64,000 bases of DNA, from the IMG/VR virus record IMGVR_UViG_3300020182_000015. One strand, given 5' to 3'. The translations under genes were made by a program, and so were the position numbers. This document shows, one piece after another, positions 1-64,000 of the stretch. Positions within the stretch are counted from its first letter, which is position 1; every line of letters begins with the position of its first letter. The notes under the pieces were generated by a model, which had not been told where the DNA came from, made no database searches, and saw only the letters and a list, made by a program, of their open reading frames with translations. The stretch comes from an uncultured virus (IMG/VR IMGVR_UViG_3300020182_000015). Its lineage: Duplodnaviria; Heunggongvirae; Uroviricota; Caudoviricetes.

Positions 1-168
1 GAATGTTATTTTGACGCCGAAGGCGTTGAACGTAAAAGCAATCTTTTATTTAAATTAAAAGAATTTTTGGATGGTATTTGGACATCCGGAGCAGCCGATC
101 CACTAACTGATCATTCAATTGATGGATATATAAGTAATATAGAAGCTAACTTGAAAAACAATTTATAA
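1..168 (+). CDS. 3' end of a hypothetical protein (partial, begins upstream of the window)
   Basis: Frame 1 is open from base 1 (ECYFDAEGVERKSNLLF...NLKNNL) to TAA at 166-168, just upstream of the endolysin RBS. Confidence 0.6.
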   Translation, partial: ECYFDAEGVERKSNLLFKLKEFLDGIWTSGAADPLTDHSIDGYISNIEANLKNNL

Positions 169-188
169 AATTGAAAAGGATATAAACC

Positions 189-1058
189 ATGAGTTTTGAA
201 TTACAAAAAGAACAACTTGCACAGCTAATTCCCGGTAATAAAGATATTGATTCTTGGTATGAAGCGTTAGTTGCTATAATGCCCAAATATGATATTACTA
301 CTGAACGACGGGCTGCGCATTTTATTTCTCAGTGTGCACATGAATCTAATAATTTCCGCTCATTATCAGAAAATTTAAACTATAGTGAAAAAGCGCTCAA
401 CGCAGTGTTTGGACGTTATTTTGGCTCAGCTCCACATAAACGCAATGCTGCTGATTATGCTCGTAATCCCGAAAAAATTGCTAATTATGTTTATATGGAT
501 GAATTCCGCAAATATAAAATGGGCAATGTTAATGAAGGTGATGGTTGGTTATTTCGGGGTCGTGGGCTTAAGCAATTAACTGGTCGCGAAAATTATACCA
601 AATTTGGCCGTAGCATTGGCATTAGTGCAGAAGAAGCTGCAATCTATGTAGCAACACCTAAGGGCGCTGTAGAGTCAGCGTGCTGGTTCTGGGATGCCAA
701 TAACCTCAATGCTATTGCAGATACTGATGACGTTGTGAAAATGACAAAAAAAATTAACGGCGGAAATATTGGTCTTGCGGATCGTCAAAGCAGATATTCA
801 AAAGCAATGGAAGTGTTTGGTAATCCGGTTTCACTTAGCGAAGATGCTGGTGATGATGATTTTGATGTAGATGATATCGGTGTGCTACGTAAAGGTTGCA
901 AGGGCGCAGGTGTTGGAATGATGCAAGAAGCTTTGGGTATTAGTGCGGATGGCGTATTTGGTCCAGGCACTGAGCGCGCATTAAAAGAATGGCAAGCCGC
1001 AAATGGCTTAACTGCTGATGGTATTGCTGGTCCAGCCACTTTAGCAGTACTCTTATAA
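189..1058 (+). CDS. Endolysin: glycoside hydrolase family 19 domain plus C-terminal peptidoglycan-binding domain
   Basis: AHFISQCAHES, FRGRGLKQLTGRENY, SACWFW and TKKINGG are GH19 motifs; C-terminal LRKG..G..V..MQEALGISADGVFGPGTERALKEWQ...ADGIAGPAT is PG_binding_1-like; AAGGA RBS. Confidence 0.92.
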   Translation: MSFELQKEQLAQLIPGNKDIDSWYEALVAIMPKYDITTERRAAHFISQCAHESNNFRSLSENLNYSEKALNAVFGRYFGSAPHKRNAADYARNPEKIANYVYMDEFRKYKMGNVNEGDGWLFRGRGLKQLTGRENYTKFGRSIGISAEEAAIYVATPKGAVESACWFWDANNLNAIADTDDVVKMTKKINGGNIGLADRQSRYSKAMEVFGNPVSLSEDAGDDDFDVDDIGVLRKGCKGAGVGMMQEALGISADGVFGPGTERALKEWQAANGLTADGIAGPATLAVLL

Positions 1059-1061
1059 TAG

Positions 1062-1098
1062 TAAAGTGGCCTGCAGAAATTGTGGGTCACTTTATTTT
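1062..1098 (+). terminator. Probable rho-independent terminator after the endolysin
   Basis: TAAAGTGGCCTGCA-GAAAT-TGTGGGTCACTTTA stem with G-U pairs, followed by TTTT. Confidence 0.65.
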
Positions 1099-1118
1099 CA
1101 TAAAAGTGAAATTAACTG

Positions 1119-1147
1119 TTTACATCCTGTATTTTATTTGTTATAAT
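1119..1147 (+). promoter_or_regulatory. Sigma70-type early promoter
   Basis: (G)TTTACA-17 bp-TATAAT with extended -10 TG; resembles the T4 early GTTTAC -35 box. Confidence 0.8.
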
Positions 1148-1173
1148 AAATTAAATCATATGAGGAAATTGCT

Positions 1174-1671
1174 ATGAAAAAATCACTTATACCATTGGCT
1201 GTTATAGCCAGTCTTGCAAGTACTGCGGCATTTGCAGTAACACGTTCAGCTAAAGTCTGGCATGTTGAAAAAATTACTCAAGTGCAAACATCATATCAAA
1301 ACCAAAAACAATGCTCATTACAAAATGTTCCAGTTTATCGCAATATTGAGTCTGGATCTAATAGCGGAGATGTTCTTGCTGGAATGATTCTTGGTGGATT
1401 GCTTGGTAAAGGTGTTAGCGGAAATGATAAAGGTGCCGCGGCCGGAGCAATTTTTGGCGCTGTTATTGCTGCAGATAAAACCAGTAATAAACGGGTTGTA
1501 TCTGGATATCGTTCAGAAACTGTATGTACTACAGTTAATGTTCCGGTAGAAACTCAATCATATACATATATTATTCATTGGAAGCGCCAGAATTTGCGTG
1601 GCTATATTTATTCAGATTCTTTTTATTCTGTTGGTGATACTGTCTATGTGGACGTTCCATATGGTCAATAA
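1174..1671 (+). CDS. Exported/membrane glycine-zipper 2TM protein
   Basis: N-terminal signal peptide ending AAFA; GMILGGLLGKGVSGNDKGAAAGAIFGAVIA glycine zipper; GAGGA RBS. Confidence 0.75.
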   Translation: MKKSLIPLAVIASLASTAAFAVTRSAKVWHVEKITQVQTSYQNQKQCSLQNVPVYRNIESGSNSGDVLAGMILGGLLGKGVSGNDKGAAAGAIFGAVIAADKTSNKRVVSGYRSETVCTTVNVPVETQSYTYIIHWKRQNLRGYIYSDSFYSVGDTVYVDVPYGQ

Positions 1672-1742
1672 AGAACCCAGAGAATCTTATTACGCGTATA
1701 TAATGCGTAAATACAGAGAAGAAGATGAAAAGGCTAAAAATA

Positions 1743-2003
1743 ATGAATGATTTATTTGATTTCGGATTTACTGCTGTTGACGAAGACGAATTGCAGGCAG
1801 TACAAGAATTGCAGGCGACCACCCAATCAGTATCAGCTAACGCACAAAGTACACAAGAAAAATTAGACGCATTATATAATGCAATTATTCCGCTTTTAAA
1901 TAATTTAAAAGCAAATCCCGAAAAAGAATATATTCTTTGGCCTAATAGATTGGCAAAAGTTGAAGCATTTGAAACAAAATTAACCGGAATTTATAAAGCA
2001 TGA
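1743..2003 (+). CDS. Hypothetical phage protein
   Basis: ORF 1725-2003, start chosen at MNDLFDFGFTAVDEDEL; stop overlaps next start (ATGA). Confidence 0.7.
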   Translation: MNDLFDFGFTAVDEDELQAVQELQATTQSVSANAQSTQEKLDALYNAIIPLLNNLKANPEKEYILWPNRLAKVEAFETKLTGIYKA

Positions 2004-2365
2004 AAAAATATAATAGAGATTATATTATAAGCGATGAGAACTGTGCTCGGCTTGAAAGTGGCGAAATTAAAGTAAAATGCCAATGGATGGAAAATAACCG
2101 TATTTTAGTTAATCCGGATGGTGGAGTATTGCCATGTTGTTATCTTGGTAATAGTGAATACCGTACCCAATTTGCGGATTGGCAAGTCGGGCATCTTATG
2201 AATGAGTATAAAAAAAATGCTCATGATTTAAATATTAAAAACAAACCACTCGAAGAAATTGTTGAACATGAGTGGTTTACTAAAACACTTCCAGAATCAT
2301 GGAAAAATGGTGAAAACGTTGCTGAGCAATGTATTCGCTTTTGTCTTTTTGACGAAGAAAAATAA
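2000..2365 (+). CDS. Stand-alone SPASM/twitch-like iron-sulfur domain protein
   Basis: C...RILVNPDGGVLPCC...LNIKNKPLEEIVEHEWF...CIRFC pattern typical of radical SAM C-terminal SPASM/twitch domains. Confidence 0.72.
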   Translation: MKKYNRDYIISDENCARLESGEIKVKCQWMENNRILVNPDGGVLPCCYLGNSEYRTQFADWQVGHLMNEYKKNAHDLNIKNKPLEEIVEHEWFTKTLPESWKNGENVAEQCIRFCLFDEEK

Positions 2366-2366
2366 T

Positions 2367-2567
2367 ATGAGTTTTATATGTTTTGAAAATATGGCCGAAG
2401 GTAGAGTTGGAGATAAGATATATCTTAATTCTGACCATATTATGGCAATTTATACTGATAATGTTGAAAATATGTCATGTACCAGAATTTTTACCTCAAA
2501 TGGATCAACATATCATATAGCCGAAAGCCAAGAATTAGTAGTAAAATTACTTAATGGATTAACTTAA
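2367..2567 (+). CDS. Small hypothetical protein, FlbD-like
   Basis: IYLNSDHIMAI...TRIFTSNGSTYHIAESQELVVKLL resembles the FlbD family pattern; ATG 2367 is in frame with track ORF 2259-2567. Confidence 0.55.
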   Translation: MSFICFENMAEGRVGDKIYLNSDHIMAIYTDNVENMSCTRIFTSNGSTYHIAESQELVVKLLNGLT

Positions 2568-2569
2568 TT

Positions 2570-3043
2570 ATGATTAGAGCAATTCTAGCCCACGATAAAC
2601 ATTGGGGAATTGGCAAAAATAATGATTTGCCGTGGCCTAAAAATAGTGAAGATTTAAAATGGTTTAAAGAATCCACTAATGGTTCTACTGTTGTTATGGG
2701 TAGGTCTACTTGGGAAAGTTTACCATTTAAACCGCTATCTAATAGACATAACATAGTAGTGTCCTCTAAAATGAAAATACAGTACGGTGTAGAAATTATA
2801 CGCCCGGATATTTACAAATCAAGAATGAATACAATATCTCAATATGAAGATGTTTGGATTATTGGTGGATCACAACTAGTAAATAGTTCATTAGATATTA
2901 TTGATGAGTTATGGCTAAATAATGTTGGCAAAAATTATAATTGTGATGTTCATTTACCAAAAGCAGAAATTTTTAAATTATTTGAACCTCGAAAAATCAG
3001 TATTACACCATTCGGAACAATTACCAAATGGGCAAAAAAGTAA
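2570..3043 (+). CDS. frd: Dihydrofolate reductase
   Basis: GIGKNNDLPWP, DLKWFK, VVMGRSTWESLP, PLSNRHNIVVS and WIIGG motifs. Confidence 0.96.
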   Translation: MIRAILAHDKHWGIGKNNDLPWPKNSEDLKWFKESTNGSTVVMGRSTWESLPFKPLSNRHNIVVSSKMKIQYGVEIIRPDIYKSRMNTISQYEDVWIIGGSQLVNSSLDIIDELWLNNVGKNYNCDVHLPKAEIFKLFEPRKISITPFGTITKWAKK

Positions 3044-3044
3044 T

Positions 3045-3341
3045 ATGTCTCTTGAACAATTTATGCACAATACTCCCAAACAAAAAACTGAAATTGAATT
3101 TCAAACTTGGTTGCGTATTAAATTAAGCATTGCTGCATATGCTTATGAATTTAAAAATTCTGAAATTATGTCAGATGCAGAATTTGATAAAAAATGTTTA
3201 CAAGTAGATACTTCAATAAAAACTACTAATAAAAAATTAGATACATTTTTTAAAAAAGAATTTAATGCTAGTACCGGTCAATGGATTCATAAACATCCCG
3301 AGCTAGATAAAATTAAAAAATTATATAAAACATATTACTGA
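3045..3341 (+). CDS. Small protein resembling the N-terminal subdomain Ia of NAD-dependent DNA ligase
   Basis: AYAYEFKNSEIMSDAEFD resembles LigA YY..D.P.ISDAEYD; no adenylation domain; ATG 3045 in frame with track ORF. Confidence 0.55.
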   Translation: MSLEQFMHNTPKQKTEIEFQTWLRIKLSIAAYAYEFKNSEIMSDAEFDKKCLQVDTSIKTTNKKLDTFFKKEFNASTGQWIHKHPELDKIKKLYKTYY

Positions 3342-3391
3342 TACAAAAATGTCTCAGTTAAAATAAAATACAAATAAAATGTATTTTAGTG

Positions 3392-3420
3392 TTTACATTC
3401 CTGTTTTTGCATGTTATATT
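3392..3420 (+). promoter_or_regulatory. Sigma70-type early promoter
   Basis: (G)TTTACA-17 bp-TATATT with extended TG. Confidence 0.8.
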
Positions 3421-3445
3421 CTATGTAACATATAGAGGAATTACT

Positions 3446-3784
3446 ATGATTACTATTCACCAAATACAGCTCACTCCAACAGAAATTGATGCAATAAATC
3501 GCAACGAGACTGTTCCAAAGTTTGATGCCAAAATGCAGTTGCAATTTGGTGATGCCGAACGGGTTCAAGCTAATTATTTCTCAGAGTTTTATACTGCGGC
3601 ATATGAAGTTGAAACAGAAAATCTTGAAGAAGCATTTGAATGGACTAATCTTTGGAACAATCAGCGGTATGTTGATGTTTTAGGTGATAACGGAACATCT
3701 TCTTCGGTTGGTGATATTTTTGAATTAAATGGAGAATTTTTCTTATGTGCCGGTATGGGATTTAAAAAAATTGAAGGAATATAA
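3446..3784 (+). CDS. Early hypothetical protein with YodL-like C-terminal motif
   Basis: GAGGA RBS before ATG 3446; LEEAFEWTN...SSSVGDIFELNGEFFLCAGMGF. Confidence 0.6.
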   Translation: MITIHQIQLTPTEIDAINRNETVPKFDAKMQLQFGDAERVQANYFSEFYTAAYEVETENLEEAFEWTNLWNNQRYVDVLGDNGTSSSVGDIFELNGEFFLCAGMGFKKIEGI

Positions 3785-3786
3785 TT

Positions 3787-4008
3787 ATGACCAAGTATGA
3801 AGTTAAAGCTTATGCCAAAGAAAACGGTAATTATGAAATGATTGAATGGGCAACTGGAATTTCTGCCACTTCAGTTCAACATTATTATAATAGGTTGCAA
3901 AACCCAAATGAAAAGTTTTCAATGATTAATGTAATACGTATGGAAGAAAAAAGCTTTGCTGCGAATGCAATTGCGGTCAAAACGGAGGTCTATGCGCGCA
4001 ATTTTTGA
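3787..4008 (+). CDS. Early hypothetical protein
   Basis: 73 aa ORF with AAGGA RBS, tightly packed behind previous gene. Confidence 0.7.
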   Translation: MTKYEVKAYAKENGNYEMIEWATGISATSVQHYYNRLQNPNEKFSMINVIRMEEKSFAANAIAVKTEVYARNF

Positions 4009-4052
4009 AAAACTTTTTTACAATAAATGAAAATAGTTAAAGGGTATATATT

Positions 4053-4319
4053 ATGAAGAAAGAATTATACACTTATAATGGTGTTGAATTTGATCTTACG
4101 TGGTCGGATAGTAATGAGATGATTCGTCATGGTGGCCCATTTGATCGGGGTGGCGCTGATAGTTATTATCATCGCGCATATAATCCACATTGGTGGCCAT
4201 ATGGTACTAATAATGGTGAATGTATTACGTGGCATAATATGTCAAATGACGAAATCTTACAATATACTGCTGGTTATGAACGTAATGAAGAACTCGGAGA
4301 TAAAAAAGATTGGGGTTAA
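4053..4319 (+). CDS. Early hypothetical phage protein
   Basis: 88 aa ORF, RHGGPFDRGGADSYYHR motif, AAGGG RBS. Confidence 0.75.
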   Translation: MKKELYTYNGVEFDLTWSDSNEMIRHGGPFDRGGADSYYHRAYNPHWWPYGTNNGECITWHNMSNDEILQYTAGYERNEELGDKKDWG

Positions 4320-4353
4320 TTGAAATTAATTTCGATTAATTGCATTTTAGGGG

Positions 4354-4382
4354 TTTACATTCCCTTTCTTATATGCTATAAA
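4354..4382 (+). promoter_or_regulatory. Sigma70-type early promoter
   Basis: (G)TTTACA-17 bp-TATAAA with extended TG. Confidence 0.78.
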
Positions 4383-4417
4383 GATGTATAAATGAAACTA
4401 ACTAAGGAACTTATAAC

Positions 4418-4708
4418 ATGATCGCAAAAACTCAAGCAGAGCGGATTGACCTTATTAAGCAAATTGCTACTCGTCGTAAAGAAGCCGTTGCGCGCGCAGC
4501 TCGCATGGAAATTATTAAGAAAAAATCTGCGGCCGCTCGTCGTGCTATGCTAAATGCTCGGGCTGTACGTACAGAATCAAGTCTTGAAAAAGAAATAAAT
4601 AAACCAACTATTAATATTAATCAATATACAGATGCACCGAAATATGCAAAAGAATATTATGGTGAAGTTTTGTATGAAACAACAAGGTTTGACAATGACT
4701 GGGATTAA
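4418..4708 (+). CDS. Basic early hypothetical protein
   Basis: TAAGGA RBS; Arg/Ala/Lys-rich helical N-half. Confidence 0.75.
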   Translation: MIAKTQAERIDLIKQIATRRKEAVARAARMEIIKKKSAAARRAMLNARAVRTESSLEKEINKPTININQYTDAPKYAKEYYGEVLYETTRFDNDWD

Positions 4709-4841
4709 TCCAAAACATCTTGAAATAAAAATGTATGCTATAAATGATCTTGTGTCTTCACTGAGGCACGAGGTCGATTTACTTAATGCCGAAATTAATA
4801 CAATAAAAACATTAATTAAAGAAAAACGTGACGATGTTTAG
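4695..4841 (+). CDS. Small coiled-coil hypothetical protein
   Basis: Fills the gap between neighbours with overlaps at both ends; start uncertain. Confidence 0.45.
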   Translation: MTGINPKHLEIKMYAINDLVSSLRHEVDLLNAEINTIKTLIKEKRDDV

Positions 4842-5073
4842 TATTGAAGAAGAATTTGATGCAAGTGTTATTACTATTGTTGATAATGATGCAAAATATG
4901 AAGATTTTCAAATTATAGTTAGTGATGATGTAGTTTTTTTCCGTCAATGGAATGAAATCTATAATCGTCATGAAGTAATCCAAATATCTCCGCATATGTT
5001 TAATGAATTATTTGTTTCGATGAATCATACCGAAGGATTGTATTTAACATCACCTAAAAACGTTAATAAATAA
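4834..5073 (+). CDS. Hypothetical phage protein
   Basis: Acidic ORF MFSIEEEFDASVITIVD. Confidence 0.7.
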   Translation: MFSIEEEFDASVITIVDNDAKYEDFQIIVSDDVVFFRQWNEIYNRHEVIQISPHMFNELFVSMNHTEGLYLTSPKNVNK

Positions 5074-5104
5074 CAGTATTGATGCATTATAAGGAAATAA
5101 TATT

Positions 5105-5932
5105 ATGCCAACATATAGCGATATTTTAAAAAACAATAAACTCCAGGTATTTTTAGATATTTCTACATTTTGTAATGCGGGTTGCCCGCAATGCCATAGA
5201 GTTGATAATAAAAGTGGTGGATTAGGTAAAATTGATTGGCTACCACTTGTACAATGGACGCTAGATGAATTTAAAGCTGCATATCCACCGCATATTATTT
5301 CTATGATTAATGTATGGGAAATTTGTGGCACATGGGGTGATCCCTTTATGGCAAAAGACATTGCTAAAATAATACAATATATTTATGAATGTAAGACTGA
5401 CGCTAATATTAGAATTGATACCAATGGCAGTTTAAGAAGTGTTATATGGTGGAAAGAACTTGGTCTTATAGCTAAAAAATATGTTGGTCGCCATCCATTG
5501 CGGATTAGTTTTGCAATCGAGGGCGTTAATCAAGAAATGCAAAATATGTATAGACGCAAAACAATTTTATCCAAAATTTTAGCTAATATGCAAGCATTAG
5601 CTGAGGCTGGCGGTAAAGCAGTTGAAATTGATCATAAAACAGTTATTCACAAACATAACCAGGATCATCTTGACGATATTGCATTATTGTCTGAAGAGTA
5701 TGGTGCTACAACCCATACGTATATTGAATCTAACCGCTTTGAAAATGGTACAGAATATCCTTTTATTGATGAACATGGCAATCCCGCCGTATTAGAACAA
5801 GCCTCGAACTATGCTATGCCAACGATTGGTATTCATGGTGTGCGCGGTGTAACCGGCGGAGATTGGAAAAATCGAGATAGATTTGCAAAACTTAGACAAG
5901 AAATTTCTGAAATAGATGTATCAGCGGAATAA
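5105..5932 (+). CDS. Radical SAM enzyme without a C-terminal SPASM domain
   Basis: CNAGCPQC (CxxxCxxC), CGTWGDP, DTNGS, FAIEG motifs; TAAGGA RBS. Confidence 0.9.
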   Translation: MPTYSDILKNNKLQVFLDISTFCNAGCPQCHRVDNKSGGLGKIDWLPLVQWTLDEFKAAYPPHIISMINVWEICGTWGDPFMAKDIAKIIQYIYECKTDANIRIDTNGSLRSVIWWKELGLIAKKYVGRHPLRISFAIEGVNQEMQNMYRRKTILSKILANMQALAEAGGKAVEIDHKTVIHKHNQDHLDDIALLSEEYGATTHTYIESNRFENGTEYPFIDEHGNPAVLEQASNYAMPTIGIHGVRGVTGGDWKNRDRFAKLRQEISEIDVSAE

Positions 5933-5940
5933 CAATTAAT

Positions 5941-6792
5941 ATGAAAAAACTAATTTTTAGCATATATTATGATGATGCTAATAATCCAGATAGACGCATG
6001 CATAATTATGTCGAATTATTGCAAAATAATCATAAAGAATACGCTAACTGCATTGATGCAGAATACATTTCAGTAATACCCGGGGATGATTTCAAAGAAT
6101 TTTGTAATGAATTAACCCTTCTTGGAATGTACGAAGATGTATATCAAGCATTACAGCATTATAAGCACAAACTAATATATGATTTTAGTGCCATTTATGA
6201 TTATATTTTATACATAGATTTGGATATTTTTATACAAAATAAGAAAAATATTTTTGATTTTATAGATGAAAATAGCGAAACTGTTTATGTGCATGGATTT
6301 GAAGATGATTTAGCATCAAATGTACAATCATTAATTAAAACTGGCACACTTTCATATATTCCAAATAAAAGAAGTATTTCTACTAAAAAAGCATTAATGA
6401 ATACTTTGTGTAAAACTCTCCATAGAAGTAATGATCAATATCCAAAATATGTAATTAATACTGGGGTTATACTTTTAAATAAAAAAACTATACAAAAACT
6501 AAATTATATGAAAAATTTAAAAGAAACAAAACGTTTAATTGACATATCAAAAAATAGTAATTTGATGGAACATTATGCGGATTATATCATAATAAATTAT
6601 AGCTATAATAATGAGTCAATTTTTTCTTTTCTTTTACATAAATATTTTATAGATATTATTTTCATAGGAGAAACATGGAATTATCCATATAATCATAGAA
6701 ATATGAATAACCCTATACCATCCCATTGCAACTTCATTCATTTAATTAATAAAAAATTTGAAACAGTTTTTAATAAGGAGTCTACATGTTAG
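5941..6792 (+). CDS. GT-A fold glycosyltransferase
   Basis: YILYIDLD (DxD), INTGVILL, NNESIFS, WN and IHLINKKF; paralog of 39549-40439. Confidence 0.8.
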   Translation: MKKLIFSIYYDDANNPDRRMHNYVELLQNNHKEYANCIDAEYISVIPGDDFKEFCNELTLLGMYEDVYQALQHYKHKLIYDFSAIYDYILYIDLDIFIQNKKNIFDFIDENSETVYVHGFEDDLASNVQSLIKTGTLSYIPNKRSISTKKALMNTLCKTLHRSNDQYPKYVINTGVILLNKKTIQKLNYMKNLKETKRLIDISKNSNLMEHYADYIIINYSYNNESIFSFLLHKYFIDIIFIGETWNYPYNHRNMNNPIPSHCNFIHLINKKFETVFNKESTC

Positions 6793-7028
6793 ATATTAAT
6801 TTTTCTATGGATATATCAGTATTTTTCTTAGCTTTAATTACTATAGGTCTTGCAGCATTTACTGGATATGTTTGGGCCAAAAGAGATCAGAGCGATAATA
6901 TTGAAGAAATTATTAATAACACAATTATTTATTTAGCAAGTAATAATTGTATCAAATATACCCGTGATGCCTATGGTGAGATTGATGAAATCATGGCGTT
7001 AGATGATGATGAAAATAAAATAAAATAA
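6786..7028 (+). CDS. Small single-pass membrane protein
   Basis: Hydrophobic VFFLALITIGLAAFTGYVW; TAAGGAG RBS. Confidence 0.7.
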   Translation: MLDINFSMDISVFFLALITIGLAAFTGYVWAKRDQSDNIEEIINNTIIYLASNNCIKYTRDAYGEIDEIMALDDDENKIK

Positions 7029-7031
7029 ACG

Positions 7032-7060
7032 TTTACATTTTATTTAAATTATGTTATTAT
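7032..7060 (+). promoter_or_regulatory. Sigma70-type early promoter
   Basis: (G)TTTACA-17 bp-TATTAT with extended TG. Confidence 0.72.
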
Positions 7061-7091
7061 ATATTATGAACAAAATAAATGAGGGTTTATT

Positions 7092-8195
7092 ATGGCTAAA
7101 AAAGCAAAAGTTAAAAAAGTATATTCGCGTAAAGCTAGTACTGGAATTGCAGCCGCACCGGTAGACACCTTTCATAATTTTAATGAATATCTTCGCTGTG
7201 AAGTAGATAAAAAAGAAATCATTTATACAGTTAAACGGTATTTGAAAGAAAATTTGTCTAAAGAAGATTATAAACTCGCAATGAAAGCGCCAGAATGGTC
7301 ATTTAATAATACTGCATTAGCTGCAACTATCGCCTGGCAATCCGCTAATAGAGAGCTTCCTTTAAAATGGAATGCCACTAAACTATTTGAAAAATATTTG
7401 GCAGACTATGTAAATCGCGGCACAAAAGCTATATCTAACGAATCAGATAGCGGTTCAATACCAATCACTAAAAAAACTATTAGTGAGATTTTAAAAGAAA
7501 AAACATCGGACTTTATTGCAGATATTGAGGCAGTGGTTGATGATTGGGAAACCCAATCCGAATATTCATTATTTACTCAATTAAAAGCTGCTGATGCTGC
7601 AGGCATTACTGCAAAACATATATTAGATTATTATACTCCTCAAAAAGAAGAAATTGCTGAACTTGTTAATAAAAAAAGCGAAGATTTAGTTGAGGCTTAT
7701 TCTTATATGCCAGTTAAAACCCGGAAAAAATATTTAGAATTTTTTACAACTCTTGTTGATGATGCAGAAAAGTATTTAGCTTCAAAGAAAGCAACACGTA
7801 AAGCCCGAAAGCCAAAAGTAAAATCTGCATATAAACAAGTAGAAAAACTAACCTATCAAAAAGAAGATACTACCTTTAAAATATCTTCAATTGATCCTTC
7901 AATGATAGTTGGGGCAAGACGCATATATGTATTTAATACTAAATATAAAAAACTAACCGAATTAGTTTCAGATAGACCTAATGGATTTGAAGTATCTGGT
8001 TCTACAATCCGTGGAATTGATGTTGAGCTTTCACGCTGTACAACATTGCGTAAACCAGCCGAATTCTTAAATATTGTTTTAAAGAAAACTATTAATCAGA
8101 TTAATAAAGAATGGTCTAATTTAACTACCAAAAATAGTGCGGCAAATGGCCGTATGAATAATGCAACACTTATATTGAGGGCTTTAGATAAATGA
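7092..8195 (+). CDS. Conserved hypothetical T4-like phage protein
   Basis: 367 aa, RKARKPKVKS...VFNTKYKKL...TLRKP...NGRMN; lies immediately upstream of gp33. Confidence 0.75.
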   Translation: MAKKAKVKKVYSRKASTGIAAAPVDTFHNFNEYLRCEVDKKEIIYTVKRYLKENLSKEDYKLAMKAPEWSFNNTALAATIAWQSANRELPLKWNATKLFEKYLADYVNRGTKAISNESDSGSIPITKKTISEILKEKTSDFIADIEAVVDDWETQSEYSLFTQLKAADAAGITAKHILDYYTPQKEEIAELVNKKSEDLVEAYSYMPVKTRKKYLEFFTTLVDDAEKYLASKKATRKARKPKVKSAYKQVEKLTYQKEDTTFKISSIDPSMIVGARRIYVFNTKYKKLTELVSDRPNGFEVSGSTIRGIDVELSRCTTLRKPAEFLNIVLKKTINQINKEWSNLTTKNSAANGRMNNATLILRALDK

Positions 8196-8437
8196 TTGAT
8201 AAACCAATTATTGATAAAGAATTTATGAATAAATCTAAATTTACTAAAATTATTGAAAAGCATGCAATTCAAAAAAAATTAACTTGGATTGATGCTATTG
8301 TAGAAGCTTGTAAAGAAACAGGCATTGACCCAGAAGATGTAAAAAAATATATCTCACCGGTTATTAAAGAAAAAGTAGAAGCTGAAGCACAATCTTTAAA
8401 CTTTTTACCAAAACAAAACGCACTTATCTTTGAATAA
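8192..8437 (+). CDS. 33: Late transcription coactivator gp33
   Basis: FTKIIEK...WIDAIVEACKETGIDPEDVKKYISPVIKEKVEAEAQSLNFLPK; adjacent to gp32. Confidence 0.9.
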   Translation: MIDKPIIDKEFMNKSKFTKIIEKHAIQKKLTWIDAIVEACKETGIDPEDVKKYISPVIKEKVEAEAQSLNFLPKQNALIFE

Positions 8438-8438
8438 T

Positions 8439-8480
8439 TATAAATAAAGCGTGTACATTGTGACACAAACATACTATAAT
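8439..8480 (+). promoter_or_regulatory. Tandem late (TATAAATA, 8439-8446) and sigma70-type (TGTACA-17-TATAAT, 8452-8480) promoters for gene 32
   Basis: Both motifs read directly in the 33-32 intergenic region. Confidence 0.75.
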
Positions 8481-8517
8481 AATACAGTTAATACTACAGA
8501 CATATGGAGAAATATTA

Positions 8518-9441
8518 ATGTCATTCGCATCACTAAAACGTAATACCTCAAATATCACTAAACTAGTCGCGGCAGCCGAAGCTGTTGGTGGTGGCCAATC
8601 AAATAACAAATATACAGACGATCGTATTTGGAAACCAACAGTAGATAAAGCAAATAATGGATATGCTATTATCCGCTTTCTTCCGGCGGCTGAGGGTACA
8701 GACCTTCCGTGGGTTCGCTATTGGGATCATGGATTCAAGGGCCCGACAGGTAAATGGTATATTGAAAAATCTCTTACTTCAATTGGCCAAAACGATCCGG
8801 TAGGTGAACTCAATTCGCGTTTGTGGAATACTGGTTTAGAAGCGGATAAAGAAACTGCTCGTAAACAAAAGCGGCGGCTTCATTATGTATCAAACATCTA
8901 TGTTGTAAGTGATCCAGGCAATCCTGCCAATGAAGGCAAAGTATTTCTATATCAATATGGTAAAAAAATCTTTGATAAATTGATGGATGCTATGCAACCG
9001 GAATTTGATGATGAAGATCCAATTAATCCATTTGATTTTTGGACTGGCGCAAATTTCAAGCTTAAAATCCGTGATGTTGAAGGTTATCGTAATTACGATA
9101 AATCCGAATTTTCACGGCAAGAGCCATTGTCCCAAGATGATGATGAGCTAGAGGCAATTTATAATAAGATTCACGGCTTGGCTGAATTTACTGATCCGTC
9201 ATCATATAAAACTTATAATGAATTGAGTGCTAAACTTACATCAGTATTAGGAGAAGCTAATGCAACAATGGGTACACCGAGCTTAGCACAAGAAGCAAGT
9301 CTTGGTGAAGAAGCAACAGCGCCAACTTATAAAGCTGCTGCAGAAGAAACCATTAATGCAGCTGATATTTCACTAGATACAGTAACGTCAACAGAGGATG
9401 ATGACACTATGTCATATTTTTCAAAGTTGATGAGTGATTAA
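8518..9441 (+). CDS. 32: Single-stranded DNA-binding protein gp32
   Basis: DDRIWKP..DKANNGYAIIRFLP, HGFKGPTGKWYIE, YGKKIFDK, GANFKLK, NYDKSEF and acidic tail DDDTMSYFSKL. Confidence 0.97.
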   Translation: MSFASLKRNTSNITKLVAAAEAVGGGQSNNKYTDDRIWKPTVDKANNGYAIIRFLPAAEGTDLPWVRYWDHGFKGPTGKWYIEKSLTSIGQNDPVGELNSRLWNTGLEADKETARKQKRRLHYVSNIYVVSDPGNPANEGKVFLYQYGKKIFDKLMDAMQPEFDDEDPINPFDFWTGANFKLKIRDVEGYRNYDKSEFSRQEPLSQDDDELEAIYNKIHGLAEFTDPSSYKTYNELSAKLTSVLGEANATMGTPSLAQEASLGEEATAPTYKAAAEETINAADISLDTVTSTEDDDTMSYFSKLMSD

Positions 9442-11699
9442 ATGGGCACTACTTTATCGGATCTATCTATTGAGCTAGACCCTGATGCAGTAAGTGTTGT
9501 ATGACTAACACTAGTTGAACTATTATCAATATTATTTGGAACAGCAGGCATTATTACAGTAGTATTTGCCTGCTGTTTTACTTCATCAAAAGTTCCCTGG
9601 GCTTCTTGTAACCTTTGTGATAAATTGGTTTGATCATTTGAAAGATTTGCCGATATTTTTTGCTGGGCTACATTTATAATTATTTCATTAGAAGATATCA
9701 CAGGTTTAGTTATAGTTACTTTTTTTACTAATTCTTTTGCGGCAATGCCGGCCTTTTCATAGTCAGCTCTTTTAGCAACATCTTTAGAAGCTTCGTGTAT
9801 TAACAATGTTTTCTTTTTAGCCTGGTCGGCATCAAATTCATTTAATTTGGTTTGAACCGAATCTTTTTTGGCCTTTTCTATTTTTTCATTTTTTTCAACA
9901 TTTGGGTCTGTGCTATTTAAATCCCTAGCTAAAATAGCCGCATCAATACCGACTGATGCAGCTGTTCCTGGTCCCGGCAAAATTGCCGCTGTGCCAGATG
10001 CAATTTCCATTGCGGCGCCTGTGAAATCTCCTTGCATAACTTCACTTACTGCAAAAGCTAAAGCAGGTATAAGGCCAAGGCCAAATGGCAATTTTTTAGC
10101 GGCGGACTTTGCAGCTGCTTTTGCCACTTGTTTTGCGGCTATTTTTGATGCGGCTTTTGATGCGGCTTTTTCAGCCGCTGCTAGAGATGCTTTTGCAGTT
10201 TTTCCGGCATTTATTTGAGCGGCAGTTGCTGCAGCTTTTTCAGTCGCTTCTTTAATTAATTGTTGTCTTATTGCTTTATTTAAAGCCGCTTTAGGCGTAG
10301 GTTTTACATTTAAATTAGCTGGCGGGTTTGATTTAGGCGCAGTAGGCGCAGTAGGCGCTGATTTAGGCGCAGTAGATGAATTAGCCGGTATAGCTGGTGG
10401 TGATAATTTCGGTGCAGTAGGCGCTGGTGGTGATAATTTCGGTGCAGTAGGCGCTGTAGGTGCTGATTTCGGTGCAGTAGGCGCTGTAGGTGCTGATTTC
10501 GGTGCAGTAGGCGCTGATTTAGGCGCAGTGGATGAATTAGGCGCAGTGGATGAATTAGGCGGTATAGCTGGTGGTGATAATTTCGGTGCAGTAGGCGCTG
10601 ATTTAGGCGCAGTAGGCGCTGTAGGCGCTGATTTAGGCGCAGTGGATGAATTAGGCGCTGTAGGTGCTGATTTCGGTGCAGTAGGCGCTGATTTAGGCGC
10701 AGTGGATGAATTAGGCGCAGTGGATGAATTAGGCGGTATAGCTGGTGGTGATAATTTTGGTGCAGTAGATGCTGATTTAGGTACATTTGGAATACTAGTG
10801 GGTCTTACTTTTGGGGGTGACCCAATCTTTGCTTTTGGTGCAGTAGGTTTTTTAAACATTTTTCTAATTTTATTAAGTGCACCTAAGCCAACCCCTAAGC
10901 CGGCCCCTTTTAATAGCCAACCACCTAGCTTCCTAAATAATCCCTCTCCGCTTTTGCCAGCATTTTCGTCTTTATCGTCTTCATTATTTTGATTATTACC
11001 AAGGGCAGAAGCAAATAAACCGCGATTGACTATTTTTTTAGCTTCGCGCTGATCTTCGAGATTGTCTAAATTCTTTAGTTTTTTGGCCTTAATATAATCG
11101 GCAATAGTTTTATTTAAAGTAACTAATTCATTTAATATATCTTTTTGAATGTCTATATTATTTTCTGTTAATAGAACAAGAGTTTTTACACTTTTTGATT
11201 GGAATGCATTGCCAACAGCAGTAAATGGCATTTTTAATGCACCTTTTATTGCTGTCTTAGCTTTATCAAGACCACCGCCTAGCATTTGACCTGGAATAGT
11301 TGCTATATTTTTAGCGCTATTAATAATGCCGCCCAATGCGCGACGAGGAGCTCCTAAAATATTAGCAGTTACTGCAGCACCTCTGGTTATTGGGTTATTT
11401 GCAAATTGTTCTTTAATACGATTACCAAAAGACATCTTGCCAGATATACCACTCTTTTTTATATCCGTAAGAAGTGCGTTCGAAAGAGTGGCAGCTTTAA
11501 TAAGTTCTTCTTGTTTATCTATGAATAAATCAAATTGTGATGTTAAAGAATAAAGAGATTGATTTGATGAAATACTATTATTAGTTTGTGAAGTATTTGC
11601 GGCTAGTATGGAAATGCTTTCGGCCAGGCTTGCAAGATCTATTTGCAAGTCTCCATTCTCAGCTGAGAGCCGGGCATTAATATTTGCTAACGTAGCCAT
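9438..11699 (-). CDS. Tape-measure-like tail protein (gp29 position) with Pro/Ala/Ser/Thr repeat insert
   Basis: Downstream of gp26/gp51; Ala-rich helical, with hydrophobic KKLPFGLGL...GDFTGAAMEIASG...PGPGTAASVGIDAAILARD segment. Confidence 0.6.
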   Translation of the reverse strand: MATLANINARLSAENGDLQIDLASLAESISILAANTSQTNNSISSNQSLYSLTSQFDLFIDKQEELIKAATLSNALLTDIKKSGISGKMSFGNRIKEQFANNPITRGAAVTANILGAPRRALGGIINSAKNIATIPGQMLGGGLDKAKTAIKGALKMPFTAVGNAFQSKSVKTLVLLTENNIDIQKDILNELVTLNKTIADYIKAKKLKNLDNLEDQREAKKIVNRGLFASALGNNQNNEDDKDENAGKSGEGLFRKLGGWLLKGAGLGVGLGALNKIRKMFKKPTAPKAKIGSPPKVRPTSIPNVPKSASTAPKLSPPAIPPNSSTAPNSSTAPKSAPTAPKSAPTAPNSSTAPKSAPTAPTAPKSAPTAPKLSPPAIPPNSSTAPNSSTAPKSAPTAPKSAPTAPTAPKSAPTAPTAPKLSPPAPTAPKLSPPAIPANSSTAPKSAPTAPTAPKSNPPANLNVKPTPKAALNKAIRQQLIKEATEKAAATAAQINAGKTAKASLAAAEKAASKAASKIAAKQVAKAAAKSAAKKLPFGLGLIPALAFAVSEVMQGDFTGAAMEIASGTAAILPGPGTAASVGIDAAILARDLNSTDPNVEKNEKIEKAKKDSVQTKLNEFDADQAKKKTLLIHEASKDVAKRADYEKAGIAAKELVKKVTITKPVISSNEIIINVAQQKISANLSNDQTNLSQRLQEAQGTFDEVKQQANTTVIMPAVPNNIDNSSTSVSHTTLTASGSSSIDRSDKVVPI
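10310..10790 (-). repeat. Coding tandem repeat array (APKSAPT / APNSST / APKLSPPAIPPNSST)
   Basis: 9-, 18- and 21-nt units; 10501-10583 recurs identically at 10675-10757. Confidence 0.92.
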
Positions 11700-11881
11700 T
11701 ACATTTTCCTCTTAATTTTCTCTGCTTGTTCTTCTAAGTGTTGTATTAATAAAGCCACATAAATTTCTCGTTCCCAGGGCATCATATTCTCCAACTCATG
11801 TAGAGAATAATTATGATGTTGCATTAACCCAAAGTTGGTCTTATAATGATTATATAATGAATCATTACTCGACCATATTAA
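11699..11881 (-). CDS. 51: Baseplate hub assembly protein gp51-like reading frame (not in ORF track; first ATG at 11824)
   Basis: Manual translation LIWSSNDSLYNHYKTNFGLMQHHNYSLHELENMMPWEREIYVALLIQHLEEQAEKIKRKM*; stop overlaps the next ATG. Confidence 0.85.
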   Translation of the reverse strand, partial: LIWSSNDSLYNHYKTNFGLMQHHNYSLHELENMMPWEREIYVALLIQHLEEQAEKIKRKM

Positions 11882-12588
11882 AAAAAATCGGTAAGATTCC
11901 GGATAAGTATTTCACTAGTATGTTTACAATTTTCACATGTATGGGTATGCCTTTTTTCTAAAACCGGCATTTTTTCAATATAAGATTTTATAAGATCGAA
12001 TTGTGTGCTAGTCATAGATCCTAAAAAGTTAATAATTTCTTCTCTAGTCTCATCTTTAAATAATATTTTTTCTTCTTCCGTTTCAAGTGAGACTAAACAG
12101 TCCGCCATTAATTCAATTGTCTGAATAGTTTCGGATTCGGTTGTCATAAGTAAAGAATTTTCAATTGTTTTAATATACGTTGGCCATTGCAATTCAACAC
12201 AAATATCTTTGGTAATATTAATTTTATTTGATATTTCTGGTATAGTTACATTTACATCGTCAATAGTCATGTTTACTTCATTTTGGTGTTCGCATTCGAC
12301 GCATGTTACAATAATATCTACCGATTCTCCAACAGATTTGGCTCTAATTTTTGTAAAAATATATTCAATATCAAATAATTTTAATTTATCTATATCAAGA
12401 TCTTCTTGTATGCATGCACGTAACGTATCAACAACAGCATTCAACGCCGCATTTTGATCTTGGGATTCAAACGCCAACATTAGAACTTTTTCTTCTTTTA
12501 CAAGATATGGTCTAAATTTAACTGTTTGGTTAGTTGACGGAATTGTTAATTCATATTTTGGGATATCATTCAGTTTAGGCAATGCCAT
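11878..12588 (-). CDS. 26: Baseplate hub assembly protein gp26-like
   Basis: MALPKL..PKYELTIPS...VKFRPYLVKEEKVL, FDIEYIFTKIRAKSVGE, two CxxC pairs, C-terminal LTDFF. Confidence 0.9.
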   Translation of the reverse strand: MALPKLNDIPKYELTIPSTNQTVKFRPYLVKEEKVLMLAFESQDQNAALNAVVDTLRACIQEDLDIDKLKLFDIEYIFTKIRAKSVGESVDIIVTCVECEHQNEVNMTIDDVNVTIPEISNKINITKDICVELQWPTYIKTIENSLLMTTESETIQTIELMADCLVSLETEEEKILFKDETREEIINFLGSMTSTQFDLIKSYIEKMPVLEKRHTHTCENCKHTSEILIRNLTDFF

Positions 12589-13118
12589 TATAAGGGGCTC
12601 CAGTTATAGTAAGACAATTGGACATTTAATTCTACTAGTCCGTTAGTCGTTTCATTATTAAATTCATTAGCATTCATTGTTGTAGGATATGCGCCTTCTA
12701 ATCGCACACTATAAGGGCTTATCATTCCATTAGATTCGGTTTTTTGTTGTGCGCGTAAAATAACATCTTTTTGATAATTTGTTTTATATGATATTTCGTA
12801 GGTCGTTTGGTTAACAATTAAATTCATCCAAAGATCAAAATATTTTCGTATTGCATAATCATTTGTAATATTAAACGATAAAGATATATCATCTTGCATA
12901 AATGTGTATGGAACTTTTTCTGCTTTAGGACCAATATATCGTTCAGCAGTAGCAATTTGTCTACCCGGAAGATTCATAGCCTTACACGTAATATTTTTTT
13001 CATTAAGTGTTAAATTGGAACCAGCTATTGCCGGAAGTTCAATTGAATAAAGATTGGGCATGGCTAAACCGCCCCTGCCACCAATAGTAGATAAAAAATC
13101 ATCTATTCTAAAAGTCAT
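12588..13118 (-). CDS. Tail tube initiator, gp54/gp19-like fold
   Basis: GGLAMPNLY, CKAMNLPGR, RKYFDLWMNLI, AYPT..., VQLSY; ATG 13118 overlaps the gp2 stop. Confidence 0.75.
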   Translation of the reverse strand: MTFRIDDFLSTIGGRGGLAMPNLYSIELPAIAGSNLTLNEKNITCKAMNLPGRQIATAERYIGPKAEKVPYTFMQDDISLSFNITNDYAIRKYFDLWMNLIVNQTTYEISYKTNYQKDVILRAQQKTESNGMISPYSVRLEGAYPTTMNANEFNNETTNGLVELNVQLSYYNWSPL

Positions 13119-13705
13119 TAGCTTATAGCCTTTCGTGATTCCGCATAGACAGTAGATTTGCTTGCTTTTTGGAAATCCGCGGTCGGTAAAAAGGTGGCAA
13201 TTTCCCATTCGGGTGGTGGCACATAAGCAAAGCGGCTACGAGTATGTGCTGTTAAATATCTTTTAAAGCATGGCTTAAAATATTTTAAAGAAGTTGCTTT
13301 TTGCAGCATATCATACTTTACTTTAAATTTAGTAGTTTCGTCATATTTTGAATTATTTGTAATTTCTACTAATCCATCAAGCATTTTGGCTCTAAGTACA
13401 GGTGGAAGATAATGTAAATTTAACCCAGTAAATCCGCCCGGAGCTTTTCCTACAATAATAGTTAAAGGGAAAGAATCATAATATGGAAGAGTATCTTTTG
13501 TTTTAGGATCATAAAAGAACATAAACATATTACCCACAATAGGTTTATTACCTAATTCGAGGGTTTCATCTTTCAAAAGAGCAGAACGATTTATATTACG
13601 CATGCTCTGCGCTTTTTTGCGAAACCACGCAATTGATTCTTTTGTTCGTGGAGTTATCCCGGCTTTGAATGCTTCTAACTCTAATTTATTAAATATATCT
13701 GTCAT
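13118..13705 (-). CDS. 2: DNA end protector protein gp2
   Basis: GNMFMFFYDPKTKDTLPYYDSFPL, GLNLHYLPP, CFKRYL, EWEIATFLPTADF. Confidence 0.93.
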   Translation of the reverse strand: MTDIFNKLELEAFKAGITPRTKESIAWFRKKAQSMRNINRSALLKDETLELGNKPIVGNMFMFFYDPKTKDTLPYYDSFPLTIIVGKAPGGFTGLNLHYLPPVLRAKMLDGLVEITNNSKYDETTKFKVKYDMLQKATSLKYFKPCFKRYLTAHTRSRFAYVPPPEWEIATFLPTADFQKASKSTVYAESRKAIS

Positions 13706-13710
13706 AATAC

Positions 13711-13718
13711 TATTTATA
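13711..13718 (-). promoter_or_regulatory. T4-type late promoter
   Basis: TATAAATA on the minus strand, only 5 nt before the gp2 ATG. Confidence 0.7.
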
Positions 13719-13757
13719 ATAATATTTTAAATTTATTTTGAAAATTTTGCTTAAGAA

Positions 13758-14255
13758 TTATAGCTTTTTTTTCTTTTTTGTCATAGGCTTCAAAGGTTTT
13801 AGTGGTTTCATTTTAGGCATAATACCCATTTCATTTAATGTATTTTCTGTCCAAATAACAAAATTCCAACCCCTATCTTTAGCATAATTATTTGCAGCTT
13901 TCCATTTGTTAACATTCTTAACATAGGTTAGCCCCTCTTGCAAATATTGTTTAGTTTTACGTCCAGGATTTTTTGGTGGGTGGGTTTCTTTTTCTGGTTT
14001 AATTTCTACTAATAAAGTTTTGTTGTCCACAAAGGTTATTTTTAAATCAACATAATATCTATGATATTTTTTATCAACATCATAAAAATATGGCACTACA
14101 ACTTCTTCTGAGCTCCAAGATTTGACATTACTATTTTGATCGCACCATTTGAAGCAATGGCGCTCCCATAAGGACCGATACACTATAGCAGTATAATCAC
14201 CGCCATATTTATTAGGATTTTTTGGAACAAATTTGCCCGAATATGTTTTTTTCAT
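13758..14255 (-). CDS. 4: Head completion nuclease gp4
   Basis: YSGKFVPKNPNKYGGD, YRSLWE, WSSEE, HRYYVD, VEIKP, NKWKAA, WTE; start reassigned to ATG 14255. Confidence 0.93.
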   Translation of the reverse strand: MKKTYSGKFVPKNPNKYGGDYTAIVYRSLWERHCFKWCDQNSNVKSWSSEEVVVPYFYDVDKKYHRYYVDLKITFVDNKTLLVEIKPEKETHPPKNPGRKTKQYLQEGLTYVKNVNKWKAANNYAKDRGWNFVIWTENTLNEMGIMPKMKPLKPLKPMTKKKKKL

Positions 14256-14260
14256 TTTTA

Positions 14261-14268
14261 TATAAATA
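14261..14268 (+). promoter_or_regulatory. T4-type late promoter for the baseplate operon
   Basis: TATAAATA upstream of gp48; a possible AATAAATA variant on the minus strand at 14303-14310 could serve gp4. Confidence 0.8.
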
Positions 14269-14320
14269 AATACTAGTAAGATGTTTTCATTGACTCTACC
14301 TCTATTTATTGGATAATTAA

Positions 14321-15247
14321 ATGGCCGAATCTCAAAAATTACAGTTTCCTCTAGAGCGCACGGATAAGTATAAAGCAAAGATTATTTTTTCAGTCTCAGT
14401 AACTAATCCACCTAGCGTAAGCAATGGCGATCCGCGCGGCCGAAACTTAGATGGGCAAGTAGATATAACACAACTTGGAATTGGTGGTTCGCAAGAATCC
14501 GGTAGTGCTGTGTCACAAAATACAAATGGAAATCAAAGTATCAATGTTGGAAAAAAGGTAGTATTATATATGCCACCTTCTTTACAAATTAATGATGGAG
14601 TAGATATTGGTCCAGTTGATCTTATGGCATTTGGTGCTGGAATTAATAAAGCGTTAGGAGCAGTGGGTGGGGCCAGTACTTTGGCGGCATTATTTGATGC
14701 TGGTAAACAAGAAGCAAGTGATATGCTTACTGCTATCAGTGGTAATGCTTCTCAAGATATGGCGAGGGCGTTAATTGCCCGGTACTCTACCAAATTTTTA
14801 AGTGAAGGAGTTGCTGGCGCTGTTACATCAGCATTACAAACTACTCCAAATCCAAATACTAGAGCAATTTTTAGATCTGTAAATATGCGGGAATTTAGCT
14901 TTATTTTTAAATTGCAACCAACAACACAAGATGAAAGCGATGCGATTACAAATATTATAAAGTTTTTTAGAACAGAGCTTTATCCAGAGACTATAAAAGA
15001 AGCATCGACAGGACTACCTGTCGCATATAGATTCCCAAATAAATTTGATATTAAGTTGGTATATGGCTCTAGCGAAAACCGCTTAGCAACTAAGATTAAA
15101 AAATCTCATTTAAAAAGCTTTAGTGCAACATATAATCCTAGCAGCATGTCCTTTTTAGACGGGGGCAAATTTTCGGAAGTAGATATTTCTATGACATTTA
15201 TGGAAGAAGCCACACTCACTAAAGACGATATTTTGGGAGGTTACTAA
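14321..15247 (+). CDS. 48: Baseplate tail tube cap gp48
   Basis: LQFP, LYMP, NPNTRAIFRSVNMREFSFIFKLQP..QDES..I..IIKFFR, YRFP..F, MTFME. Confidence 0.85.
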   Translation: MAESQKLQFPLERTDKYKAKIIFSVSVTNPPSVSNGDPRGRNLDGQVDITQLGIGGSQESGSAVSQNTNGNQSINVGKKVVLYMPPSLQINDGVDIGPVDLMAFGAGINKALGAVGGASTLAALFDAGKQEASDMLTAISGNASQDMARALIARYSTKFLSEGVAGAVTSALQTTPNPNTRAIFRSVNMREFSFIFKLQPTTQDESDAITNIIKFFRTELYPETIKEASTGLPVAYRFPNKFDIKLVYGSSENRLATKIKKSHLKSFSATYNPSSMSFLDGGKFSEVDISMTFMEEATLTKDDILGGY

Positions 15248-15981
15248 TGTCATATTTTTCTACTTTTCCGCGGGTTCCATATTATTTTGGTGATGAGATT
15301 ACTCCATCAAGTATACAAAATTTGTCTGCATATACTGATGTGGTTGATAAATTAAAAGATGCAGCGGGTTCATATATAAAATATACTATTTTAGAAGGTG
15401 ATAGACCAGATAATGTTTCGCAAAAATTATATAATAATGATAATTTTTATTGGACGTTTTTTTTGCTTAATGATCATTTAAGACGACAAGGTTGGCCACT
15501 TACTAATGCAGAGCTTTTAAAAAAAGCTAAAGATATATATCCAAATACAACGGTAGTAATACGAGATGTATTAATAGCTGGAATGAATGAGCAATTAACC
15601 GTTGGAACAACAATTCGAGGTATGACGTCCGGAGTTTCTGGGCAAATTATAAAAAGAAATTTAGATTTGAATCAGCTTGTTATTGGCGGTGAAAAAGCAT
15701 TTTCTCAAGGAGAATTGTTGTCATATGTTTATAATGGTATTACGCAATCTATTGCAATGGATTCATTTGCAAGAGAACATTTAAGTGCGCATCATTATGA
15801 ATATAATAATAGTACAGTGGATATAGATCCAGCAATCGGCCCAGGTGCATTGTTAACAGAAATAACACATTTTGACCGTCTTAATACAGAAAATGAAAAA
15901 TTAAAAATAATTAAAGTGATTAAACCAGATACTATTCAATTTGTAGATTCTATATTTAAAACTTCGATGGCGGGCCGTTAA
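15247..15981 (+). CDS. 53: Baseplate wedge protein gp53
   Basis: MSYFSTFP, YTILEGDRPDNVSQKLY....YWTFFLLN....WP, HHYE, NEKLKIIKVIKP. Confidence 0.9.
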   Translation: MSYFSTFPRVPYYFGDEITPSSIQNLSAYTDVVDKLKDAAGSYIKYTILEGDRPDNVSQKLYNNDNFYWTFFLLNDHLRRQGWPLTNAELLKKAKDIYPNTTVVIRDVLIAGMNEQLTVGTTIRGMTSGVSGQIIKRNLDLNQLVIGGEKAFSQGELLSYVYNGITQSIAMDSFAREHLSAHHYEYNNSTVDIDPAIGPGALLTEITHFDRLNTENEKLKIIKVIKPDTIQFVDSIFKTSMAGR

Positions 15982-15982
15982 T

Positions 15983-17389
15983 ATGTCGGCAAAAAATCCA
16001 CATGATTATTATTTTAAAAAAATAGAAATTCAATCTGAAAGATTTGATACTGGTGTTGTGGCCTCAATAGAAGCTTGGGACATTACATATATGACGTTGC
16101 AATTGGATATTTTTGAACATATTGATAAGCCATATTTAACCGCTTCATTATTGTTTATGGATAATAGCAATCTTAGTAGCGAAATGAATTTACTTGGTAC
16201 TGAAAGAGTTACAGTTACAGTTAGTACAACAGAAAATGCAAACGCAAATGCAATTACAAAAGTGTTTAGAATCAGTGAAATTACTCTTTCAAAAAAATCG
16301 AATGATGAAACCGAGCTACATGCAATACATTTGGTTGAAGAGCATGCATATTTGTCGTCCATAAATAGTATTGACGGTGGTTATGAAGATGAACCATTTA
16401 AAATTATTGAAAAAATAATGAATAATGAGCTTAATCGAGAAATAAAAATTGGCAAAAATGCTGAGCCGTTTATTGCAGAAAAAATGAAAATTGTTGCGCC
16501 CGGAACACCGGCATTAAAAGTTTGTAATTGGATAAAAGATAGATGTAATACTGAAACGGGTTCTCCCTTTTATATGTGGTCGAGTCTTGCCGATGATATT
16601 ATACGATTTGTTGATTTGGAAAATTTATTAAATACCCCCGCGCAAAATGCAGGCCCTGGGAATGAATATTGGTATTCTCAGGCAATGATTACTGACGCTA
16701 CTCAAAATAAAGATATTTTTGAGCAGGGGAGGGCGATTACAAGTTATGAAACCTTGAATAGTGAAAATCATTTGTATTTTGCAATTAAGGGGTTAGTTAA
16801 TTCTCAATGGGATTTTTATGATCCACTTACCGGAAAAAATACTCCTATAGATTTTAAAATGAAAGAAAAATACCAAGATTTACTTTCTCGAAATATTTTA
16901 CCCGAGGCAGAGTCAACTTTTTTATTAGATAATGAAACAAAAATTAATAATAAAATTATTAGTGATCATGCAGCTACGGATTTTTTTCAACTTGCGCCGT
17001 CTCAAATGCATTTTGAAAAAAATTCACCGTTTCGGGTAAATTATTATGAAGAGCCTAACCCAACAATGCATAAATTAAAAGTAATAGGAAAAGCTTTAAG
17101 AGAATGGATTTTAAAACCTCAAATGTCAGTAACCATTGCTGGTTTACATTTTTTACGAAAAGGCGCGAATTTAACAATTGGGAATAAAATTGTTATTAAA
17201 TTTTTGCGAAATAATGATGATAGAGAATATATTAATAAAAATTATCAGCTTTTTGATACTAAGCGATCCGGCGAATATTTAATATACGCTACACGGCATA
17301 CTTTTTCAGATGAAGAGTACAGAGTCAATCATACATTAGGCAAATTAAGCACTTACGGAAACATTCTAAGTCAAACGGTGGAATTTTGA
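15983..17389 (+). CDS. Baseplate hub protein, gp27-like
   Basis: Position between gp53 and gp5; IFEHIDKPYLTA, PFYMW, SGEYLIYATRHTF. Confidence 0.65.
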   Translation: MSAKNPHDYYFKKIEIQSERFDTGVVASIEAWDITYMTLQLDIFEHIDKPYLTASLLFMDNSNLSSEMNLLGTERVTVTVSTTENANANAITKVFRISEITLSKKSNDETELHAIHLVEEHAYLSSINSIDGGYEDEPFKIIEKIMNNELNREIKIGKNAEPFIAEKMKIVAPGTPALKVCNWIKDRCNTETGSPFYMWSSLADDIIRFVDLENLLNTPAQNAGPGNEYWYSQAMITDATQNKDIFEQGRAITSYETLNSENHLYFAIKGLVNSQWDFYDPLTGKNTPIDFKMKEKYQDLLSRNILPEAESTFLLDNETKINNKIISDHAATDFFQLAPSQMHFEKNSPFRVNYYEEPNPTMHKLKVIGKALREWILKPQMSVTIAGLHFLRKGANLTIGNKIVIKFLRNNDDREYINKNYQLFDTKRSGEYLIYATRHTFSDEEYRVNHTLGKLSTYGNILSQTVEF

Positions 17390-18291
17390 AAACTATATCT
17401 GATCAGCTTGGTGGAGCAAGTGCAAATTGGTTTTTTGGGAAAATTGTCGATAACGATGATCCTCTTGAAATTGGCCGATTTAAAGTTAGAATTCATGGAT
17501 TGCATACTAATAATTCGGCTAAAGTTCCGAATGAGTATCTGCCATGGGCACAGTGTGTAATGCCAGCAAACTCAAGCGGTATTTCTGGTTTAGGCGATAT
17601 GCCAAGAATGCTGCCCGGCGCTCAAGTATTTGGTTTCTTTTTAGATGGAGAAGCATCGCAAATTCCTCTTATATTGGGGCCGGTGCTAACAATAGAGTCT
17701 CCTTCCGAAATACAAGCAGCTGCTGAAGCAGCATTGCCGGCTCAAACCCAAACAAGTTCTCCGATTAGCTCACCAGCTAGTTCACCATCTCTACTTGGCA
17801 ACCAAACAACACAATCAGATACCGAAATAGATGAGAATTTAGTTGGTAATAATAATTCAGAAAAAATATTTAATTACTTTGTTAACGCCGGTTATTCACC
17901 AGCACAGTCTGCCGGCATAGTTGGTAACTTTTATGCAGAATCGGCTTTAAATCCTAAAGCATATAATCCTAATGATGTAGGGATGCCGGCCGAAGGATTG
18001 GCTCAATGGCGAGCAGGAAGACTTACGGACTTAAAAGAATTTGCTCGACAAAAAGGTAGTGATCATAGAGCCCTTAATACGCAATTAGCATTTACTTTGC
18101 ATGAATTGCAGGGAAAAGAAAGAAGCGCAAATAATCGTCTGTTAAATGCTAAAACGGCAAAAGAAGCGGCATATACTGTCTCGAGATATTATGAGAGACC
18201 TGCAAATAAAATAGTTAATGGAGTGTATACCTCGCCATCATTGCAAAAAAGAATTAATTTTGCTGAAGAGACATTGAGGAGTTACGGATAA
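17386..18291 (+). CDS. 5: gp5 N-terminal OB-fold domain fused to a phage tail lysozyme domain
   Basis: WFFGKIVDNDDPLEIGRFKVRIHGLH...LPWA...VFGFFLDG..SQIPLILG; C-terminal AGIVGNFYAES, GLAQW..GR, QLAFTLHEL, YERP; TTG start. Confidence 0.85.
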   Translation: MKTISDQLGGASANWFFGKIVDNDDPLEIGRFKVRIHGLHTNNSAKVPNEYLPWAQCVMPANSSGISGLGDMPRMLPGAQVFGFFLDGEASQIPLILGPVLTIESPSEIQAAAEAALPAQTQTSSPISSPASSPSLLGNQTTQSDTEIDENLVGNNNSEKIFNYFVNAGYSPAQSAGIVGNFYAESALNPKAYNPNDVGMPAEGLAQWRAGRLTDLKEFARQKGSDHRALNTQLAFTLHELQGKERSANNRLLNAKTAKEAAYTVSRYYERPANKIVNGVYTSPSLQKRINFAEETLRSYG

Positions 18292-19826
18292 TGAGTACTA
18301 TTTCACAATTACTTGGAAATTTGGCAGCAAGATTTCCAGGCGATACCCCTATTATTAATGTAGCAAAGGGTGTTTATGGATTAAAAAATTTAGAAGATGA
18401 AGTTTTTAATGAAATAGGATTAGTGGTAAACGGTATCTTAAACAATACTCAATCCTTACCAGAAATTAAATCAAAAAATATAAGTATACCGGATGCAAAA
18501 GTTGTAGAATTTACACCAGCTGTACCTGGCTATGAAAATATATTAAGAAGTGCAACAAGTGAAAAACAAGATATTACTAAAATGACCTCATCTTCCCTGG
18601 TAGGAGATGGCGAAAATAATTTCATTCTTACTTTAGGTAAACCCTTTGCAATGGCTAATGCACTAAGTCAAGTAACAAATACAAAGGTACCGTTTAATAT
18701 AATTTCTCCGTTTATTCCAATTGAAACAAATGCACAAGCAAGCGAAACATTTATTACTTCTAATTATAATGCTGCTATGCCCGGTGCTACTAATGCGTTA
18801 ACTCAGTCTCGCTTAGCCATACTTAATTCTATTTTAGGATCAGTTAATAACAATTATAAAAATTTAACAGAAAGTGCTGGATTCTTAGCAACTTATTCAT
18901 CATCAAAAAATAATGAAATTGAAAATGCTATATCTTTTTTAAACTTAAATGATGAAGTAAAATCTAAAATTATTCCGCTAGTTATAAATGGCGATAAGAA
19001 TACGGCTATTAATAAAATTATAGAAGCATTACCATTAAATGAACGCAGTGACGCAAAAATTAAAGAAATTGAAGAAGCTGTTGCTGGAATAGATACTAGT
19101 ATTACTGCTAATACTACAAATGGCAATTCAATTCCGAATCCAGCAATAAGTACAGCACCGATTACCACCTCGCAAAAATTTGCTGGATATCAAACCAGTA
19201 CTAAGTCTGCCAATATGCCATATAGATTTCCTATTGTTGCTGGTAAAGAAGAACTTATAGCAGATTTTAATTTTGCAAAAGAAAATCGTGAAATTACAGC
19301 ATTGGTAAATCATTGGACAGGTCATTTTAAAAATGATTCAGTGATTACTGCCCAACATATACATGATATGCATATGGACCCGCCATATAATTATTCTGGT
19401 ATTGGATATCATTATATTATTTTATCTGATGGTAGAATTCAAAGGGGTCGACCAGTAAATATAGTAGGTAATCATGTGAAAGATATGGATCAGCGAACAA
19501 TAGGCGTTGCTGGCGTCGGGGGCATAGGACTTACTCGAGAATATTGGCAAAGCGAATTAGGCGAAAAATTTAGTACGCAGGGCTATCCATACGGCGGACG
19601 GTGGTATAGTGATGCTCAAGCAAAAACTTTTAAATTAATTGCTGAATGCTTTTATAGTGTATGGGATGCCGGAGAAATTTATGGACATATGGATATGAAA
19701 CCAAGCACTCAACAAGATCCCGATTGGCCAGAAGAATGGTTGCCTTCAATGTTTAAAAGAAAAAATAAATTCGATCCAACAAAAGGTGCTCCTACAACAG
19801 CTCAAATTTTGGGAGATATATCATGA
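18291..19826 (+). CDS. Virion-associated protein with C-terminal N-acetylmuramoyl-L-alanine amidase (amidase_2) domain
   Basis: VNHWT, IGYHYII..DGRIQRGRP....GNHV, IYGH...QQDP zinc-amidase motifs. Confidence 0.82.
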   Translation: MSTISQLLGNLAARFPGDTPIINVAKGVYGLKNLEDEVFNEIGLVVNGILNNTQSLPEIKSKNISIPDAKVVEFTPAVPGYENILRSATSEKQDITKMTSSSLVGDGENNFILTLGKPFAMANALSQVTNTKVPFNIISPFIPIETNAQASETFITSNYNAAMPGATNALTQSRLAILNSILGSVNNNYKNLTESAGFLATYSSSKNNEIENAISFLNLNDEVKSKIIPLVINGDKNTAINKIIEALPLNERSDAKIKEIEEAVAGIDTSITANTTNGNSIPNPAISTAPITTSQKFAGYQTSTKSANMPYRFPIVAGKEELIADFNFAKENREITALVNHWTGHFKNDSVITAQHIHDMHMDPPYNYSGIGYHYIILSDGRIQRGRPVNIVGNHVKDMDQRTIGVAGVGGIGLTREYWQSELGEKFSTQGYPYGGRWYSDAQAKTFKLIAECFYSVWDAGEIYGHMDMKPSTQQDPDWPEEWLPSMFKRKNKFDPTKGAPTTAQILGDIS

Positions 19827-22360
19827 CAACAAATTTTGAAAAAGAAGAAGCAATTATAAGCGAAAGCCAAATAATGTCAAACTCTAATGGGTTTGTAGAA
19901 GGTTCAGGTACATACCCTAAACCAGAATATTGGCATCAAAGTTCTGTTAATTTGGCTGCAAGAAATGCTAAATTCCATAAATTAGATATATCAAATGGAA
20001 TTCCATTTGTAGATTTAGATCTAAATGCGCCGCTGTCTGCCCAATATCCTTTAAATGATGTTCATGAAACACCAGCAGGACATGTTTTTGAATTTAATGA
20101 CACATTAGCCAATGAAAGAATATTGCTAAAACATACAATTGGTGCCGGTATTGATATTAAACCAGATGGCACAATTTTAATAAATTCTAAAGGCAATAGA
20201 GTTGAAATAGTAGATGATAATTATTATATGGCTGTTGAAGGTGATGGTCATTTAACTTATTATGGAAACCTTAGCTTAAATGTTTCCGGCGATTTAGATA
20301 TGGATGTTGGCGGCGACTTTTATTTAAGAGTTGGTGGAAGCTGGATGATTAATGTTTTAGGCGATTATCGTAAAAAAATTGTTGGACATTGGCAAGAGAT
20401 TGTTCAAAAAAGTAAAAACATTACTAATATTGGAAATTATGTTTCAACAACACTTGGTACAGTTATTGATTCGGTAAAGGGTAAATATACTTTAAGATCG
20501 GAGGATAAAATAGAAGTACATGCTGGTGATAATTTGTATATTACTGCCGCAAATGAATTTATTCAAACTGCACCAAATATGAATATTGCGGCGCAGGACA
20601 TGTCTGTTATTGGCAGCACCGGAACTATTGGTGGCCAAGGCATTTACATGTATAATTTTAATTCCTATACAGAAAAAACAGTTCATGCCGAAACAGTTTC
20701 TGCTAAAGCAATGTTTGCGGATACTTTCTTTGGAGACTTGTCTGGTGATGCTTTAAGAGCCGTGAGTGCAAATGTATCGGCCGGTTTAGGCGGCGGCGGT
20801 GCATCGGTTAGAATTAATAATGTACAACGAAACAATGCACAATCAGCAAAACCGACAGCTACTAATATGGAGCAATATGTTGAAAATTCATCGCTTGGAT
20901 ATAAAAAAATCAGCATTGACCCCACAGAAGAATTAAAAAATTCAATTGAAAAAACTGCACCTACTGGTGGAGTAACAGATAGAATTTTAACAACTTCTGA
21001 AGTAAGAGCTAAATTAAAGGATCCATTAAATAAAGCTAATAATGAATTTTTAAAAGAACAATTTGAATTTGGTGTTTTGTCGCCACAATTTGCTAGATTG
21101 ACTAGCCCAAGTGGAAGTACGAGTCAAACTAGCGTTTCAATACCAAGAATTGAATCAGAACCTATTAATGGAATGTCTGACCCATATAGTCGAGTTCAAC
21201 CGCGGGAAAAAGCAGTGGCAAGAACCGTAAACATTGCGCCTAGCCCAGAATTCAATCCTACAAATTTTAAAGAAATAACCCAGAAAACCGAATTAGATAC
21301 AAATATTCCTATTTCTAAATTTATGGGGTCATTAGGAGATAGAAAATCAATTGAGAAAATTGATGATATGGGAAAACGAATAAGAATTGCGCAGAATCTT
21401 GTGCCCCATACTAAAATATTTAATACATTTAAAACATTAAAAAAATTAAATGATATTAATTTTGTTGTTGCGGAAGGGGTTTATATTCCAGTTCAATCCG
21501 AAAAATTAACACCTAATGGATTTATTGATTTATCAACAGAAGGTCGGGCCATTGCTTATGAAGTATATGATACCGCCGGTAAAATAAATTATGAAAAAAC
21601 TTTTGAAATGGCTGAAGCTATAAAAGATTTTTGCTATTTTGATTCCCTTGAATTAAGATATGATGATTACGATCCTAGCGGTATAATGAATATGCAGATT
21701 GCGGTGATCACTCCAGAAATTAATTCATCATATACTAATACCTATAAAATGAATGTTGCTACTTATTACAATGACATATTACAGAGCTCGAGCGATTTAA
21801 TACTATTAACATCAGATGAATTTGATCAAACTAATGAGTTTAGCACTAACCCAAATGTTGGCGTAGTAGATATGTCATATGACCCAGCTGATCCAAATGT
21901 GCCGGTAAATAATTCAAATACACAAGCAGATAATTCTTATAATGGACCACTCGGCAAAATTACAACAAAGAATGGGTTATCAACATCTATTGCTAAAGTA
22001 TTTGTTCCAAACTTCCAAGGATTAATTAATGATTTAGAAGCAGCTGGTTATGAGTTTAAAGTATTGCATGGTTATAGCAATAGAAATATCGCCAATTCAA
22101 GTAAAAAAAGCTGGCATGCGCACGGAGCAGCAATTGATATTAACCCAGCCCAAAATTATGTTCAGTATGGTGTTTCATTTGGCAATGGGATGGTTACAGA
22201 TATGCCTAATAATATTAGAGAACTTGCTGCAAAACATGGTTTAGGTTGGGGCGGTGATTGGAATAGTAAAAAAGATCCTATGCATTTTAGTGCTGCAAAA
22301 AATGAAGGCGGCAATTTTAACATAGCTAGAAATGGAAATATTCCAATATCAGTTGGATAA
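19823..22360 (+). CDS. gp5 C-terminal spike (beta-helix) protein with C-terminal M15 zinc peptidase
   Basis: YPLNDVHETPAGHVFEFNDT...ERI...H..G..IDIKPDG, V.GD repeats; C-terminal R....SWHAHGAAIDINP...GLGWGGDW...KDPMHF. Confidence 0.85.
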   Translation: MTTNFEKEEAIISESQIMSNSNGFVEGSGTYPKPEYWHQSSVNLAARNAKFHKLDISNGIPFVDLDLNAPLSAQYPLNDVHETPAGHVFEFNDTLANERILLKHTIGAGIDIKPDGTILINSKGNRVEIVDDNYYMAVEGDGHLTYYGNLSLNVSGDLDMDVGGDFYLRVGGSWMINVLGDYRKKIVGHWQEIVQKSKNITNIGNYVSTTLGTVIDSVKGKYTLRSEDKIEVHAGDNLYITAANEFIQTAPNMNIAAQDMSVIGSTGTIGGQGIYMYNFNSYTEKTVHAETVSAKAMFADTFFGDLSGDALRAVSANVSAGLGGGGASVRINNVQRNNAQSAKPTATNMEQYVENSSLGYKKISIDPTEELKNSIEKTAPTGGVTDRILTTSEVRAKLKDPLNKANNEFLKEQFEFGVLSPQFARLTSPSGSTSQTSVSIPRIESEPINGMSDPYSRVQPREKAVARTVNIAPSPEFNPTNFKEITQKTELDTNIPISKFMGSLGDRKSIEKIDDMGKRIRIAQNLVPHTKIFNTFKTLKKLNDINFVVAEGVYIPVQSEKLTPNGFIDLSTEGRAIAYEVYDTAGKINYEKTFEMAEAIKDFCYFDSLELRYDDYDPSGIMNMQIAVITPEINSSYTNTYKMNVATYYNDILQSSSDLILLTSDEFDQTNEFSTNPNVGVVDMSYDPADPNVPVNNSNTQADNSYNGPLGKITTKNGLSTSIAKVFVPNFQGLINDLEAAGYEFKVLHGYSNRNIANSSKKSWHAHGAAIDINPAQNYVQYGVSFGNGMVTDMPNNIRELAAKHGLGWGGDWNSKKDPMHFSAAKNEGGNFNIARNGNIPISVG

Positions 22361-22364
22361 TAGC

Positions 22365-22372
22365 TATAAATA
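22365..22372 (+). promoter_or_regulatory. T4-type late promoter
   Basis: TATAAATA upstream of gp25. Confidence 0.8.
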
Positions 22373-22394
22373 AAAGAAAAGGGTTTTAAGACAA

Positions 22395-22838
22395 ATGGCA
22401 GCCACCAAAATATTATCTACTGAAGATGCAAGTTTATCTACGCCTTCTATTATTGTTGCTGTAGATAAACCTAATAGCGATTTAGATTTAACATTTTCTG
22501 CAAAACCCAATAGTGGGGATGTTTATAAAAAAATAGATGCTGCAGCAGTGAAGCAATCAATAAAAAATTTATTGATGACTAATCGTGGCGATCGTCCGTT
22601 TAATTATTATTTTGGAGCAAATTTAGTAGACCTATTATTTGAATTAGATGACGACGATTTAGAAGATGATATTAATCAATATGTGGTAGATGCAATTAAA
22701 AATTTTGAACCCCGAGCGGAATTGCTTGATGTCATGGTCAGAGCTGCCCCAAATACTGTTAGAGTACGAGTAGAATTTATGGTAAAAAATACTCAACAAA
22801 TTGAAATTGTAGAAACAACTATGTCGAGGCTAAGATAA
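22395..22838 (+). CDS. 25: Baseplate wedge subunit gp25
   Basis: SDLDLTF, AVKQSIKNLLMTNRGDRPF...FG....LLFE, IKNFEPRA. Confidence 0.93.
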   Translation: MAATKILSTEDASLSTPSIIVAVDKPNSDLDLTFSAKPNSGDVYKKIDAAAVKQSIKNLLMTNRGDRPFNYYFGANLVDLLFELDDDDLEDDINQYVVDAIKNFEPRAELLDVMVRAAPNTVRVRVEFMVKNTQQIEIVETTMSRLR

Positions 22839-24679
22839 TGGCAACAAATATTTCGTCAACATCTTTAGATTTTGTAAATATACGCAATAATCTAAAAACA
22901 TATTTTGCCCAAAAACCTGAATTTGCTGACTACAATTTTGATGCGGCTGGACTATCTAATATATTAGATGTGTTGGCATATAATACTCATTACAATGGTC
23001 TTATTGCAAACCTTGCTACAAATGAATCATTTTTATCTTCTGCCCAACTAAGAGCGTCTGTTATTTCTCATGCCGAATCTTTGGGTGTAAATGTTAGATC
23101 AAAAACAGCATCAATTTGTGAATTAGTAGTTTCAGTGAATTTGGGTGGATTAAACCCTAGGCCTGCAAGTATAACTTTACCAATTGGTACTACCTTTACC
23201 GCGGTATCAGACAATATAACATACACATTTAAAACTTTGGAAAAATATACCGCAATAGATGATGGAAGTGGCACATTTACTTTTGCGGATTCAAAAGGAA
23301 CTTTGATTGTTAAAGCAGTTGAAGGAATAGAATATAGCAAAACATTTTATGTGGGCGAAGTTGCAGAAAATCAGGTTTATGTAATTCCTGAAGCAAATTT
23401 AGATACAACAACGGCAGTAGTCAAAGTATTTGACTCGCCAACAAGCGCAGAATATACTACATATACTCCGCTATATAAAGCAATAACAGTAAATTCTACA
23501 TCAACATATTATACTCTTCGTGAAACTCCGAATGGCTATTTTGAAATTAATTTTGGGGATGGTATTACCTTTGGTAAAAGGCCTGAAGCCGGATCTAAAA
23601 TAGTTATTACATATATGGTGCCAAATGGAGCAGTTGCAAATGGATTAAAAACATTTACAACCGCAAATGAGATTAATATTGATGGTGTTGATTATCCACT
23701 TGCGTTAGTATTAAGTTCTAGATCACACTCCGGTGGAGAAAAGCAATCCATAGAATCAATACGACAAAATGCTCCAATTGCATTTGCAACTCAGCAGAGA
23801 CTTGTTACTGCTTCTGACTATGAAGCATTAATTCGTACAAATTTTTCTCAGATTGATGATGTATCTGCATGGGGTGGTCAAGATAATTTTCCAATAGACT
23901 ATGGTAAAGTTTTTGTGTCAATAGATTTTGAAGATAATACATCCGAGAATACCAAAATTTCATTAAAAAATTCTATTACCGAAAATTTTGCAAAGAATTT
24001 ATCAGTGATGTCAATTACAACAGAATTTGTTGATCCCCAAGAATTATATTTTAATATAGAATGTGATATTCAATTTAATCCAGAAAAAACTGCGGCAACA
24101 GCAGCAGCAATAAATAATAATGTATTGAGCCAAATTAATTCACATTTTAATGAAAAATTAAATGGGTTTAAAAAAACTTTTAGAAAATCTACATTATTAA
24201 CTGAAATAGATAATTTAAGTCCGGCTATTTTATCAACAGCTATTCGCATTAAAAATCAATTAAGATTTGTGCCCAATATAAATATCAAAGCAAATTACGA
24301 AATATATTTTCCATTTGCAGTTGCACTTCCAGATGACGATTATTATTCTATTATTTCAACAGAATTTAAAATACAAGAATCAGCAAAATTTGCTAGATTT
24401 CAAAATAAATTAAATAGTTCAACATTACAAATAGTAGCAACTGATGGTGAAGTATTGGTAGATAATTGTGGATTTATTGATACCATATCAGGTAAAGTCG
24501 TAATATATTCATTCAATCCATCTACAATATATGATGGTACTAATTACTTAAAATTAATAGTAATACCTGCGGATCAAAATACTATACGACCAATGAGAAA
24601 CTATACTATGAAAATAGATAATACTCTAACTACAGTTTCTTCAAATATAGATAAAAATCAAATTTTAAGTAGAATTTAA
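22838..24679 (+). CDS. 6: Baseplate wedge subunit gp6
   Basis: LDFVNIRNNLKTYF, LSNILDVLAYNTHYN, NESFLSSAQLR, FGDG..GK, ESIRQNAP....QQRLVTASDY, YGKVF. Confidence 0.95.
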   Translation: MATNISSTSLDFVNIRNNLKTYFAQKPEFADYNFDAAGLSNILDVLAYNTHYNGLIANLATNESFLSSAQLRASVISHAESLGVNVRSKTASICELVVSVNLGGLNPRPASITLPIGTTFTAVSDNITYTFKTLEKYTAIDDGSGTFTFADSKGTLIVKAVEGIEYSKTFYVGEVAENQVYVIPEANLDTTTAVVKVFDSPTSAEYTTYTPLYKAITVNSTSTYYTLRETPNGYFEINFGDGITFGKRPEAGSKIVITYMVPNGAVANGLKTFTTANEINIDGVDYPLALVLSSRSHSGGEKQSIESIRQNAPIAFATQQRLVTASDYEALIRTNFSQIDDVSAWGGQDNFPIDYGKVFVSIDFEDNTSENTKISLKNSITENFAKNLSVMSITTEFVDPQELYFNIECDIQFNPEKTAATAAAINNNVLSQINSHFNEKLNGFKKTFRKSTLLTEIDNLSPAILSTAIRIKNQLRFVPNINIKANYEIYFPFAVALPDDDYYSIISTEFKIQESAKFARFQNKLNSSTLQIVATDGEVLVDNCGFIDTISGKVVIYSFNPSTIYDGTNYLKLIVIPADQNTIRPMRNYTMKIDNTLTTVSSNIDKNQILSRI

Positions 24680-25728
24680 TGCCATCGCAAACATTATCAG
24701 ATATTAATCGTCTACCGATTAGTTTTAAAAAGAGTTTAGTAAAAGAGGTTCTTCCAGAATTTTTTGCGGAAGAATACCCAAATTTTATTCTTTTTTTAGA
24801 AACTTACTATGATTTTTTAGATAGTGCTGAAAATTTTGGTGATTTGATAGATGATCTATATACTATTAGAGATATAGAAGCAGCTAGTCTTGCAAATATT
24901 GATAACTTATTTTATGAAATAGGTATGGGTGTATCGCATACATTATTTCAAAATCCTCGTGAAGTGATTAGAAATTTTGCTAGATTCTTTAGAGTTAAAG
25001 GATCATTATATTCAGCAGAAGGTTTTTTCCGAGCTTTCTTTGGAATTGATGTAGAAATTGAATATCCTAAAACTAATTTGTTTATTTTGAACGAATCAGA
25101 AATTGGAATTGAATCATTAAAAGTATTACAAGATGGTGGTTTATATCAAGTTTTATCACATCTTATTAAAGCTCCTATTTCTATATCAACATGGGGTGGG
25201 TTATATAAAAAGTTTGTGCATCCAGCAGGATTTTATCTTGGTGCCGAAGTTCAAATATCAAATGTTGCGGTTGCTAATCTTAATGCTATCGAGGTAATTT
25301 TTGATTCAGCATCTAATGTGGTTGATATAACAGAAATAGCATCGGTTGTGCCACTTACATTTAGCTCAATTTCATTGCTTGATAAAATGGGCGCAACAGA
25401 TTATCTTGCCGATCCAAACACGGGCGATGTATTATCACTTAATGTTCGTACCGGAATATTGGAAAATGCTGGATCGTATGATTTAAAAGAAGCTAATGAT
25501 TCTGATAAACCAATAATTCACACAAGGCTAAGTTCTACTGAAACAGTACGCAAATATGCAGCAGCAACAATTGCAGAATTAGCATTAGAATATGAAACAA
25601 TTTCTGATTTGGCTAATGCAAGCTCACCAACAGTAGATCAAAGTTTAAACAATAATTTTGGTATTAATGTATCAAATACTTATGAAACAGTTGATCAAGA
25701 AGAATTCGTAAGATATGATTCAAATTAA
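24679..25728 (+). CDS. Baseplate wedge protein, short gp7-like
   Basis: LPEFFAEEYPNFILFLETYYDFL, FFRVKGS....FFRAFFG..VEI.YP, KFVHPAGF; sits between gp6 and gp8. Confidence 0.72.
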   Translation: MPSQTLSDINRLPISFKKSLVKEVLPEFFAEEYPNFILFLETYYDFLDSAENFGDLIDDLYTIRDIEAASLANIDNLFYEIGMGVSHTLFQNPREVIRNFARFFRVKGSLYSAEGFFRAFFGIDVEIEYPKTNLFILNESEIGIESLKVLQDGGLYQVLSHLIKAPISISTWGGLYKKFVHPAGFYLGAEVQISNVAVANLNAIEVIFDSASNVVDITEIASVVPLTFSSISLLDKMGATDYLADPNTGDVLSLNVRTGILENAGSYDLKEANDSDKPIIHTRLSSTETVRKYAAATIAELALEYETISDLANASSPTVDQSLNNNFGINVSNTYETVDQEEFVRYDSN

Positions 25729-25739
25729 CTGTAAACTTA

Positions 25740-25747
25740 TATAAATA
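25740..25747 (+). promoter_or_regulatory. T4-type late promoter
   Basis: TATAAATA in the intergenic gap. Confidence 0.8.
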
Positions 25748-25778
25748 CAATTAAATAGATTCAAAAAGAGATATTTTA

Positions 25779-26042
25779 ATGGCGCAAGAAATTATTAATA
25801 TAGGTTCATCTGCTAATGATGGAACTGGTGATACTTTAAGAGCAGCAATGTCAAAATGTAATAATAATTTTACTGCATTATTTGGCGGTGGATTACTTGA
25901 ATCATATACAGTAGCAACTCTTCCAAGTACACCCGTAACTGGGTCATTAATTTTTGTTTCAGATGGCGATACCGGTTTGCCATGTCTTGCAGTATATGAT
26001 GGAAGTAATTGGAAAATTATTTCCCTCGGATCAAATATTTAG
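25779..26042 (+). CDS. Small structural protein with gp9/gp10-like N-terminal motif
   Basis: INIGSSANDGTGDTLRAAMSKCNNNFTALF. Confidence 0.75.
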   Translation: MAQEIINIGSSANDGTGDTLRAAMSKCNNNFTALFGGGLLESYTVATLPSTPVTGSLIFVSDGDTGLPCLAVYDGSNWKIISLGSNI

Positions 26043-26054
26043 GAAAATACGAAA

Positions 26055-27443
26055 ATGGCAGCAACAGTTACTGACAATTTGAAAAAAACTATACTTCAAG
26101 CTATTATTGATGATTTTACTGATGCTAGTAATAATTATTATATTGGGGTGGGTAGATCTGAGTACTGGGATAGCGGAGACGTTGCGCCGGTGGCTCAAAA
26201 TCATATGGATGAACAAAGAAAATTCAGAAATTCGCTACAAGCAATTAAAAAAGTTAGAGGTGTTTCTTTCGTTGTACCTAGACAGAATTGGACTAGCGGC
26301 ACAATTTATTCCGCATGGGACGACCGCCAGCAAGGATATCCGGCGCGCTCCTATTATGTGATGAATGCCAATTATCATGTGTACGTATGCTTACGGGCTG
26401 GCCGTGATAATACTGGAGCTTTAGTACCATCTGTTATAAATCCTACTGGCTCAAATAATGATCCATTCGAAACTGCTGACGGATATGTTTGGAAGTTTAT
26501 TTATACAATTTCAGAAATTAATGCAAAATATTTCTTATCGGCAGGTTATATGCCAGTGTCAAATGTAGAATTACAACCAGACTCAGACGCATCTGGAATA
26601 ACATTAAAACAATGGGAAATTCAGCAAGCCGCAAATTCATATATGCTATCACAAGTAATAGTAACTGCTGGTGGATCGGGTTATACTTCTGCCCCTACTG
26701 TTAGTATTATAGGTACTGGGCATGAAATTGATGCTGGTGATCATTTAGCGGCTACTATTGATAGCGCAGGCACTGTAACTAAAGTAGAAATTGTTAATGA
26801 GGGTTCTACATTAAATTATATGTGGAATCTCGAAGGAACATCATTAGAATTTACTGGTGGGGGTGGATCTGGGGCTGCGGCGCGTCCAGTAATTTCATCT
26901 GCTGCCGGGTTTGGAGCAGACGCAAGAGAAGATTTAAAAGCATCTGGCTTAATGTTTAATAGCAAAATTGAAGGTGATGATGTAGACTTTATTACCATGC
27001 AAGATTTTAGACAAGTCGGACTTATTAAAAATCCTACATTAATAAATAGCAACACATTATTTACTAATGAAACTGGAAATGCATTGGATCATATGACATT
27101 GCAAAGTATTTCTGTGGCTTTTTCTCCAGATAAAACTATACAAGGCTCAACATCAGGTGCTCAAGCATATATTGATAGGGTTGTTAATGGCGCAGTATCA
27201 GATACTCCTCCACATAAAATTTATTTCCATCAAAATGAAGAAACTGGATTTAAGCAATTTACAGCCGGTGAAAATATAACAGAAATTAATGGTCCAGGAG
27301 TTGGGGTGTTATCATCGGGAGCCTGGAGGGTTGATGGAGAATTTGATCCAACAACAGGTGATATTTTGTATATAGATAATAGAGGTGCAGTAGAAAGAAG
27401 TGCATCTCAATCAGAAGACATTAAAGTAATCATCCAATTGTAA
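26055..27443 (+). CDS. 8: Baseplate wedge subunit gp8
   Basis: YYIGVGR...W, VVPRQNWTSGTIY, YYVMN....VYVCL, DGYVWKFIYTI, DFRQVGLIKNP, GDILYIDNR, QSEDIKVIIQL. Confidence 0.92.
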   Translation: MAATVTDNLKKTILQAIIDDFTDASNNYYIGVGRSEYWDSGDVAPVAQNHMDEQRKFRNSLQAIKKVRGVSFVVPRQNWTSGTIYSAWDDRQQGYPARSYYVMNANYHVYVCLRAGRDNTGALVPSVINPTGSNNDPFETADGYVWKFIYTISEINAKYFLSAGYMPVSNVELQPDSDASGITLKQWEIQQAANSYMLSQVIVTAGGSGYTSAPTVSIIGTGHEIDAGDHLAATIDSAGTVTKVEIVNEGSTLNYMWNLEGTSLEFTGGGGSGAAARPVISSAAGFGADAREDLKASGLMFNSKIEGDDVDFITMQDFRQVGLIKNPTLINSNTLFTNETGNALDHMTLQSISVAFSPDKTIQGSTSGAQAYIDRVVNGAVSDTPPHKIYFHQNEETGFKQFTAGENITEINGPGVGVLSSGAWRVDGEFDPTTGDILYIDNRGAVERSASQSEDIKVIIQL

Positions 27444-27458
27444 GAGATATAAGATACC

Positions 27459-30400
27459 ATGGTAATAACATATTCAGAAAATGCATTTGAAAATCTATAT
27501 CACGATGATTTTAGTGATAGTGCTGGTTTTCAAAGAATTTTATTTAATCCGCGCAAAAGTCTTCAAGCTCGTGAATTAACACAGTTACAAACCATTCTTC
27601 AAAATCAAATTACAAAATTTGGTCAAAATATTTTTAAAGAGGGTGCAGCGGTCAATCCGGGTGGTTTATTTATTAATGATAAATCAGAATTTATTAAATT
27701 ACAAGAAGACACCATTCCTGATGCAGTTGTGCTTAATGAAAAATTTTTAGGTCAAACTTCGAATATTGAATTTCAGTTAATTTCTGCTGAAGCAGCTGCT
27801 GGTGCAGATCCTGCTACAATTTATGTTAGATATACAAATAGTTTATCCGGCACTTCTGGGGCTTCACCTATTACTGTTTTGGCAGGTGAAACTTTAGTTG
27901 GCCAAACATCTGGTACTATTTTAACAGTACAAGCAACAAATACAATTGCTAATCCAGCTGTTGGCCTTGGAGTAAAAGTTTCTTCTAATGCCGGAAGTTT
28001 TTTTACACAAGGATTTTTTGTATACGCGCCTGCCCAAACTTTAATTGTTTCAAAATATAATAGAAATGCCACATTAGAAATTGGTTATAAAGTTATTGAA
28101 GATATTGTAACTGCTGATGATGATTCTTCTCTTTTCGATAATACTGGAGCAGTACCAAACCTAACAGCGCCTGGTGCTGATAGATTTAGAATTAGATTAA
28201 TATTAATTGATAAAGCAAATATTGTAAATGGAGAAACATTTGTTTCTCTTGGAAAAATTGTTAATTCTAATCTTGTTAATTTAAATACTGGCTCTAACCA
28301 ATATAATAAAATTAATGATTTATTAGCAACAAGAACAAACGAAGAATCCGGCGATTATTTAGTAACTCCATTTAATTTGGCATATGACTCAGCAACATCT
28401 TCTACATTAAAGCTTACTGTAAGTAACGGGACTGCTTATGTGAATGGTTATAGAGCAGAAAATCCTACTCCATCATTTATTACGGTTAATAGGGCACAAA
28501 CAGCCGAAACTTTAAATAATAGCTCTATCGGTGTTGAATATGGCGATTTTGTAATTATTTCACAATTAACTGGTGTACCAGATATTGAATTTTATTCAGA
28601 AATAAACTTGGTATCGAGTGTTGATGGGCTTGCTTCAAATGCAATTGGTACTGCTCGAGTAAGATCTATTGATAAAGTTGGTGATGGCACATATAGATGT
28701 TATATTTTTGATCTTAAAATGAATACTAATCAGAGCTTTAGAAATGTTAGATCTATTGCTTCAGCTGATGCATCTTTCCTTGGTGTTATACAGTTATCAG
28801 AGGGTATTGCTAAAAGAAATAATACTAACCTTGCTAATTTATTATTTCCATTACCTAGAACAAGGCCGCAAGAATTATCCGATATTTCTATGCAAGTCCA
28901 GCGAAAATTTACCGGTACAACCGACGCCACTGGACAAGCAATTATTAGTTTGAGTGATGTTAATGAATCATTCACAAATGCAAATGATTGGATTATTTCT
29001 GTAAACGGTGTAATTGATACAAGTGTAGTAATTAGCGGTGGTAATACTTCACAAGCTATAATTTCTGGATTAGCTGCAACACAAACCTTTAATATTTTGG
29101 CCTATGTAGCAAAATCATCAGCTACCGCAAAAACAAAAAGTTTAACAAATTTAACACAAGCTATTACTTTAAATGCCGCAGATTCTGCTGGTATTGTATA
29201 TGGAAGTGTTGGCGTAGCTGACGTTTTTGAATTTACTAGCATAACTCAAGATAGTGCAAACGGACCAGATATTAGCTCATCGTTTATTACCGATAATGGG
29301 CAAAGAGATACTCACTATGGTACAAGTAGAATTCGGTTAAAAACTGGAAAAACAAATCCAATTACAGTTTATGTTAAAGTTAAATATTTCCAGCACTCAA
29401 CCAATGGCGATTTTTATAGTATTAATTCATATAGCGGGATTGATTATGCCGATATTCCTTCTCATGTTACTGCCGATGGCACAATAGTGCAATTAAGAAA
29501 TGTATTAGATTTTAGACCAGTTGCTGACATAAACGGAAATTATAATACTAATACATCACGTATTAATGAATTACCACAAAATACCGATAATATATTGGCT
29601 GATATTAATTATTATCAATCAAGATGGGATAAAATTGTAATTAATGAAAATGGACAAATTACCAATTTAAGTGGTGAACCATCATTAACACCAAATTTCC
29701 CAGTAACACCGGAAAATTGCTTAGAACTTTATAGAGTTAAATTAAACCCATATACGTTAGATAATACTGATATTAGTGTTACAAAAATTGACACTAAGGG
29801 TTATACAATGTCAGAGATTGCTGGTATTGAAAAAAGAATTGAAAGACTTGAGGAAACAACTGCGCTTAGCCTTCTTGAATTAGATACTAATAATTTGGCA
29901 GTTTATGATTCTGCTGGTAATGATAGAACAAAATCTGGTTATATGGTAGATAACTTTGCAGACTTTTATCATACCGATGATAAATACTCCGAATTTAAAG
30001 CATCTATTGATCCACAAAATTATAAATTGCGGCCAGCATATTATAGCGATAATATTGGTTTGCAATATGATTCTGATAATTCAACAAATACAATCCTTAA
30101 AGGCGATAACATTTATATCAAGTATGCCCATACACCATTTTTATCGCAGCTTCAAGCATCAAGAACAGAAAACGTTAACCCATTTGCGGCATACCAATTT
30201 AATGGTAATTTAAAACTTTCGCCGGCTTCGGACGAATGGAAAGATGTGCGTAGACTTGCGGATAAAGTAATTAGTGGTGGTACATTGTTAAATGGTAGAC
30301 AATTAGACCAATGGAATGAATGGCAATGGGCCTGGGGCGGTTCACAAATTTCTGGATTGCAAAGAGGCGATACTGTAGAAACAAGTCCAAGAACGACATC

Positions 30401-32555
30401 ATCATCCACCAGCACACAAAGATCGGGTAATGAATTACTCACAATTAGAACTACTAGTGCAACAGCAATAGTACAAAGAGTAGTATCATCAGAAACTATT
30501 CGTGAAGTTGTTGCGGATCGTGTGGTAGATGTTGCGCTTTTACCATATATTAGATCAAGAAAAGTATTCTTTAAGGGAGAAGGTCTTCGTCCTAATGTTA
30601 AAATTATTCCATATTTTGACGGAATTGATGTCAGTGCCTGGTGTAAAGAAGAGACGTTTAAAAACTTTTCAACAAATAAAACCGAATATGGTAATACTCA
30701 AAATTCATTAACTGGTCATCCAGAGACTGCGTCAAATTTATTCAGTGATGCTGAAGGTAGATGCCAAGGTTCATTCTTTATTCCTAATACATCAACCATT
30801 AGTTTTAGATCAGGTACTCGCGAATTTACTCTTTTAGATATTACTTCGTATGATCCCCAAAATTCATCAACAGTTGCTGTAGCAAATTATGACGCTAAGG
30901 GTTTACTAGAAACTAAACAAAGAACAGTAAAATCTACTCGCAGTATACAAATTATCACCCAGCGTGAAAATGTTGAGACCAATAGAACAATTACTGGGCG
31001 TCAAACTGTTCGACAAAGAGATCCAATTGCTCAATCATTCTTTATTGAAAATGCTGAAGGATTGTTTATTTCGAAAGTAAGATTATTCTTTGAAAGCAAA
31101 GATGAAACATTACCAGTTCAAATTCAAGTTCGACCAATGGTAAATGGATCGCCCTCTTCTGATGTTATTATTCCTGGTTCTATTGTATCAAAAAATTCAA
31201 CCGAAGTTAATATTTCAGCAAATGCAACAGCTGCAACAGATTTTGAATTTGATGAACCGTTATATTTAGATTCATATAGCGAATATTGTATTGTGGTTAT
31301 ATGTGATACTACCAAATATAATGTTTGGACATCATATATGGGTGATTTTGAATTAGGGTCAACAGCAAGAAGAATTGTTACCCAACCAACATTGGGATCG
31401 TTCTTTAAATCTCAAAACTCTTCTACATGGGAACCAGCACAGTTACAAGATTTGAAAATGGAATTATTTAGATGCGCATTTTCTGGCACAACAGGAACTG
31501 CACAATTATATAATAGTAATTTACCAAATGAATTATTAGAAAAAGATCCATTTGAAATGACTGCTGCTAGTAATTATATTTTAGTGCATCATAAAAACCA
31601 TGGATTTACCATTGGGGATAAAGTAACAATTTCGGGAGTTACCGGGACTATTAATGGTATTCCAGCAAGTGAATTAAATACTACTCATACTATAAGTAAT
31701 TTTAATGATCAAGAAGCAATTGATTCATATTATATTCAAGTAGCAACAGCTTCTATATCAACAAAATCAGCTGGTGGTACCACTGTACAAGCTACTAAGA
31801 ATATGATTATTAATGTTATTAATCCGTCTATTGAAGTATTATTGCCACAATATACAAATATAACATTAAAGGGCAAATTCCTTTCTGGTAAATCTATTGC
31901 TGGTAGTGAAGTGCCATATCAACAAGATACAACATTTGAGCAATTGCAATTCAAAGAAAATACTTATTTTAATGTACCAAAAGTAGTAGCCAATACTGCA
32001 AAAGAAACTACATTAGGAACTAGCTCTATAATTTTACAATCAACTATGACTACCGATAATAATTTTGTAGCGCCAGTTATTGATTTACAGCGCGCCTCAA
32101 TAATAGGAATTTCAAATAGAATTGAAAATCAATCTAATGCTATTTCAGCGGGTTTCAATATTCCACATCAATATATTAATGAAACTGATCCTAACGAAGG
32201 TAGTTCACCAACAAAACATGTTACAAAACCAGTAACACTAATTAATGATGCTGTTGGATTGAAAATCCTATTGGGGGCAAATAAACCTCGAGGAGCAGAC
32301 TTTAAAGTATATTGGAGAACATGCGAAGTAAGTGAAAACATTTATGACTTTGCATGGGCATTAGTAACACCTGAAGGACCACAGGCTTCAGATGAAAATC
32401 CAGAGGTATTTAGAGATTATAGATATCTTGTAGGTGGCGATGGTGGTACTATGGATGCGTTTACAAAATTTCAAGTCAAAATAGTATTTACATCAAATAA
32501 TAGTTCAAAAGTGCCAACTATTAAAGATCTACGACTTATTGCATTGGGTATTTAA
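27459..32555 (+). CDS. Large virion structural protein (DUF4815-like)
   Basis: YHDDF...RILFNP...LQARELTQLQTILQNQI, APGADR, RTNEESGDY, GTAYVNGY, VNPFA, DPIAQSF, VPTIKDLRLIAL. Confidence 0.8.
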   Translation: MVITYSENAFENLYHDDFSDSAGFQRILFNPRKSLQARELTQLQTILQNQITKFGQNIFKEGAAVNPGGLFINDKSEFIKLQEDTIPDAVVLNEKFLGQTSNIEFQLISAEAAAGADPATIYVRYTNSLSGTSGASPITVLAGETLVGQTSGTILTVQATNTIANPAVGLGVKVSSNAGSFFTQGFFVYAPAQTLIVSKYNRNATLEIGYKVIEDIVTADDDSSLFDNTGAVPNLTAPGADRFRIRLILIDKANIVNGETFVSLGKIVNSNLVNLNTGSNQYNKINDLLATRTNEESGDYLVTPFNLAYDSATSSTLKLTVSNGTAYVNGYRAENPTPSFITVNRAQTAETLNNSSIGVEYGDFVIISQLTGVPDIEFYSEINLVSSVDGLASNAIGTARVRSIDKVGDGTYRCYIFDLKMNTNQSFRNVRSIASADASFLGVIQLSEGIAKRNNTNLANLLFPLPRTRPQELSDISMQVQRKFTGTTDATGQAIISLSDVNESFTNANDWIISVNGVIDTSVVISGGNTSQAIISGLAATQTFNILAYVAKSSATAKTKSLTNLTQAITLNAADSAGIVYGSVGVADVFEFTSITQDSANGPDISSSFITDNGQRDTHYGTSRIRLKTGKTNPITVYVKVKYFQHSTNGDFYSINSYSGIDYADIPSHVTADGTIVQLRNVLDFRPVADINGNYNTNTSRINELPQNTDNILADINYYQSRWDKIVINENGQITNLSGEPSLTPNFPVTPENCLELYRVKLNPYTLDNTDISVTKIDTKGYTMSEIAGIEKRIERLEETTALSLLELDTNNLAVYDSAGNDRTKSGYMVDNFADFYHTDDKYSEFKASIDPQNYKLRPAYYSDNIGLQYDSDNSTNTILKGDNIYIKYAHTPFLSQLQASRTENVNPFAAYQFNGNLKLSPASDEWKDVRRLADKVISGGTLLNGRQLDQWNEWQWAWGGSQISGLQRGDTVETSPRTTSSSTSTQRSGNELLTIRTTSATAIVQRVVSSETIREVVADRVVDVALLPYIRSRKVFFKGEGLRPNVKIIPYFDGIDVSAWCKEETFKNFSTNKTEYGNTQNSLTGHPETASNLFSDAEGRCQGSFFIPNTSTISFRSGTREFTLLDITSYDPQNSSTVAVANYDAKGLLETKQRTVKSTRSIQIITQRENVETNRTITGRQTVRQRDPIAQSFFIENAEGLFISKVRLFFESKDETLPVQIQVRPMVNGSPSSDVIIPGSIVSKNSTEVNISANATAATDFEFDEPLYLDSYSEYCIVVICDTTKYNVWTSYMGDFELGSTARRIVTQPTLGSFFKSQNSSTWEPAQLQDLKMELFRCAFSGTTGTAQLYNSNLPNELLEKDPFEMTAASNYILVHHKNHGFTIGDKVTISGVTGTINGIPASELNTTHTISNFNDQEAIDSYYIQVATASISTKSAGGTTVQATKNMIINVINPSIEVLLPQYTNITLKGKFLSGKSIAGSEVPYQQDTTFEQLQFKENTYFNVPKVVANTAKETTLGTSSIILQSTMTTDNNFVAPVIDLQRASIIGISNRIENQSNAISAGFNIPHQYINETDPNEGSSPTKHVTKPVTLINDAVGLKILLGANKPRGADFKVYWRTCEVSENIYDFAWALVTPEGPQASDENPEVFRDYRYLVGGDGGTMDAFTKFQVKIVFTSNNSSKVPTIKDLRLIALGI

Positions 32556-32556
32556 G

Positions 32557-32763
32557 ATGTATTTGAAAATAGAAGGCGAACCAAAATTAGTAAAAGATAT
32601 TAAAACTGGCGCGATCCTAAATTTAAATTATCATGATGAAATAGCTAAAATTAAAAAAGCTAAAGCATTAAAAAAAATGCAAGAGAATGAAATAACCGAT
32701 TTAAGAGCAGAAGTAAGCGAAATTAAAGAATTACTTGCTATGCTAATAAGAAAGATTGACTAA
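32557..32763 (+). CDS. Small coiled-coil protein of the T4-like tail region
   Basis: KIEGEPKLVKDIKTGAILN...LRAEVSEIKELL. Confidence 0.75.
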   Translation: MYLKIEGEPKLVKDIKTGAILNLNYHDEIAKIKKAKALKKMQENEITDLRAEVSEIKELLAMLIRKID

Positions 32764-33008
32764 TGGCTAGAAAATATTACGTAGATTTAAGTGATACCAT
32801 TGCTGCATGGCGTGGTAAAACTAATTTAATTTCTGAAAATATTGGTGATTTAGATAATCTTACCTGGAGTGATGATAGCGATGTTGTTGCGGCACTGAAT
32901 AGTCTCTATGCATTGAGTGGTCCTAGAACCGAAAGGTTATTAATTTTAGATGCAAGTGGGACAGTTGTTAAATCCATATATGGTTATGCTGATTCTGGAG
33001 TTAGCTGA
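32763..33008 (+). CDS. Small structural protein with fibre-type N-terminus
   Basis: VDLSDTIAAWRGKTNLISENIGDLDNL; TAATG coupling with the upstream gene. Confidence 0.65.
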   Translation: MARKYYVDLSDTIAAWRGKTNLISENIGDLDNLTWSDDSDVVAALNSLYALSGPRTERLLILDASGTVVKSIYGYADSGVS

Positions 33009-33010
33009 TC

Positions 33011-34000
33011 GTGGCTATACATAGACCATTAACTTATGATAATACTGGTGGCGTGCTGCGCCAGATGACTGATGCAGAGTTAACAGCTTTACGTCTAAAA
33101 GCTATCTATACATATGGTTTAAATCCATCAGTTGTTCTTTCTCGTGTAGGTACAGGTGGTAATTTAGGTTCAATATACGATACAAGATCAATAGTAAATG
33201 GGTATGCTGCAGATTCTGATGGTGCACCACCGGTTACAATAAAAACCATAGAATTTTCTAATATTAATCAAACAGTACAAAGTGAATTAGCAGTTAATAA
33301 CGCGTCACTTAAAGAATATCCAGTCTATTTAAATAATAGTGGTGATATTGCTGCAATGACAGATATTGATTTTTATGATACAATTATTTTACCAGCAATT
33401 GATATTTTAACAAGTGGAAATACAACTTCTCAACAGCCCGGCACATATTTTATTTCAGCTACTAATAATGTTGCTGGTGCAACTTTAGTTGACCCTCTAC
33501 CTATTTACATAGATACTCGAGCTGACCTTAATTATTTCCGAAATGACGATTATGATTACGATTATGATTACGATTATGAATACGATTATGAATATTGCGG
33601 GCCATATGAAAACGATAGACCAATTCAAATTCAACAATTTTATTTGCACCGAATAGATGCAAATGCTGGAATTTTAGCACCAATTTCTTATCCGCTTTAT
33701 ATTACTGATAATAATAATTTAAAAATTTATGGAGCTAACGAATTAAATACACTATTAGAAAAAAGTATTAGATATACTGCTTCTGCAAATTCAGCCGGAT
33801 TAATTAGATATTCATATACAGATGGCAATACAAGAGGTAGTGCTATGTCAAATACAGTGTATTCGGGTTCTGGGTTTAAAGATTGGGCAATTGCTGATCT
33901 CTGTATTCCCGGAGATTACGATTATGATATTGTTCAGCAAGTTCCGGCTGGACCTGTCACAACAGCGAACATATATAATTTAAGGATCAAAAAAGGATAG
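33011..34000 (+). CDS. Putative structural protein with an (Asp/Glu-Tyr)n tract
   Basis: 329 aa, GTG start with GGAG RBS; DDYDYDYDYDYEYDYEY at 33545-33595. Confidence 0.7.
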   Translation: MAIHRPLTYDNTGGVLRQMTDAELTALRLKAIYTYGLNPSVVLSRVGTGGNLGSIYDTRSIVNGYAADSDGAPPVTIKTIEFSNINQTVQSELAVNNASLKEYPVYLNNSGDIAAMTDIDFYDTIILPAIDILTSGNTTSQQPGTYFISATNNVAGATLVDPLPIYIDTRADLNYFRNDDYDYDYDYDYEYDYEYCGPYENDRPIQIQQFYLHRIDANAGILAPISYPLYITDNNNLKIYGANELNTLLEKSIRYTASANSAGLIRYSYTDGNTRGSAMSNTVYSGSGFKDWAIADLCIPGDYDYDIVQQVPAGPVTTANIYNLRIKKG

Positions 34001-34008
34001 AATGAAAT

Positions 34009-34554
34009 ATGACGACATTTGTTAATGGTTTTAAAACCGCGAAATTTATTAATCCTCCAAAAAATACTTTAATAGAAATTATATATGAATCAAACAATAA
34101 AGATTCATCATATCTTATTGATGTGGATCATGAGCATCCAGATTTTAAAGCTTTAATGGAATTAGTATCTCTTGAAGATATTGAAAAGGCCACATATAAT
34201 AAGCCAACTGTGCATATTTCAGAATCTATTCCTATTGCAAAAATTAGTAAAGAATCAATTAAAAATATTGAAATTATTAATAATACAGCTGAAATTATTG
34301 AGATAGTTCCAGATGAGGCACCGGTTAAACCTGCTTATATTCCAAGACAAAAAAAGAACAGGCAAGTTGAAGTACAAGCAGTAAATGATGCCATACAAAT
34401 GCTAATGGATAATCGATATGATGAAGGTATTATTTTTCCATTAAAAGTAAAATTATTTAAAAATGAAAAAATAATTAATTCTGGATTAAAAAGAGATATT
34501 GAAGAAAGTAAAGATTTGATGCATCTTGTATCAATTATGCAATACTTGGATTAA
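34009..34554 (+). CDS. Hypothetical protein
   Basis: 181 aa ORF with AAGGA RBS, co-oriented in the operon. Confidence 0.7.
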   Translation: MTTFVNGFKTAKFINPPKNTLIEIIYESNNKDSSYLIDVDHEHPDFKALMELVSLEDIEKATYNKPTVHISESIPIAKISKESIKNIEIINNTAEIIEIVPDEAPVKPAYIPRQKKNRQVEVQAVNDAIQMLMDNRYDEGIIFPLKVKLFKNEKIINSGLKRDIEESKDLMHLVSIMQYLD

Positions 34555-34557
34555 ATT

Positions 34558-35322
34558 ATGAGTAAAAATAAAATTGTTTACTTGCAATGGGGTGATAGAT
34601 ATACTCAAGAGCATGTAGATCGATTATATGATCAAATCAATAAAAATTGTTCAGTAGATTTTGACTTTATGACGGTACAAGGCTGTCATGAAGGCGCTGC
34701 CTTTGATCAAATGCAATCTTTACAAAAAAAATATTATAGAGGTGATTTGGACGTAGACTCATCTATAACCGAAAATTCATCCGATACATATGTTCGTGAA
34801 GATGCCGGTGGTCTTGCACACTTTCGTAAATTTATTTTATTCATGCGAGACGACGATGATAGATATTTTGATAAAGATGACACTATATTATATGTTGATT
34901 TAGATACACTTATTACAAACGATCTATCATATTTTTTCGATTTAGATAATTCTAAACCTTGGATTGCACGCAGCTGGCAGTTTAATAAAGATAGTAAATG
35001 GAAAAGATTATATAATTTAAGAAGTTGTCCATATTTCAATAGTTCTGTTATGGTATGGAAACCCGGGCAATGTAGAAAAATATTTAATCAGCTTACAAAT
35101 CCAGTCAAAATAGAAGCATCATTTTTTCAATACGGAGTAAATGATAATTGGTTATTTCATAGATTTGGTCCAATGGCATATAGTAAAGATGATAGAAATT
35201 TTTTTAATCATTTTGATAAAGACATTGTAGTGTCAGACCCAAGTTATATGACAAATAATACTAAAATCCATACATTAGCAGGCCTTTCTATGAATGAAAA
35301 GAATAAAATATGTTTGAATTAA
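34558..35322 (+). CDS. GT-A fold glycosyltransferase (xWG..Y type)
   Basis: LQWGDRY, ILYVDLDTLI, FNSSVMVW, NDNWL. Confidence 0.82.
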   Translation: MSKNKIVYLQWGDRYTQEHVDRLYDQINKNCSVDFDFMTVQGCHEGAAFDQMQSLQKKYYRGDLDVDSSITENSSDTYVREDAGGLAHFRKFILFMRDDDDRYFDKDDTILYVDLDTLITNDLSYFFDLDNSKPWIARSWQFNKDSKWKRLYNLRSCPYFNSSVMVWKPGQCRKIFNQLTNPVKIEASFFQYGVNDNWLFHRFGPMAYSKDDRNFFNHFDKDIVVSDPSYMTNNTKIHTLAGLSMNEKNKICLN

Positions 35323-35924
35323 ATGATAGCTTAATATCATGTTTAGCATATATTGATTCTAACATGCCTTATAGAAAAAAAGATTTTTATGATTCAATTA
35401 AGCCCCAAGCATTACAAGCAAAGTTTTGGTTAGCTGAAGAATATAATAAAATTTATAAAGAACAGCGCACCGCAAATATTATTGGTGCAGGCTTTGTAAT
35501 GTTTAATGATTATTTTTTAAAGATAATGAATATAGATAATATTGTATATTATGATTTAGATAAAGAAGCATTATCGTTGAATTGGCATGCATTAAAAAAA
35601 ATACGCGAAGAAAAATTAATTTCACAAAAATGTTTAGATGTATTTTTAGATTATGAATATGTACGCAATGATTTATATAATGGAGTTGTTATAAATTATT
35701 CCTGTGAATCTATGTTTTATATGAAAAATTATATAGATATTACAAATTATCCAGCTAATACCGTATACTGTTTTATGGGATCTTCTTCCTTTAAAAGAGG
35801 AAATATTAATGTATCGAATAGCCTGGAAGATTTCATAGAAAAAAGCGGGTTAATTAATATTAATTATTCTGGGGAAAAATCTTTTGGAGATGAAACAAAA
35901 TATTTGGTAATTGGTACTACATAA
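35310..35924 (+). CDS. Class I SAM-dependent methyltransferase-like protein
   Basis: KFWL, IIGAGF, YDLD, VINYSCE, C-terminal YLVIG; paralog of 38935-39552. Confidence 0.65.
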   Translation: MFELNDSLISCLAYIDSNMPYRKKDFYDSIKPQALQAKFWLAEEYNKIYKEQRTANIIGAGFVMFNDYFLKIMNIDNIVYYDLDKEALSLNWHALKKIREEKLISQKCLDVFLDYEYVRNDLYNGVVINYSCESMFYMKNYIDITNYPANTVYCFMGSSSFKRGNINVSNSLEDFIEKSGLININYSGEKSFGDETKYLVIGTT

Positions 35925-35955
35925 TGTATCTCCCCTTTCATAAAAGCTACTCTTT

Positions 35956-35984
35956 ATTATACACTCGTTTTGACAATTTGTCAA
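35956..35984 (-). promoter_or_regulatory. Perfect-consensus sigma70 promoter on the minus strand
   Basis: TTGACA (35984-35979)-17 bp-TATAAT (35961-35956), followed by GGGGAG and ATG-TAG. Confidence 0.8.
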
Positions 35985-36017
35985 CCCCCTAAATATAAAA
36001 AAATTAACATTTTAGCA

Positions 36018-36046
36018 TTTACTATTGTACTTTCTTATGATATAAT
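36018..36046 (+). promoter_or_regulatory. Sigma70-type promoter for the QueC-like gene and downstream transferases
   Basis: TTTACT-17 bp-TATAAT with extended TG. Confidence 0.72.
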
Positions 36047-36070
36047 AAGTTATATAATGAAAGAAGAATT

Positions 36071-36751
36071 ATGAAATTTTTAACTGGCCCTACATGGGAT
36101 GAAAGAGTAATTGATTTAAATCCTGCTTCTAAGATAGGAATTTTAGTTTCATCTGGTGTGGATAGTACTACCCTTTTAAAACTTATTTGGGATAACTTTA
36201 AAGATATTAATATAAGACTTTTTAATGTTCAAACAAGTGAAAACCCAGCAAAACCCACAATACAAAAAATTTTAGATCAACTTGAAATTCCACTAGAACT
36301 TGAAATTGTTGGCAAGTCTAGATGGAATTGGCCTATGCATGCCCATTATCCTAGATTATGTAAAGCATTTCAAGAAATACGAGATACTACTGATTGCGAA
36401 GAACTTTATTGCGGAAATATTCTTCCACCTCATCCACAATGGTTTCCTAGATGGGATGTGAAACAAAAAGGAATAGCTAAAAGACCTTGGGTGACCAACG
36501 ATAAATTTTTAAAAAATCCATTTGAACATTTAGAAAAATATCATGTACTGGATATAGGAGTAAGAAACAATTTTGAACAAATTTATCAACAAACAATTTC
36601 GTGTAATATTCATGCAGAAATTCCGTGTAATGATTGTATGGGGTGCTGTGAATTAAAATGGGGGTGGGAACAACTTTCATCAAAGGTTGGTACTAATCTT
36701 GATGAAATGACAAAAGACGCAATGATAAAATATGGGAATATAGGATGGTAA
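36071..36751 (+). CDS. QueC-like PP-loop ATP pyrophosphatase
   Basis: ILVSSGVDST PP-loop; NPFEHLEK; TISC......PCNDCMGC.E..W zinc-binding C-terminus. Confidence 0.78.
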   Translation: MKFLTGPTWDERVIDLNPASKIGILVSSGVDSTTLLKLIWDNFKDINIRLFNVQTSENPAKPTIQKILDQLEIPLELEIVGKSRWNWPMHAHYPRLCKAFQEIRDTTDCEELYCGNILPPHPQWFPRWDVKQKGIAKRPWVTNDKFLKNPFEHLEKYHVLDIGVRNNFEQIYQQTISCNIHAEIPCNDCMGCCELKWGWEQLSSKVGTNLDEMTKDAMIKYGNIGW

Positions 36752-37308
36752 ATATAACTAATATAGACAAAGCATATGATGATGCTGCAGTTTGGTACGA
36801 AGAAAAATATGTTAATGGCGGTTGGGAAAATAATATTTACATGAAAGACGAAAAAGACGCATGGCAGTATTGGTCAATGTTAAATTTGTCTGGAAAAATA
36901 GTATCTTTGGGATGTGGATCTGGTCAAGACATTCCTATCCTTGATATGCCAAATCCAAATAATTTTGAGGGGTATGATATATCCCAAGGTATGCTAGATA
37001 ATGCAAAAATAAAATTTCCAGATTATAGCTTTACTCATCATGATTGTAATAAGATGATCGATACTAATGCTGATATTTTGGTAAGTATATTTGGAACAGC
37101 TAATTATTTAGGTATTGATACACTTTTGCAACATTACAACCATATGAATTGTAAGCATGCTTTTTTTGTTTTTTATGATGAAAATTATGTTGATGGTATT
37201 ATTGACACTTATTATAGGTATACTAAAGAACAATTAGAAAAAGCATTTGAGCAGTTTAATCCAGATGTTCGTAAATTAAATAATAATTACTATATTGTAG
37301 CCTGGTAA
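36745..37308 (+). CDS. Class I SAM-dependent methyltransferase
   Basis: VSLGCGSG motif I, GYDISQGMLDNAKIKFP. Confidence 0.88.
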   Translation: MVNITNIDKAYDDAAVWYEEKYVNGGWENNIYMKDEKDAWQYWSMLNLSGKIVSLGCGSGQDIPILDMPNPNNFEGYDISQGMLDNAKIKFPDYSFTHHDCNKMIDTNADILVSIFGTANYLGIDTLLQHYNHMNCKHAFFVFYDENYVDGIIDTYYRYTKEQLEKAFEQFNPDVRKLNNNYYIVAW

Positions 37309-38015
37309 TGTTGCGAATTATTGTTTCTAAATGGGGGGATATGTATGGAGAGGAATACATAGACAAACTTAAAGAAAGTATTGCAAAATACACTACTGTT
37401 GATTGGGACTTAACAGTTATTAGAGATTGCCATACCGATTGGGAGCATTATAGCAAGAAATGGTTTCGAGGAGAGGGTAATCCATCTGTTGTACAAGGTG
37501 AAGGTTTTCAAAATGGTTATCACCATTATAATTTAGGAGGTATTCCTCTTTATAGAAAAATGTATCCCTTTGGTTTAGATGATTTCGCAGATGATAATGA
37601 TACTATCATTATGATGGATATAGATATGTTAATCACCGCGGATTTAAAATATTTTACAACTTTAAATTTTGATAAACCTTGGGTACAATATGATTATAAT
37701 ATGGAAAAAACAGATAAAAATAGATTAATAAAAGATTTTATTAATCAGAATATTACTCCGATCAATACATCTGTTACTGTCTGGAAAAAAGGTCAATTAA
37801 AACCAGTATATGATTTAGTTAATCAGTATAAAGATGAAATATTTTTTACTTATCGCAGAGTTGATGCTTATGTATGGTATAGATTCGGAGTAAAAGAATT
37901 TTTTAATTTTTTGCCCCCTTTAGCTGTTGATTGGTATTCTAATAATAGTAATGCCATTATAAAAAATATGGCAGGTGAACCTATTAAATTAAAGAATAAA
38001 ATTATTTTAACATGA
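37308..38015 (+). CDS. GT-A fold glycosyltransferase (KWG..Y type)
   Basis: SKWGDMYGEEYIDKL, MMDIDMLI, INTSVTVW. Confidence 0.82.
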   Translation: MLRIIVSKWGDMYGEEYIDKLKESIAKYTTVDWDLTVIRDCHTDWEHYSKKWFRGEGNPSVVQGEGFQNGYHHYNLGGIPLYRKMYPFGLDDFADDNDTIIMMDIDMLITADLKYFTTLNFDKPWVQYDYNMEKTDKNRLIKDFINQNITPINTSVTVWKKGQLKPVYDLVNQYKDEIFFTYRRVDAYVWYRFGVKEFFNFLPPLAVDWYSNNSNAIIKNMAGEPIKLKNKIILT

Positions 38016-38206
38016 TTAAAGTATGGACGCTTGCAATTATAACATATAGTATGGTCTGGGCTGGTGGGGCAATGACTTTAATAAAAATATGTCATTATCA
38101 GAATCCCGATGCTAGTTGGGATTATGTTCAGTTATCATTAAACCGATGGCAAGTTTGTCCACCATTTATTGAAAAGAAATCTAAGTATGCAAAACCAAAA
38201 AAATAG
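38012..38206 (+). CDS. Small putative membrane/secreted protein
   Basis: Hydrophobic N-half, two Cys; ATGA overlap with upstream stop. Confidence 0.5.
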   Translation: MIKVWTLAIITYSMVWAGGAMTLIKICHYQNPDASWDYVQLSLNRWQVCPPFIEKKSKYAKPKK

Positions 38207-38942
38207 AATTATATGCACTAAATGGGGTAGTGGATATGGAGATAAAGATATTGTAAATCTGTATAATTCTGTACAAAAAAATTGTTCTGTTGACATTGAA
38301 TTTGAGTGCTTTGAAAATTTAGAATCCGATTGGGAAGATTATAAATGGAAACATTATAGAGCATCGAATGAACCAGACTATCGAAAAGATATGGTTCAAA
38401 ATAATTATCATAGAGATGATTTTGGCGGAATTCCTCACTATAGGAAAATTCTTCTTTTTGAATTAGATAAAAAATTTAATCCTAATGACAAAATTTTGTA
38501 TTTAGATTTAGATACACTTATCACTGGCGATTTGGCGTATTTTTTTGAAGATTTAAATATTGATAAGCCATATATAGTTTGGAATTATTGGTGGGACCAT
38601 CCTTATTTTGAAAGCGGCTCAGAATGGAAAAGACAATATTCTATTACCCGTTGCCCATTATTTAATAGTTCAACTATGCTATGGAAACCCGGCCAAAATA
38701 AACCAATATATAATCATATAGCGCAATACACTGACGAAGTATTTTTTACTTATCCATCAATGGATACTTTTATGTTTCATAACTTTGGTCCTTGTAACAG
38801 CAGCAAAAATAAAAACCACTTTCAATATTTTGATGAAGGTATTATAACGTCCGAAAGAATTAATTCTATTGAAGACGGAGAAGCCGGAATTATTCATATG
38901 TTGGAAGGATTATCTAATGAAGAAAAGTCTAAGTATGTATAA
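38187..38942 (+). CDS. GT-A fold glycosyltransferase (KWG..Y type)
   Basis: CTKWGSGY, ILYLDLDTLI, FNSSTMLW, MDTFM; start reassigned to ATG 38187. Confidence 0.82.
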   Translation: MQNQKNRIICTKWGSGYGDKDIVNLYNSVQKNCSVDIEFECFENLESDWEDYKWKHYRASNEPDYRKDMVQNNYHRDDFGGIPHYRKILLFELDKKFNPNDKILYLDLDTLITGDLAYFFEDLNIDKPYIVWNYWWDHPYFESGSEWKRQYSITRCPLFNSSTMLWKPGQNKPIYNHIAQYTDEVFFTYPSMDTFMFHNFGPCNSSKNKNHFQYFDEGIITSERINSIEDGEAGIIHMLEGLSNEEKSKYV

Positions 38943-39552
38943 TATTGAACCCACTGATGCTATAAGATACAGTAAATTATTTAACCGTATTAAATGGGAA
39001 TTCCCTTGGTTTTTTGATCAAGTAAAGGATCAAATAAGTGATACTGAATTTCAAATTCAAAAATGGTGGGCTAATCGAATAGATCTCATTGATAAAAAAG
39101 TTAATATTCTTTCCTCGGGCATTGGATTTTATTCAGTACCGTTTTGCTATGAAAAATGCGCTAAACATATTAATGCCTATGATATGGATCCTACCACCGA
39201 TATTCTTTCCAGAGATATTAATAGATTTTATTTTCCAATTTTTGAACATCACCAGAATAATATTATTTTTGATAGAGAATTATTAGATGTATCTGCGGAT
39301 ATTTGGATTAATACCAGTTGTGAACATAGTTATTATATGAAAGATATTATTCCGACTGGTAAGCTATGTGTTTTATCTGGTAATGATTGTTCAAAACGTG
39401 GTCATATCAATTTAATTAATTCAGTTGACCAATTAATTAACCAGACCGGATTATCTTCTATACTTTTTACTGATACAATGCAATTTAATTTTGAAGATGA
39501 TATGGGTAAGCAAGAGTATAATCAGTATTTTGCAATAGGAATTAAGGAATGA
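38935..39552 (+). CDS. Class I SAM-dependent methyltransferase-like protein
   Basis: QKWW, ILSSGIG, YDMD, INTSCEH, HIN, YFAIG; start reassigned to ATG 38935. Confidence 0.68.
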   Translation: MYNIEPTDAIRYSKLFNRIKWEFPWFFDQVKDQISDTEFQIQKWWANRIDLIDKKVNILSSGIGFYSVPFCYEKCAKHINAYDMDPTTDILSRDINRFYFPIFEHHQNNIIFDRELLDVSADIWINTSCEHSYYMKDIIPTGKLCVLSGNDCSKRGHINLINSVDQLINQTGLSSILFTDTMQFNFEDDMGKQEYNQYFAIGIKE

Positions 39553-40439
39553 AAAAAGTTATTTATTCAATTCATGTTGATATTCCAGAACAATTATTAG
39601 ATGAAACCGGATATTCTGTTCATTCTGGAAAAAATAAACACAGAGTTAATCGTGCCGGAGAGACTAAAGACAAATTAAATGCTTATAATAATCGTTTAAT
39701 TTGGACTATGAAGGCATATGCCGATCATATTGATGCTGATTATATTATATACACTTACAATAAAGAATGGATTGACTATTATCTTTATTGTAAAAAAGTT
39801 TATCATAATTTGCCAATGTACCATATTGTGAATTATTATAAACATCATTTAATGCGTAAACTTGCAGATCAATATGATGCTGTTTTTTATGCTGATTTAG
39901 ATGTTATTCCATGGACTAAAGAAAGTGTTTTTGACGCTCACGATTTAAATAAAATTTATGCTAAAAACAATAATGAATTGGCCGAGTGGGGTAAACATGC
40001 CGATTTAACAAAATATAATAGTTGTGATCGAAATCCGGTTATCAAATATTGGAATTGTTATGCTTTATTATTATCTCAAGGCTTTGACCCGGAAAATAAT
40101 GCTATTAATACCGGTACAATGTTAGGTGGTAGTGAAGCTATTAAAAAGCTTGATTGGGATGGGCAATTTGAATACGCGGTAGACTGTATGAAAGCATTAC
40201 AAGATGATACCGCTACAATGTTCCCTAAGGCTTTACATGATAGATTTGCATTTGATAATGAAACTATATTTAGTTACTTAGTAGAAACTCAGCCTATTGA
40301 TTATGCTTCTTTTACTGACGCTTGGCATGGAAGACTTGATGATGATGCAATAAATCCAGAATATAAAATGATTCATGCTATTAATAAACGATTTGATTTA
40401 ATTTGGCCAGATATAAAATATGAAGGTAGAAACCTGTGA
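39549..40439 (+). CDS. GT-A fold glycosyltransferase
   Basis: YADHIDADY, YKHHL, VFYADLD, INTG, DNETIFS, IHAINKRF; paralog of 5941-6792. Confidence 0.82.
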   Translation: MKKVIYSIHVDIPEQLLDETGYSVHSGKNKHRVNRAGETKDKLNAYNNRLIWTMKAYADHIDADYIIYTYNKEWIDYYLYCKKVYHNLPMYHIVNYYKHHLMRKLADQYDAVFYADLDVIPWTKESVFDAHDLNKIYAKNNNELAEWGKHADLTKYNSCDRNPVIKYWNCYALLLSQGFDPENNAINTGTMLGGSEAIKKLDWDGQFEYAVDCMKALQDDTATMFPKALHDRFAFDNETIFSYLVETQPIDYASFTDAWHGRLDDDAINPEYKMIHAINKRFDLIWPDIKYEGRNL

Positions 40440-41092
40440 AAATTTTCCTTTTTAGAATAGGAAATAAATATGGCCCGGAATATGAAACATATTTGAACAA
40501 AAAACTAAAACACTATGATGTAGAGTGGATACATCAACCATTATCATCTGCTGTTGCACTGCAATGGAATAAGATGTTTTTAATGGCATATAATTCTAAT
40601 GATCCAATAGTTGTTATGGATATAGATACTATTCTTTTAAATGATTATACTCAACTATTTGATTACCCTATTCAACCTGGCGAATTTTTAGGAATTCCGG
40701 CATGGTGGTCAAAGAAAACTAATTATCAATTAAATGGTGGATTTTATAAATATTATCCTAAAGAATGTAAATTTATTTTTGATAAGTTTATTGCAGATCC
40801 TAAAAAATGGCAAAGACATTATATTGAAAATGGTACAACTATTGGCCCGGTAAATGGTGAACAGTTTTTTGTTGAGGATACATTAAAAGAACGTTTAAAT
40901 CTTAAACTTATACCAAAATCATGGGTTACTCGGTGGACTCAAAACTCAACTAAAAATGAATATATTAGCCAAAAGTATCCGGGCACTTTAATAAAAGACG
41001 GTAATTTTAATGAAGATATTAAATTAATTCATTTTACAACATCATTAAATAAGCCCCATGACTCAGAGATGTTCAAACATTTATATATTTAG
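40436..41092 (+). CDS. GT-A fold glycosyltransferase
   Basis: IGNKYGPEY, WNKMFL, VMDID, NGGFY, GEQFFV, LIHF. Confidence 0.82.
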   Translation: MKIFLFRIGNKYGPEYETYLNKKLKHYDVEWIHQPLSSAVALQWNKMFLMAYNSNDPIVVMDIDTILLNDYTQLFDYPIQPGEFLGIPAWWSKKTNYQLNGGFYKYYPKECKFIFDKFIADPKKWQRHYIENGTTIGPVNGEQFFVEDTLKERLNLKLIPKSWVTRWTQNSTKNEYISQKYPGTLIKDGNFNEDIKLIHFTTSLNKPHDSEMFKHLYI

Positions 41093-41103
41093 CCCTTAAA
41101 ACA

Positions 41104-41111
41104 TATAAATA
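41104..41111 (+). promoter_or_regulatory. T4-type late promoter
   Basis: TATAAATA before the fibre genes. Confidence 0.8.
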
Positions 41112-41136
41112 TATTGAAGCAAGCTAAGGGTTCTTT

Positions 41137-41802
41137 ATGGCACGGTTTTCAAATTTATCCCAATTAAGTTTAGTCGACTTATCACCTACCGATGAGATTT
41201 TAATTAATGATATTAGCGTAGAAGGAAATGATTCTTCTGCGTTTAAAAAGCTTTCCGCAATAGATTTTGCTACTTATGCCGTTACATTAATAGCCACGGA
41301 AGCTGACCCAGTTATACAAACAGATTCTGCCAATCTTAATTTTAATATTGGTGACAATTCCCCAACTTTAAAAGACAGTAATGGTCAAGTTACTTTTTTT
41401 ATACCAACCGACTCAAGTGGAATAATAAATAATATTATTGTGCAAGGTCAAGTTACTGATTTAGCAAATCATACTACAACAGATCTTGCTGAAGGTAATA
41501 ATTTATATTATACTACTGCACGATCAGATAGTGCTTTTGATGTAAGGTTTACTACAAAATCTACTACTAATCTTGTTGAAGGTAATAATTTATATTATAC
41601 TGATAATCGGGTACAAGAATATATTGGATCAGGAATTCATTTTCAGACTTATGAAAGTAAACCTATTCCGGATGTTGGTACTTGGTTGTATATGGATTCT
41701 ATTGGAGATGGCGCCACATCATTATATTTTTCCCATGCTAATGGCCAAAAAGATGAATTAATTAGTAAAAATCGTGCCATACTATACAGTCTAATTTTTT
41801 AA
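41137..41802 (+). CDS. Fibre-related structural protein
   Basis: Two TT(D/N)L(A/V)EGNNLYYT repeats; C-terminal ELISKNRAILYSLIF. Confidence 0.7.
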   Translation: MARFSNLSQLSLVDLSPTDEILINDISVEGNDSSAFKKLSAIDFATYAVTLIATEADPVIQTDSANLNFNIGDNSPTLKDSNGQVTFFIPTDSSGIINNIIVQGQVTDLANHTTTDLAEGNNLYYTTARSDSAFDVRFTTKSTTNLVEGNNLYYTDNRVQEYIGSGIHFQTYESKPIPDVGTWLYMDSIGDGATSLYFSHANGQKDELISKNRAILYSLIF

Positions 41803-41812
41803 GGAACAAAAA

Positions 41813-42127
41813 ATGTCTATTATCAATAATAATCTTAGCACCTCTAATACTACTATGCTAACTGTTCCTGCTGCCACACGATATGCAATTATTTCAATTA
41901 TTTCTTGTAATATATCGGTTTCTACTGCTTCATTAACACTTTATATAATACCATCTGGTCAATCTGCATCGAATAGAAATTTAATATTAAAGGCTGTAAA
42001 TATTCAGGCAAGCGATACATTTACTCTTAATGCTGAACGGATTGTATTAGACGCCGGAGATTCTATTGTAGCTGTTGCATCGGCTGATCCTGCTTTAAAT
42101 CTTACAATTAGTTATTTGGAAGTATAA
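41813..42127 (+). CDS. Small beta-rich virion protein
   Basis: 104 aa, TAAGGA RBS, ERIVLDAGDSI...ISYLEV; coupled to the fibre gene. Confidence 0.7.
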   Translation: MSIINNNLSTSNTTMLTVPAATRYAIISIISCNISVSTASLTLYIIPSGQSASNRNLILKAVNIQASDTFTLNAERIVLDAGDSIVAVASADPALNLTISYLEV

Positions 42128-45100
42128 TGGCATTTATTAAAACAATAAGCTTAGATAATCGTAATTATTCCGATACTACAGTTATTATAACTCAAAATGA
42201 AAATATAGAATTAAATCCGCTTGGCGGTATTGTTACCATTAATGGAAATTTAATTACTAGCAATTCTGCCACATTTAATAGTGATGTTACAATTGTTGGT
42301 CCATTAGCGGTTCAGGATTCCGCAACATTTAATAGTGATGTTACAATTGTTGGTCCATTAGCGGTTCAGGATTCCGCAACATTTAATAGTGATGTTATTA
42401 TAGCTGGGGACTTAAGATCTCCTATTGGTGGCAACCCTTTAATTATTAATGATAATTTAGATGTTAGCGGTAATGTTCAAATTTATGGCAATTTGCAAAT
42501 TCAGGGAACAGAAACAACTATCAATAGCCAAACAGTTACTATTAATGATAAAAATATTGTATTGGCTGATTCTGCCGTAGATTATTTTTCTGCAAATGGC
42601 GCAGGGCTTACTATTGGTGGTTCTTTTTATGATAGCGCAAATTTAGTTAAACCGCATATAATTTATGCTTCACTTCCAGATGCATGGGAAGTAAATAAAC
42701 AATTAAATATTTTAAATGATACTACAATAAATGCAATGGGAATAACTTCCAATGCATTAACTATTGAAAACACGTCTGTTGATTCAACAGGAATAACTTC
42801 GAATGTATTAACTATTGAAAACACATCTGTTGATTCAACTGGTATTGATACAAATAGTCTTGATGTTACGGGCGGTATCACTGCTGGTTCGGTTTTGGTG
42901 GGTAATGTTCTTATTGATTCGGTTGGGCTCACATTAACTGGTAATGCTGGTATTGATTTGGGCGATAATATTCAACTTGATGATACTGGGCTTACTATTG
43001 AGACAGTAAAAGCAGGTGATGCTGGCCATACTCGAGTTGATGATACTGGATTTACTATTCAAGATAGCGATGGCGATACTATTGTATTATTAACGCAAAC
43101 TGGATTATATCTATATGATAGCGCTGGCATTGAAACAAATTCAATAACAGAATTAGGTTATAGCGGTAATTATATTCAATTTGATTCTGATTGGGATTCT
43201 TCTTTAAGTGCAGCAATAGATTTATATCAAGATATTAAATTTAATTCTACTGATAGAAAATTAGAATTAAATTTAATGAGAATTGGTCGATATGCCCATA
43301 CTGCAAATGATCTGGGCATTGCTGAAGCCAATTATGCTAATGATTTTAATACCGATTATGATCCTGGCGCAACATTATTTGAACAATACGACAGTTTAAA
43401 TAGAATTATTTATTTTACAGAAATTGATAATCATCCTGGAATAGCATATTATAAAAATGCCGCAAATGATCCGGATCCGTATTTAATTGATAATACCTAT
43501 AATAGTGAATATTTTGGCGGTGATTCCGAATATCAAGCCGGTAGATTTTATCATAATCCGGTTTTAAGAAAAACTTGGTATATTGATAGATATCTTCCGC
43601 AGCCGCAACTTATATCGGAGCATCATAGACACACTGATGATTTAAGGGAAGGCAATTTAAATTATTATTGGACAGATGAAAGATTTGATTCTGCCTTTAG
43701 ACAAAACCTACCGGCTTTTCAATATGAAATTTCTGCTAATATTATTATTCAAGGATTTAATTTTGATTCTGAAGAAGGCTTACAACTAGCGTTTACTAGC
43801 GACTCAATAGCAGAAGGTCCTAATAATTTATATTATACCGATGCTCGAGTTAATAATTATCTTTCGGTTGTTCAAGAAGATTCCAGTGCAGCAGGATATC
43901 CGGGTGGGAAGTTAACTTATTCTAATGGAATATTTACATTTTCACCTTCAGCTGATATTGATGCCTTCCTTACCGCTGCGGATATTGCTGATTTTATTAC
44001 TACCGAAACCGATCCAATATTTTCAGCACATGCTGCCGCTAATATAACATCAGGAGATATTGATAATTTAGCAACATTATCTGAATTTTCGGATTTAACA
44101 TTTGTACAACAATTAGCAACAGCTGATGGTACTAGTTGGGATACCGCTTTTGGATGGGGAGACCATGCTTCTGCCGGATATTTAACCAGTGCATCAATTG
44201 ACAATTTACATACTGATGAATTAGCAGATAGTTGGTTATCCTCCGCGCTTGTAGCTAATATCATATCTGCTACTAATGCCGATGTTACTAATTGGAATAC
44301 TGCATATGGATGGGGTGATCATTCTACTGCTGGCTATCTTAGTGCTGTATCAATTAATACCGAAATTGATAGCTGGATGACCGATAATATTGCCCCAACT
44401 ATTATCTCTGCTACTGACGACGATGTTACTAATTGGAATACTGCTTATAGCCAAAGTCAAGCAGATTATATTCGGGAAGGTGAGTTTCAAAGTCATTTTG
44501 ATTCAGCATTTAATGCAGATTTCCAGCCAGTATTTGACGCTGCCTTTAAATCTGCAATTGATAGCGACTTTCCGGTTTTATTTGATTCTGGATTTAATGC
44601 TAGTTTTGCCGCTGCGTTTAATACCGCTTTTGATTCTGGCTTTGATTCCGCTTTTAATAGTGCACTAGAACTTGTTACTACAGATGATTTAGCTGAAGGA
44701 TCTGTTAATAGATATCTCACTCAAACCGGATTTAATGCATATTTTAATCTTAAGACTACTGACAATCTAGCCGAAACAGATGATAATTTTTATTATAAAA
44801 GTATTAGATTTGATTCAGACTTTAATACAAAAAGCACAAATGATTTAAATGAAGGTAGTAGGGCTAGACTTTATTATAATAGATCGCGATTTGATTCGGA
44901 TTTTCTCGATGCATTCAGCGGATCTCTTAATAGTGCATTAGATCTTAAGACTACAGATGATTTAGCTGAAGGATCTGTTAATAGATATCTCACTCAAACC
45001 GGATTTAATGCATATTTTAATCTTAAGACTACAGATAATTTAGCTGAAACAGATGATAATTTTTATTATAAAAAATTGCGATTTGATTCGGACTTTAATA

Positions 45101-47178
45101 CAAAAAGCACAAATGATTTAAATGAAGGTAGCAGTGCTAGACTTTATTATAATAGATCGCGATTTGATTCAGATTTTCTTGATGCATTCAGCGGATCCCT
45201 TGTTTTATCACTTGGTGATATTTTTGAGCAAGATAGTCCAAATGCTCCGCGTAGATTAGATCTTACAATAGCGGCCAGAAACGCTCTTGATAGTGCATCT
45301 TTATCAGATATTGGTGATGTAAATGATGCATTAACCCCAAGTGATGGTCAAGTTCTTACATGGAATAATGCTGAGCAATATTGGACAAATTCGACATTAC
45401 CAGCTGGTTATGGTGATAATAATGTTGCGGCTCTTCTTAATGGTAATTTAACATCTAATATTATTCCGTCAGTAGATAAAGGTATTTCGCTAGGAGATTC
45501 CTCACATAGATTTAATGCAATACATGCTGCAGATTTGTTTATTAATTCACAAACTATTAACTTTACTTCTGGCGAAGGTACCGAACGAACCACCGTTGCA
45601 ACATTAAGTTATAATGCAGCTGCTGGTAATTTTGGATTTGCTGATATAAATGGCGGCGCATTAAGTCTAGATTCTAGTTCTATTTCAAATACTATTGCTC
45701 GAGTATCTTATGTTGATACTCAAATTGCGAATTTAATTAATGGGGCCGGCCCGGCATTTGATACATTAAACGAATTAGCAGTAGCTTTAGAAAGCGGAGA
45801 TGCCGATTTACTTTCTGCTATAAATGCAATTCAAGGCTTTAGCGGAAATTATAATGATTTAAGTAATTTACCAACATTGTTTGATGGTGCATATTCTTCA
45901 TTAAGCGGGTTGCCAACATTGTTTGATGGTGCATATTCTTCATTAAGCGGGTTGCCAAATATACTAGATTCCGCCGATATTACTAATGTAATTGATGCTA
46001 CATATATTCAGGCCAATCAAACAGCTCAAGATTTTGCTTATGCATCGTTAACTGGTTCACCGACTAATGTATCGAACTTCACAAATGATGCTGGCTACAT
46101 TACTTCGGTTGGAATAATTAGTTATAATAATTTAGCTGATTTACCAACATTGTTTGATGGTGCATATAGCTCTTTAACCGGAACGCCAAATGTTCTTGAT
46201 TCCGCCGATATTACCAATGTAGTTGACGCTACATATATTCAAACAAATCAGACAGCTCAAGACTTTGCTTATTCTAGCCTAACCGATGCACCGACTAATG
46301 TATCAGACTTCACAAATGATGCTGGCTACATTACTTCGGTTGGAATAATTAGTTATAATGATTTAACTGATTTACCAACAATTCCATCAGATTTAACCGA
46401 TTTGGGTATTTCTGATGGTACTAATGGACAAATATTAACAACTGATGGTAGTGGCAATTTCACATTTACGGATGCCCCATTAGGCTTTAGCGGAAATTAT
46501 AATGATTTAAGTAATCTGCCAACAATCCCAGATGAACCGGCTATTAATAGAAATAGTGGAACTCCTACTTTAGCTACTGGCGTGACTGCATCAGAAATAC
46601 GATCACTCATCGGCGCTGGTACGTCTGATATAACACTTGGGGCGAATACCTGGACTGGTTTACAAACATTTAATGCTGGCGCAACAATTCCAACTAATCA
46701 AACATTAAATTTGGGCAATGTAGAATTACTTTCAGCTTCAAATTTAGTTATGGATGTTAACTCTGGCGATTTCTTTATTAGAGATGGAAATAATGCCAAT
46801 ACAGTAAGATTTGCTTTTGACATTTCATCTGGCCATTTTCAAGCAGATGGTAATATTACTGCCTATCAAGCAACATTTGTATCGGATCAAAGGCTAAAAC
46901 AAAATATAATTAATATTGAAGCTCCACTTGAAAAAATTAAACACTTAAATGGTGTTAATTTTGAATGGATATCGAGCGGAATTAAATCGGCTGGAGTTAT
47001 TGCGCAAGATGTTGAAACAGTATTACCCGAGGCAGTTTTTGAAAATATTAATAAAAATACCGGCGCAGAATATAAAACCGTTAATTATGATGCACTCCAT
47101 TCTATATACATTGAAGCTATTAAAGAGCTAACCCAAAAAGTTGAAGCTCTTGAAATTCAATTACAAAATAAGAATTAA
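42127..47178 (+). CDS. Long tail fibre with C-terminal intramolecular chaperone (peptidase S74)
   Basis: Fibre repeats (WNTAYGWGDH, TTDDLAEG, YNDLSNLP); C-terminal SDQRLKQNI...LNGVNFEW...AGVIAQDVETVLPEAV...IEAIKEL. Confidence 0.88.
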   Translation: MAFIKTISLDNRNYSDTTVIITQNENIELNPLGGIVTINGNLITSNSATFNSDVTIVGPLAVQDSATFNSDVTIVGPLAVQDSATFNSDVIIAGDLRSPIGGNPLIINDNLDVSGNVQIYGNLQIQGTETTINSQTVTINDKNIVLADSAVDYFSANGAGLTIGGSFYDSANLVKPHIIYASLPDAWEVNKQLNILNDTTINAMGITSNALTIENTSVDSTGITSNVLTIENTSVDSTGIDTNSLDVTGGITAGSVLVGNVLIDSVGLTLTGNAGIDLGDNIQLDDTGLTIETVKAGDAGHTRVDDTGFTIQDSDGDTIVLLTQTGLYLYDSAGIETNSITELGYSGNYIQFDSDWDSSLSAAIDLYQDIKFNSTDRKLELNLMRIGRYAHTANDLGIAEANYANDFNTDYDPGATLFEQYDSLNRIIYFTEIDNHPGIAYYKNAANDPDPYLIDNTYNSEYFGGDSEYQAGRFYHNPVLRKTWYIDRYLPQPQLISEHHRHTDDLREGNLNYYWTDERFDSAFRQNLPAFQYEISANIIIQGFNFDSEEGLQLAFTSDSIAEGPNNLYYTDARVNNYLSVVQEDSSAAGYPGGKLTYSNGIFTFSPSADIDAFLTAADIADFITTETDPIFSAHAAANITSGDIDNLATLSEFSDLTFVQQLATADGTSWDTAFGWGDHASAGYLTSASIDNLHTDELADSWLSSALVANIISATNADVTNWNTAYGWGDHSTAGYLSAVSINTEIDSWMTDNIAPTIISATDDDVTNWNTAYSQSQADYIREGEFQSHFDSAFNADFQPVFDAAFKSAIDSDFPVLFDSGFNASFAAAFNTAFDSGFDSAFNSALELVTTDDLAEGSVNRYLTQTGFNAYFNLKTTDNLAETDDNFYYKSIRFDSDFNTKSTNDLNEGSRARLYYNRSRFDSDFLDAFSGSLNSALDLKTTDDLAEGSVNRYLTQTGFNAYFNLKTTDNLAETDDNFYYKKLRFDSDFNTKSTNDLNEGSSARLYYNRSRFDSDFLDAFSGSLVLSLGDIFEQDSPNAPRRLDLTIAARNALDSASLSDIGDVNDALTPSDGQVLTWNNAEQYWTNSTLPAGYGDNNVAALLNGNLTSNIIPSVDKGISLGDSSHRFNAIHAADLFINSQTINFTSGEGTERTTVATLSYNAAAGNFGFADINGGALSLDSSSISNTIARVSYVDTQIANLINGAGPAFDTLNELAVALESGDADLLSAINAIQGFSGNYNDLSNLPTLFDGAYSSLSGLPTLFDGAYSSLSGLPNILDSADITNVIDATYIQANQTAQDFAYASLTGSPTNVSNFTNDAGYITSVGIISYNNLADLPTLFDGAYSSLTGTPNVLDSADITNVVDATYIQTNQTAQDFAYSSLTDAPTNVSDFTNDAGYITSVGIISYNDLTDLPTIPSDLTDLGISDGTNGQILTTDGSGNFTFTDAPLGFSGNYNDLSNLPTIPDEPAINRNSGTPTLATGVTASEIRSLIGAGTSDITLGANTWTGLQTFNAGATIPTNQTLNLGNVELLSASNLVMDVNSGDFFIRDGNNANTVRFAFDISSGHFQADGNITAYQATFVSDQRLKQNIINIEAPLEKIKHLNGVNFEWISSGIKSAGVIAQDVETVLPEAVFENINKNTGAEYKTVNYDALHSIYIEAIKELTQKVEALEIQLQNKN
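44677..45200 (+). repeat. Near-identical tandem duplication with 273-bp (91 aa) period in the fibre gene
   Basis: ACTACAGATGATTTAGCTGAAGGATCTGTTAATAGATATCTC... starts at 44677 and again at 44950. Confidence 0.9.
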
Positions 47179-47181
47179 ATA

Positions 47182-49371
47182 ATGGTACTTCCACTCACCG
47201 GACCAATTAGTTTACAAGCTATACAAGCAGAACATGGCGGCACTGCCCCGATTTCTCTTTCTGAATATTACAAAGGTGGGGGCGAGGTAGATGCCACACA
47301 ATCAAATAATGCGGCTATTCCCACCTCAGGTACAATAGACCTTGGTGATTTCCGTGGTTCGGGTAGTGGGGTAAATCCTGGTAGTGTAATTTTTACTTAT
47401 ACGGGTTCCGATCATTATTGGGATGTGCCAGCTGGCGTAACTAATATTGGTGTTATATTAGTTGGCGGCGGCGGTGGCGCTGGTTCCAATAAAAATGATT
47501 TTTGGGGCGGTGGCGGCGGTGGCGGTGGCGCATTTATAGCTACCCCAGATACGTCTTATATAAGTGTGACACCCGGAGATGTTTTAAAAATAGAAGTTGG
47601 TGCTGGTGGAAATGGTGCTGGATTAGACCTTAGCTCAGCAACAACAGGCGAAAATGGCGGAGACAGCATTATTTCTTCTGTTAATGTTGTTACTGATGCT
47701 ACTACAATAATTCGCAAAGTTGGTGGCGGGGCTGGTGGTGGATCTGGTGGTAGTTCCGGAGGAGCGGGCGGCAATCCTATTACATTTGCGAATGCTGATT
47801 TTAGAGGTTACGGGGGCGATGGCGGCACTGGGCGCCTTGATGCAGATTATGGCTATGGCGGCGGCGGCGGTGGCGCTGGTGGAGCAGCAATTGTTAGTAA
47901 TACAATTGGCTATGGTGGTAACGGAAATAGCACCGCCTATCAAAATGGTGGTGATGGCACTCGAGGCGGCGGCGGCGGAGGACAATATGATCCATATAAT
48001 GGTTCAACTTTTACTTTTATGCATAATGCTGGTGGTGGTGCCGGTGTTAATGGTACTGAGGGTCTTGCCGCTACTGGTAGGAATGGTTCATATATAACTG
48101 GTCTTGGCCAAACTGGTGTTAACACTGATGCAGGAAGAGCCGGCGGCGGATCTGGCGGCGGCCCCTCCCGAAGTTATGGTAGAGGCGGTTTATATGGCGG
48201 CGGCGGTGGTGGTTTAGACGATGATGATGTTCCATCAATTAATAGTACATATAATTATTATGAAGGCAGCGGCGGTGGTGGTGTTGTAAGAATATATTGG
48301 ACTGATGGGGATGGTAATACGTCTCGTTCGTGGCCAGCTACTAATATTTCTACTAGTAATGATTTTACTACTGAAACCTATTCAACCTCTGCTTCAACAT
48401 CAACAACGTATACTCCTCCAGCAGCAGGTGGTGGTGGCGGTAGTGGCGATCCTGGTCAAGGAGAATCTTCTACTGGTGAGGCTCGGTTTGTAGCAAGAAC
48501 TGGCGCATATACTTGGACAGTTCCGGAGGGTGTTACATCTATTAGTATGATTGCTGTTGGCGGTGGCGGTGGTGCTGGTGGTTCTGGCAGCAATTATTCT
48601 GGTGGCGGCGGAGGCGGCGGTGGGTTATCATATGTAAACAATTATGCTGTCACAGCGGGCACCACATATCGGGTTCGTCCTGGCCTTGGTGGGGTAGGTG
48701 GAACAGCTAATGGCGGTAATGGTGGATACGGAGTAGAATCTTATATTCGGATAGACTCCCCGCTTGAATATATTTTAGCGGCGCAAGGTGGTTTACGGGG
48801 TACTGGCGCAAATAGCTCGCCGGCCGGAACAGGCGGTAACGGTGGGGCTGGCGCTTCATATCGTAGTATTTCCGGACAATCTGGTGGTAATGGCGGCAAT
48901 GGCGGTGCAGGCCAATACAATGCTGGCGGTGGCGGTGGCGGTGGTGCTGGTGGATACACCGGTACTGGCGGCGCTGGTGGTACTGGGAATATGACAGCTG
49001 GACAAACAGGCGCTGGAGGCGGCGGTGGCGGTGGCGGTGGTACTGGAACCGATACACAACCAGATAACGCTGGTGGCGGTGTAGGTATATTTGGCTCTGG
49101 CGCTAATGGCAGTGGTGGAAGCGTTGCCAATCCCGGAAATGGTGGGTCAGGCGGTACTAACGGTTCTTCGGCCGGTGGCGGAGAATATGGCGGTGGCGGA
49201 GGCGCGCCAGAAGATGATAGCCCCACCAAGCCAGGATTGCCTGGTGGAGATGGTACAGTTAGAATAATTTGGCCCGGTAGTAGATCTTTCCCATCAACTA
49301 ATGTGGCAGCAGCAGACTCAACGACAATTACACGTTATAATGCGAATGGAACTACAACTGATTTATCTTAA
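47182..49371 (+). CDS. Glycine-rich fibre-tip adhesin-like protein with two polyglycine modules
   Basis: Follows the S74 fibre; N-terminal LPLTGPISLQAIQAEHGGTAPISLSEYY; two W.VP.GVT.I....VGGGGG...G.VRI.W modules. Confidence 0.75.
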   Translation: MVLPLTGPISLQAIQAEHGGTAPISLSEYYKGGGEVDATQSNNAAIPTSGTIDLGDFRGSGSGVNPGSVIFTYTGSDHYWDVPAGVTNIGVILVGGGGGAGSNKNDFWGGGGGGGGAFIATPDTSYISVTPGDVLKIEVGAGGNGAGLDLSSATTGENGGDSIISSVNVVTDATTIIRKVGGGAGGGSGGSSGGAGGNPITFANADFRGYGGDGGTGRLDADYGYGGGGGGAGGAAIVSNTIGYGGNGNSTAYQNGGDGTRGGGGGGQYDPYNGSTFTFMHNAGGGAGVNGTEGLAATGRNGSYITGLGQTGVNTDAGRAGGGSGGGPSRSYGRGGLYGGGGGGLDDDDVPSINSTYNYYEGSGGGGVVRIYWTDGDGNTSRSWPATNISTSNDFTTETYSTSASTSTTYTPPAAGGGGGSGDPGQGESSTGEARFVARTGAYTWTVPEGVTSISMIAVGGGGGAGGSGSNYSGGGGGGGGLSYVNNYAVTAGTTYRVRPGLGGVGGTANGGNGGYGVESYIRIDSPLEYILAAQGGLRGTGANSSPAGTGGNGGAGASYRSISGQSGGNGGNGGAGQYNAGGGGGGGAGGYTGTGGAGGTGNMTAGQTGAGGGGGGGGGTGTDTQPDNAGGGVGIFGSGANGSGGSVANPGNGGSGGTNGSSAGGGEYGGGGGAPEDDSPTKPGLPGGDGTVRIIWPGSRSFPSTNVAAADSTTITRYNANGTTTDLS

Positions 49372-49405
49372 ACTGATATTTTATATATTTACTGATAGCA
49401 AAAGA

Positions 49406-49413
49406 TATAAATA
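49406..49413 (+). promoter_or_regulatory. T4-type late promoter
   Basis: TATAAATA in the intergenic gap. Confidence 0.8.
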
Positions 49414-49450
49414 ATATCAAATGCGCAATTAAAAATGTGGAGAGCTATAC

Positions 49451-49798
49451 ATGGCTAGATACGAAGAAATTGAAATTGACCAAGGGAGTGATATTTCAAT
49501 TGAGCTGCATACTAATAATATAGATGGCTCTGTTAAAAATCTTACCAATGTGGCTATAGCATGTAAAATGAAAAAAACACATCGCAGCTCAATATCTACT
49601 GATTGGACCTGTGTTGTAAAAGAACCGGCTACCGCTGGAATTATTACTATGTCGCTTTCAAATGCTCAATCCGATGCATTGAAAGCCGGTAGATATGTAT
49701 ATGATGTTGAATTATCATATTTTGATAGTGATAATACACAGATTGTGGAAAGAATACTTGAAGGTCGTATGTCTGTAAACCCATCAGTTACAAAATAA
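49451..49798 (+). CDS. Small virion structural protein
   Basis: IDQGSD, AGIITMSLS..QS..LKAGRYVYDVE, RILEG...VNPSVT. Confidence 0.75.
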   Translation: MARYEEIEIDQGSDISIELHTNNIDGSVKNLTNVAIACKMKKTHRSSISTDWTCVVKEPATAGIITMSLSNAQSDALKAGRYVYDVELSYFDSDNTQIVERILEGRMSVNPSVTK

Positions 49799-49810
49799 AG
49801 GTATATTCAC

Positions 49811-52800
49811 GTGGTTACTAAAATAACAAAAATAATTGTAGGTGTACCATCTGGTAATATTTCCGCTGCAGCTGCTGGCAATGCTTCAACTTTGGGCGGT
49901 GAATCTAGTGGGTATTACACCGACTTTACTAATTTAAATAATGTTCCAACAATTTTAGATTCAAATGCAATTGTATCATTAATTTCATCAACACCATCCG
50001 GCTTTGATTCTAGTGATATTGCAGCTTTAATTGCGGCAACGGTTGATTCAAATTATGTTGGTATCCGATTAGATGACCAAATTCTACGATTTGTCAACAA
50101 AAGCCATATTGATGGTTTAGGTATTAATGCTGCGGAATTTAATGGCGAATCTGCTTCATATTATTTAGATTGGGCTAATTTAACAAACGTCCCGGTTGAA
50201 TTAGTAATGGAATCGGAATTAACTGCTGCTATTGACAGCGCTATTAATTCTGTGATTGGGCTAGCTCCCGACCAATTAAATACCCTAAATGAATTAGCAG
50301 AAGCAATTGGTGATGACGCCAATTTTGTTACTACTATTACAAATTTAACTAATACTAAACTTGATACTGCTCAAACAATTAATCTTATTGATAGTGCATA
50401 TGTCAGCGCAAGAATTGTTGCGGGTAGTACTTTTGATTCTGGTAATGCAATTGGTTTGATTGATAGCGCATATATTAATGCGAGAGTTGATCAGCCCCCG
50501 GTATTTAATTTTGATTCAGCAATACAAGATATTACAACTAATATTATTCCTCGTACTACTGAAGCAGTAGATCTTGGAACCAATACCCAAAGATTCAGAG
50601 ATTTATATTTAAGCGGCAATTCCATTATGATGGGAAGCCTAGTAATTTCTGATTCTGGTGGTACTCTTGTTATTAAAGATAATAGTGGTAATAAAGCCGC
50701 TATATCATTGGCAGCCACTACAACAAAAGAATTAATTGAAGAATTTAATTTATTCTATACGCGGGCCCGAGTTGATAGTGATTTTGATGCGCGCCTATTA
50801 ACAAAAACTACAGCAGATCTTGCTGAAGGCGATAATCTTTATTATACAACTGCTCGGGCAGATAGTGCTTTTGATGCAAGATTTGATTCATCTTTTGATG
50901 AAAGACTAGCTACTAAAACAACAACTAATATTGTTGAAGGTGATAATCTTTATTACACAAGAAGCAGATTTGATTCTGCATTAGGTGATACAGTATCTCA
51001 AGAAACAATTAGAAATTATTTTTCGGCTGCTGGTGATTTATCATATAATTCTGCATCCGGCGAATTTTCTTTTGATGTTGAACATGTTTATACCCAATCC
51101 AATTTTGATAGTGATTTTAATACTTCTCTTGATGCCGCGGCGATTGATGGTCTTGGACTAACCTATAATACTGTTAATAATACTTTAAGTATTGATAGTG
51201 CAGAATTTTCTGCAATGTTTACAACAGAAAATCTTCCGGAAGGAAACAATCTTTATTATACTAGCGCGCGCGTAGATAGTGATATTTTATCATTAGTAGA
51301 TGCACCGTATATTCAATCACAACAAGCAGTATTAGCTAATATTGCTGACCGTAATGCGGATGCTTTTGGTGGTGCTGGGGTAACAGTCACTGGGGATATT
51401 ATCCCAGATGGCGATACTTTATATAATTTGGGTTCACCCGATAGAAAATTTGCTAGTTTATATGTCGCTGGCGAAACAATTTATATTGGTAATTTGTCAA
51501 TTTCCGATGCTACGGGCGAATTTATAGTTAAATCCGTAGATTCGGCTGGTACCGAAACAACTATTTTAAAACAAGAAACGGGCGCAATTTATCTTAAAGA
51601 TTTTGTCATAGTTGATTCTGGTGAACAACTATTCTTGCGGAAATTAGATAGTGATAATGGACCAACAACAGATTTTGCAGATCTTGCGGTTGGGACTGCC
51701 ACACTTGCCGGTGCTCTAAGAGGCCCAAGTCAATTTGTAATTGATCCATATCCCTATGCCGTTGATTCGGGCGAAGTTATTATTCGTGGGAATTTACGAG
51801 TTGAAGGCACAACCACTACTATTAATTCGACTAATTTAAGTGTTAATGATAAACTAATTATAATTGCTGATAGCTCACCAGATGCAATTTCTGCAGATGG
51901 CGCTGGATTTTTAATTGATGGTGCAGGTGCATCTTTAACATATAATGCAAGCTTAGACAAATTTATATTTAATAAAGGTGTTGTTGCGCCAACCTTTACT
52001 GGGCAATATGTAGGATTTGATTCGGATTTTGATTCTGCACTAAGCACTAAATCAACTACTGATCTTGCTGAAGGCGATAATCTTTATTATACCGCGGGTC
52101 GTGTAGATAGTGATATTTTATCACTGGTTGATGCTACATATATTAGAGCACGTCAAGCTGATATCTTCAGAGACTCCGCATTTATTTTAAATGTAATTGA
52201 TTCTGATTTTGTTAATTCGAAGGTTGCTATTCCTTCTGGATCGACCACTACTTTAGGTGCTCCGGTTGATGGAAGCATAAATGATGGCGCATTTACTGGT
52301 TTTGATATTACTAAACCAGTAGTTGAAGCAATTGATCATTTAAATGAAGCTTTAAACAATGTGCGAAATAATACATTTGTAAGATCTGTATCATTTACTG
52401 GTTCGCCAACAGCCGGCGGCGCCGGAACAAATGTTACCTTAAATTTAAATGTTGACGGAACACCAAACAGATATGATGTTTATTGGGGCGACGGATCAGT
52501 TGATTCTGCTACTAGCGATGCTACACCATCACATGTCTATTCAACAAATGTGGGTTCTCCATATACGGTAACAGTTAGAGCATATAATAACGGTGGATAT
52601 GGCTCTGGTATGGAAGCATCTTCAACGTTAGAAGACTATATTATTATCTATACTGCCGATCCATCAGTTGCATTTAGATTATATAAGGATGCTGTTGGTG
52701 GGTCTCCGTTAAGTGGCAATAATTTATATGTCATTGAAGGCGGTTCACTATATCTTGAAAATATTACAACCAATACTACAAGCGCTGATGTTACCTATAC

Positions 52801-54610
52801 TATGAATTGGGCAGATGGCAATGTAGATACTATTGCATCTGACATTGCAGATGGTGGCGTAAATGGTAATAGGTTGCTACATCAATGGCAAGCTGGTAGT
52901 AATAGTGGAAGCGCTTTAGATGCTTTAACATTAACATTAACTTCACATACTACCGCATTGCCGTCATCTATTCCAACATCTGGCGCAATATCATTAAAAG
53001 TATATGATGATAATCCAGCTAGCCCACAGACATTAGCAAATAAAACTATTGCTTTGAATGGACAGGACGCAAAACTTGCTGCTAACGTTACAAATAATAC
53101 AAGCACTACTACAATTACGGCTGGCGCAAATATAGAGCGATTTATATCTTCTAATGCCACAACAACAACAACTTCTACTTTTGCTTATAATAATAAATCT
53201 GGATATTTGGTTGCATATATTAACGATGCATCAGATGGTGGCGCTGATATGTCGGCCCCAATTAATAATGCTGATAACGGGGCATTGGTAATTACTGATT
53301 CAAGTGATTTTAATTTATTGTCAAGTACTGGATCTCCGATTTCTTTTAATTCTAGTATATATTATCCAAAACTATTTGATGGGTTTATAGCAAGAATTAC
53401 TAAACCAGTTGCTGATTTGCCAACCGGTATTAATAATATGTTTATTAAACACGAAGGTGTTGGTCAAACAAATACCGTTACATTAGTAAAAGATGATTTA
53501 ACAGTAGCGCCATCAATTTCTACGGTCGGTAATATTACCGAAACTGCAGCCGGGACATTAAAATATATTTCCGGAATTCCTTATTATACAACTAATGCTA
53601 CCCTTGCTTTAAGCGGTACAGCAATTTCTAATCTTATTGGTCAAACATATACTGATCTTTCTGACGTAGTTAGTATTACTTCTGGTACAAATTTAGAAGG
53701 AACATCTAATTCTGTTATATCAACACAAAACTATAATTATTCTGGAATTGATGGCGCAGTAACAATGTTAAGTGGAGGTGTACCAATTAAAGAAACCGGT
53801 GTTGCTTCTCCATATTCAATTGGTTCATTAAGCTTTACGGTTGGCCCAAATAATGTCCGTGCAGTTGAAACTTTAAAAATAAGAGCACGTAATATTAATG
53901 GGACTAGCTCTTATAGCAATTTAACCGAAAATATTCAAGTATATTCTGGGTCAATATCTGGTATTGATGAAACAAATCTTTCAGTTGGTGCAATTGGTGG
54001 AACATATAGCGATAATGCAATAAGAATTTTTGATTTTTCAAGTGCAACTACTGATACCCCAACGATTCCAACAGCTACAAATTTCTATACAAATAATACA
54101 TATTCACAAAACGCTGATCCTGGTGTTGCGGGTACATTAGAAGCAACAGTCAGGTGGGGTAACATTACTAATAATGCAGTAGACTACTCCACATATCTGC
54201 CGGCTGGACCGGATAGATCTAATGATACCGGCGATCAATATTTTACATTTGCATTCAGACGAACCGCAATATCAAATTTTAATATAAATATTAATGCTAG
54301 TAATGGTATTAGTGGGCTTTATATTGCGGCGCCAGGCACACAAATAGATAATACCTCAACAATTAATGGATGGCTAGATGCTAGCACTTCATATGAGGGT
54401 GCCGGAATTCCGGGAGCGGGAGCGGGCGGTAATGGGGCTAATGGTTGTACTGTCGGCACATTACCTCCAATTAATGGTACTGCTATTACTAATGGAGTAT
54501 TTACCACTACATTAGGAACTGAAAGTTTAACTAATGCTACAAATAATGTTGCATTGGTTAGAATCAAATTATCAAGCGGTCAAACCATATCTTCATTAAG
54601 CATATCGTAA
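49811..54610 (+). CDS. Large fibre-like protein: DS-rich repetitive N-half, PKD-like/beta-rich C-half
   Basis: LAEGDNLYYT repeats, LNTLNELAEAIGDD, VYWGDGS...SHVY PKD-like motif; GTG start. Confidence 0.78.
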   Translation: MVTKITKIIVGVPSGNISAAAAGNASTLGGESSGYYTDFTNLNNVPTILDSNAIVSLISSTPSGFDSSDIAALIAATVDSNYVGIRLDDQILRFVNKSHIDGLGINAAEFNGESASYYLDWANLTNVPVELVMESELTAAIDSAINSVIGLAPDQLNTLNELAEAIGDDANFVTTITNLTNTKLDTAQTINLIDSAYVSARIVAGSTFDSGNAIGLIDSAYINARVDQPPVFNFDSAIQDITTNIIPRTTEAVDLGTNTQRFRDLYLSGNSIMMGSLVISDSGGTLVIKDNSGNKAAISLAATTTKELIEEFNLFYTRARVDSDFDARLLTKTTADLAEGDNLYYTTARADSAFDARFDSSFDERLATKTTTNIVEGDNLYYTRSRFDSALGDTVSQETIRNYFSAAGDLSYNSASGEFSFDVEHVYTQSNFDSDFNTSLDAAAIDGLGLTYNTVNNTLSIDSAEFSAMFTTENLPEGNNLYYTSARVDSDILSLVDAPYIQSQQAVLANIADRNADAFGGAGVTVTGDIIPDGDTLYNLGSPDRKFASLYVAGETIYIGNLSISDATGEFIVKSVDSAGTETTILKQETGAIYLKDFVIVDSGEQLFLRKLDSDNGPTTDFADLAVGTATLAGALRGPSQFVIDPYPYAVDSGEVIIRGNLRVEGTTTTINSTNLSVNDKLIIIADSSPDAISADGAGFLIDGAGASLTYNASLDKFIFNKGVVAPTFTGQYVGFDSDFDSALSTKSTTDLAEGDNLYYTAGRVDSDILSLVDATYIRARQADIFRDSAFILNVIDSDFVNSKVAIPSGSTTTLGAPVDGSINDGAFTGFDITKPVVEAIDHLNEALNNVRNNTFVRSVSFTGSPTAGGAGTNVTLNLNVDGTPNRYDVYWGDGSVDSATSDATPSHVYSTNVGSPYTVTVRAYNNGGYGSGMEASSTLEDYIIIYTADPSVAFRLYKDAVGGSPLSGNNLYVIEGGSLYLENITTNTTSADVTYTMNWADGNVDTIASDIADGGVNGNRLLHQWQAGSNSGSALDALTLTLTSHTTALPSSIPTSGAISLKVYDDNPASPQTLANKTIALNGQDAKLAANVTNNTSTTTITAGANIERFISSNATTTTTSTFAYNNKSGYLVAYINDASDGGADMSAPINNADNGALVITDSSDFNLLSSTGSPISFNSSIYYPKLFDGFIARITKPVADLPTGINNMFIKHEGVGQTNTVTLVKDDLTVAPSISTVGNITETAAGTLKYISGIPYYTTNATLALSGTAISNLIGQTYTDLSDVVSITSGTNLEGTSNSVISTQNYNYSGIDGAVTMLSGGVPIKETGVASPYSIGSLSFTVGPNNVRAVETLKIRARNINGTSSYSNLTENIQVYSGSISGIDETNLSVGAIGGTYSDNAIRIFDFSSATTDTPTIPTATNFYTNNTYSQNADPGVAGTLEATVRWGNITNNAVDYSTYLPAGPDRSNDTGDQYFTFAFRRTAISNFNININASNGISGLYIAAPGTQIDNTSTINGWLDASTSYEGAGIPGAGAGGNGANGCTVGTLPPINGTAITNGVFTTTLGTESLTNATNNVALVRIKLSSGQTISSLSIS

Positions 54611-54623
54611 CAGGAAAAAATAA

Positions 54624-55538
54624 ATGGCAATTTCTGACAATCAAAAAGTCGATTTTCTTTGGAAGAAGGTTGGATATGGCGTAGCCAAAACCGATCAAAA
54701 TAGTATTAAAGCCGCTCCCAATGAAGCACTTTCATCACCTATGTTAATTAGAGGTGATCAAATTTGGGCGTATTCAGAGTTAATTCCCCAAGTGTTTCCG
54801 GCAGATACAACATTATATGTAGAAATATATGATGATAGCGCTAATGGCGAAAGTGCTGTTGAAGCCGTTGAGGATAATACCTCTACCGCTAATAGAACCT
54901 GGAAAACAAATTTAGAAAACTGGATCCCGGTTGAATTTGGGGCGGCTTATCAAGTAAAAGTATATGCTGCTCCATCCGGAACATCCAACCCACAAACAAG
55001 CGGAACTCGATTATTTGCCGCCGGCTCCGGTAATAATGATGAATGGTTTTTTGATTATAAGGCTGGTATTTTAAATTTTATTGGCAGCAATCTTCCGACT
55101 TCAGTAAATGGTACAAATGTTATATACATTTGTGGCGGCCGATATATTGGCCCAACTGGTAGAATAGGATTAGTCGGAGATGGGCTAGATTCCGCAGAGG
55201 TTGAAAATAGTGTAAGCGGACTTTTGGTTGGAACATCAGAAGATTTAACAACAACTACTATTAATCAAGTTGTTGATACGTTCAATAAAACCGAATATAG
55301 AACAGCAAAATATATTGTTCAAATTGAACATGACGACAATGCCAAATATCATTCTACGGAATTACTTCTTACTCATAATAATACAGAAGTATATTTTACG
55401 GAATATGCTTCCGTAACAACTGACTCGGACTTAGGGTTATTTTCGGCATCTCTTGTTGGAAATAATGTAAGTCTTTTATTTACACCACATTATACAAACA
55501 CTAGTATAAAATCTAGAAGAATTAATATAAATTCTTAA
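54624..55538 (+). CDS. Virion structural protein
   Basis: QKVDFLWKK, EWFFDYKAGIL, DTFNKTEYRTAKY.VQ...ELLLTH; late operon context. Confidence 0.7.
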   Translation: MAISDNQKVDFLWKKVGYGVAKTDQNSIKAAPNEALSSPMLIRGDQIWAYSELIPQVFPADTTLYVEIYDDSANGESAVEAVEDNTSTANRTWKTNLENWIPVEFGAAYQVKVYAAPSGTSNPQTSGTRLFAAGSGNNDEWFFDYKAGILNFIGSNLPTSVNGTNVIYICGGRYIGPTGRIGLVGDGLDSAEVENSVSGLLVGTSEDLTTTTINQVVDTFNKTEYRTAKYIVQIEHDDNAKYHSTELLLTHNNTEVYFTEYASVTTDSDLGLFSASLVGNNVSLLFTPHYTNTSIKSRRININS

Positions 55539-55557
55539 ATTTTGAAAGAAGAATTTA

Positions 55558-55565
55558 TATAAATA
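55558..55565 (+). promoter_or_regulatory. T4-type late promoter
   Basis: TATAAATA in the intergenic gap. Confidence 0.8.
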
Positions 55566-55603
55566 ACCATATAATCATGGAACGCCAAAGGAGCGCGCAC
55601 TAG

Positions 55604-55912
55604 ATGGCTGTCAATCAAAATTTCAAGGTAAAAAAAGGCCTTGAGGTTCAAGACTCTGCAATAATAGGTGGGGGATTAACTGTAAATGGAATTTCATATC
55701 CTAATATTGACGGTCTTTTTAATGATGTCATCAAAACTGATGGTAGTGGCAATCTTGTTTTTGGTAAGTTGAGCATCAATGACTTATCTGATGTAAATCT
55801 TCTAAGCTTAAAAGACGGCGGCCTGCTAATTTACGATTCTGATCAAAGTAAATGGGTTGCTAATACAGAACTTAACAACAATTCTCAACGTATTAACGGA
55901 GGCCAATACTAA
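55604..55912 (+). CDS. Short fibre-like structural protein
   Basis: FKVKKGL, KTDGSGNL.F, LSDV....DG.LL.YD....W; AAGGAG RBS. Confidence 0.72.
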   Translation: MAVNQNFKVKKGLEVQDSAIIGGGLTVNGISYPNIDGLFNDVIKTDGSGNLVFGKLSINDLSDVNLLSLKDGGLLIYDSDQSKWVANTELNNNSQRINGGQY

Positions 55913-58116
55913 TGGCAGCAATATTAATTAAACGTTCCACGGGTGTTGCGGCGCCATCTAGTTTGAAAACTGGTGAACTCGCATACTCATACGGGACAGG
56001 AACCCAGGCCAATCTGGGTGATAGACTATTCTTTGGCAAGGGCGACGATGGGGCTGGCAATGCTACCTCCGTTGTAGTTATTGGCGGTGAATATTTTGCA
56101 TCGATGCTCGACCATGTTCCCGGAACATTAACAGCATCCTCAGCTATTCTTGTCGATGCTAATTCTAAAATCGATAAATTACTTGTTGACAATATCACTA
56201 TCGGTGATACTGATGCGCAAACAATTAGCACATCTTCCGGAGATTTGGTATTATCCGCTACCGGTAATGTACAACTTGGCTCTACTTTAGATGCTAATAA
56301 TAATGCAATTACTAATGTACCAACACCATCAGCGGCTTCGCATGCTGCAAACAAGCAGTATGTTGATGACCAAATTGGTGGGGCTGTTGGCCTTACTATT
56401 AATGGTGATACTGGTACCGATACCATTAACCTTGCAGATTCGGATTTCACCGTTACTGGTGGAACTGGTCTTACAACTGTAGCATCAAATAATCAAGTAA
56501 CTATTAGTCTTGATAATACTGCAGTTACTCCTGGTAGTTATGGTAGTGCAACAGATATTCCAACATTTACTGTTGATGCACAAGGCCGGATCACTGCAGC
56601 AGGTACTGTAGATTTAGCTAGTATTACTGTTGATTCAGCAGAAGTTCAAGCGATTGTGGATGCAACCTTTACTGCAAACTCAAGCGATGATCTTTCTGAA
56701 GGTACAACAAATCTTTATTATACCTCTGCTCGTGCAGATTCTGATGCAAAAAATGCTCTTGTTGGTGGTACTGGTATTACATACAACTCCAATACCGGAG
56801 CGATCTCTGCAGACCTTAATGCAATTGACCATGATTCACTACTAAATTTTGTAGCCAATGAACACATTGATCACTCTTCAGTTTCAATTACTGGCGGCAA
56901 TGGTTTAACTGGTGGCGGCGATATTACCACCTCTAGAACACTTAATGTTGGGGCTGGTACTGGTATTACAGTAAATGCGGATAACGTTGCTGTTGATATG
57001 AGTGCATTTACTACAACCAATCTTGCTGAAGGTAATAATCTTTATTATACCCCAGCTCGTGCGGATTCCGATGCAAGAAATGCAATAACTGTAACTGATA
57101 ACGCCGACTTTGGCGGATTAACTTATAATCCTGCTGATGGTACGTTTACATACACCAGTATTACTCCAGCAGAGCTTGCGGCAAGTGCTGTTTCAGCTGG
57201 TACAGGTGTTACCGTTGTCGCTGGTGAAGTAAGCATTGGTCAAGCAGTTGAAACAACTTCTAATGTAACTTTTGCTGACATTACTGCTACTGGTGATCTT
57301 GTTGTAGGTGGAAGCCTTCAAGTTGATGGTACATTAACATATATTGATACACAGACACTTTCTGTTTCTGACAACATGATCTATCTCAATGGTGGAGAAT
57401 CTGACGGTTCACCAACAGCATCTATTGATTTAGGTTGGGCTGGCAACTATAATGAGGGTGGTTCATACGCCCACACTGGTTTCTTCCGTGACGCAACAGA
57501 CCAAACGTTCAAAATTTATCAAGGTTATACCCCAGAACCAGATGCTGCAACTCAAATTGATACATCACACGCATCATTTGCACTTGCTGATTTCCAAGCA
57601 GCAACAATTACTGCAGAATCTTTTGTCGGTAATTATGCTGGCTTTGATTCCGACTTTAATGGCAAATCTACAAGTGATTTAAGCGAAGGTTCTAACCTTT
57701 ACTATACAGATACTCGTGTAGATGACTTGCTCCAAACTATGTTGGTTGCCGGTGAAGGTGTTACAATCACTAATGGCGTTGGCACTTATACAATTGCTGG
57801 TGAAGATGCATCTGATACAAATAAAGGTATTGCAAGCTTTGATGCTACACACTTTACTGTAACTTCTGGTGCGGTAGCATTAAATGACATTACACTTACT
57901 GCTGGAGATGCCTCCACACTCGGCGTTGCGGCTGGTGAAGGTTTAACCATTAATGGTGACGGAATTATCACTACGGCAATTTCCGGAAGTGTAATGACGG
58001 TATCTGTTCAAGATGCAACAACTACTGCAAAAGGTGTTGCAAGCTTTGATTCTACTCAGTTTACTGTAACTTCTGGTGCGGTAGCATTAAATACTGTTGA
58101 TGGTGGAACATATTAA
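55912..58116 (+). CDS. Tail fibre-like protein
   Basis: IKRSTGVAAPSSLKTGELAYS N-terminus, GSYGSAT.IP.FTVDAQGRITAA, LSEG.NLYYT repeats, C-terminal DGGTY. Confidence 0.8.
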   Translation: MAAILIKRSTGVAAPSSLKTGELAYSYGTGTQANLGDRLFFGKGDDGAGNATSVVVIGGEYFASMLDHVPGTLTASSAILVDANSKIDKLLVDNITIGDTDAQTISTSSGDLVLSATGNVQLGSTLDANNNAITNVPTPSAASHAANKQYVDDQIGGAVGLTINGDTGTDTINLADSDFTVTGGTGLTTVASNNQVTISLDNTAVTPGSYGSATDIPTFTVDAQGRITAAGTVDLASITVDSAEVQAIVDATFTANSSDDLSEGTTNLYYTSARADSDAKNALVGGTGITYNSNTGAISADLNAIDHDSLLNFVANEHIDHSSVSITGGNGLTGGGDITTSRTLNVGAGTGITVNADNVAVDMSAFTTTNLAEGNNLYYTPARADSDARNAITVTDNADFGGLTYNPADGTFTYTSITPAELAASAVSAGTGVTVVAGEVSIGQAVETTSNVTFADITATGDLVVGGSLQVDGTLTYIDTQTLSVSDNMIYLNGGESDGSPTASIDLGWAGNYNEGGSYAHTGFFRDATDQTFKIYQGYTPEPDAATQIDTSHASFALADFQAATITAESFVGNYAGFDSDFNGKSTSDLSEGSNLYYTDTRVDDLLQTMLVAGEGVTITNGVGTYTIAGEDASDTNKGIASFDATHFTVTSGAVALNDITLTAGDASTLGVAAGEGLTINGDGIITTAISGSVMTVSVQDATTTAKGVASFDSTQFTVTSGAVALNTVDGGTY

Positions 58117-58127
58117 GTTTTAACTTG

Positions 58128-58170
58128 TATAAATAAATTTAAGGTCAGGGGATAAAATATTCCCTGACCT
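58128..58170 (+). promoter_or_regulatory. Late promoter (58128-58135) immediately followed by a strong hairpin (58142-58170)
   Basis: TATAAATA, then AGGTCAGGGGATA-AAA-TATTCCCTGACCT. Confidence 0.75.
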
Positions 58171-58241
58171 CAGCTAATAAATTTTTATTTTTAGCTATAT
58201 TAAAAATTAAATAATAAACCTTTTTTAAGGAATTGAAATAG

Positions 58242-61200
58242 ATGTCTACTAAAGTTAAGCTGAAAAAATCCAGCATAGTTGGTCGTGTTCCAAGTGTAAA
58301 TGATCTTGATTATGGTGAAATTGCCATTAACTATGCTGATGGTAGAATTTACTATAAAAGTAGTTCAAACAGCATTAACTATTTCCAAGATTTTAATAAT
58401 GCATTAGCCGGATTTGATTCGGCAGATGTTTTTGGCATCATTGATTCCGCATATATTCAAAATCGTCAAAATCTTGAATATTCTAGCCTAATAGGCATTC
58501 CTACCTCTTTTACACCAAATGGTGTAGATTCTAGCGCCACTTTTGCGCTCATTGATAGCGATTATATTGCAACGCGGGCTAACCTAGCCTTTGCTGGTAC
58601 TGCTGATATAACAAACTACCAATTTGTAGCCGATTCTGGTGATATTACCTTTACTGGTACAGATGTTAATGGTTTAACATTATCATTTAATAATCAATTA
58701 GTTCAAGTTTACTTGAACGGTATATTGCTTCTTGAAAATGATGATTATACAAAATCCAATAATAATACTATTATTTTATCAAGGCCTGTTGATTCCGGTG
58801 ATCAATTAATTGTCTCGGATTTTAATGCGTTCTTTACAAATCAAACTGTTACCGCTAATACTATACACGGCTTTATTGACTCGGCTTTAGCTTCTGTTGG
58901 AGAAGCTGATATTACCGCATTCGAATTTACAGCAGATTCCGGCCAAACTGCCTTTAGTGGTATTGATAATAATGGCGCAACTCTTAGTTTAGATCCAACT
59001 GGTGTTCAAGTATATCTTAATGGTATTTTACTTTCTGGGGCCTCTGACTATACAGTTTCTGCAAATACATTAACGCTAACCGATGGGGCAAGCCTCAATT
59101 CACATTTAAGCGTACAGTCTTTTAAAAGATATTTTAATTTTGTTGGACTTGACTCCGCAGATATAACTGGCATTGTTGATGCTACGTATATCCAAGCCAA
59201 TCAAACCGCACAAGACTTTGCTTATGCATCGTTAACCGGCGTGCCAACAACATTTGCTCCTATTGGTGTCGATTCCGCTTCTACTATAGCGTTGATTGAT
59301 TCTGCATATATTGCAGCTCGTACACCGGAAGTTGTAGCAACTGATTTATCTGACTATAGAACAGAAACTCAAATCAAAACCTTAATTGATTCTGGTGTTA
59401 ATGCGGTAATTGATGCTGCACCTGGTGCATTAGATACACTTAATGAATTAGCAGCAGCCCTTGGGGATGATGCCAATTTTAGCACAACAATTACTAATCA
59501 AATAGCTACAAAAATTGATTCGGCTGGAGTGGTCGGTATTGTTGATGCGGCATATGTTCAAAGTAGACAAACTCCACAAGATTTTGCTTACTCTAGCTTA
59601 ACCGGCACACCAAATGTTCTTGATTCCGCCGATATTACTAATGTAGTTGACGCTACATATATTCAAGCAAATCAAACAGCACAAGACTTTGCTTATGCAT
59701 CATTAACTGGGACACCAAATGTTCTTGATTCCGCCGATATTACTAATGTAATCGATGTTGCATATATTCAGGCCAATCAAACACCACAAGATTTTGCATA
59801 TAGTTCCTTAAGTGGTGCCCCAAATGTACTTGACTCTGCCGATATAGCCGCAATTGCTACTGCAGCTGGTGGGGTTGATTCTGCTGCAATTGAAGCAATG
59901 ATCGACAGCAACTATGTTGCTAGTAGAGTTTCATTAGCGTATGCTGGTAATGCTGAAGTAAAAAATTATAAGTTTGTTGCGGATTCAGCACAAACAGTAT
60001 TTACTGGTGTTGATGAAAATGCTGTTACATTAGGATTTACAAATCAATTAGTACAAGTTTATTTAAACGGCGTTCTTTTACTTGATTCTGATGATTATAC
60101 AAAGTCTAATAACAATACAATTACATTAGTTACTCCGGCAAATTTGGGTGATCAACTAATAGTTTCTGATTTTAAATCATTTTTTGCTAGCGCTGGTCTT
60201 GATTCCGCTGATATTACCAATGTAATTGATGCCACATATATTCAGGCCAATCAAACACCACAAGACTTTGCTTATTCTAGTTTAACAGGTGCCCCTAATG
60301 TACTTGATTCCGCTAATGTATCAACTCTTATTACTACTGCGGTAGATGCTCTTGTAGACGGCGCGCCAGGAGCATTGGATACTCTTAATGAATTAGCTAC
60401 CGCCTTAAATGATGATTCAAATGCAATTGCAGCAATTAATAATACCCTTGCTCTTAAATTAAATATTGCGGATGTAGTTCCTCAAGATTTTGCTTATTCT
60501 AGCTTAACCGGTGTACCAACAACATTTGCGCCAACTGGGGTAGATTCTGGTTCAACATTATCATTAATTAATGCTGCTTATATTCAAGCCAATCAAACAC
60601 CACAAGACTTTACATATAGTTCTTTAACCGGAGCTCCAAATGTTCTCGACTCTGCCGATGTAACCGCAATTGCTACTGCAGCAGGAGGAGTTGATTCGGC
60701 CGCAATTGAAGCAATGATTGATAGCAATTATGTTGCTTCAAGGGTTACATTAGCCTATGCCGGTAATGCTGAAGTAAAAAATTATAAGTTTGTTGCAGAC
60801 TCTGCCCAAACAATATTTACTGGCGCCGATGAAAATGCTGTTACATTAGGATTTACAAATCAGCTAGTACAAGTGTATTTAAATGGTGTTTTACTTTTAG
60901 ATAGCGACGATTATGCAAAATCTAATAATGATACTATAACATTAGTTACTCCGGCAAATTTGGGTGATCAATTAATTATCTCAGATTTTAAATCATTTTT
61001 TGCTAGCGCTGGTCTTGATTCAGCAGATATTACCAATGTAATTGATGCCACATATATTCAAGCAAATCAGACAGCACAAGACTTTGCTTACTCCAGTTTA
61101 ACTGGTGCACCAAATATTTTGGACTCTGCCGATGTACTAGCTATAGCTCCAGCACAAGACTTTGCTTATTCTAGCTTGACTGGTACGCCTAATGTACTTG

Positions 61201-64000
61201 ATTCGGCTGATGTACTAGCATTAGCTCCAGCGCAAGACTTTGCTTACTCCAGCCTAACTGGTACGCCTAATGTACTTGATTCGGCTGATGTACTAGCATT
61301 AGCTCCAGCGCAAGACTTTGCTTACTCCAGCCTAACTGGTACGCCAACCACTATTGCTGGTTATGGCATAACAGATGCTTTTGATGGTGCATATAGCTCA
61401 TTAACAGGAACGCCAAATGTTCTTGACTCTTCCGATGTAACCGCAATTGCTACTGCGGCAGGTGGGGTTGATTCCGCTGCAATCGAAGCAATGATTGACA
61501 GCAACTATGTTGCTAGCAGAGTTACATTGGCCTATGCCGGTAATGCTGAAGTAAAAAATTATAAGTTTATAGCAGATTCCAATCAAACCATATTTACTGG
61601 TGCTGATGAAAATGCGGTTACATTAGGATTTACAAATCAATTAGTACAAGTATATCTTAATGGTGTTTTACTTTTAGATGGCGACGATTATACAAAGTCT
61701 AATAACAATACAATTACATTAACGCAGGGTGCTAGCGTTGGCGATCAACTAATAGTTTCTGATTTTAAATCATTTTTTGCTAGCGCTGGTCTTGATTCCG
61801 CCGATATTACTAATGTAATTGATGCTACATATATTCAAGCAAATCAGACAGCGCAAGACTTTGCATATAGTTCCTTAACCGGTGCACCTAATGTACTTGA
61901 CTCTAATAATGTTTCAGCACTTATCACAACTTCAATTGATAATCTTATTGACGGTGCACCCGGGGCATTAGATACTCTTAATGAATTAGCGACTGCTTTA
62001 AATGATGATTCAAATGCAATTGCAGCAATTAATAATACATTAGCTCTTAAGTTAAATATTGCTGATGTAACACCTCAAGATTTCTCATATGCTAGCTTAA
62101 CCGGAGTTCCAACAACATTTGCTCCCACTGGTGTAGATTCTGGTTCAACATTATCATTAATTAATGCGGCGTATATACAGGCAAATCAAACACCACAAGA
62201 CTTTGCCTATTCTAGCTTAACCGGAGTTCCAACAACATTTGCTCCCACTGGTGTAGATTCTGGTTCAACATTATCATTAATTAATGCGGCGTATATACAA
62301 GCTAACCAAACACCACAAGACTTTGCATATGTATCCTTAACGGGTGCTCCAAATGTTCTTGATTCTGCTGACGTATTAACTATTGCTAATGCGGCCGGAG
62401 GAGTTGATTCCGCCGCAATCGAAGCAATGATCGATAGCAATTATGTTGCAAGTAGAGTTACATTGGCCTATGCTGGTAATGCGCAGGTTCAAAATACTAA
62501 ATTTATAGCAGATTCCAATCAAACCATATTTACTGGATTATCATATGCCGATCAATTAGTACAAGTTTATTTAAACGGCGTTCTTTTACTTGATTCTGAT
62601 GATTATACAAAGTCTGGCAATGATACGATTACATTGACACAGCCAGCTGATTTGGATGATCAATTAATTGTCTCGGATTTTAATGCGTTCTTTACAAATC
62701 AAACTGTTGACTCTGCGCAAATTAACTCACTAATTGATTCGGCTTTAGGCACCGTTGGGCGCGCCACCGTAAAAAATTATAAGTTTATAGCTGACTCCGG
62801 TGATATAACATTTACTGGCACAGATGCTAATGGCTTATCATTATCATATAATAGCCAACTTGTTCAAGTATATTTAAATGGCTTATTGCTTACCGAATCC
62901 ACTGATTATACAAAGTCTGGCAATGATACGATTACATTAATTAGCGCCGCTGATTCTGGTGATGAATTATCAATTGTAGACTTTAATTCATTTTTTACAT
63001 ATTCCGGCTTTGATTCCGCCGATGTATTGGCTTTACAAACACCACAAGACTTTGCTTACTCTAGCTTAACAGGCACGCCAAATATTCTCGACTCCGCTGA
63101 TGTACTTGCACTAGCTCCGGCACAAGACTTTGCTTACTCTAGCTTGACCGGTGCCCCTAATGTGCTCGACTCCGCTGATGTACTTGCACTAGCTCCGGCA
63201 CAAGATTTCGCTTATTCTAGCTTGACTGGTGCACCTAATGTGCTCGATTCTGCAGATGTATTGGCTTTACAAACACCACAAGACTTTGCTTACGCATCAT
63301 TAACTGGTACCCCTAATATACTTGATTCTGCAAATGTATTGGCAATTGTTCCGGCTCAAGACTTTGCGTACGCTAGCTTGACTGGTGCACCTAATGTACT
63401 TGATTCCGCAAATGTATCAACTTTAATTACTACTGCAGTAGACGCTCTTGTAGATGGTGCACCTGGAGCACTCAATACGCTCAACGAATTAGCAATTGCT
63501 TTAAATGATGATTCAAATGCAATTGCAGCAATTAATAATACGTTAGCTCTTAAGTTAAATATTGCAGATGTCACTCCTCAAGATTTCGCTTATTCTAGCT
63601 TGACTGGTGCACCTAATGTACTTGATTCCGGGGATGTACTAGCATTAGCTCCAGCACAAGATTTCGCTTATTCTAGCTTGACTGGTGCACCTAATGTACT
63701 TGATTCCGGGGATGTATTGGCCATTGCTACGGCAATTGGAGGAGTAGATTCTGCTGCAATTGAAGCAATGATCGACAGCAACTATGTTGCTAGTAGAGTT
63801 TCATTAGCGTATGCTGGCAATGCACAGGTTCAAAATACTAAATTTATAGCAGACTCCGCTCAAACAGTATTTACTGGTTTGTCATATGCTGACCAATTCG
63901 TGCAAGTATATTTAAATGGTGTTTTACTTTTAGATAGCGACGATTATACAAAGTCTGGTAATGATACAATCACTTTAATAACCGGAGCAGCCTCTGGCGA
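58242..64000 (+). CDS. Giant modular fibre protein, over 1900 aa, runs past the window end (not in ORF track)
   Basis: ATG 58242 after TAAGGA: MSTKVKLKKSSIVGRVPSVNDLDYGEIAINYADGRIYYK...; same frame reads NDTITLITGAASG at the window end; eight VQVYLNG modules and many QDFAYSSLTG.PNVLDS repeats. Confidence 0.88.
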   Translation, partial: MSTKVKLKKSSIVGRVPSVNDLDYGEIAINYADGRIYYKSSSNSINYFQDFNNALAGFDSADVFGIIDSAYIQNRQNLEYSSLIGIPTSFTPNGVDSSATFALIDSDYIATRANLAFAGTADITNYQFVADSGDITFTGTDVNGLTLSFNNQLVQVYLNGILLLENDDYTKSNNNTIILSRPVDSGDQLIVSDFNAFFTNQTVTANTIHGFIDSALASVGEADITAFEFTADSGQTAFSGIDNNGATLSLDPTGVQVYLNGILLSGASDYTVSANTLTLTDGASLNSHLSVQSFKRYFNFVGLDSADITGIVDATYIQANQTAQDFAYASLTGVPTTFAPIGVDSASTIALIDSAYIAARTPEVVATDLSDYRTETQIKTLIDSGVNAVIDAAPGALDTLNELAAALGDDANFSTTITNQIATKIDSAGVVGIVDAAYVQSRQTPQDFAYSSLTGTPNVLDSADITNVVDATYIQANQTAQDFAYASLTGTPNVLDSADITNVIDVAYIQANQTPQDFAYSSLSGAPNVLDSADIAAIATAAGGVDSAAIEAMIDSNYVASRVSLAYAGNAEVKNYKFVADSAQTVFTGVDENAVTLGFTNQLVQVYLNGVLLLDSDDYTKSNNNTITLVTPANLGDQLIVSDFKSFFASAGLDSADITNVIDATYIQANQTPQDFAYSSLTGAPNVLDSANVSTLITTAVDALVDGAPGALDTLNELATALNDDSNAIAAINNTLALKLNIADVVPQDFAYSSLTGVPTTFAPTGVDSGSTLSLINAAYIQANQTPQDFTYSSLTGAPNVLDSADVTAIATAAGGVDSAAIEAMIDSNYVASRVTLAYAGNAEVKNYKFVADSAQTIFTGADENAVTLGFTNQLVQVYLNGVLLLDSDDYAKSNNDTITLVTPANLGDQLIISDFKSFFASAGLDSADITNVIDATYIQANQTAQDFAYSSLTGAPNILDSADVLAIAPAQDFAYSSLTGTPNVLDSADVLALAPAQDFAYSSLTGTPNVLDSADVLALAPAQDFAYSSLTGTPTTIAGYGITDAFDGAYSSLTGTPNVLDSSDVTAIATAAGGVDSAAIEAMIDSNYVASRVTLAYAGNAEVKNYKFIADSNQTIFTGADENAVTLGFTNQLVQVYLNGVLLLDGDDYTKSNNNTITLTQGASVGDQLIVSDFKSFFASAGLDSADITNVIDATYIQANQTAQDFAYSSLTGAPNVLDSNNVSALITTSIDNLIDGAPGALDTLNELATALNDDSNAIAAINNTLALKLNIADVTPQDFSYASLTGVPTTFAPTGVDSGSTLSLINAAYIQANQTPQDFAYSSLTGVPTTFAPTGVDSGSTLSLINAAYIQANQTPQDFAYVSLTGAPNVLDSADVLTIANAAGGVDSAAIEAMIDSNYVASRVTLAYAGNAQVQNTKFIADSNQTIFTGLSYADQLVQVYLNGVLLLDSDDYTKSGNDTITLTQPADLDDQLIVSDFNAFFTNQTVDSAQINSLIDSALGTVGRATVKNYKFIADSGDITFTGTDANGLSLSYNSQLVQVYLNGLLLTESTDYTKSGNDTITLISAADSGDELSIVDFNSFFTYSGFDSADVLALQTPQDFAYSSLTGTPNILDSADVLALAPAQDFAYSSLTGAPNVLDSADVLALAPAQDFAYSSLTGAPNVLDSADVLALQTPQDFAYASLTGTPNILDSANVLAIVPAQDFAYASLTGAPNVLDSANVSTLITTAVDALVDGAPGALNTLNELAIALNDDSNAIAAINNTLALKLNIADVTPQDFAYSSLTGAPNVLDSGDVLALAPAQDFAYSSLTGAPNVLDSGDVLAIATAIGGVDSAAIEAMIDSNYVASRVSLAYAGNAQVQNTKFIADSAQTVFTGLSYADQFVQVYLNGVLLLDSDDYTKSGNDTITLITGAASG

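Follow-up and report, generated by a model that had tools for sequence, protein, structure and literature searches.

A predicted −1 frameshift at a conserved T run joins gp26-like and gp51-like reading frames in an uncultured marine T4-like phage

RESULTS

The gp26-like gene ends in a slippery heptamer

We analyzed a 64,000-nt window from an uncultured virus (IMGVR_UViG_3300020182_000015, Caudoviricetes), and all features described below lie on its minus strand. A gp26-like gene (11878..12588) encodes a protein of 236 aa, which we assigned as the short tail assembly chaperone (TAC-N) from its PF12322 and phrog_150 matches and its predicted N-domain fold. When the sequence was re-read, the arrangement described by a previous sequence-only reading was confirmed as real: the gene ends in ACC GAT TTT TTT TAA, and an 8-T run (11887-11880) holds the slippery heptamer T TTT TTT (11881..11887), which is in register with the gene and abuts its TAA stop.

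The −1 frame at this site encodes a 60-aa C-terminal piece (TAC-C, 11699..11881) that resembles the C-terminus of T4 gp51, according to phrog_634 and phrog_150. Upstream, this frame is closed by TAG TGA (11912..11917), whose TGA (11914-11912) lies 8 codons 5' of the T run, so the possible slip window is limited to about 10 codons. From that TGA the frame stays open down to a TAA ending at 11699, and the first ATG, GTG or TTG of the 60-codon piece is ATG 11824, at codon 20. Our frame check thus agreed with the earlier statement that the −1 frame is shut by an upstream TGA and has no start before ATG 11824. The predicted −1 slip product, when recomputed, was 296 aa (236 + 60), the length proposed before.

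The 126-kb contig contains 98 stop-to-stop frames spanning 150 codons or more, and only here does an in-register T6 fall no further than 2 codons from the stop, indicating that the site is more than chance. Three IMG/VR contigs (L001-L003), possibly of the same virus population, have an identical junction. In addition, assemblies from four public runs (X5, X10, X17 and X18, of which X5 is perhaps the run this DNA came from) span the site without a gap, which rules out an assembly slip.

The motif and the −1 frame are conserved in relatives

We compared 53 representatives dereplicated to below 80% identity, 34 from IMG/VR and 19 from cultured phages. The motif T TTT TTN was found 0-2 codons 5' of the stop in 52 of the 53, although these sequences are related by descent and counts among them are not independent events. 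The exception was Vibrio phage K364, which lacks a T6 motif. In all, 98 of 99 related loci carry the motif, and 9 of the 53 relatives have exactly TTTTTTG. The run has 8 T here and in 20/52 representatives, and only 6 T in 31/52.

Of 80 IMG/VR contigs, 4 stop too early for the frame check; in all 76 IMG/VR loci with a match to the downstream piece, that piece is read in −1. The −1 frame is open for 56-69 codons in every motif-bearing representative (52/52), whereas frame 0 is open over 19 codons in none and the +1 frame in 4/52. Codon usage at the site is also constrained. The slip-site Phe is TTT in 52/52, while 7 other conserved Phe columns all mix TTT and TTC; the Asp preceding the slip site is GAT in 40/40, while 4 other Asp columns all mix GAT and GAC. 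The T ahead of the heptamer's Phe codons is constant across five codons (for Asp, Ser, Asn and Ala).

Codons 4-19 of the −1 frame are conserved, with variation biased to third positions, and codon 2 is variable (I, V or L). The stretch from the upstream −1 stop to codon 10 contains no ATG, GTG or TTG in 24/53 representatives, and no ATG in 42/53. An ATG is present among the first −1 codons in 11/53 relatives, 10 of them cultured phages, and some of these early ATGs sit in TGATG or TAATG overlaps. The stop that follows 0-1 codons past the heptamer is TGA in 0/34 IMG/VR representatives, compared with 73/278 neighboring genes. A variable relative frame, TTC codons within the run and conservation starting only at the first Met had been set beforehand as computational refutation tests. 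What we observed was a constant −1 frame, a run unbroken by TTC and conservation of gp51 that extends upstream of its first Met.

Both parts match the T4 gp26/gp51 family

The gp26-like protein matched PF12322 with E=7e-51 and 173 bits (curated cut-off 24.5), and covers positions 5-232 of the 282 in phrog_150. TAC-C matched phrog_634 (E=3e-25) and phrog_150 positions 236-279, and it aligns with T4 gp51 206-244, leaving gp26 unmatched. In the same phrog_150 coordinates, T4 gp51 spans 13-280 and T4 gp26 spans 14-235. Further, the 52 computed slip products, combined in a profile, aligned with T4 gp51 residues 15-246, unbroken over the junction (E=4e-17). On these alignments, T4 gp51 is a natural fusion of the N and C parts. 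The T4 gene 26 ends in GAG TTC TTT GAG, with no T run. T4 itself makes the same short/long pair from two genes, with 26 encoding the short form without a T run and 51 the fused long form.

This uncultured marine lineage has at most 40% identity to any cultured gp26. In the public records of cultured relatives, the gp51 start is placed inconsistently or gp51 is absent, and the joined gene is annotated in none of the 18 annotated records among 19. As the earlier reading had supposed, the pair is usually annotated as two genes, being so in most cultured relatives.

The predicted N-domain resembles solved TACs

We compared the predicted N-domain (residues 1-92) with 48,161 PDB chains, and the top three were the three solved TACs, HK97 gp13, YqbN and Rbstp2171. 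The Z scores were 8.1 for 3FGX, 7.0 for 2OB9 and 6.9 for 3KLU, with an rmsd of 3.5-3.7 Å over 83-84 residues; a Z of 7-8 is in the range rated middling by the tool, unrelated chains reached at most 4.1, and the query is a predicted model. Foldseek also ranked 2OB9 and 3FGX first, at E values (0.12-0.83) that are not significant. With the full-length model against PDB, it gave nothing at E ≤0.001, and no better than rank 6 (E=0.88). A TAC-N profile had no significant match among PDB sequences. None of 39 TAC-C members matched a Pfam tail family at E up to 1, a search in which short divergent domains are easily missed. The short form is about twice the size of the solved TACs and has two CxxC motifs. 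Taken together, the TAC fold match and the natural N+C fusion in T4 gp51 support the proposed equivalence to the lambda G/G-T pair.

A predicted lineage-specific hairpin follows the heptamer

As a candidate frameshift stimulator, we predicted a 14-bp hairpin (11836..11875) beginning 5 nt past the heptamer by folding the sequence against shuffles. Its energy is −15.3 kcal/mol (z −5.2), and 0 of 200 shuffles were equally stable. L004 and L007 share this stem, and no compensatory change was seen in it among the three closest sequences. At +5 nt, 15/52 representatives had z < −2, compared with 0-4 in upstream windows, and a second structure dip occurred at +60 in 13/52. The hairpin is not shared by the whole family, the signal among the 52 representatives being confined to lineages; the predicted 3' stems of this phage and of P-SSM5, S-SSM7, S-CAM9, S-H9-1 and S-ShM2 are unrelated.

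As a possible upstream Shine-Dalgarno-like stimulator, we also considered pairing with a generic anti-SD sequence. Such pairing was better than in synonymous recodings at 18/52 sites (z < −1.5, one z being degenerate). The GG behind this signal is a conserved Gly codon that is present in T4 gp26 too, and the pairing of the window's own site is weak (−3.5 kcal/mol).

Neighboring genes likely form an operon

Upstream of the TAC gene lies a tail-tube-fold gene of 176 aa (12588..13118; phrog_45, E=8.5e-30), whose ATG overlaps the gp2 stop. Each of the four complete relatives carries three phrog_45 genes; in three of the four, the one with the best score directly follows the sheath gene, elsewhere in the genome. 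The upstream gene is thus likely a gp54-type baseplate-tube paralog and not the major tube gene. The term gp54-type comes only from gene order in relatives, since phrog_45 holds both gp19 and gp54, and T4 gp19 (partial) scored better than gp54 with a profile built from 33 upstream genes. Neither the sheath nor PF06841 turned up in the contig, which is 60% complete, so their absence is uninformative.

Downstream lies a 753-aa gene with a Pro/Ala/Thr repeat (9438..11699), whose start overlaps the TAC-C stop (TAATG); it is a tape-measure candidate by position only. It had no Pfam match, its profile had no detectable likeness to T4 gp29 (probability 1%), ESM Atlas returned only unnamed viral clusters, and no strongly hydrophobic 19-residue window occurred at the positions sampled. 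Its counterparts in related loci are mostly 367-825 aa, with 13-20% identity. The order of tube-like gene, gp26, gp51 and next gene given by the earlier reading held, while its tube gene is likely a paralog and its tape-measure-like gene, with no detectable gp29 likeness, is a candidate.

The sequence TATAAATA (13711..13718), which we take to be a T4-type late promoter consensus motif, is located 5 nt upstream of where gp2 begins. Over the whole window, this motif shows no enrichment (13 found, 18.9 expected), and what supports it is position alone. We consider it likely that gp2, the tube paralog, the TAC gene and the 753-aa gene form an operon headed by TATAAATA.

DISCUSSION

Proposed mechanism

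It is very probable that a −1 slip at the conserved run gives a 236-aa and 296-aa TAC pair from one gene, like lambda G/G-T. A minority of ribosomes would slip one base back at U UUU UUU just before UAA, with two Phe-tRNAs moving in tandem, each from UUU to UUU, in the P site and the A site. Relatives have UUC, UUG or UUA as the A-site codon, which would cost one wobble mismatch. A pause at the neighboring stop may aid the slip, as may the hairpin 5 nt downstream in this lineage. The predicted output is a 236-aa short protein and a 296-aa long one, the latter being the slip product expected from comparison with relatives. By analogy with lambda, the tape-measure protein would be coated by many short copies, and the long form, which is rare, would join it to a tube protein through the 60-aa tail, starting polymerization. 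In frameshifted chaperones of the lambda type, the long form characteristically amounts to a few per cent and is missing from the virion.

Alternative explanations

The slip could be real and the pair could chaperone assembly of the baseplate hub (gp5/gp27/gp28) instead of forming a coat on the tape measure and bringing in the tube, which we regard as unlikely. An older review (PMC3004832), in the part available, lists T4 gp26 and gp51 as hub assembly chaperones, and a hub role would suit an upstream gene that is likely not the major tube, a downstream gene without T4 gp29 likeness, and a protein of twice the solved-TAC size with two CxxC motifs. However, the best N-domain matches are the three solved TACs, and the same part of that review lists the T4 tape measure gp29 itself as a hub protein. 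Since gp29 is counted among hub proteins, chaperoning the hub and chaperoning the tape measure may be one job.

It is very unlikely that gp51 is a separate small gene whose translation begins, through coupling or re-initiation, at ATG 11824 or at a non-canonical codon close to the end of gp26. Public annotations follow this reading in most cultured relatives, an early ATG occurs in 11/53, and phiW-14, Yut3, K364 and phiM7 have stop-start overlaps. Here, however, no standard start exists before codon 20, although codons 4-19 show conservation and can be aligned with T4 gp51; codon 2 varies between I, V and L, the annotated starts disagree between records or the gene is omitted, and the invariant T run would be left unexplained.

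Equally improbable is slippage of RNA polymerase on the 8-T run, in which one added U joins both parts in frame with no ribosomal shift. Runs of 8 T are found here and in 20/52 representatives, but 31/52 have only 6 T, efficient polymerase slippage is reported at runs of 9 in the accessible part of PMC5009743, and conservation follows the ribosomal register X XXY YY and not run length. Contigs from RNA libraries lose rare variants, and their existence is no proof of transcription; three raw DNA runs and one additional RNA run had no coverage of the site. Lastly, a homopolymer sequencing error hiding one fused gene with 9 T, as the in-frame fusion proteins P0001, P0002 and P0004 in databases (one contig each) might suggest, was ruled out by the gap-free contigs of four runs and by the same split in 98/99 related loci.

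Relation to earlier work

The ribosomal −1 slip is the reading we retain, and it has precedent in this phage group. A 2022 study by Vladimirov, Gautam and Davidson is said to concern genes 26 and 51 and to find that several T4-like groups frameshift. In the portions available, PMC12846349 credits these authors (Virology 2022;566:9-15, PMID 34826709) with poly-T −1 slippery sites in T4-like TAC-N genes, and PMC10885494 cites the same study on T4-like phages, some of which instead have a short gene alongside a fused long one. A 2016 review, as far as its text was accessible, still had T4 as the exception (PMC5009743). In the openly available literature on T4-like or cyanophage gp26, gp51 and TAC frameshifting, we found no paper directly treating this junction; in their accessible parts, PMC13119998, PMC12671138, PMC11526630, PMC12859696 and bioRxiv 2021.05.28.446129 only cite the 2022 study on this topic. 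Judged from these citing papers, a description of this device in T4-like phages appears to date from 2022, and the present locus is a well-supported new example with no new principle. The gain therefore lies in confirming the device and extending it to an uncultured marine lineage, which, with its hairpin, was probably not treated in that study. The annotation of cultured relatives, where gp51 is listed separately or omitted, is also corrected.

More tentatively, marine T4-like phages and cyanomyophages might form a very large, mis-annotated clade of frameshifted chaperones, in which the slip is tuned by so far undescribed features, a TGA-avoiding near stop and lineage-specific hairpins; we consider this possible but doubtful. 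If true and outside the 2022 paper, it would supply a model, open to testing, in which the stop and the hairpins assist −1 slippage, and it would point toward the tape-measure genes of these phages.

Comparison with known systems

In phages of the lambda, P2 and HK97 type, a −1 slip near the end of the chaperone gene gives short and long forms (PMC5009743, accessible part), and the −1 site of P2 E/E+E' is TTTTTTG (PMC3091744, accessible part). The present locus resembles lambda gpG/gpGT, P2 gpE/gpE+E' and HK97 gp13 (2OB9) in its predicted N-domain fold. It differs in that its short form is longer, at 236 aa compared with about 90-140 aa, and includes additional parts and two CxxC motifs, and in that its upstream neighbor is likely not the major tube gene; its TAC-C piece gave no Pfam match to lambda gpT or P2 gpE', in a search that easily misses short divergent domains. 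The locus fits the description of the T4-like TACs of Vladimirov et al. 2022, as known through the accessible parts of citing papers. With T4 gp26 (208 aa) and gp51 (249 aa), it shares a short form, an N+C long form and PF12322, but T4 has two divergent genes and this phage one gene with a slip site. The fold match, together with T4 gene 26 as a run-less natural negative control, supports the view that T4-like phages share the short/long chaperone logic of lambda and P2.

A slippery heptamer ends the gp26-like gene

The gp26-like ORF (12588-11878, minus strand) encodes 236 aa and ends in ACC GAT TTT TTT TAA. Its terminal eight-T run (11887-11880, minus) contains the heptamer T TTT TTT (11887-11881, minus), a putative slippage site for both tRNAs. 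Eight codons 5' of the run, TAG TGA blocks the −1 frame; from there the frame stays open to a TAA ending at 11699 and has ATG 11824 as its first ATG, GTG or TTG. If both tRNAs slipped at 11887-11881, the predicted product would be 236 + 60 = 296 aa. The sequence-only reading had proposed this run, heptamer, closed-then-open frame, lack of a start before ATG 11824 and length of about 296 aa, and we recovered them all. Among the 98 long frames of the contig, only the gp26-like one carries an in-register T6 beside its stop.

The short protein matched PF12322. On the PHROG 150 profile, it covers positions 5-232 and the −1 piece 236-279, while T4 gp26 covers 14-235 and T4 gp51 13-280. The −1 piece matched T4 gp51 residues 206-244 and had no match to T4 gp26. 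A profile built from 52 predicted slip products (291-307 aa) aligned with T4 gp26 as far as the junction, and with T4 gp51 residues 15-246 as a single domain across it (E=4e-17), in agreement with the gp26 and gp51 names first given to the pieces.

The slip site is conserved across relatives

We sampled the best 80 of 586 IMG/VR relatives and 19 cultured phages picked from a 60-row spread of 594 records. Loci with <190 nt downstream were dropped, and clustering below 80% identity left 53 representatives (34 IMG/VR, 19 cultured). The sequence-only reading expected a constant −1 frame, a run unbroken by TTC and conservation 5' of the first Met, and the relatives bear this out. Of the 80 IMG/VR loci, 76 contain the downstream piece, in the −1 frame every time; the remaining four contigs stop just past the gp26 stop. 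T TTT TTN lies 0-2 codons before the stop in 52/53 representatives (98/99 of all loci), Vibrio phage K364 being the sole representative without it; its last base is T in 21, C in 18, G in 9 and A in 4. The heptamer's first T occupies the third position of GAT (40), AGT (6), AAT (3), TCT (2) or GCT (1), and is thus kept through amino-acid change.

The slip-site Phe codon is TTT in 52/52, against 3-25 TTC in each of seven other conserved Phe columns and 6-15 GAC in four conserved Asp columns. At the following Phe, where the X XXY YYZ model leaves the third base unconstrained, 22 have TTT and 18 TTC. Per-gene codon use gives log10 probabilities of −9.7 and −9.5 for the two slip-site codon constraints if the genes are taken as independent, which they are not. 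All 52 motif-bearing representatives have 56-69 open codons in the −1 frame. Codons 4-19 of this frame, which precede the window's first Met, show conservation (L9 in 50, F17 in 48, N16 in 47 and H6 in 44 of 52) and vary mostly at third positions. At the level of sequence, these comparisons establish the slip site, its frames, their conservation and their equivalence to gp26 and gp51.

Candidate stimulators

A predicted 14-bp hairpin (11875-11836, minus) starts 5 nt 3' of the heptamer (−15.3 kcal/mol, z −5.2; 0/200 shuffles as stable), and is kept in the two closest relatives without compensatory changes. Across 45-nt windows at 52 sites, structure peaks at +5 (mean z −1.45), where 15 sites fall below −2 (0-4 do so in the seven windows upstream); a lesser dip lies at +60. 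Since several cyanophages carry other strong stems at this place and many IMG/VR relatives carry none, the modeled hairpin is likely an optional helper. P2-type sites are reported in a passage of PMC3091744 to have no hairpins.

The stop after the slip site is TAA in 28, TAG in 21 and TGA in 4 of the 53 representatives (173, 32 and 73 in neighbouring genes). The TAG excess is due in part to the Val needed in the −1 frame, and the TGA scarcity may reflect shared ancestry. Separately, the window phage (11893-11901, minus) and its two closest relatives, L004 and L007, have Asn in place of a conserved Gly 5' of the slip site. The Arg codon before it is a rare one (CGG or AGG; 8% and 6% of the contig's Arg codons) and keeps GGA two bases further 5', as TAAGGA in L004 and L007, which hints at a Shine-Dalgarno-like helper.

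The predicted fold of the short protein resembles tail assembly chaperones

The AlphaFold2 model of the whole short protein (pLDDT 91.6) matched gp26-family models in BFVD, and had no significant match in the PDB (HK97 chaperone at rank 6, E=0.88). A Foldseek search with residues 1-92 folded alone (pLDDT 84) had 2OB9 and 3FGX as its top matches (E 0.12-0.83). In a wide VIA search of 48,161 entries, ranks 1-3 were 3FGX (Z 8.1), 2OB9 (Z 7.0) and 3KLU (Z 6.9), with rmsd 3.5-3.7 Å over 83-84 residues; 5IR0 (Z 5.3) came next, and all others had Z ≤4.1. In a section of PMC9603447, precisely these entries are named as tail assembly chaperones of phages. For this modeled domain the Z scores are middling, yet the ranking is specific; the chaperone fold, like the hairpin, is a prediction.

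The model (11881-12588, minus) also shows two units of a hairpin plus helices, each with a CxxC motif after it; the motif cysteines (C96/C99 and C218/C221) do not vary among 34 sequences. This pattern suggests that the protein arose by internal duplication and has a zinc site.

Locus setting

The virus record is linear, 126 kb, about 60% complete and 34% GC, and marine and estuary metagenomes contain DNA near-identical to the window. PHROG scans found a T4-like tail/baseplate region, in our reading of the labels gp33 and gp32; then, on the minus strand, gp4, gp2, a tube-fold gene, gp26, the gp51-like piece and a 753-aa gene; and, on the plus strand, gp48, gp53, gp27-like, gp5, gp25 and gp6. 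Among the cultured records listed, phage C48C1 has the closest gp26 (40% identity) and an identical gene order.

The order tube-like gene, gp26, gp51, tape-measure-like gene proposed earlier stands, although two of its labels call for caution. The upstream gene has a tube fold. Because complete relatives have three tube-fold genes each, the best-scoring one coming after the sheath gene elsewhere in 3/4, it is likely a baseplate-tube paralog rather than the major tube, although its profile lies nearer T4 gp19 than gp54. The 753-aa gene, long and very divergent among relatives, had no match to T4 gp29 and is a tape-measure candidate by position only; in phiW-14 and K364, no long gene comes next.

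The 753-aa gene contains a Pro/Ala/Thr/Ser tandem repeat (10310-10850, minus; residues ~286-453; periods 9-174 nt). The near-identical contig L002 encodes 704 aa with the same ends, so the repeats either differ in number or are collapsed by assembly. Should this gene be the tape measure, its repeat lies outside the ruler or alters tail length.

Elsewhere, the gp5 region (17386-22360, plus) is apparently divided among three genes, of 301 aa (with a gp5 N-terminal domain and a lysozyme-like part), 511 aa (amidase match) and 845 aa (gp5-like part and endolysin match). About ten genes of 180-330 aa inside the structural region (33011-41092, plus) have nearly no PHROG matches, with weak QueC-like and glycosyltransferase ones. 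A single frame (58100-64000, plus) stays open across at least 1919 codons up to the window end, with 78-120-nt tandem repeats like those of the fibre gene 42127-47178.

Mechanism and alternatives

The −1 frameshift signal in this chaperone gene is real and strongly conserved, and very probably functional. Low-level tandem −1 slippage at T TTT TTT would make some long form; many short copies would coat the tape measure, and the rare long form would join it to a tube protein, roles drawn by analogy from the lambda model as outlined in part of PMC5009743. We consider this joint reading of slippage and roles highly likely. The equivalence to lambda G/G-T proposed earlier is favoured by the top three chaperone ranks of residues 1-92 and the profile joined across T4 gp51, with the slippage itself inferred.

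That the pair acts only as a hub assembly chaperone, as gp26 and gp51 are classed in a portion of PMC3004832, is improbable, and is compatible with the slip. Polymerase slippage on the T run could also make a long form, and is very unlikely given that 31/52 runs are just 6 T long.

The gp51-like piece might instead be a separate small gene. An early ATG occurs in 11 of 53 representatives (ten cultured), four with a stop-start overlap (TAATG or TGATG): K364, phiW-14, Yut3 and phiM7. However, three of these four still carry the T6 run (K364 has only five T), and in the window the first start is ATG 11824 although codons 4-19 are conserved. From the upstream −1 stop to codon 10, 24/53 representatives lack any ATG, GTG or TTG, and 42/53 lack ATG. 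A separate gene is thus hardly credible for the window; early-ATG relatives may translate the piece separately, and the four overlap lineages may use re-initiation beside, or in place of, the slip. Three database proteins (P0001, P0002 and P0004, one contig each) are in-frame fusions of both parts, either true fused alleles or homopolymer errors. A sequencing error in the T run has a negligible chance, with no indel in contigs from four public runs that span it, one of which may come from the source sample, and the motif in nearly all loci.

Relation to known systems

T4 gene 26 ends in GAG TTC TTT GAG without a run, and forms a natural negative control for the slip site. Vladimirov, Gautam and Davidson (2022) reportedly name genes 26 and 51 and describe frameshifting in several T4-like groups. 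Their paper is cited for poly-T −1 signals in T4-like TAC-N genes in an excerpt of PMC12846349, and, in one of PMC10885494, for some T4-like phages that pair a short gene with a fused long one; text from PMC5009743 (2016) still has the wording "except T4" on tail chaperone frameshifts. Our literature search found no open paper treating this marine gp26/gp51 junction. The slip-site gene of this marine phage is a new example of a kind that seems to have been described before.

Follow-up and report, generated by a model that had tools for sequence, protein, structure and literature searches.

The fibre proteins of an uncultured marine virus contain the dipeptide Asp-Ser (DS) far more often than expected, and with modest confidence we regard DS as most likely a structural repeat motif, a start signal of the fibre repeats that would act as a helix N-cap or tight turn. 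The excess is real and confined to repeat-rich fibres, and is narrower than claimed in a first-pass annotation of the sequence, which took DS to be the acceptor sequon of a neighbouring transferase cassette. The cassette itself is a genuine cluster of soluble cytoplasmic enzymes, predicted to be GT-A/GT8-type glycosyltransferases and SAM-enzyme-like proteins, and it may act as a fibre decorator.

The host recognition cluster

The window (the whole 64,000-nucleotide stretch analysed, IMGVR_UViG_3300020182_000015) is the section from baseplate to fibres in the genome of an uncultured T4-like myovirus belonging to the pelagimyophage/cyanomyophage group. Its region from 32.7 to 64 kb is the published 'host recognition cluster' (HRC), consisting of tail fibres and an inserted enzyme island. 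The HRC has been described as a large island among the structural genes, non-syntenic, located after VrlC and containing fibres and glycosyltransferases, with GT8 as the most represented family and with swappable radical SAM cassettes; modification of the host O-chain was favoured as the role of the transferases (Zaragoza-Solas et al. 2020, PMC7029224). The features considered here are as follows.

27459..32555, + strand: VrlC-type baseplate protein, left border of the HRC (phrog_358, 1284 bits; DS 9 vs 9.0 expected)
32763..33008, + strand: 81-aa member of a small-protein family with homologs in relatives
33011..34000, + strand: conserved protein with a DYDYDYDYDYEYDYEY run, homologs of which precede the enzyme island in relatives
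34558..35322, + strand: GT8-type glycosyltransferase, family A2, DLD motif (PF01501, 25.2 bits; Foldseek)
35310..35924, + strand: tentative methyltransferase-like protein, family A3 (weak family matches, ESM Atlas)
36071..36751, + strand: PP-loop ATPase, QueC-like (PF06508, 26.7 bits; phrog_1550; weak TIGR00364, TilS and AsnB N-terminal matches)
36745..37308, + strand: class I SAM-dependent methyltransferase (Methyltransf_25/12/11; weak NCBIfam methyltransferase matches)
37308..38015, + strand: GT8-type glycosyltransferase, paralog of 34558 (blastp 32.5% identity, E 7.5e-34)
38169..38942, + strand: GT8-type glycosyltransferase, paralog of 34558 (blastp 39.3% identity, E 2.6e-52)
38869..39552, + strand: second A3-family methyltransferase-like protein, paralog of 35310 (blastp E 3.9e-10)
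39549..40439, + strand: GT8-like glycosyltransferase, family A4, DLD motif (PF01501 in family members; invariant D116 and D118)
40436..41092, + strand: GT8-related glycosyltransferase, family A5 (phrog_1962; hhalign to A2)
41137..41802, + strand: small fibre protein, 6 DS (structural and tail-fibre PHROG matches)
42127..47178, + strand: 1683-aa tail fibre with a C-terminal intramolecular chaperone domain (Peptidase_S74, E 5e-14; tail-fibre PHROGs)
49451..49798, + strand: conserved small protein annotated 'L-shaped tail fiber assembly' (phrog_1084, phrog_3304)
49811..54610, + strand: 1599-aa fibre protein, 28 DS (phrog_8578, phrog_23820)
58242..63998, + strand: giant repeat fibre of at least 1919 aa, running off the window (20 PHROG families, nine of them tail or tail-fibre)

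Homologs of the 27459 protein are annotated as VrlC in HTVC008M, P-HM1 and Mosig, and the 42127 fibre matches PDB 6f45, a long tail fibre distal subunit; the 33011–34000 protein had no Pfam, PHROG or NCBIfam match. As in the published HRCs, the island and the fibres follow VrlC, and the gene maps of 68 related loci show fibres and glycosyltransferases in non-syntenic arrangement; the cassettes, which vary from lineage to lineage, are GT8-like, methyltransferase-like, radical SAM, carbamoyltransferase and oxygenase ones. The right border of the HRC is the neck gene gp14, and the window stops short of it, inside the 58242 fibre gene; in the relative G002, further virion genes come after the fibres. 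A point of difference is that the passages on the HRC in the paper describing it (PMC7029224) mention neither a DS motif nor the repeat composition of the fibres.

DS excess in the fibre proteins

Pooled, the four fibres encoded at 41137, 42127, 49811 and 58242 contain 132 DS against 48.7 expected, and DS is their top over-represented dipeptide among those occurring at least 20 times. The observed/expected ratio (O/E) is 3.0 for 41137–41802 (6 vs 2.0), 2.2 for 42127–47178 (34 vs 15.6), 2.1 for 49811–54610 (28 vs 13.1; 26 precede residue 800 and 2 lie beyond it) and 3.6 for 58242–63998 (64 vs 17.8, spread across about seven repeat types). When residues were shuffled, the observed number was attained in none of 2000 trials for any of the three large fibres and in 18 of 2000 for 41137. 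The reverse dipeptide SD is at expectation (50 vs 48.7), and DT is depleted (22 vs 50.0, 0.44). After a crude collapse of repeats, as proposed in the first-pass annotation, an approximately twofold excess persists (31 vs 15.2, 2.0x, Poisson P 2.5e-4), and 62 non-redundant DS contexts remain.

The DS densities given in that annotation agree with our counts, including zero DS in gp32 (8518–9441). The context it described, hydrophobic-D-S-(A/D/G/S/N), is likewise borne out, with a hydrophobic residue before 100 of the 132 sites and A, D, G, N or S after 121, and the Ser of DS is indeed encoded by all six Ser codons. It had further cited DS in baseplate proteins as an argument against repeat expansion. 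The quoted sites exist, but this argument fails because the proteins are at DS expectation: shuffles reached the count of the 27459–32555 protein in 1095 of 2000 trials, and that of gp8 (26055–27443; 3 vs 2.8) in 1114 of 2000. No enrichment was found in the fibre-region proteins 55912–58116 (7 vs 6.0) and 47182–49371 (4 vs 3.1) either, and DS is under-represented (30 vs 44.5) in the 32 proteins encoded upstream of 32.7 kb.

DS as a probable start signal of fibre repeats

In a helix capping box with a hydrophobic staple, a hydrophobic N' residue precedes an Asp, Ser or Thr N-cap, which is followed by an acidic N3 and a hydrophobic N4. The DS contexts follow this pattern, with hydrophobic residues at N' and N4 flanking the N-cap. 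Position −1 is hydrophobic in 68% of the 62 non-redundant contexts (background 31%), position +2 is small in that set, Asp is the commonest residue at +3 (32/132, full set), and position +4 is hydrophobic in 58% of all sites and 45% of the non-redundant ones (background 31%); position +7 is hydrophobic in 53% of the 62. What differs from the textbook motif is its very high density here, where it starts nearly every fibre repeat.

An AlphaFold model was obtained for residues 440–760 of the 58242 protein. Outside a beta-sandwich, seven of the eight DS were placed at an exact predicted helix start, with the helix beginning at Ser; these helix starts are only suggestive because pLDDT is below 50 there. 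Both DS inside the confidently predicted beta-sandwich (pLDDT 82–96) are in loops between strands. In an alignment of 58242 homologs with 32–83% identity, DS is nearly invariant (D107, S108).

From the sequence context and this low-confidence model, the following mechanism may be proposed. The excess would belong to one class of fibre building blocks, short and much-duplicated modules such as QDFAYSSLTGxPNVLDSADVxAL, GVDSAAIEAMIDSNYVASR and YYTxARxDSAFDxRF, in which hydrophobic-Asp-Ser-small-x-hydrophobic would form a helix start or a tight turn: Asp would be the helix N-cap, and the staple would come from the hydrophobic residues on either side. Since one and the same start signal is required in each repeat, selection would retain the motif, and repeat duplication would then multiply its copies.

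The enzyme cassette

The cassette is embedded in the late structural block, with baseplate genes on one side and fibre genes on the other, and is on the same strand as the fibres. The first-pass annotation had listed five glycosyltransferases and three methyltransferase-like proteins. All five of the former are supported as predicted GT8-type transferases; among the latter 36745 is a solid methyltransferase, and the two A3 proteins are at most methyltransferase-like. The PP-loop ATPase at 36071 was absent from that list.

The 34558 protein exceeds the PF01501 cut-off of 24.3 bits, whereas its paralog 38169 falls below it with a weak match (17.4 bits). The predicted 34558 model (pLDDT 73, pTM 0.76) gave 55 PDB matches in Foldseek at E ≤ 0.001, led by XXYLT1, glycogenin, LgtC and GlyE, and D114 and D116 are invariant in family A2, consistent with a GT-A fold with a DxD motif. 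Glycogenin, XXYLT1 and GlyE, the last acting on a pneumococcal serine-rich repeat adhesin, share this fold and motif (E 2.6e-6 to 1e-4), but their identity to 34558 is only 13–16% and the TM-scores are 0.41–0.52. The fold does not identify the acceptor, because LgtC, a lipooligosaccharide (LOS) enzyme, scores equally well. Six of 17 members of family A4 match PF01501 (best E 9.9e-8), and A5 is linked to A2 by hhalign (probability 99.2%, E 5.9e-20). The 38169 protein has 65 metagenomic homologs at E ≤ 1e-5, one of them named 'lipopolysaccharide biosynthesis glycosyltransferase' by its source. A paralog of 39549 is located elsewhere in the window, at 5941–6792.

The 35310 protein has no Pfam match, and two of 17 A3 members weakly match Spermine_synth. 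In the ESM Atlas its neighbours are a Methyltransf_31 cluster (0.95; 21% of members) and, at 0.87, methyltransferase clusters of PCMT and nicotianamine-synthase-like type, the latter being a lead only, as scores below 0.9 are often chance. By hhalign, A3 shows no link to the 36745 methyltransferase (probability 2%). The cassette enzymes are soluble (maximum hydropathy below 1.3). Pfam, PHROG and NCBIfam profiles revealed no flippase, polymerase or recognised sugar-nucleotide gene in the cassette, and Pfam profiles and hydropathy no membrane-associated or lipid-carrier gene.

Co-occurrence of DS and the cassette in relatives

The relatives were compared using the DS-independent 49451–49798 protein (alignment A1) as an anchor, which gave the 68 related loci; related cassettes adjoin fibre genes in 37 of them. 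The co-occurrence of DS and cassette that the first-pass annotation had put forward is evident in the raw counts: 45 loci have both a glycosyltransferase and a DS-rich protein, 11 the glycosyltransferase only, one the DS-rich protein only and eight neither (Fisher P 1e-4). On the anchor-gene tree, however, the glycosyltransferase state changes only 2–3 times, which leaves 2–3 independent contrasts; the 1–3 independent pairs gave p = 1 in a sign test. The complete cassette-less genomes of HTVC008M, P-HM1 and Melnitz have no DS excess. Because of this, and because the excess survives repeat collapse, none of the computable outcomes named in that annotation as speaking against its proposal, among them equal enrichment in phages without the cassette, was observed.

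Other islands occur beside DS-poor fibres. In the cultured phage Mosig an A5-type transferase is part of the island and the fibre O/E is 0.5–1.5, the glycosyltransferase island of C48C1 accompanies fibres with an O/E of 0.5–2.0, and that of L040 a 3193-aa fibre with 8 DS vs 27.9 expected. Core genes of cassette-bearing relatives show no DS avoidance (0.97, 1.32 and 0.94 in G002, G012 and G036, respectively), and a search of 50,697 phage records turned up no cultured phage whose fibres are DS-rich.

Of the two residues Asp is conserved better, and cassette-less homologs keep it and replace Ser. The motif LYYTxxRxD- is followed by Ser in 8 of 12 cases in the window, in 54 of 104 in cassette-bearing loci and in none of four in cassette-less Melnitz, where the homologous positions read DA, DG, DD or DT. 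At the two beta-sandwich DS positions, six podoviruses have TA/TS and NG/DG/DQ/NS, with DS in 0/6 at either.

Weighing the explanations

That the Ser of hydrophobic-D-S-small is a putative O-glycosylation acceptor, on which the five GT8-type transferases would build a glycan in the cytoplasm before assembly while methyltransferases tailor the sugars, appears distinctly unlikely; if true, the fibres would bear a glycan about every 30–40 residues. The position of the cassette directly beside DS-rich fibres, the solubility of its enzymes together with the gene content described above, the presence, among the nearest folds, of GT8 enzymes acting on proteins or protein-linked glycans, the raw table and the loss of both the excess and the Ser in cassette-less phages are all consistent with it. 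Yet the raw association shrinks to a few contrasts on the tree, 11 loci including that of Mosig have the transferase but lack DS-rich protein, DT is depleted, and predicted secondary-structure boundaries may account for the DS positions. The general O-glycosylation sequon of Bacteroidetes is D-(S/T)-(A/I/L/V/M/T), and the substrates of that system are exported; the folding of virion proteins, by contrast, takes place in the cytoplasm. The window shares with it the Asp directly before Ser, and Ala comes next in 59 of 132 sites; its third-position rule fits only 65 of 132, the other 67 having G, D, N, S or another residue, Thr is unused, and the hosts of the nearest cultured relatives are SAR11, cyanobacteria and Methylophilales rather than Bacteroidetes. 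An even less favourable view must be taken of Asp as the target, through PCMT-like methylation by A3 to aspartimide or isoaspartate or through hydroxylation in sister islands, or of DS binding cations along the fibre axis. Genes for Asp/Arg hydroxylase, cupin/JmjC and 2OG oxygenase do occur in sister islands and Asp is the more conserved residue, but the window's own cassette is without an oxygenase and A3 is unlinked even to a bona fide methyltransferase, which makes this very improbable.

The cassette may also have nothing to do with DS. Alteration of the host lipopolysaccharide (LPS) O-chain or core by its GT8 enzymes, blocking superinfection, would agree with the role favoured for HRC transferases (PMC7029224), with LgtC among the best fold matches and with the name of the metagenomic homolog. 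We nevertheless consider it rather unlikely: the cassette lacks membrane-associated and lipid-carrier genes and is embedded in the late structural block, and family A5 is no obvious host LPS gene, since among genomes of 185,579 species it occurs on three contigs only, all phage-like. Decoration of virion proteins at other sites, for example C-terminal ones, with DS purely structural, is unlikely as well. Cassettes adjoin fibres in many loci, and there is precedent in mycobacteriophages, whose glycosyltransferases have been proposed or shown to decorate their own virion, with glycans reported on capsid and tail-tube subunits at their C-termini (Freeman et al. 2023, cited in PMC12619734). As there, phage glycosyltransferase genes adjoin structural genes at 34558–41092; the differences are that those glycans are C-terminal rather than on a periodic fibre motif and that host group and transferase set are not the same. 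The capsid and tube genes are outside the window, and this explanation shares the weak comparative power of the others. The structural reading of DS has its own difficulties: a trimeric fibre may fold otherwise than the model, Ser is not structurally obligatory, as its replacement in cassette-less homologs indicates, and both the twofold enrichment after repeat collapse and the strong raw association between DS-rich fibres and a glycosyltransferase on the same contig count against it.

DS-rich proteins in relatives include members of the small-protein family represented in the window by 32763–33008. These are 190–310 aa long and extremely DS-rich (8–19 DS vs 1.4–4.2 expected), the G002 copy having 16 DS vs 3.1 in 203 aa.

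Asp-Ser excess in the fibre proteins

A T4-like myovirus structural block was identified in the window by PHROG and Pfam scans:

Structural genes (PHROG, Pfam): gp32; baseplate hub and wedge proteins (gp5, gp6, gp8, gp25 and gp53-type); VrlC-type protein; fibres
27459-32555: VrlC-type protein, 1698 aa
9438-11699, minus strand: Ser-rich protein of 753 aa (73 Ser) with a peptidase/endolysin-type domain, encoded opposite to and between gp32 and the genes of the baseplate hub

Nucleotide searches gave no DNA-level matches of the window to cultured phages. The best relatives of its gp6 are Phage C48C1 (40% identity) and Synechococcus phage S-H9-1 (33.6%), followed by Pelagibacter phage HTVC008M (32.4%) and the Methylophilales Melnitz phages (31.2%). 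In a single-protein scan, the VrlC C-terminus matched solely the window's own contigs. The GC content of the window is ~0.33, rising to 0.41-0.46 at 46000-50000, where the rise coincides with the gene of a glycine-rich-domain protein (47182-49371, PF21722).

The excess of the Asp-Ser (DS) dipeptide is real and specific to the fibres, which are named here by their start coordinates. No other dipeptide that occurs 20 times or more in the four fibres is as over-represented as DS. Without collapsing of repeats, SD stands at expectation (50 versus 48.7), and DT (22 versus 50.0) and ES (7 versus 13.2) are depleted. Of 2000 residue shuffles per protein, none reached the observed number of DS in any of the large fibres; for 41137, 18 did.

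Observed and expected DS counts in proteins of the window
Protein: observed; expected
41137: 6; 2.0
42127: 34; 15.6
49811: 28; 13.1
58242: 64; 17.8
Four fibres pooled: 132; 48.7
VrlC-type protein: 9; 9.0
gp8: 3; 2.8
32 proteins upstream of 32.7 kb: 30; 44.5

In 49811, all DS but two precede residue 800 (26 of 28), and gp32 has none; the recount agrees with the description in the first-pass annotation. The context noted there, a hydrophobic residue, D-S and a small residue with varied serine codons, was likewise recovered: the preceding residue is hydrophobic in 100 of 132 cases, the following one is A, D, G, N or S in 121 of 132, and all six serine codons are used. That annotation had also held DS in "non-repetitive baseplate proteins" against repeat expansion as the sole cause. 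This argument fails, because the VrlC and gp8 counts are at the chance level and are reached by more than half of the shuffles; the proteins upstream of 32.7 kb are, if anything, DS-poor. The enrichment persisted when repeats were crudely collapsed by masking each 12-mer with at least 7 of 12 residues identical to an earlier one: the four fibres retained 31 DS versus 15.2 expected (P 2.5e-4), a 2.0-fold ratio that is an upper bound on repeat-independent enrichment because divergent repeats escape collapse, and seven fibre-region proteins retained 39 versus 21.1.

Fibre repeats

The 58242 fibre comprises about seven module types, every one with its own DS, for example QDFAYSSLTGxPNVLDSADVxAL, GVDSAAIEAMIDSNYVASR, FVADSAQTVFTG...LLLDSDDYT (a beta-sandwich domain) and GLDSADITNVIDATYIQANQ. 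When 19 homologous blocks, taken from the window and from eight further viral loci, were aligned (identity to the first row 32-83%), D107-S108 was the sole nearly invariant pair. Cultured phages contain only fragments of this architecture (229 records, mostly the APGALDTLNELAAALGDD coiled-coil motif), and the beta-sandwich was matched by a few marine podoviruses among their records. PDB entry 9d93 ("tail collar fibers gp4"), for which a literature search found no publication, shares a fibre motif; the match over the DS-containing part is not significant (i-Evalue 170). None of the titles and abstract openings listed in literature searches deals with DS as a motif or sequon of phage fibres.

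The enzyme cassette

The first-pass annotation had counted five glycosyltransferases and three methyltransferase-like proteins at 34558-41092. The genes of this cassette, by start coordinate, are:

34558, 37308 and 38169: paralogs (E about 1e-34 to 1e-52); 34558 is above the GT8 Pfam cut-off, and its model (pLDDT 73, pTM 0.76) matches XXYLT1, glycogenin, LgtC and GlyE
35310 and 38869: paralogs with weak methyltransferase-type signals
36071: PP-loop ATPase
36745: clear SAM methyltransferase
39549: family with a GT8 match in 6 of 17 members
40436: family homologous to the 34558-type transferases (hhalign 99.2%)

The three paralogs, the homology of 40436 and the GT8 matches of the 39549 family therefore bear out the count of five glycosyltransferases; the three methyltransferase-like proteins stand as one clear case, 36745, and two with weak signals only. 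No membrane-spanning segments were predicted in any cassette protein.

The available sections of a study of pelagimyophages (Zaragoza-Solas et al. 2020, PMC7029224) describe a "host recognition cluster", a large non-syntenic stretch from VrlC to gp14 that contains tail fibres, glycosyltransferases (GT8 being the most represented) and radical SAM cassettes. The window has a similar architecture, and its cassette genuinely belongs to an established type of island. The DS motif does not appear in those sections, whose authors prefer modification of the host O-chain (LPS) as the role of the transferases. In a profile search across genomes of 185,579 species, the family of 40436 (A5) was essentially restricted to phage-like contigs; judged from this distribution, a simple "borrowed host LPS gene" reading appears weakened, without the matter being decided.

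Related loci and co-occurrence

The comparison was anchored on homologs of the small "fibre assembly" protein 49451, which is independent of DS, and took in 68 related viral loci together with flanks of 10 kb. Within these flanks, 37 of the 68 loci have one or more of four cassette families: the GT8-like family of 34558 (A2), the methyltransferase-like family of 35310 (A3), the family of 39549 (A4) and A5. Whole-contig profile searches of the other 31 contigs located GT8-like genes farther off in 2, and A3, A4 and A5 were found in 0 of 26 searched contigs without a flanking cassette. Three arrangements were observed: a variable enzyme island between VrlC and the fibres, three small genes upstream of the anchor, and VrlC followed directly by the anchor. 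The islands of relatives contain up to 14 radical SAM genes, carbamoyltransferases, an FkbM methyltransferase, 2OG oxygenases and cupins. DS-rich proteins, defined by at least 10 DS and an observed/expected ratio (O/E) of at least 2.5, are found in most loci where an island separates VrlC from the fibres; one clade of the three-small-gene arrangement has them too.

The annotation had suggested testing whether DS enrichment co-occurs with the transferase cassette, and in raw counts it does. In a table of 71 rows (67 loci and four cultured phages; locus L048 was left out, its anchor having been missed by the ORF caller), the narrow cassette definition gave 33 rows with cassette and DS-rich proteins, 6 with the cassette only, 11 with DS-rich proteins only and 11 with neither, 10 being unclassed; when any transferase family was accepted, the respective numbers were 45, 11, 1 and 8, with 6 unclassed. 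Across the anchor tree, however, there are just 2-3 changes of transferase state, which yields 1-3 independent pairs (sign-test p 1), and the association is inseparable from shared ancestry.

Equal enrichment in relatives lacking the cassette, named in the annotation as evidence against its view, is not seen in the complete cultured genomes of HTVC008M, P-HM1 and Melnitz: all four families are missing there, and the fibres show no DS excess (O/E 0.5-2.0). In the DS-rich three-small-gene clade, the four families are absent from contigs that reach 74 kb. A DS excess is also lacking in C48C1, where a GT8-like gene, an A4-like gene and a carbamoyltransferase lie 30-60 kb away from the fibres; the glycosyltransferase island of this phage does not adjoin DS-rich proteins, its three large neighbours having O/E of 0.4-0.9.

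Role of the Asp-Ser motif

According to the annotation, the DS serine is an O-glycosylation acceptor for the cassette transferases; we regard it as unlikely that these serines are the acceptor sites of the cassette. In pelagimyophage-type phages, the acceptor would be the Ser of a hydrophobic-Asp-Ser-small motif at the start of nearly every fibre repeat, and its O-glycosylation by a fibre-adjacent set of soluble GT8 transferases and methyltransferases would produce a periodic glycan coat with more than 130 sites in four proteins, diversified between lineages by the swappable cassettes of the host recognition cluster, a scheme that we find improbable as a whole. Replacement of the serine speaks for it: DS is present in 8 of 12 LYYTxxRxD- motifs in the window and in 54 of 104 in cassette-bearing loci, as against 0 of 4 in Melnitz (DA, DG, DD and DT instead), and both DS sites of the beta-sandwich are without DS in six marine podoviruses, of which the five with searched complete genomes gave no GT8 match. 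As far as sequences tell, the serine is dispensable in relatives without the cassette, which counts for the annotation's view by way of few and phylogenetically confounded contrasts. That view fits poorly with the cultured pelagimyophage Mosig, in which a large island with an A5-type transferase is found and yet the fibres are DS-poor (O/E 0.5-1.5). "Sequon avoidance" was also rejected as a signature, since the core genes of the window alone are DS-poor (0.68) and those of three cassette-bearing relatives are not.

The best explanation, to which we give somewhat better than an even chance, is that DS is a structural start motif of a large fibre-repeat family, multiplied by duplication; the motif would mark the structural start of a repeat, and its number would grow as repeats duplicate. 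Of 62 non-redundant DS contexts, 68% have a hydrophobic residue at position -1 (background 31%), 45% have one at +4 and 53% at +7, and the residue at +2 is small; in the full set, position +3 is most often Asp. Hydrophobic -1, small +2, Asp +3 and hydrophobic +4/+7 residues form the classical capping-box plus hydrophobic-staple pattern. An AlphaFold monomer model of 58242 residues 440-760, based on the 19-row alignment, is confident in the beta-sandwich only (pLDDT 82-96), both DS of which lie in inter-strand loops; outside it, where pLDDT is below 50, seven of eight DS are located exactly where a predicted helix starts.

In the sea, myoviruses that infect SAR11 and other marine bacteria rank with the most abundant large phages. 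If the DS serines do carry glycans, the entire fibre surface, beyond the tip, would be a variable glyco-surface; if the role of DS is structural, it would be the recurring start signal of a large undescribed fibre-repeat family, and dipeptide enrichment beside transferase genes would not be evidence of a sequon. A defined and countable fibre motif beside the islands would make island function directly testable, and Mosig is a possible bench system for the role of islands.

Further observations

The island of Pelagibacter phage Mosig (L136, 54.7-73.4 kb) is annotated with two Asp/Arg hydroxylase-domain proteins, an N-acetyltransferase, aminotransferases, MoaA-like radical SAM enzymes, a carbamoyltransferase, methyltransferases, nitroreductase-like proteins and an epimerase. 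An island of ~27 kb between the VrlC homolog and the fibres of another relative (L123-L124, contig G012, 40-80 kb) contains 14 radical SAM genes and genes for an FkbM methyltransferase, a QueC-like PP-loop ATPase, a carbamoyltransferase and GT8-like proteins. Three MAG contigs labelled Flavobacteriales, Verrucomicrobiales and Chloroflexota (L128, L129 and L130; one of 161 kb) carry host-recognition-cluster genes of phages (VrlC homolog; A2, A3 and A5 families) and are probably phage DNA binned with bacteria.

In the three-small-gene lineage, the anchor is adjoined by a conserved 226-aa protein (A8; L082, 9273-9950), also present in cultured C48C1, which has an invariant YPPGGxIxWHNNANA block and is cupin-like by eye; it gave no Pfam match and no meaningful PDB match. 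For a 249-aa gene directly upstream of the anchor in the G029 clade, the DS-rich clade of the three-small-gene arrangement, the nearest ESM Atlas clusters are Nucleotid_trans/GT8 (0.97); its assignment as a GT-A enzyme was not confirmed otherwise, hhalign giving 2.1% against A2 and 0.4% against A4 and a PDB profile search no match.

The conserved protein at 33011-34000, with a DYDYDYDYDYEYDYEY run, matched no Pfam, PHROG or NCBIfam family, and its homologs lie upstream of the enzyme island in many relatives. The most DS-dense proteins of all are small ones between VrlC and the island (including L029 3651-5466, contig G002), such as a 203-aa protein with 16 DS versus 3.1 expected and a 393-aa protein with 29 versus 6.4, both with rung-like hydrophobic-DS-A-x-hydrophobic repeats; their homolog in the window (32763-33008) has just 81 aa. 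Two fibre-like proteins of L111 (contig G029, 28833-31798) consist of ~18-residue repeats, ADSAxNATxAxxAxxA, in which DS is accompanied by an N-A-T triplet, a classical N-x-T pattern. Far from the cassette, the window encodes a second enzyme pair, a radical SAM protein (5105-5932, phrog_21308) directly followed by a paralog of the 39549 GT8-like transferase (5941-6792), and homologs of both occur within the fibre-adjacent islands of relatives.
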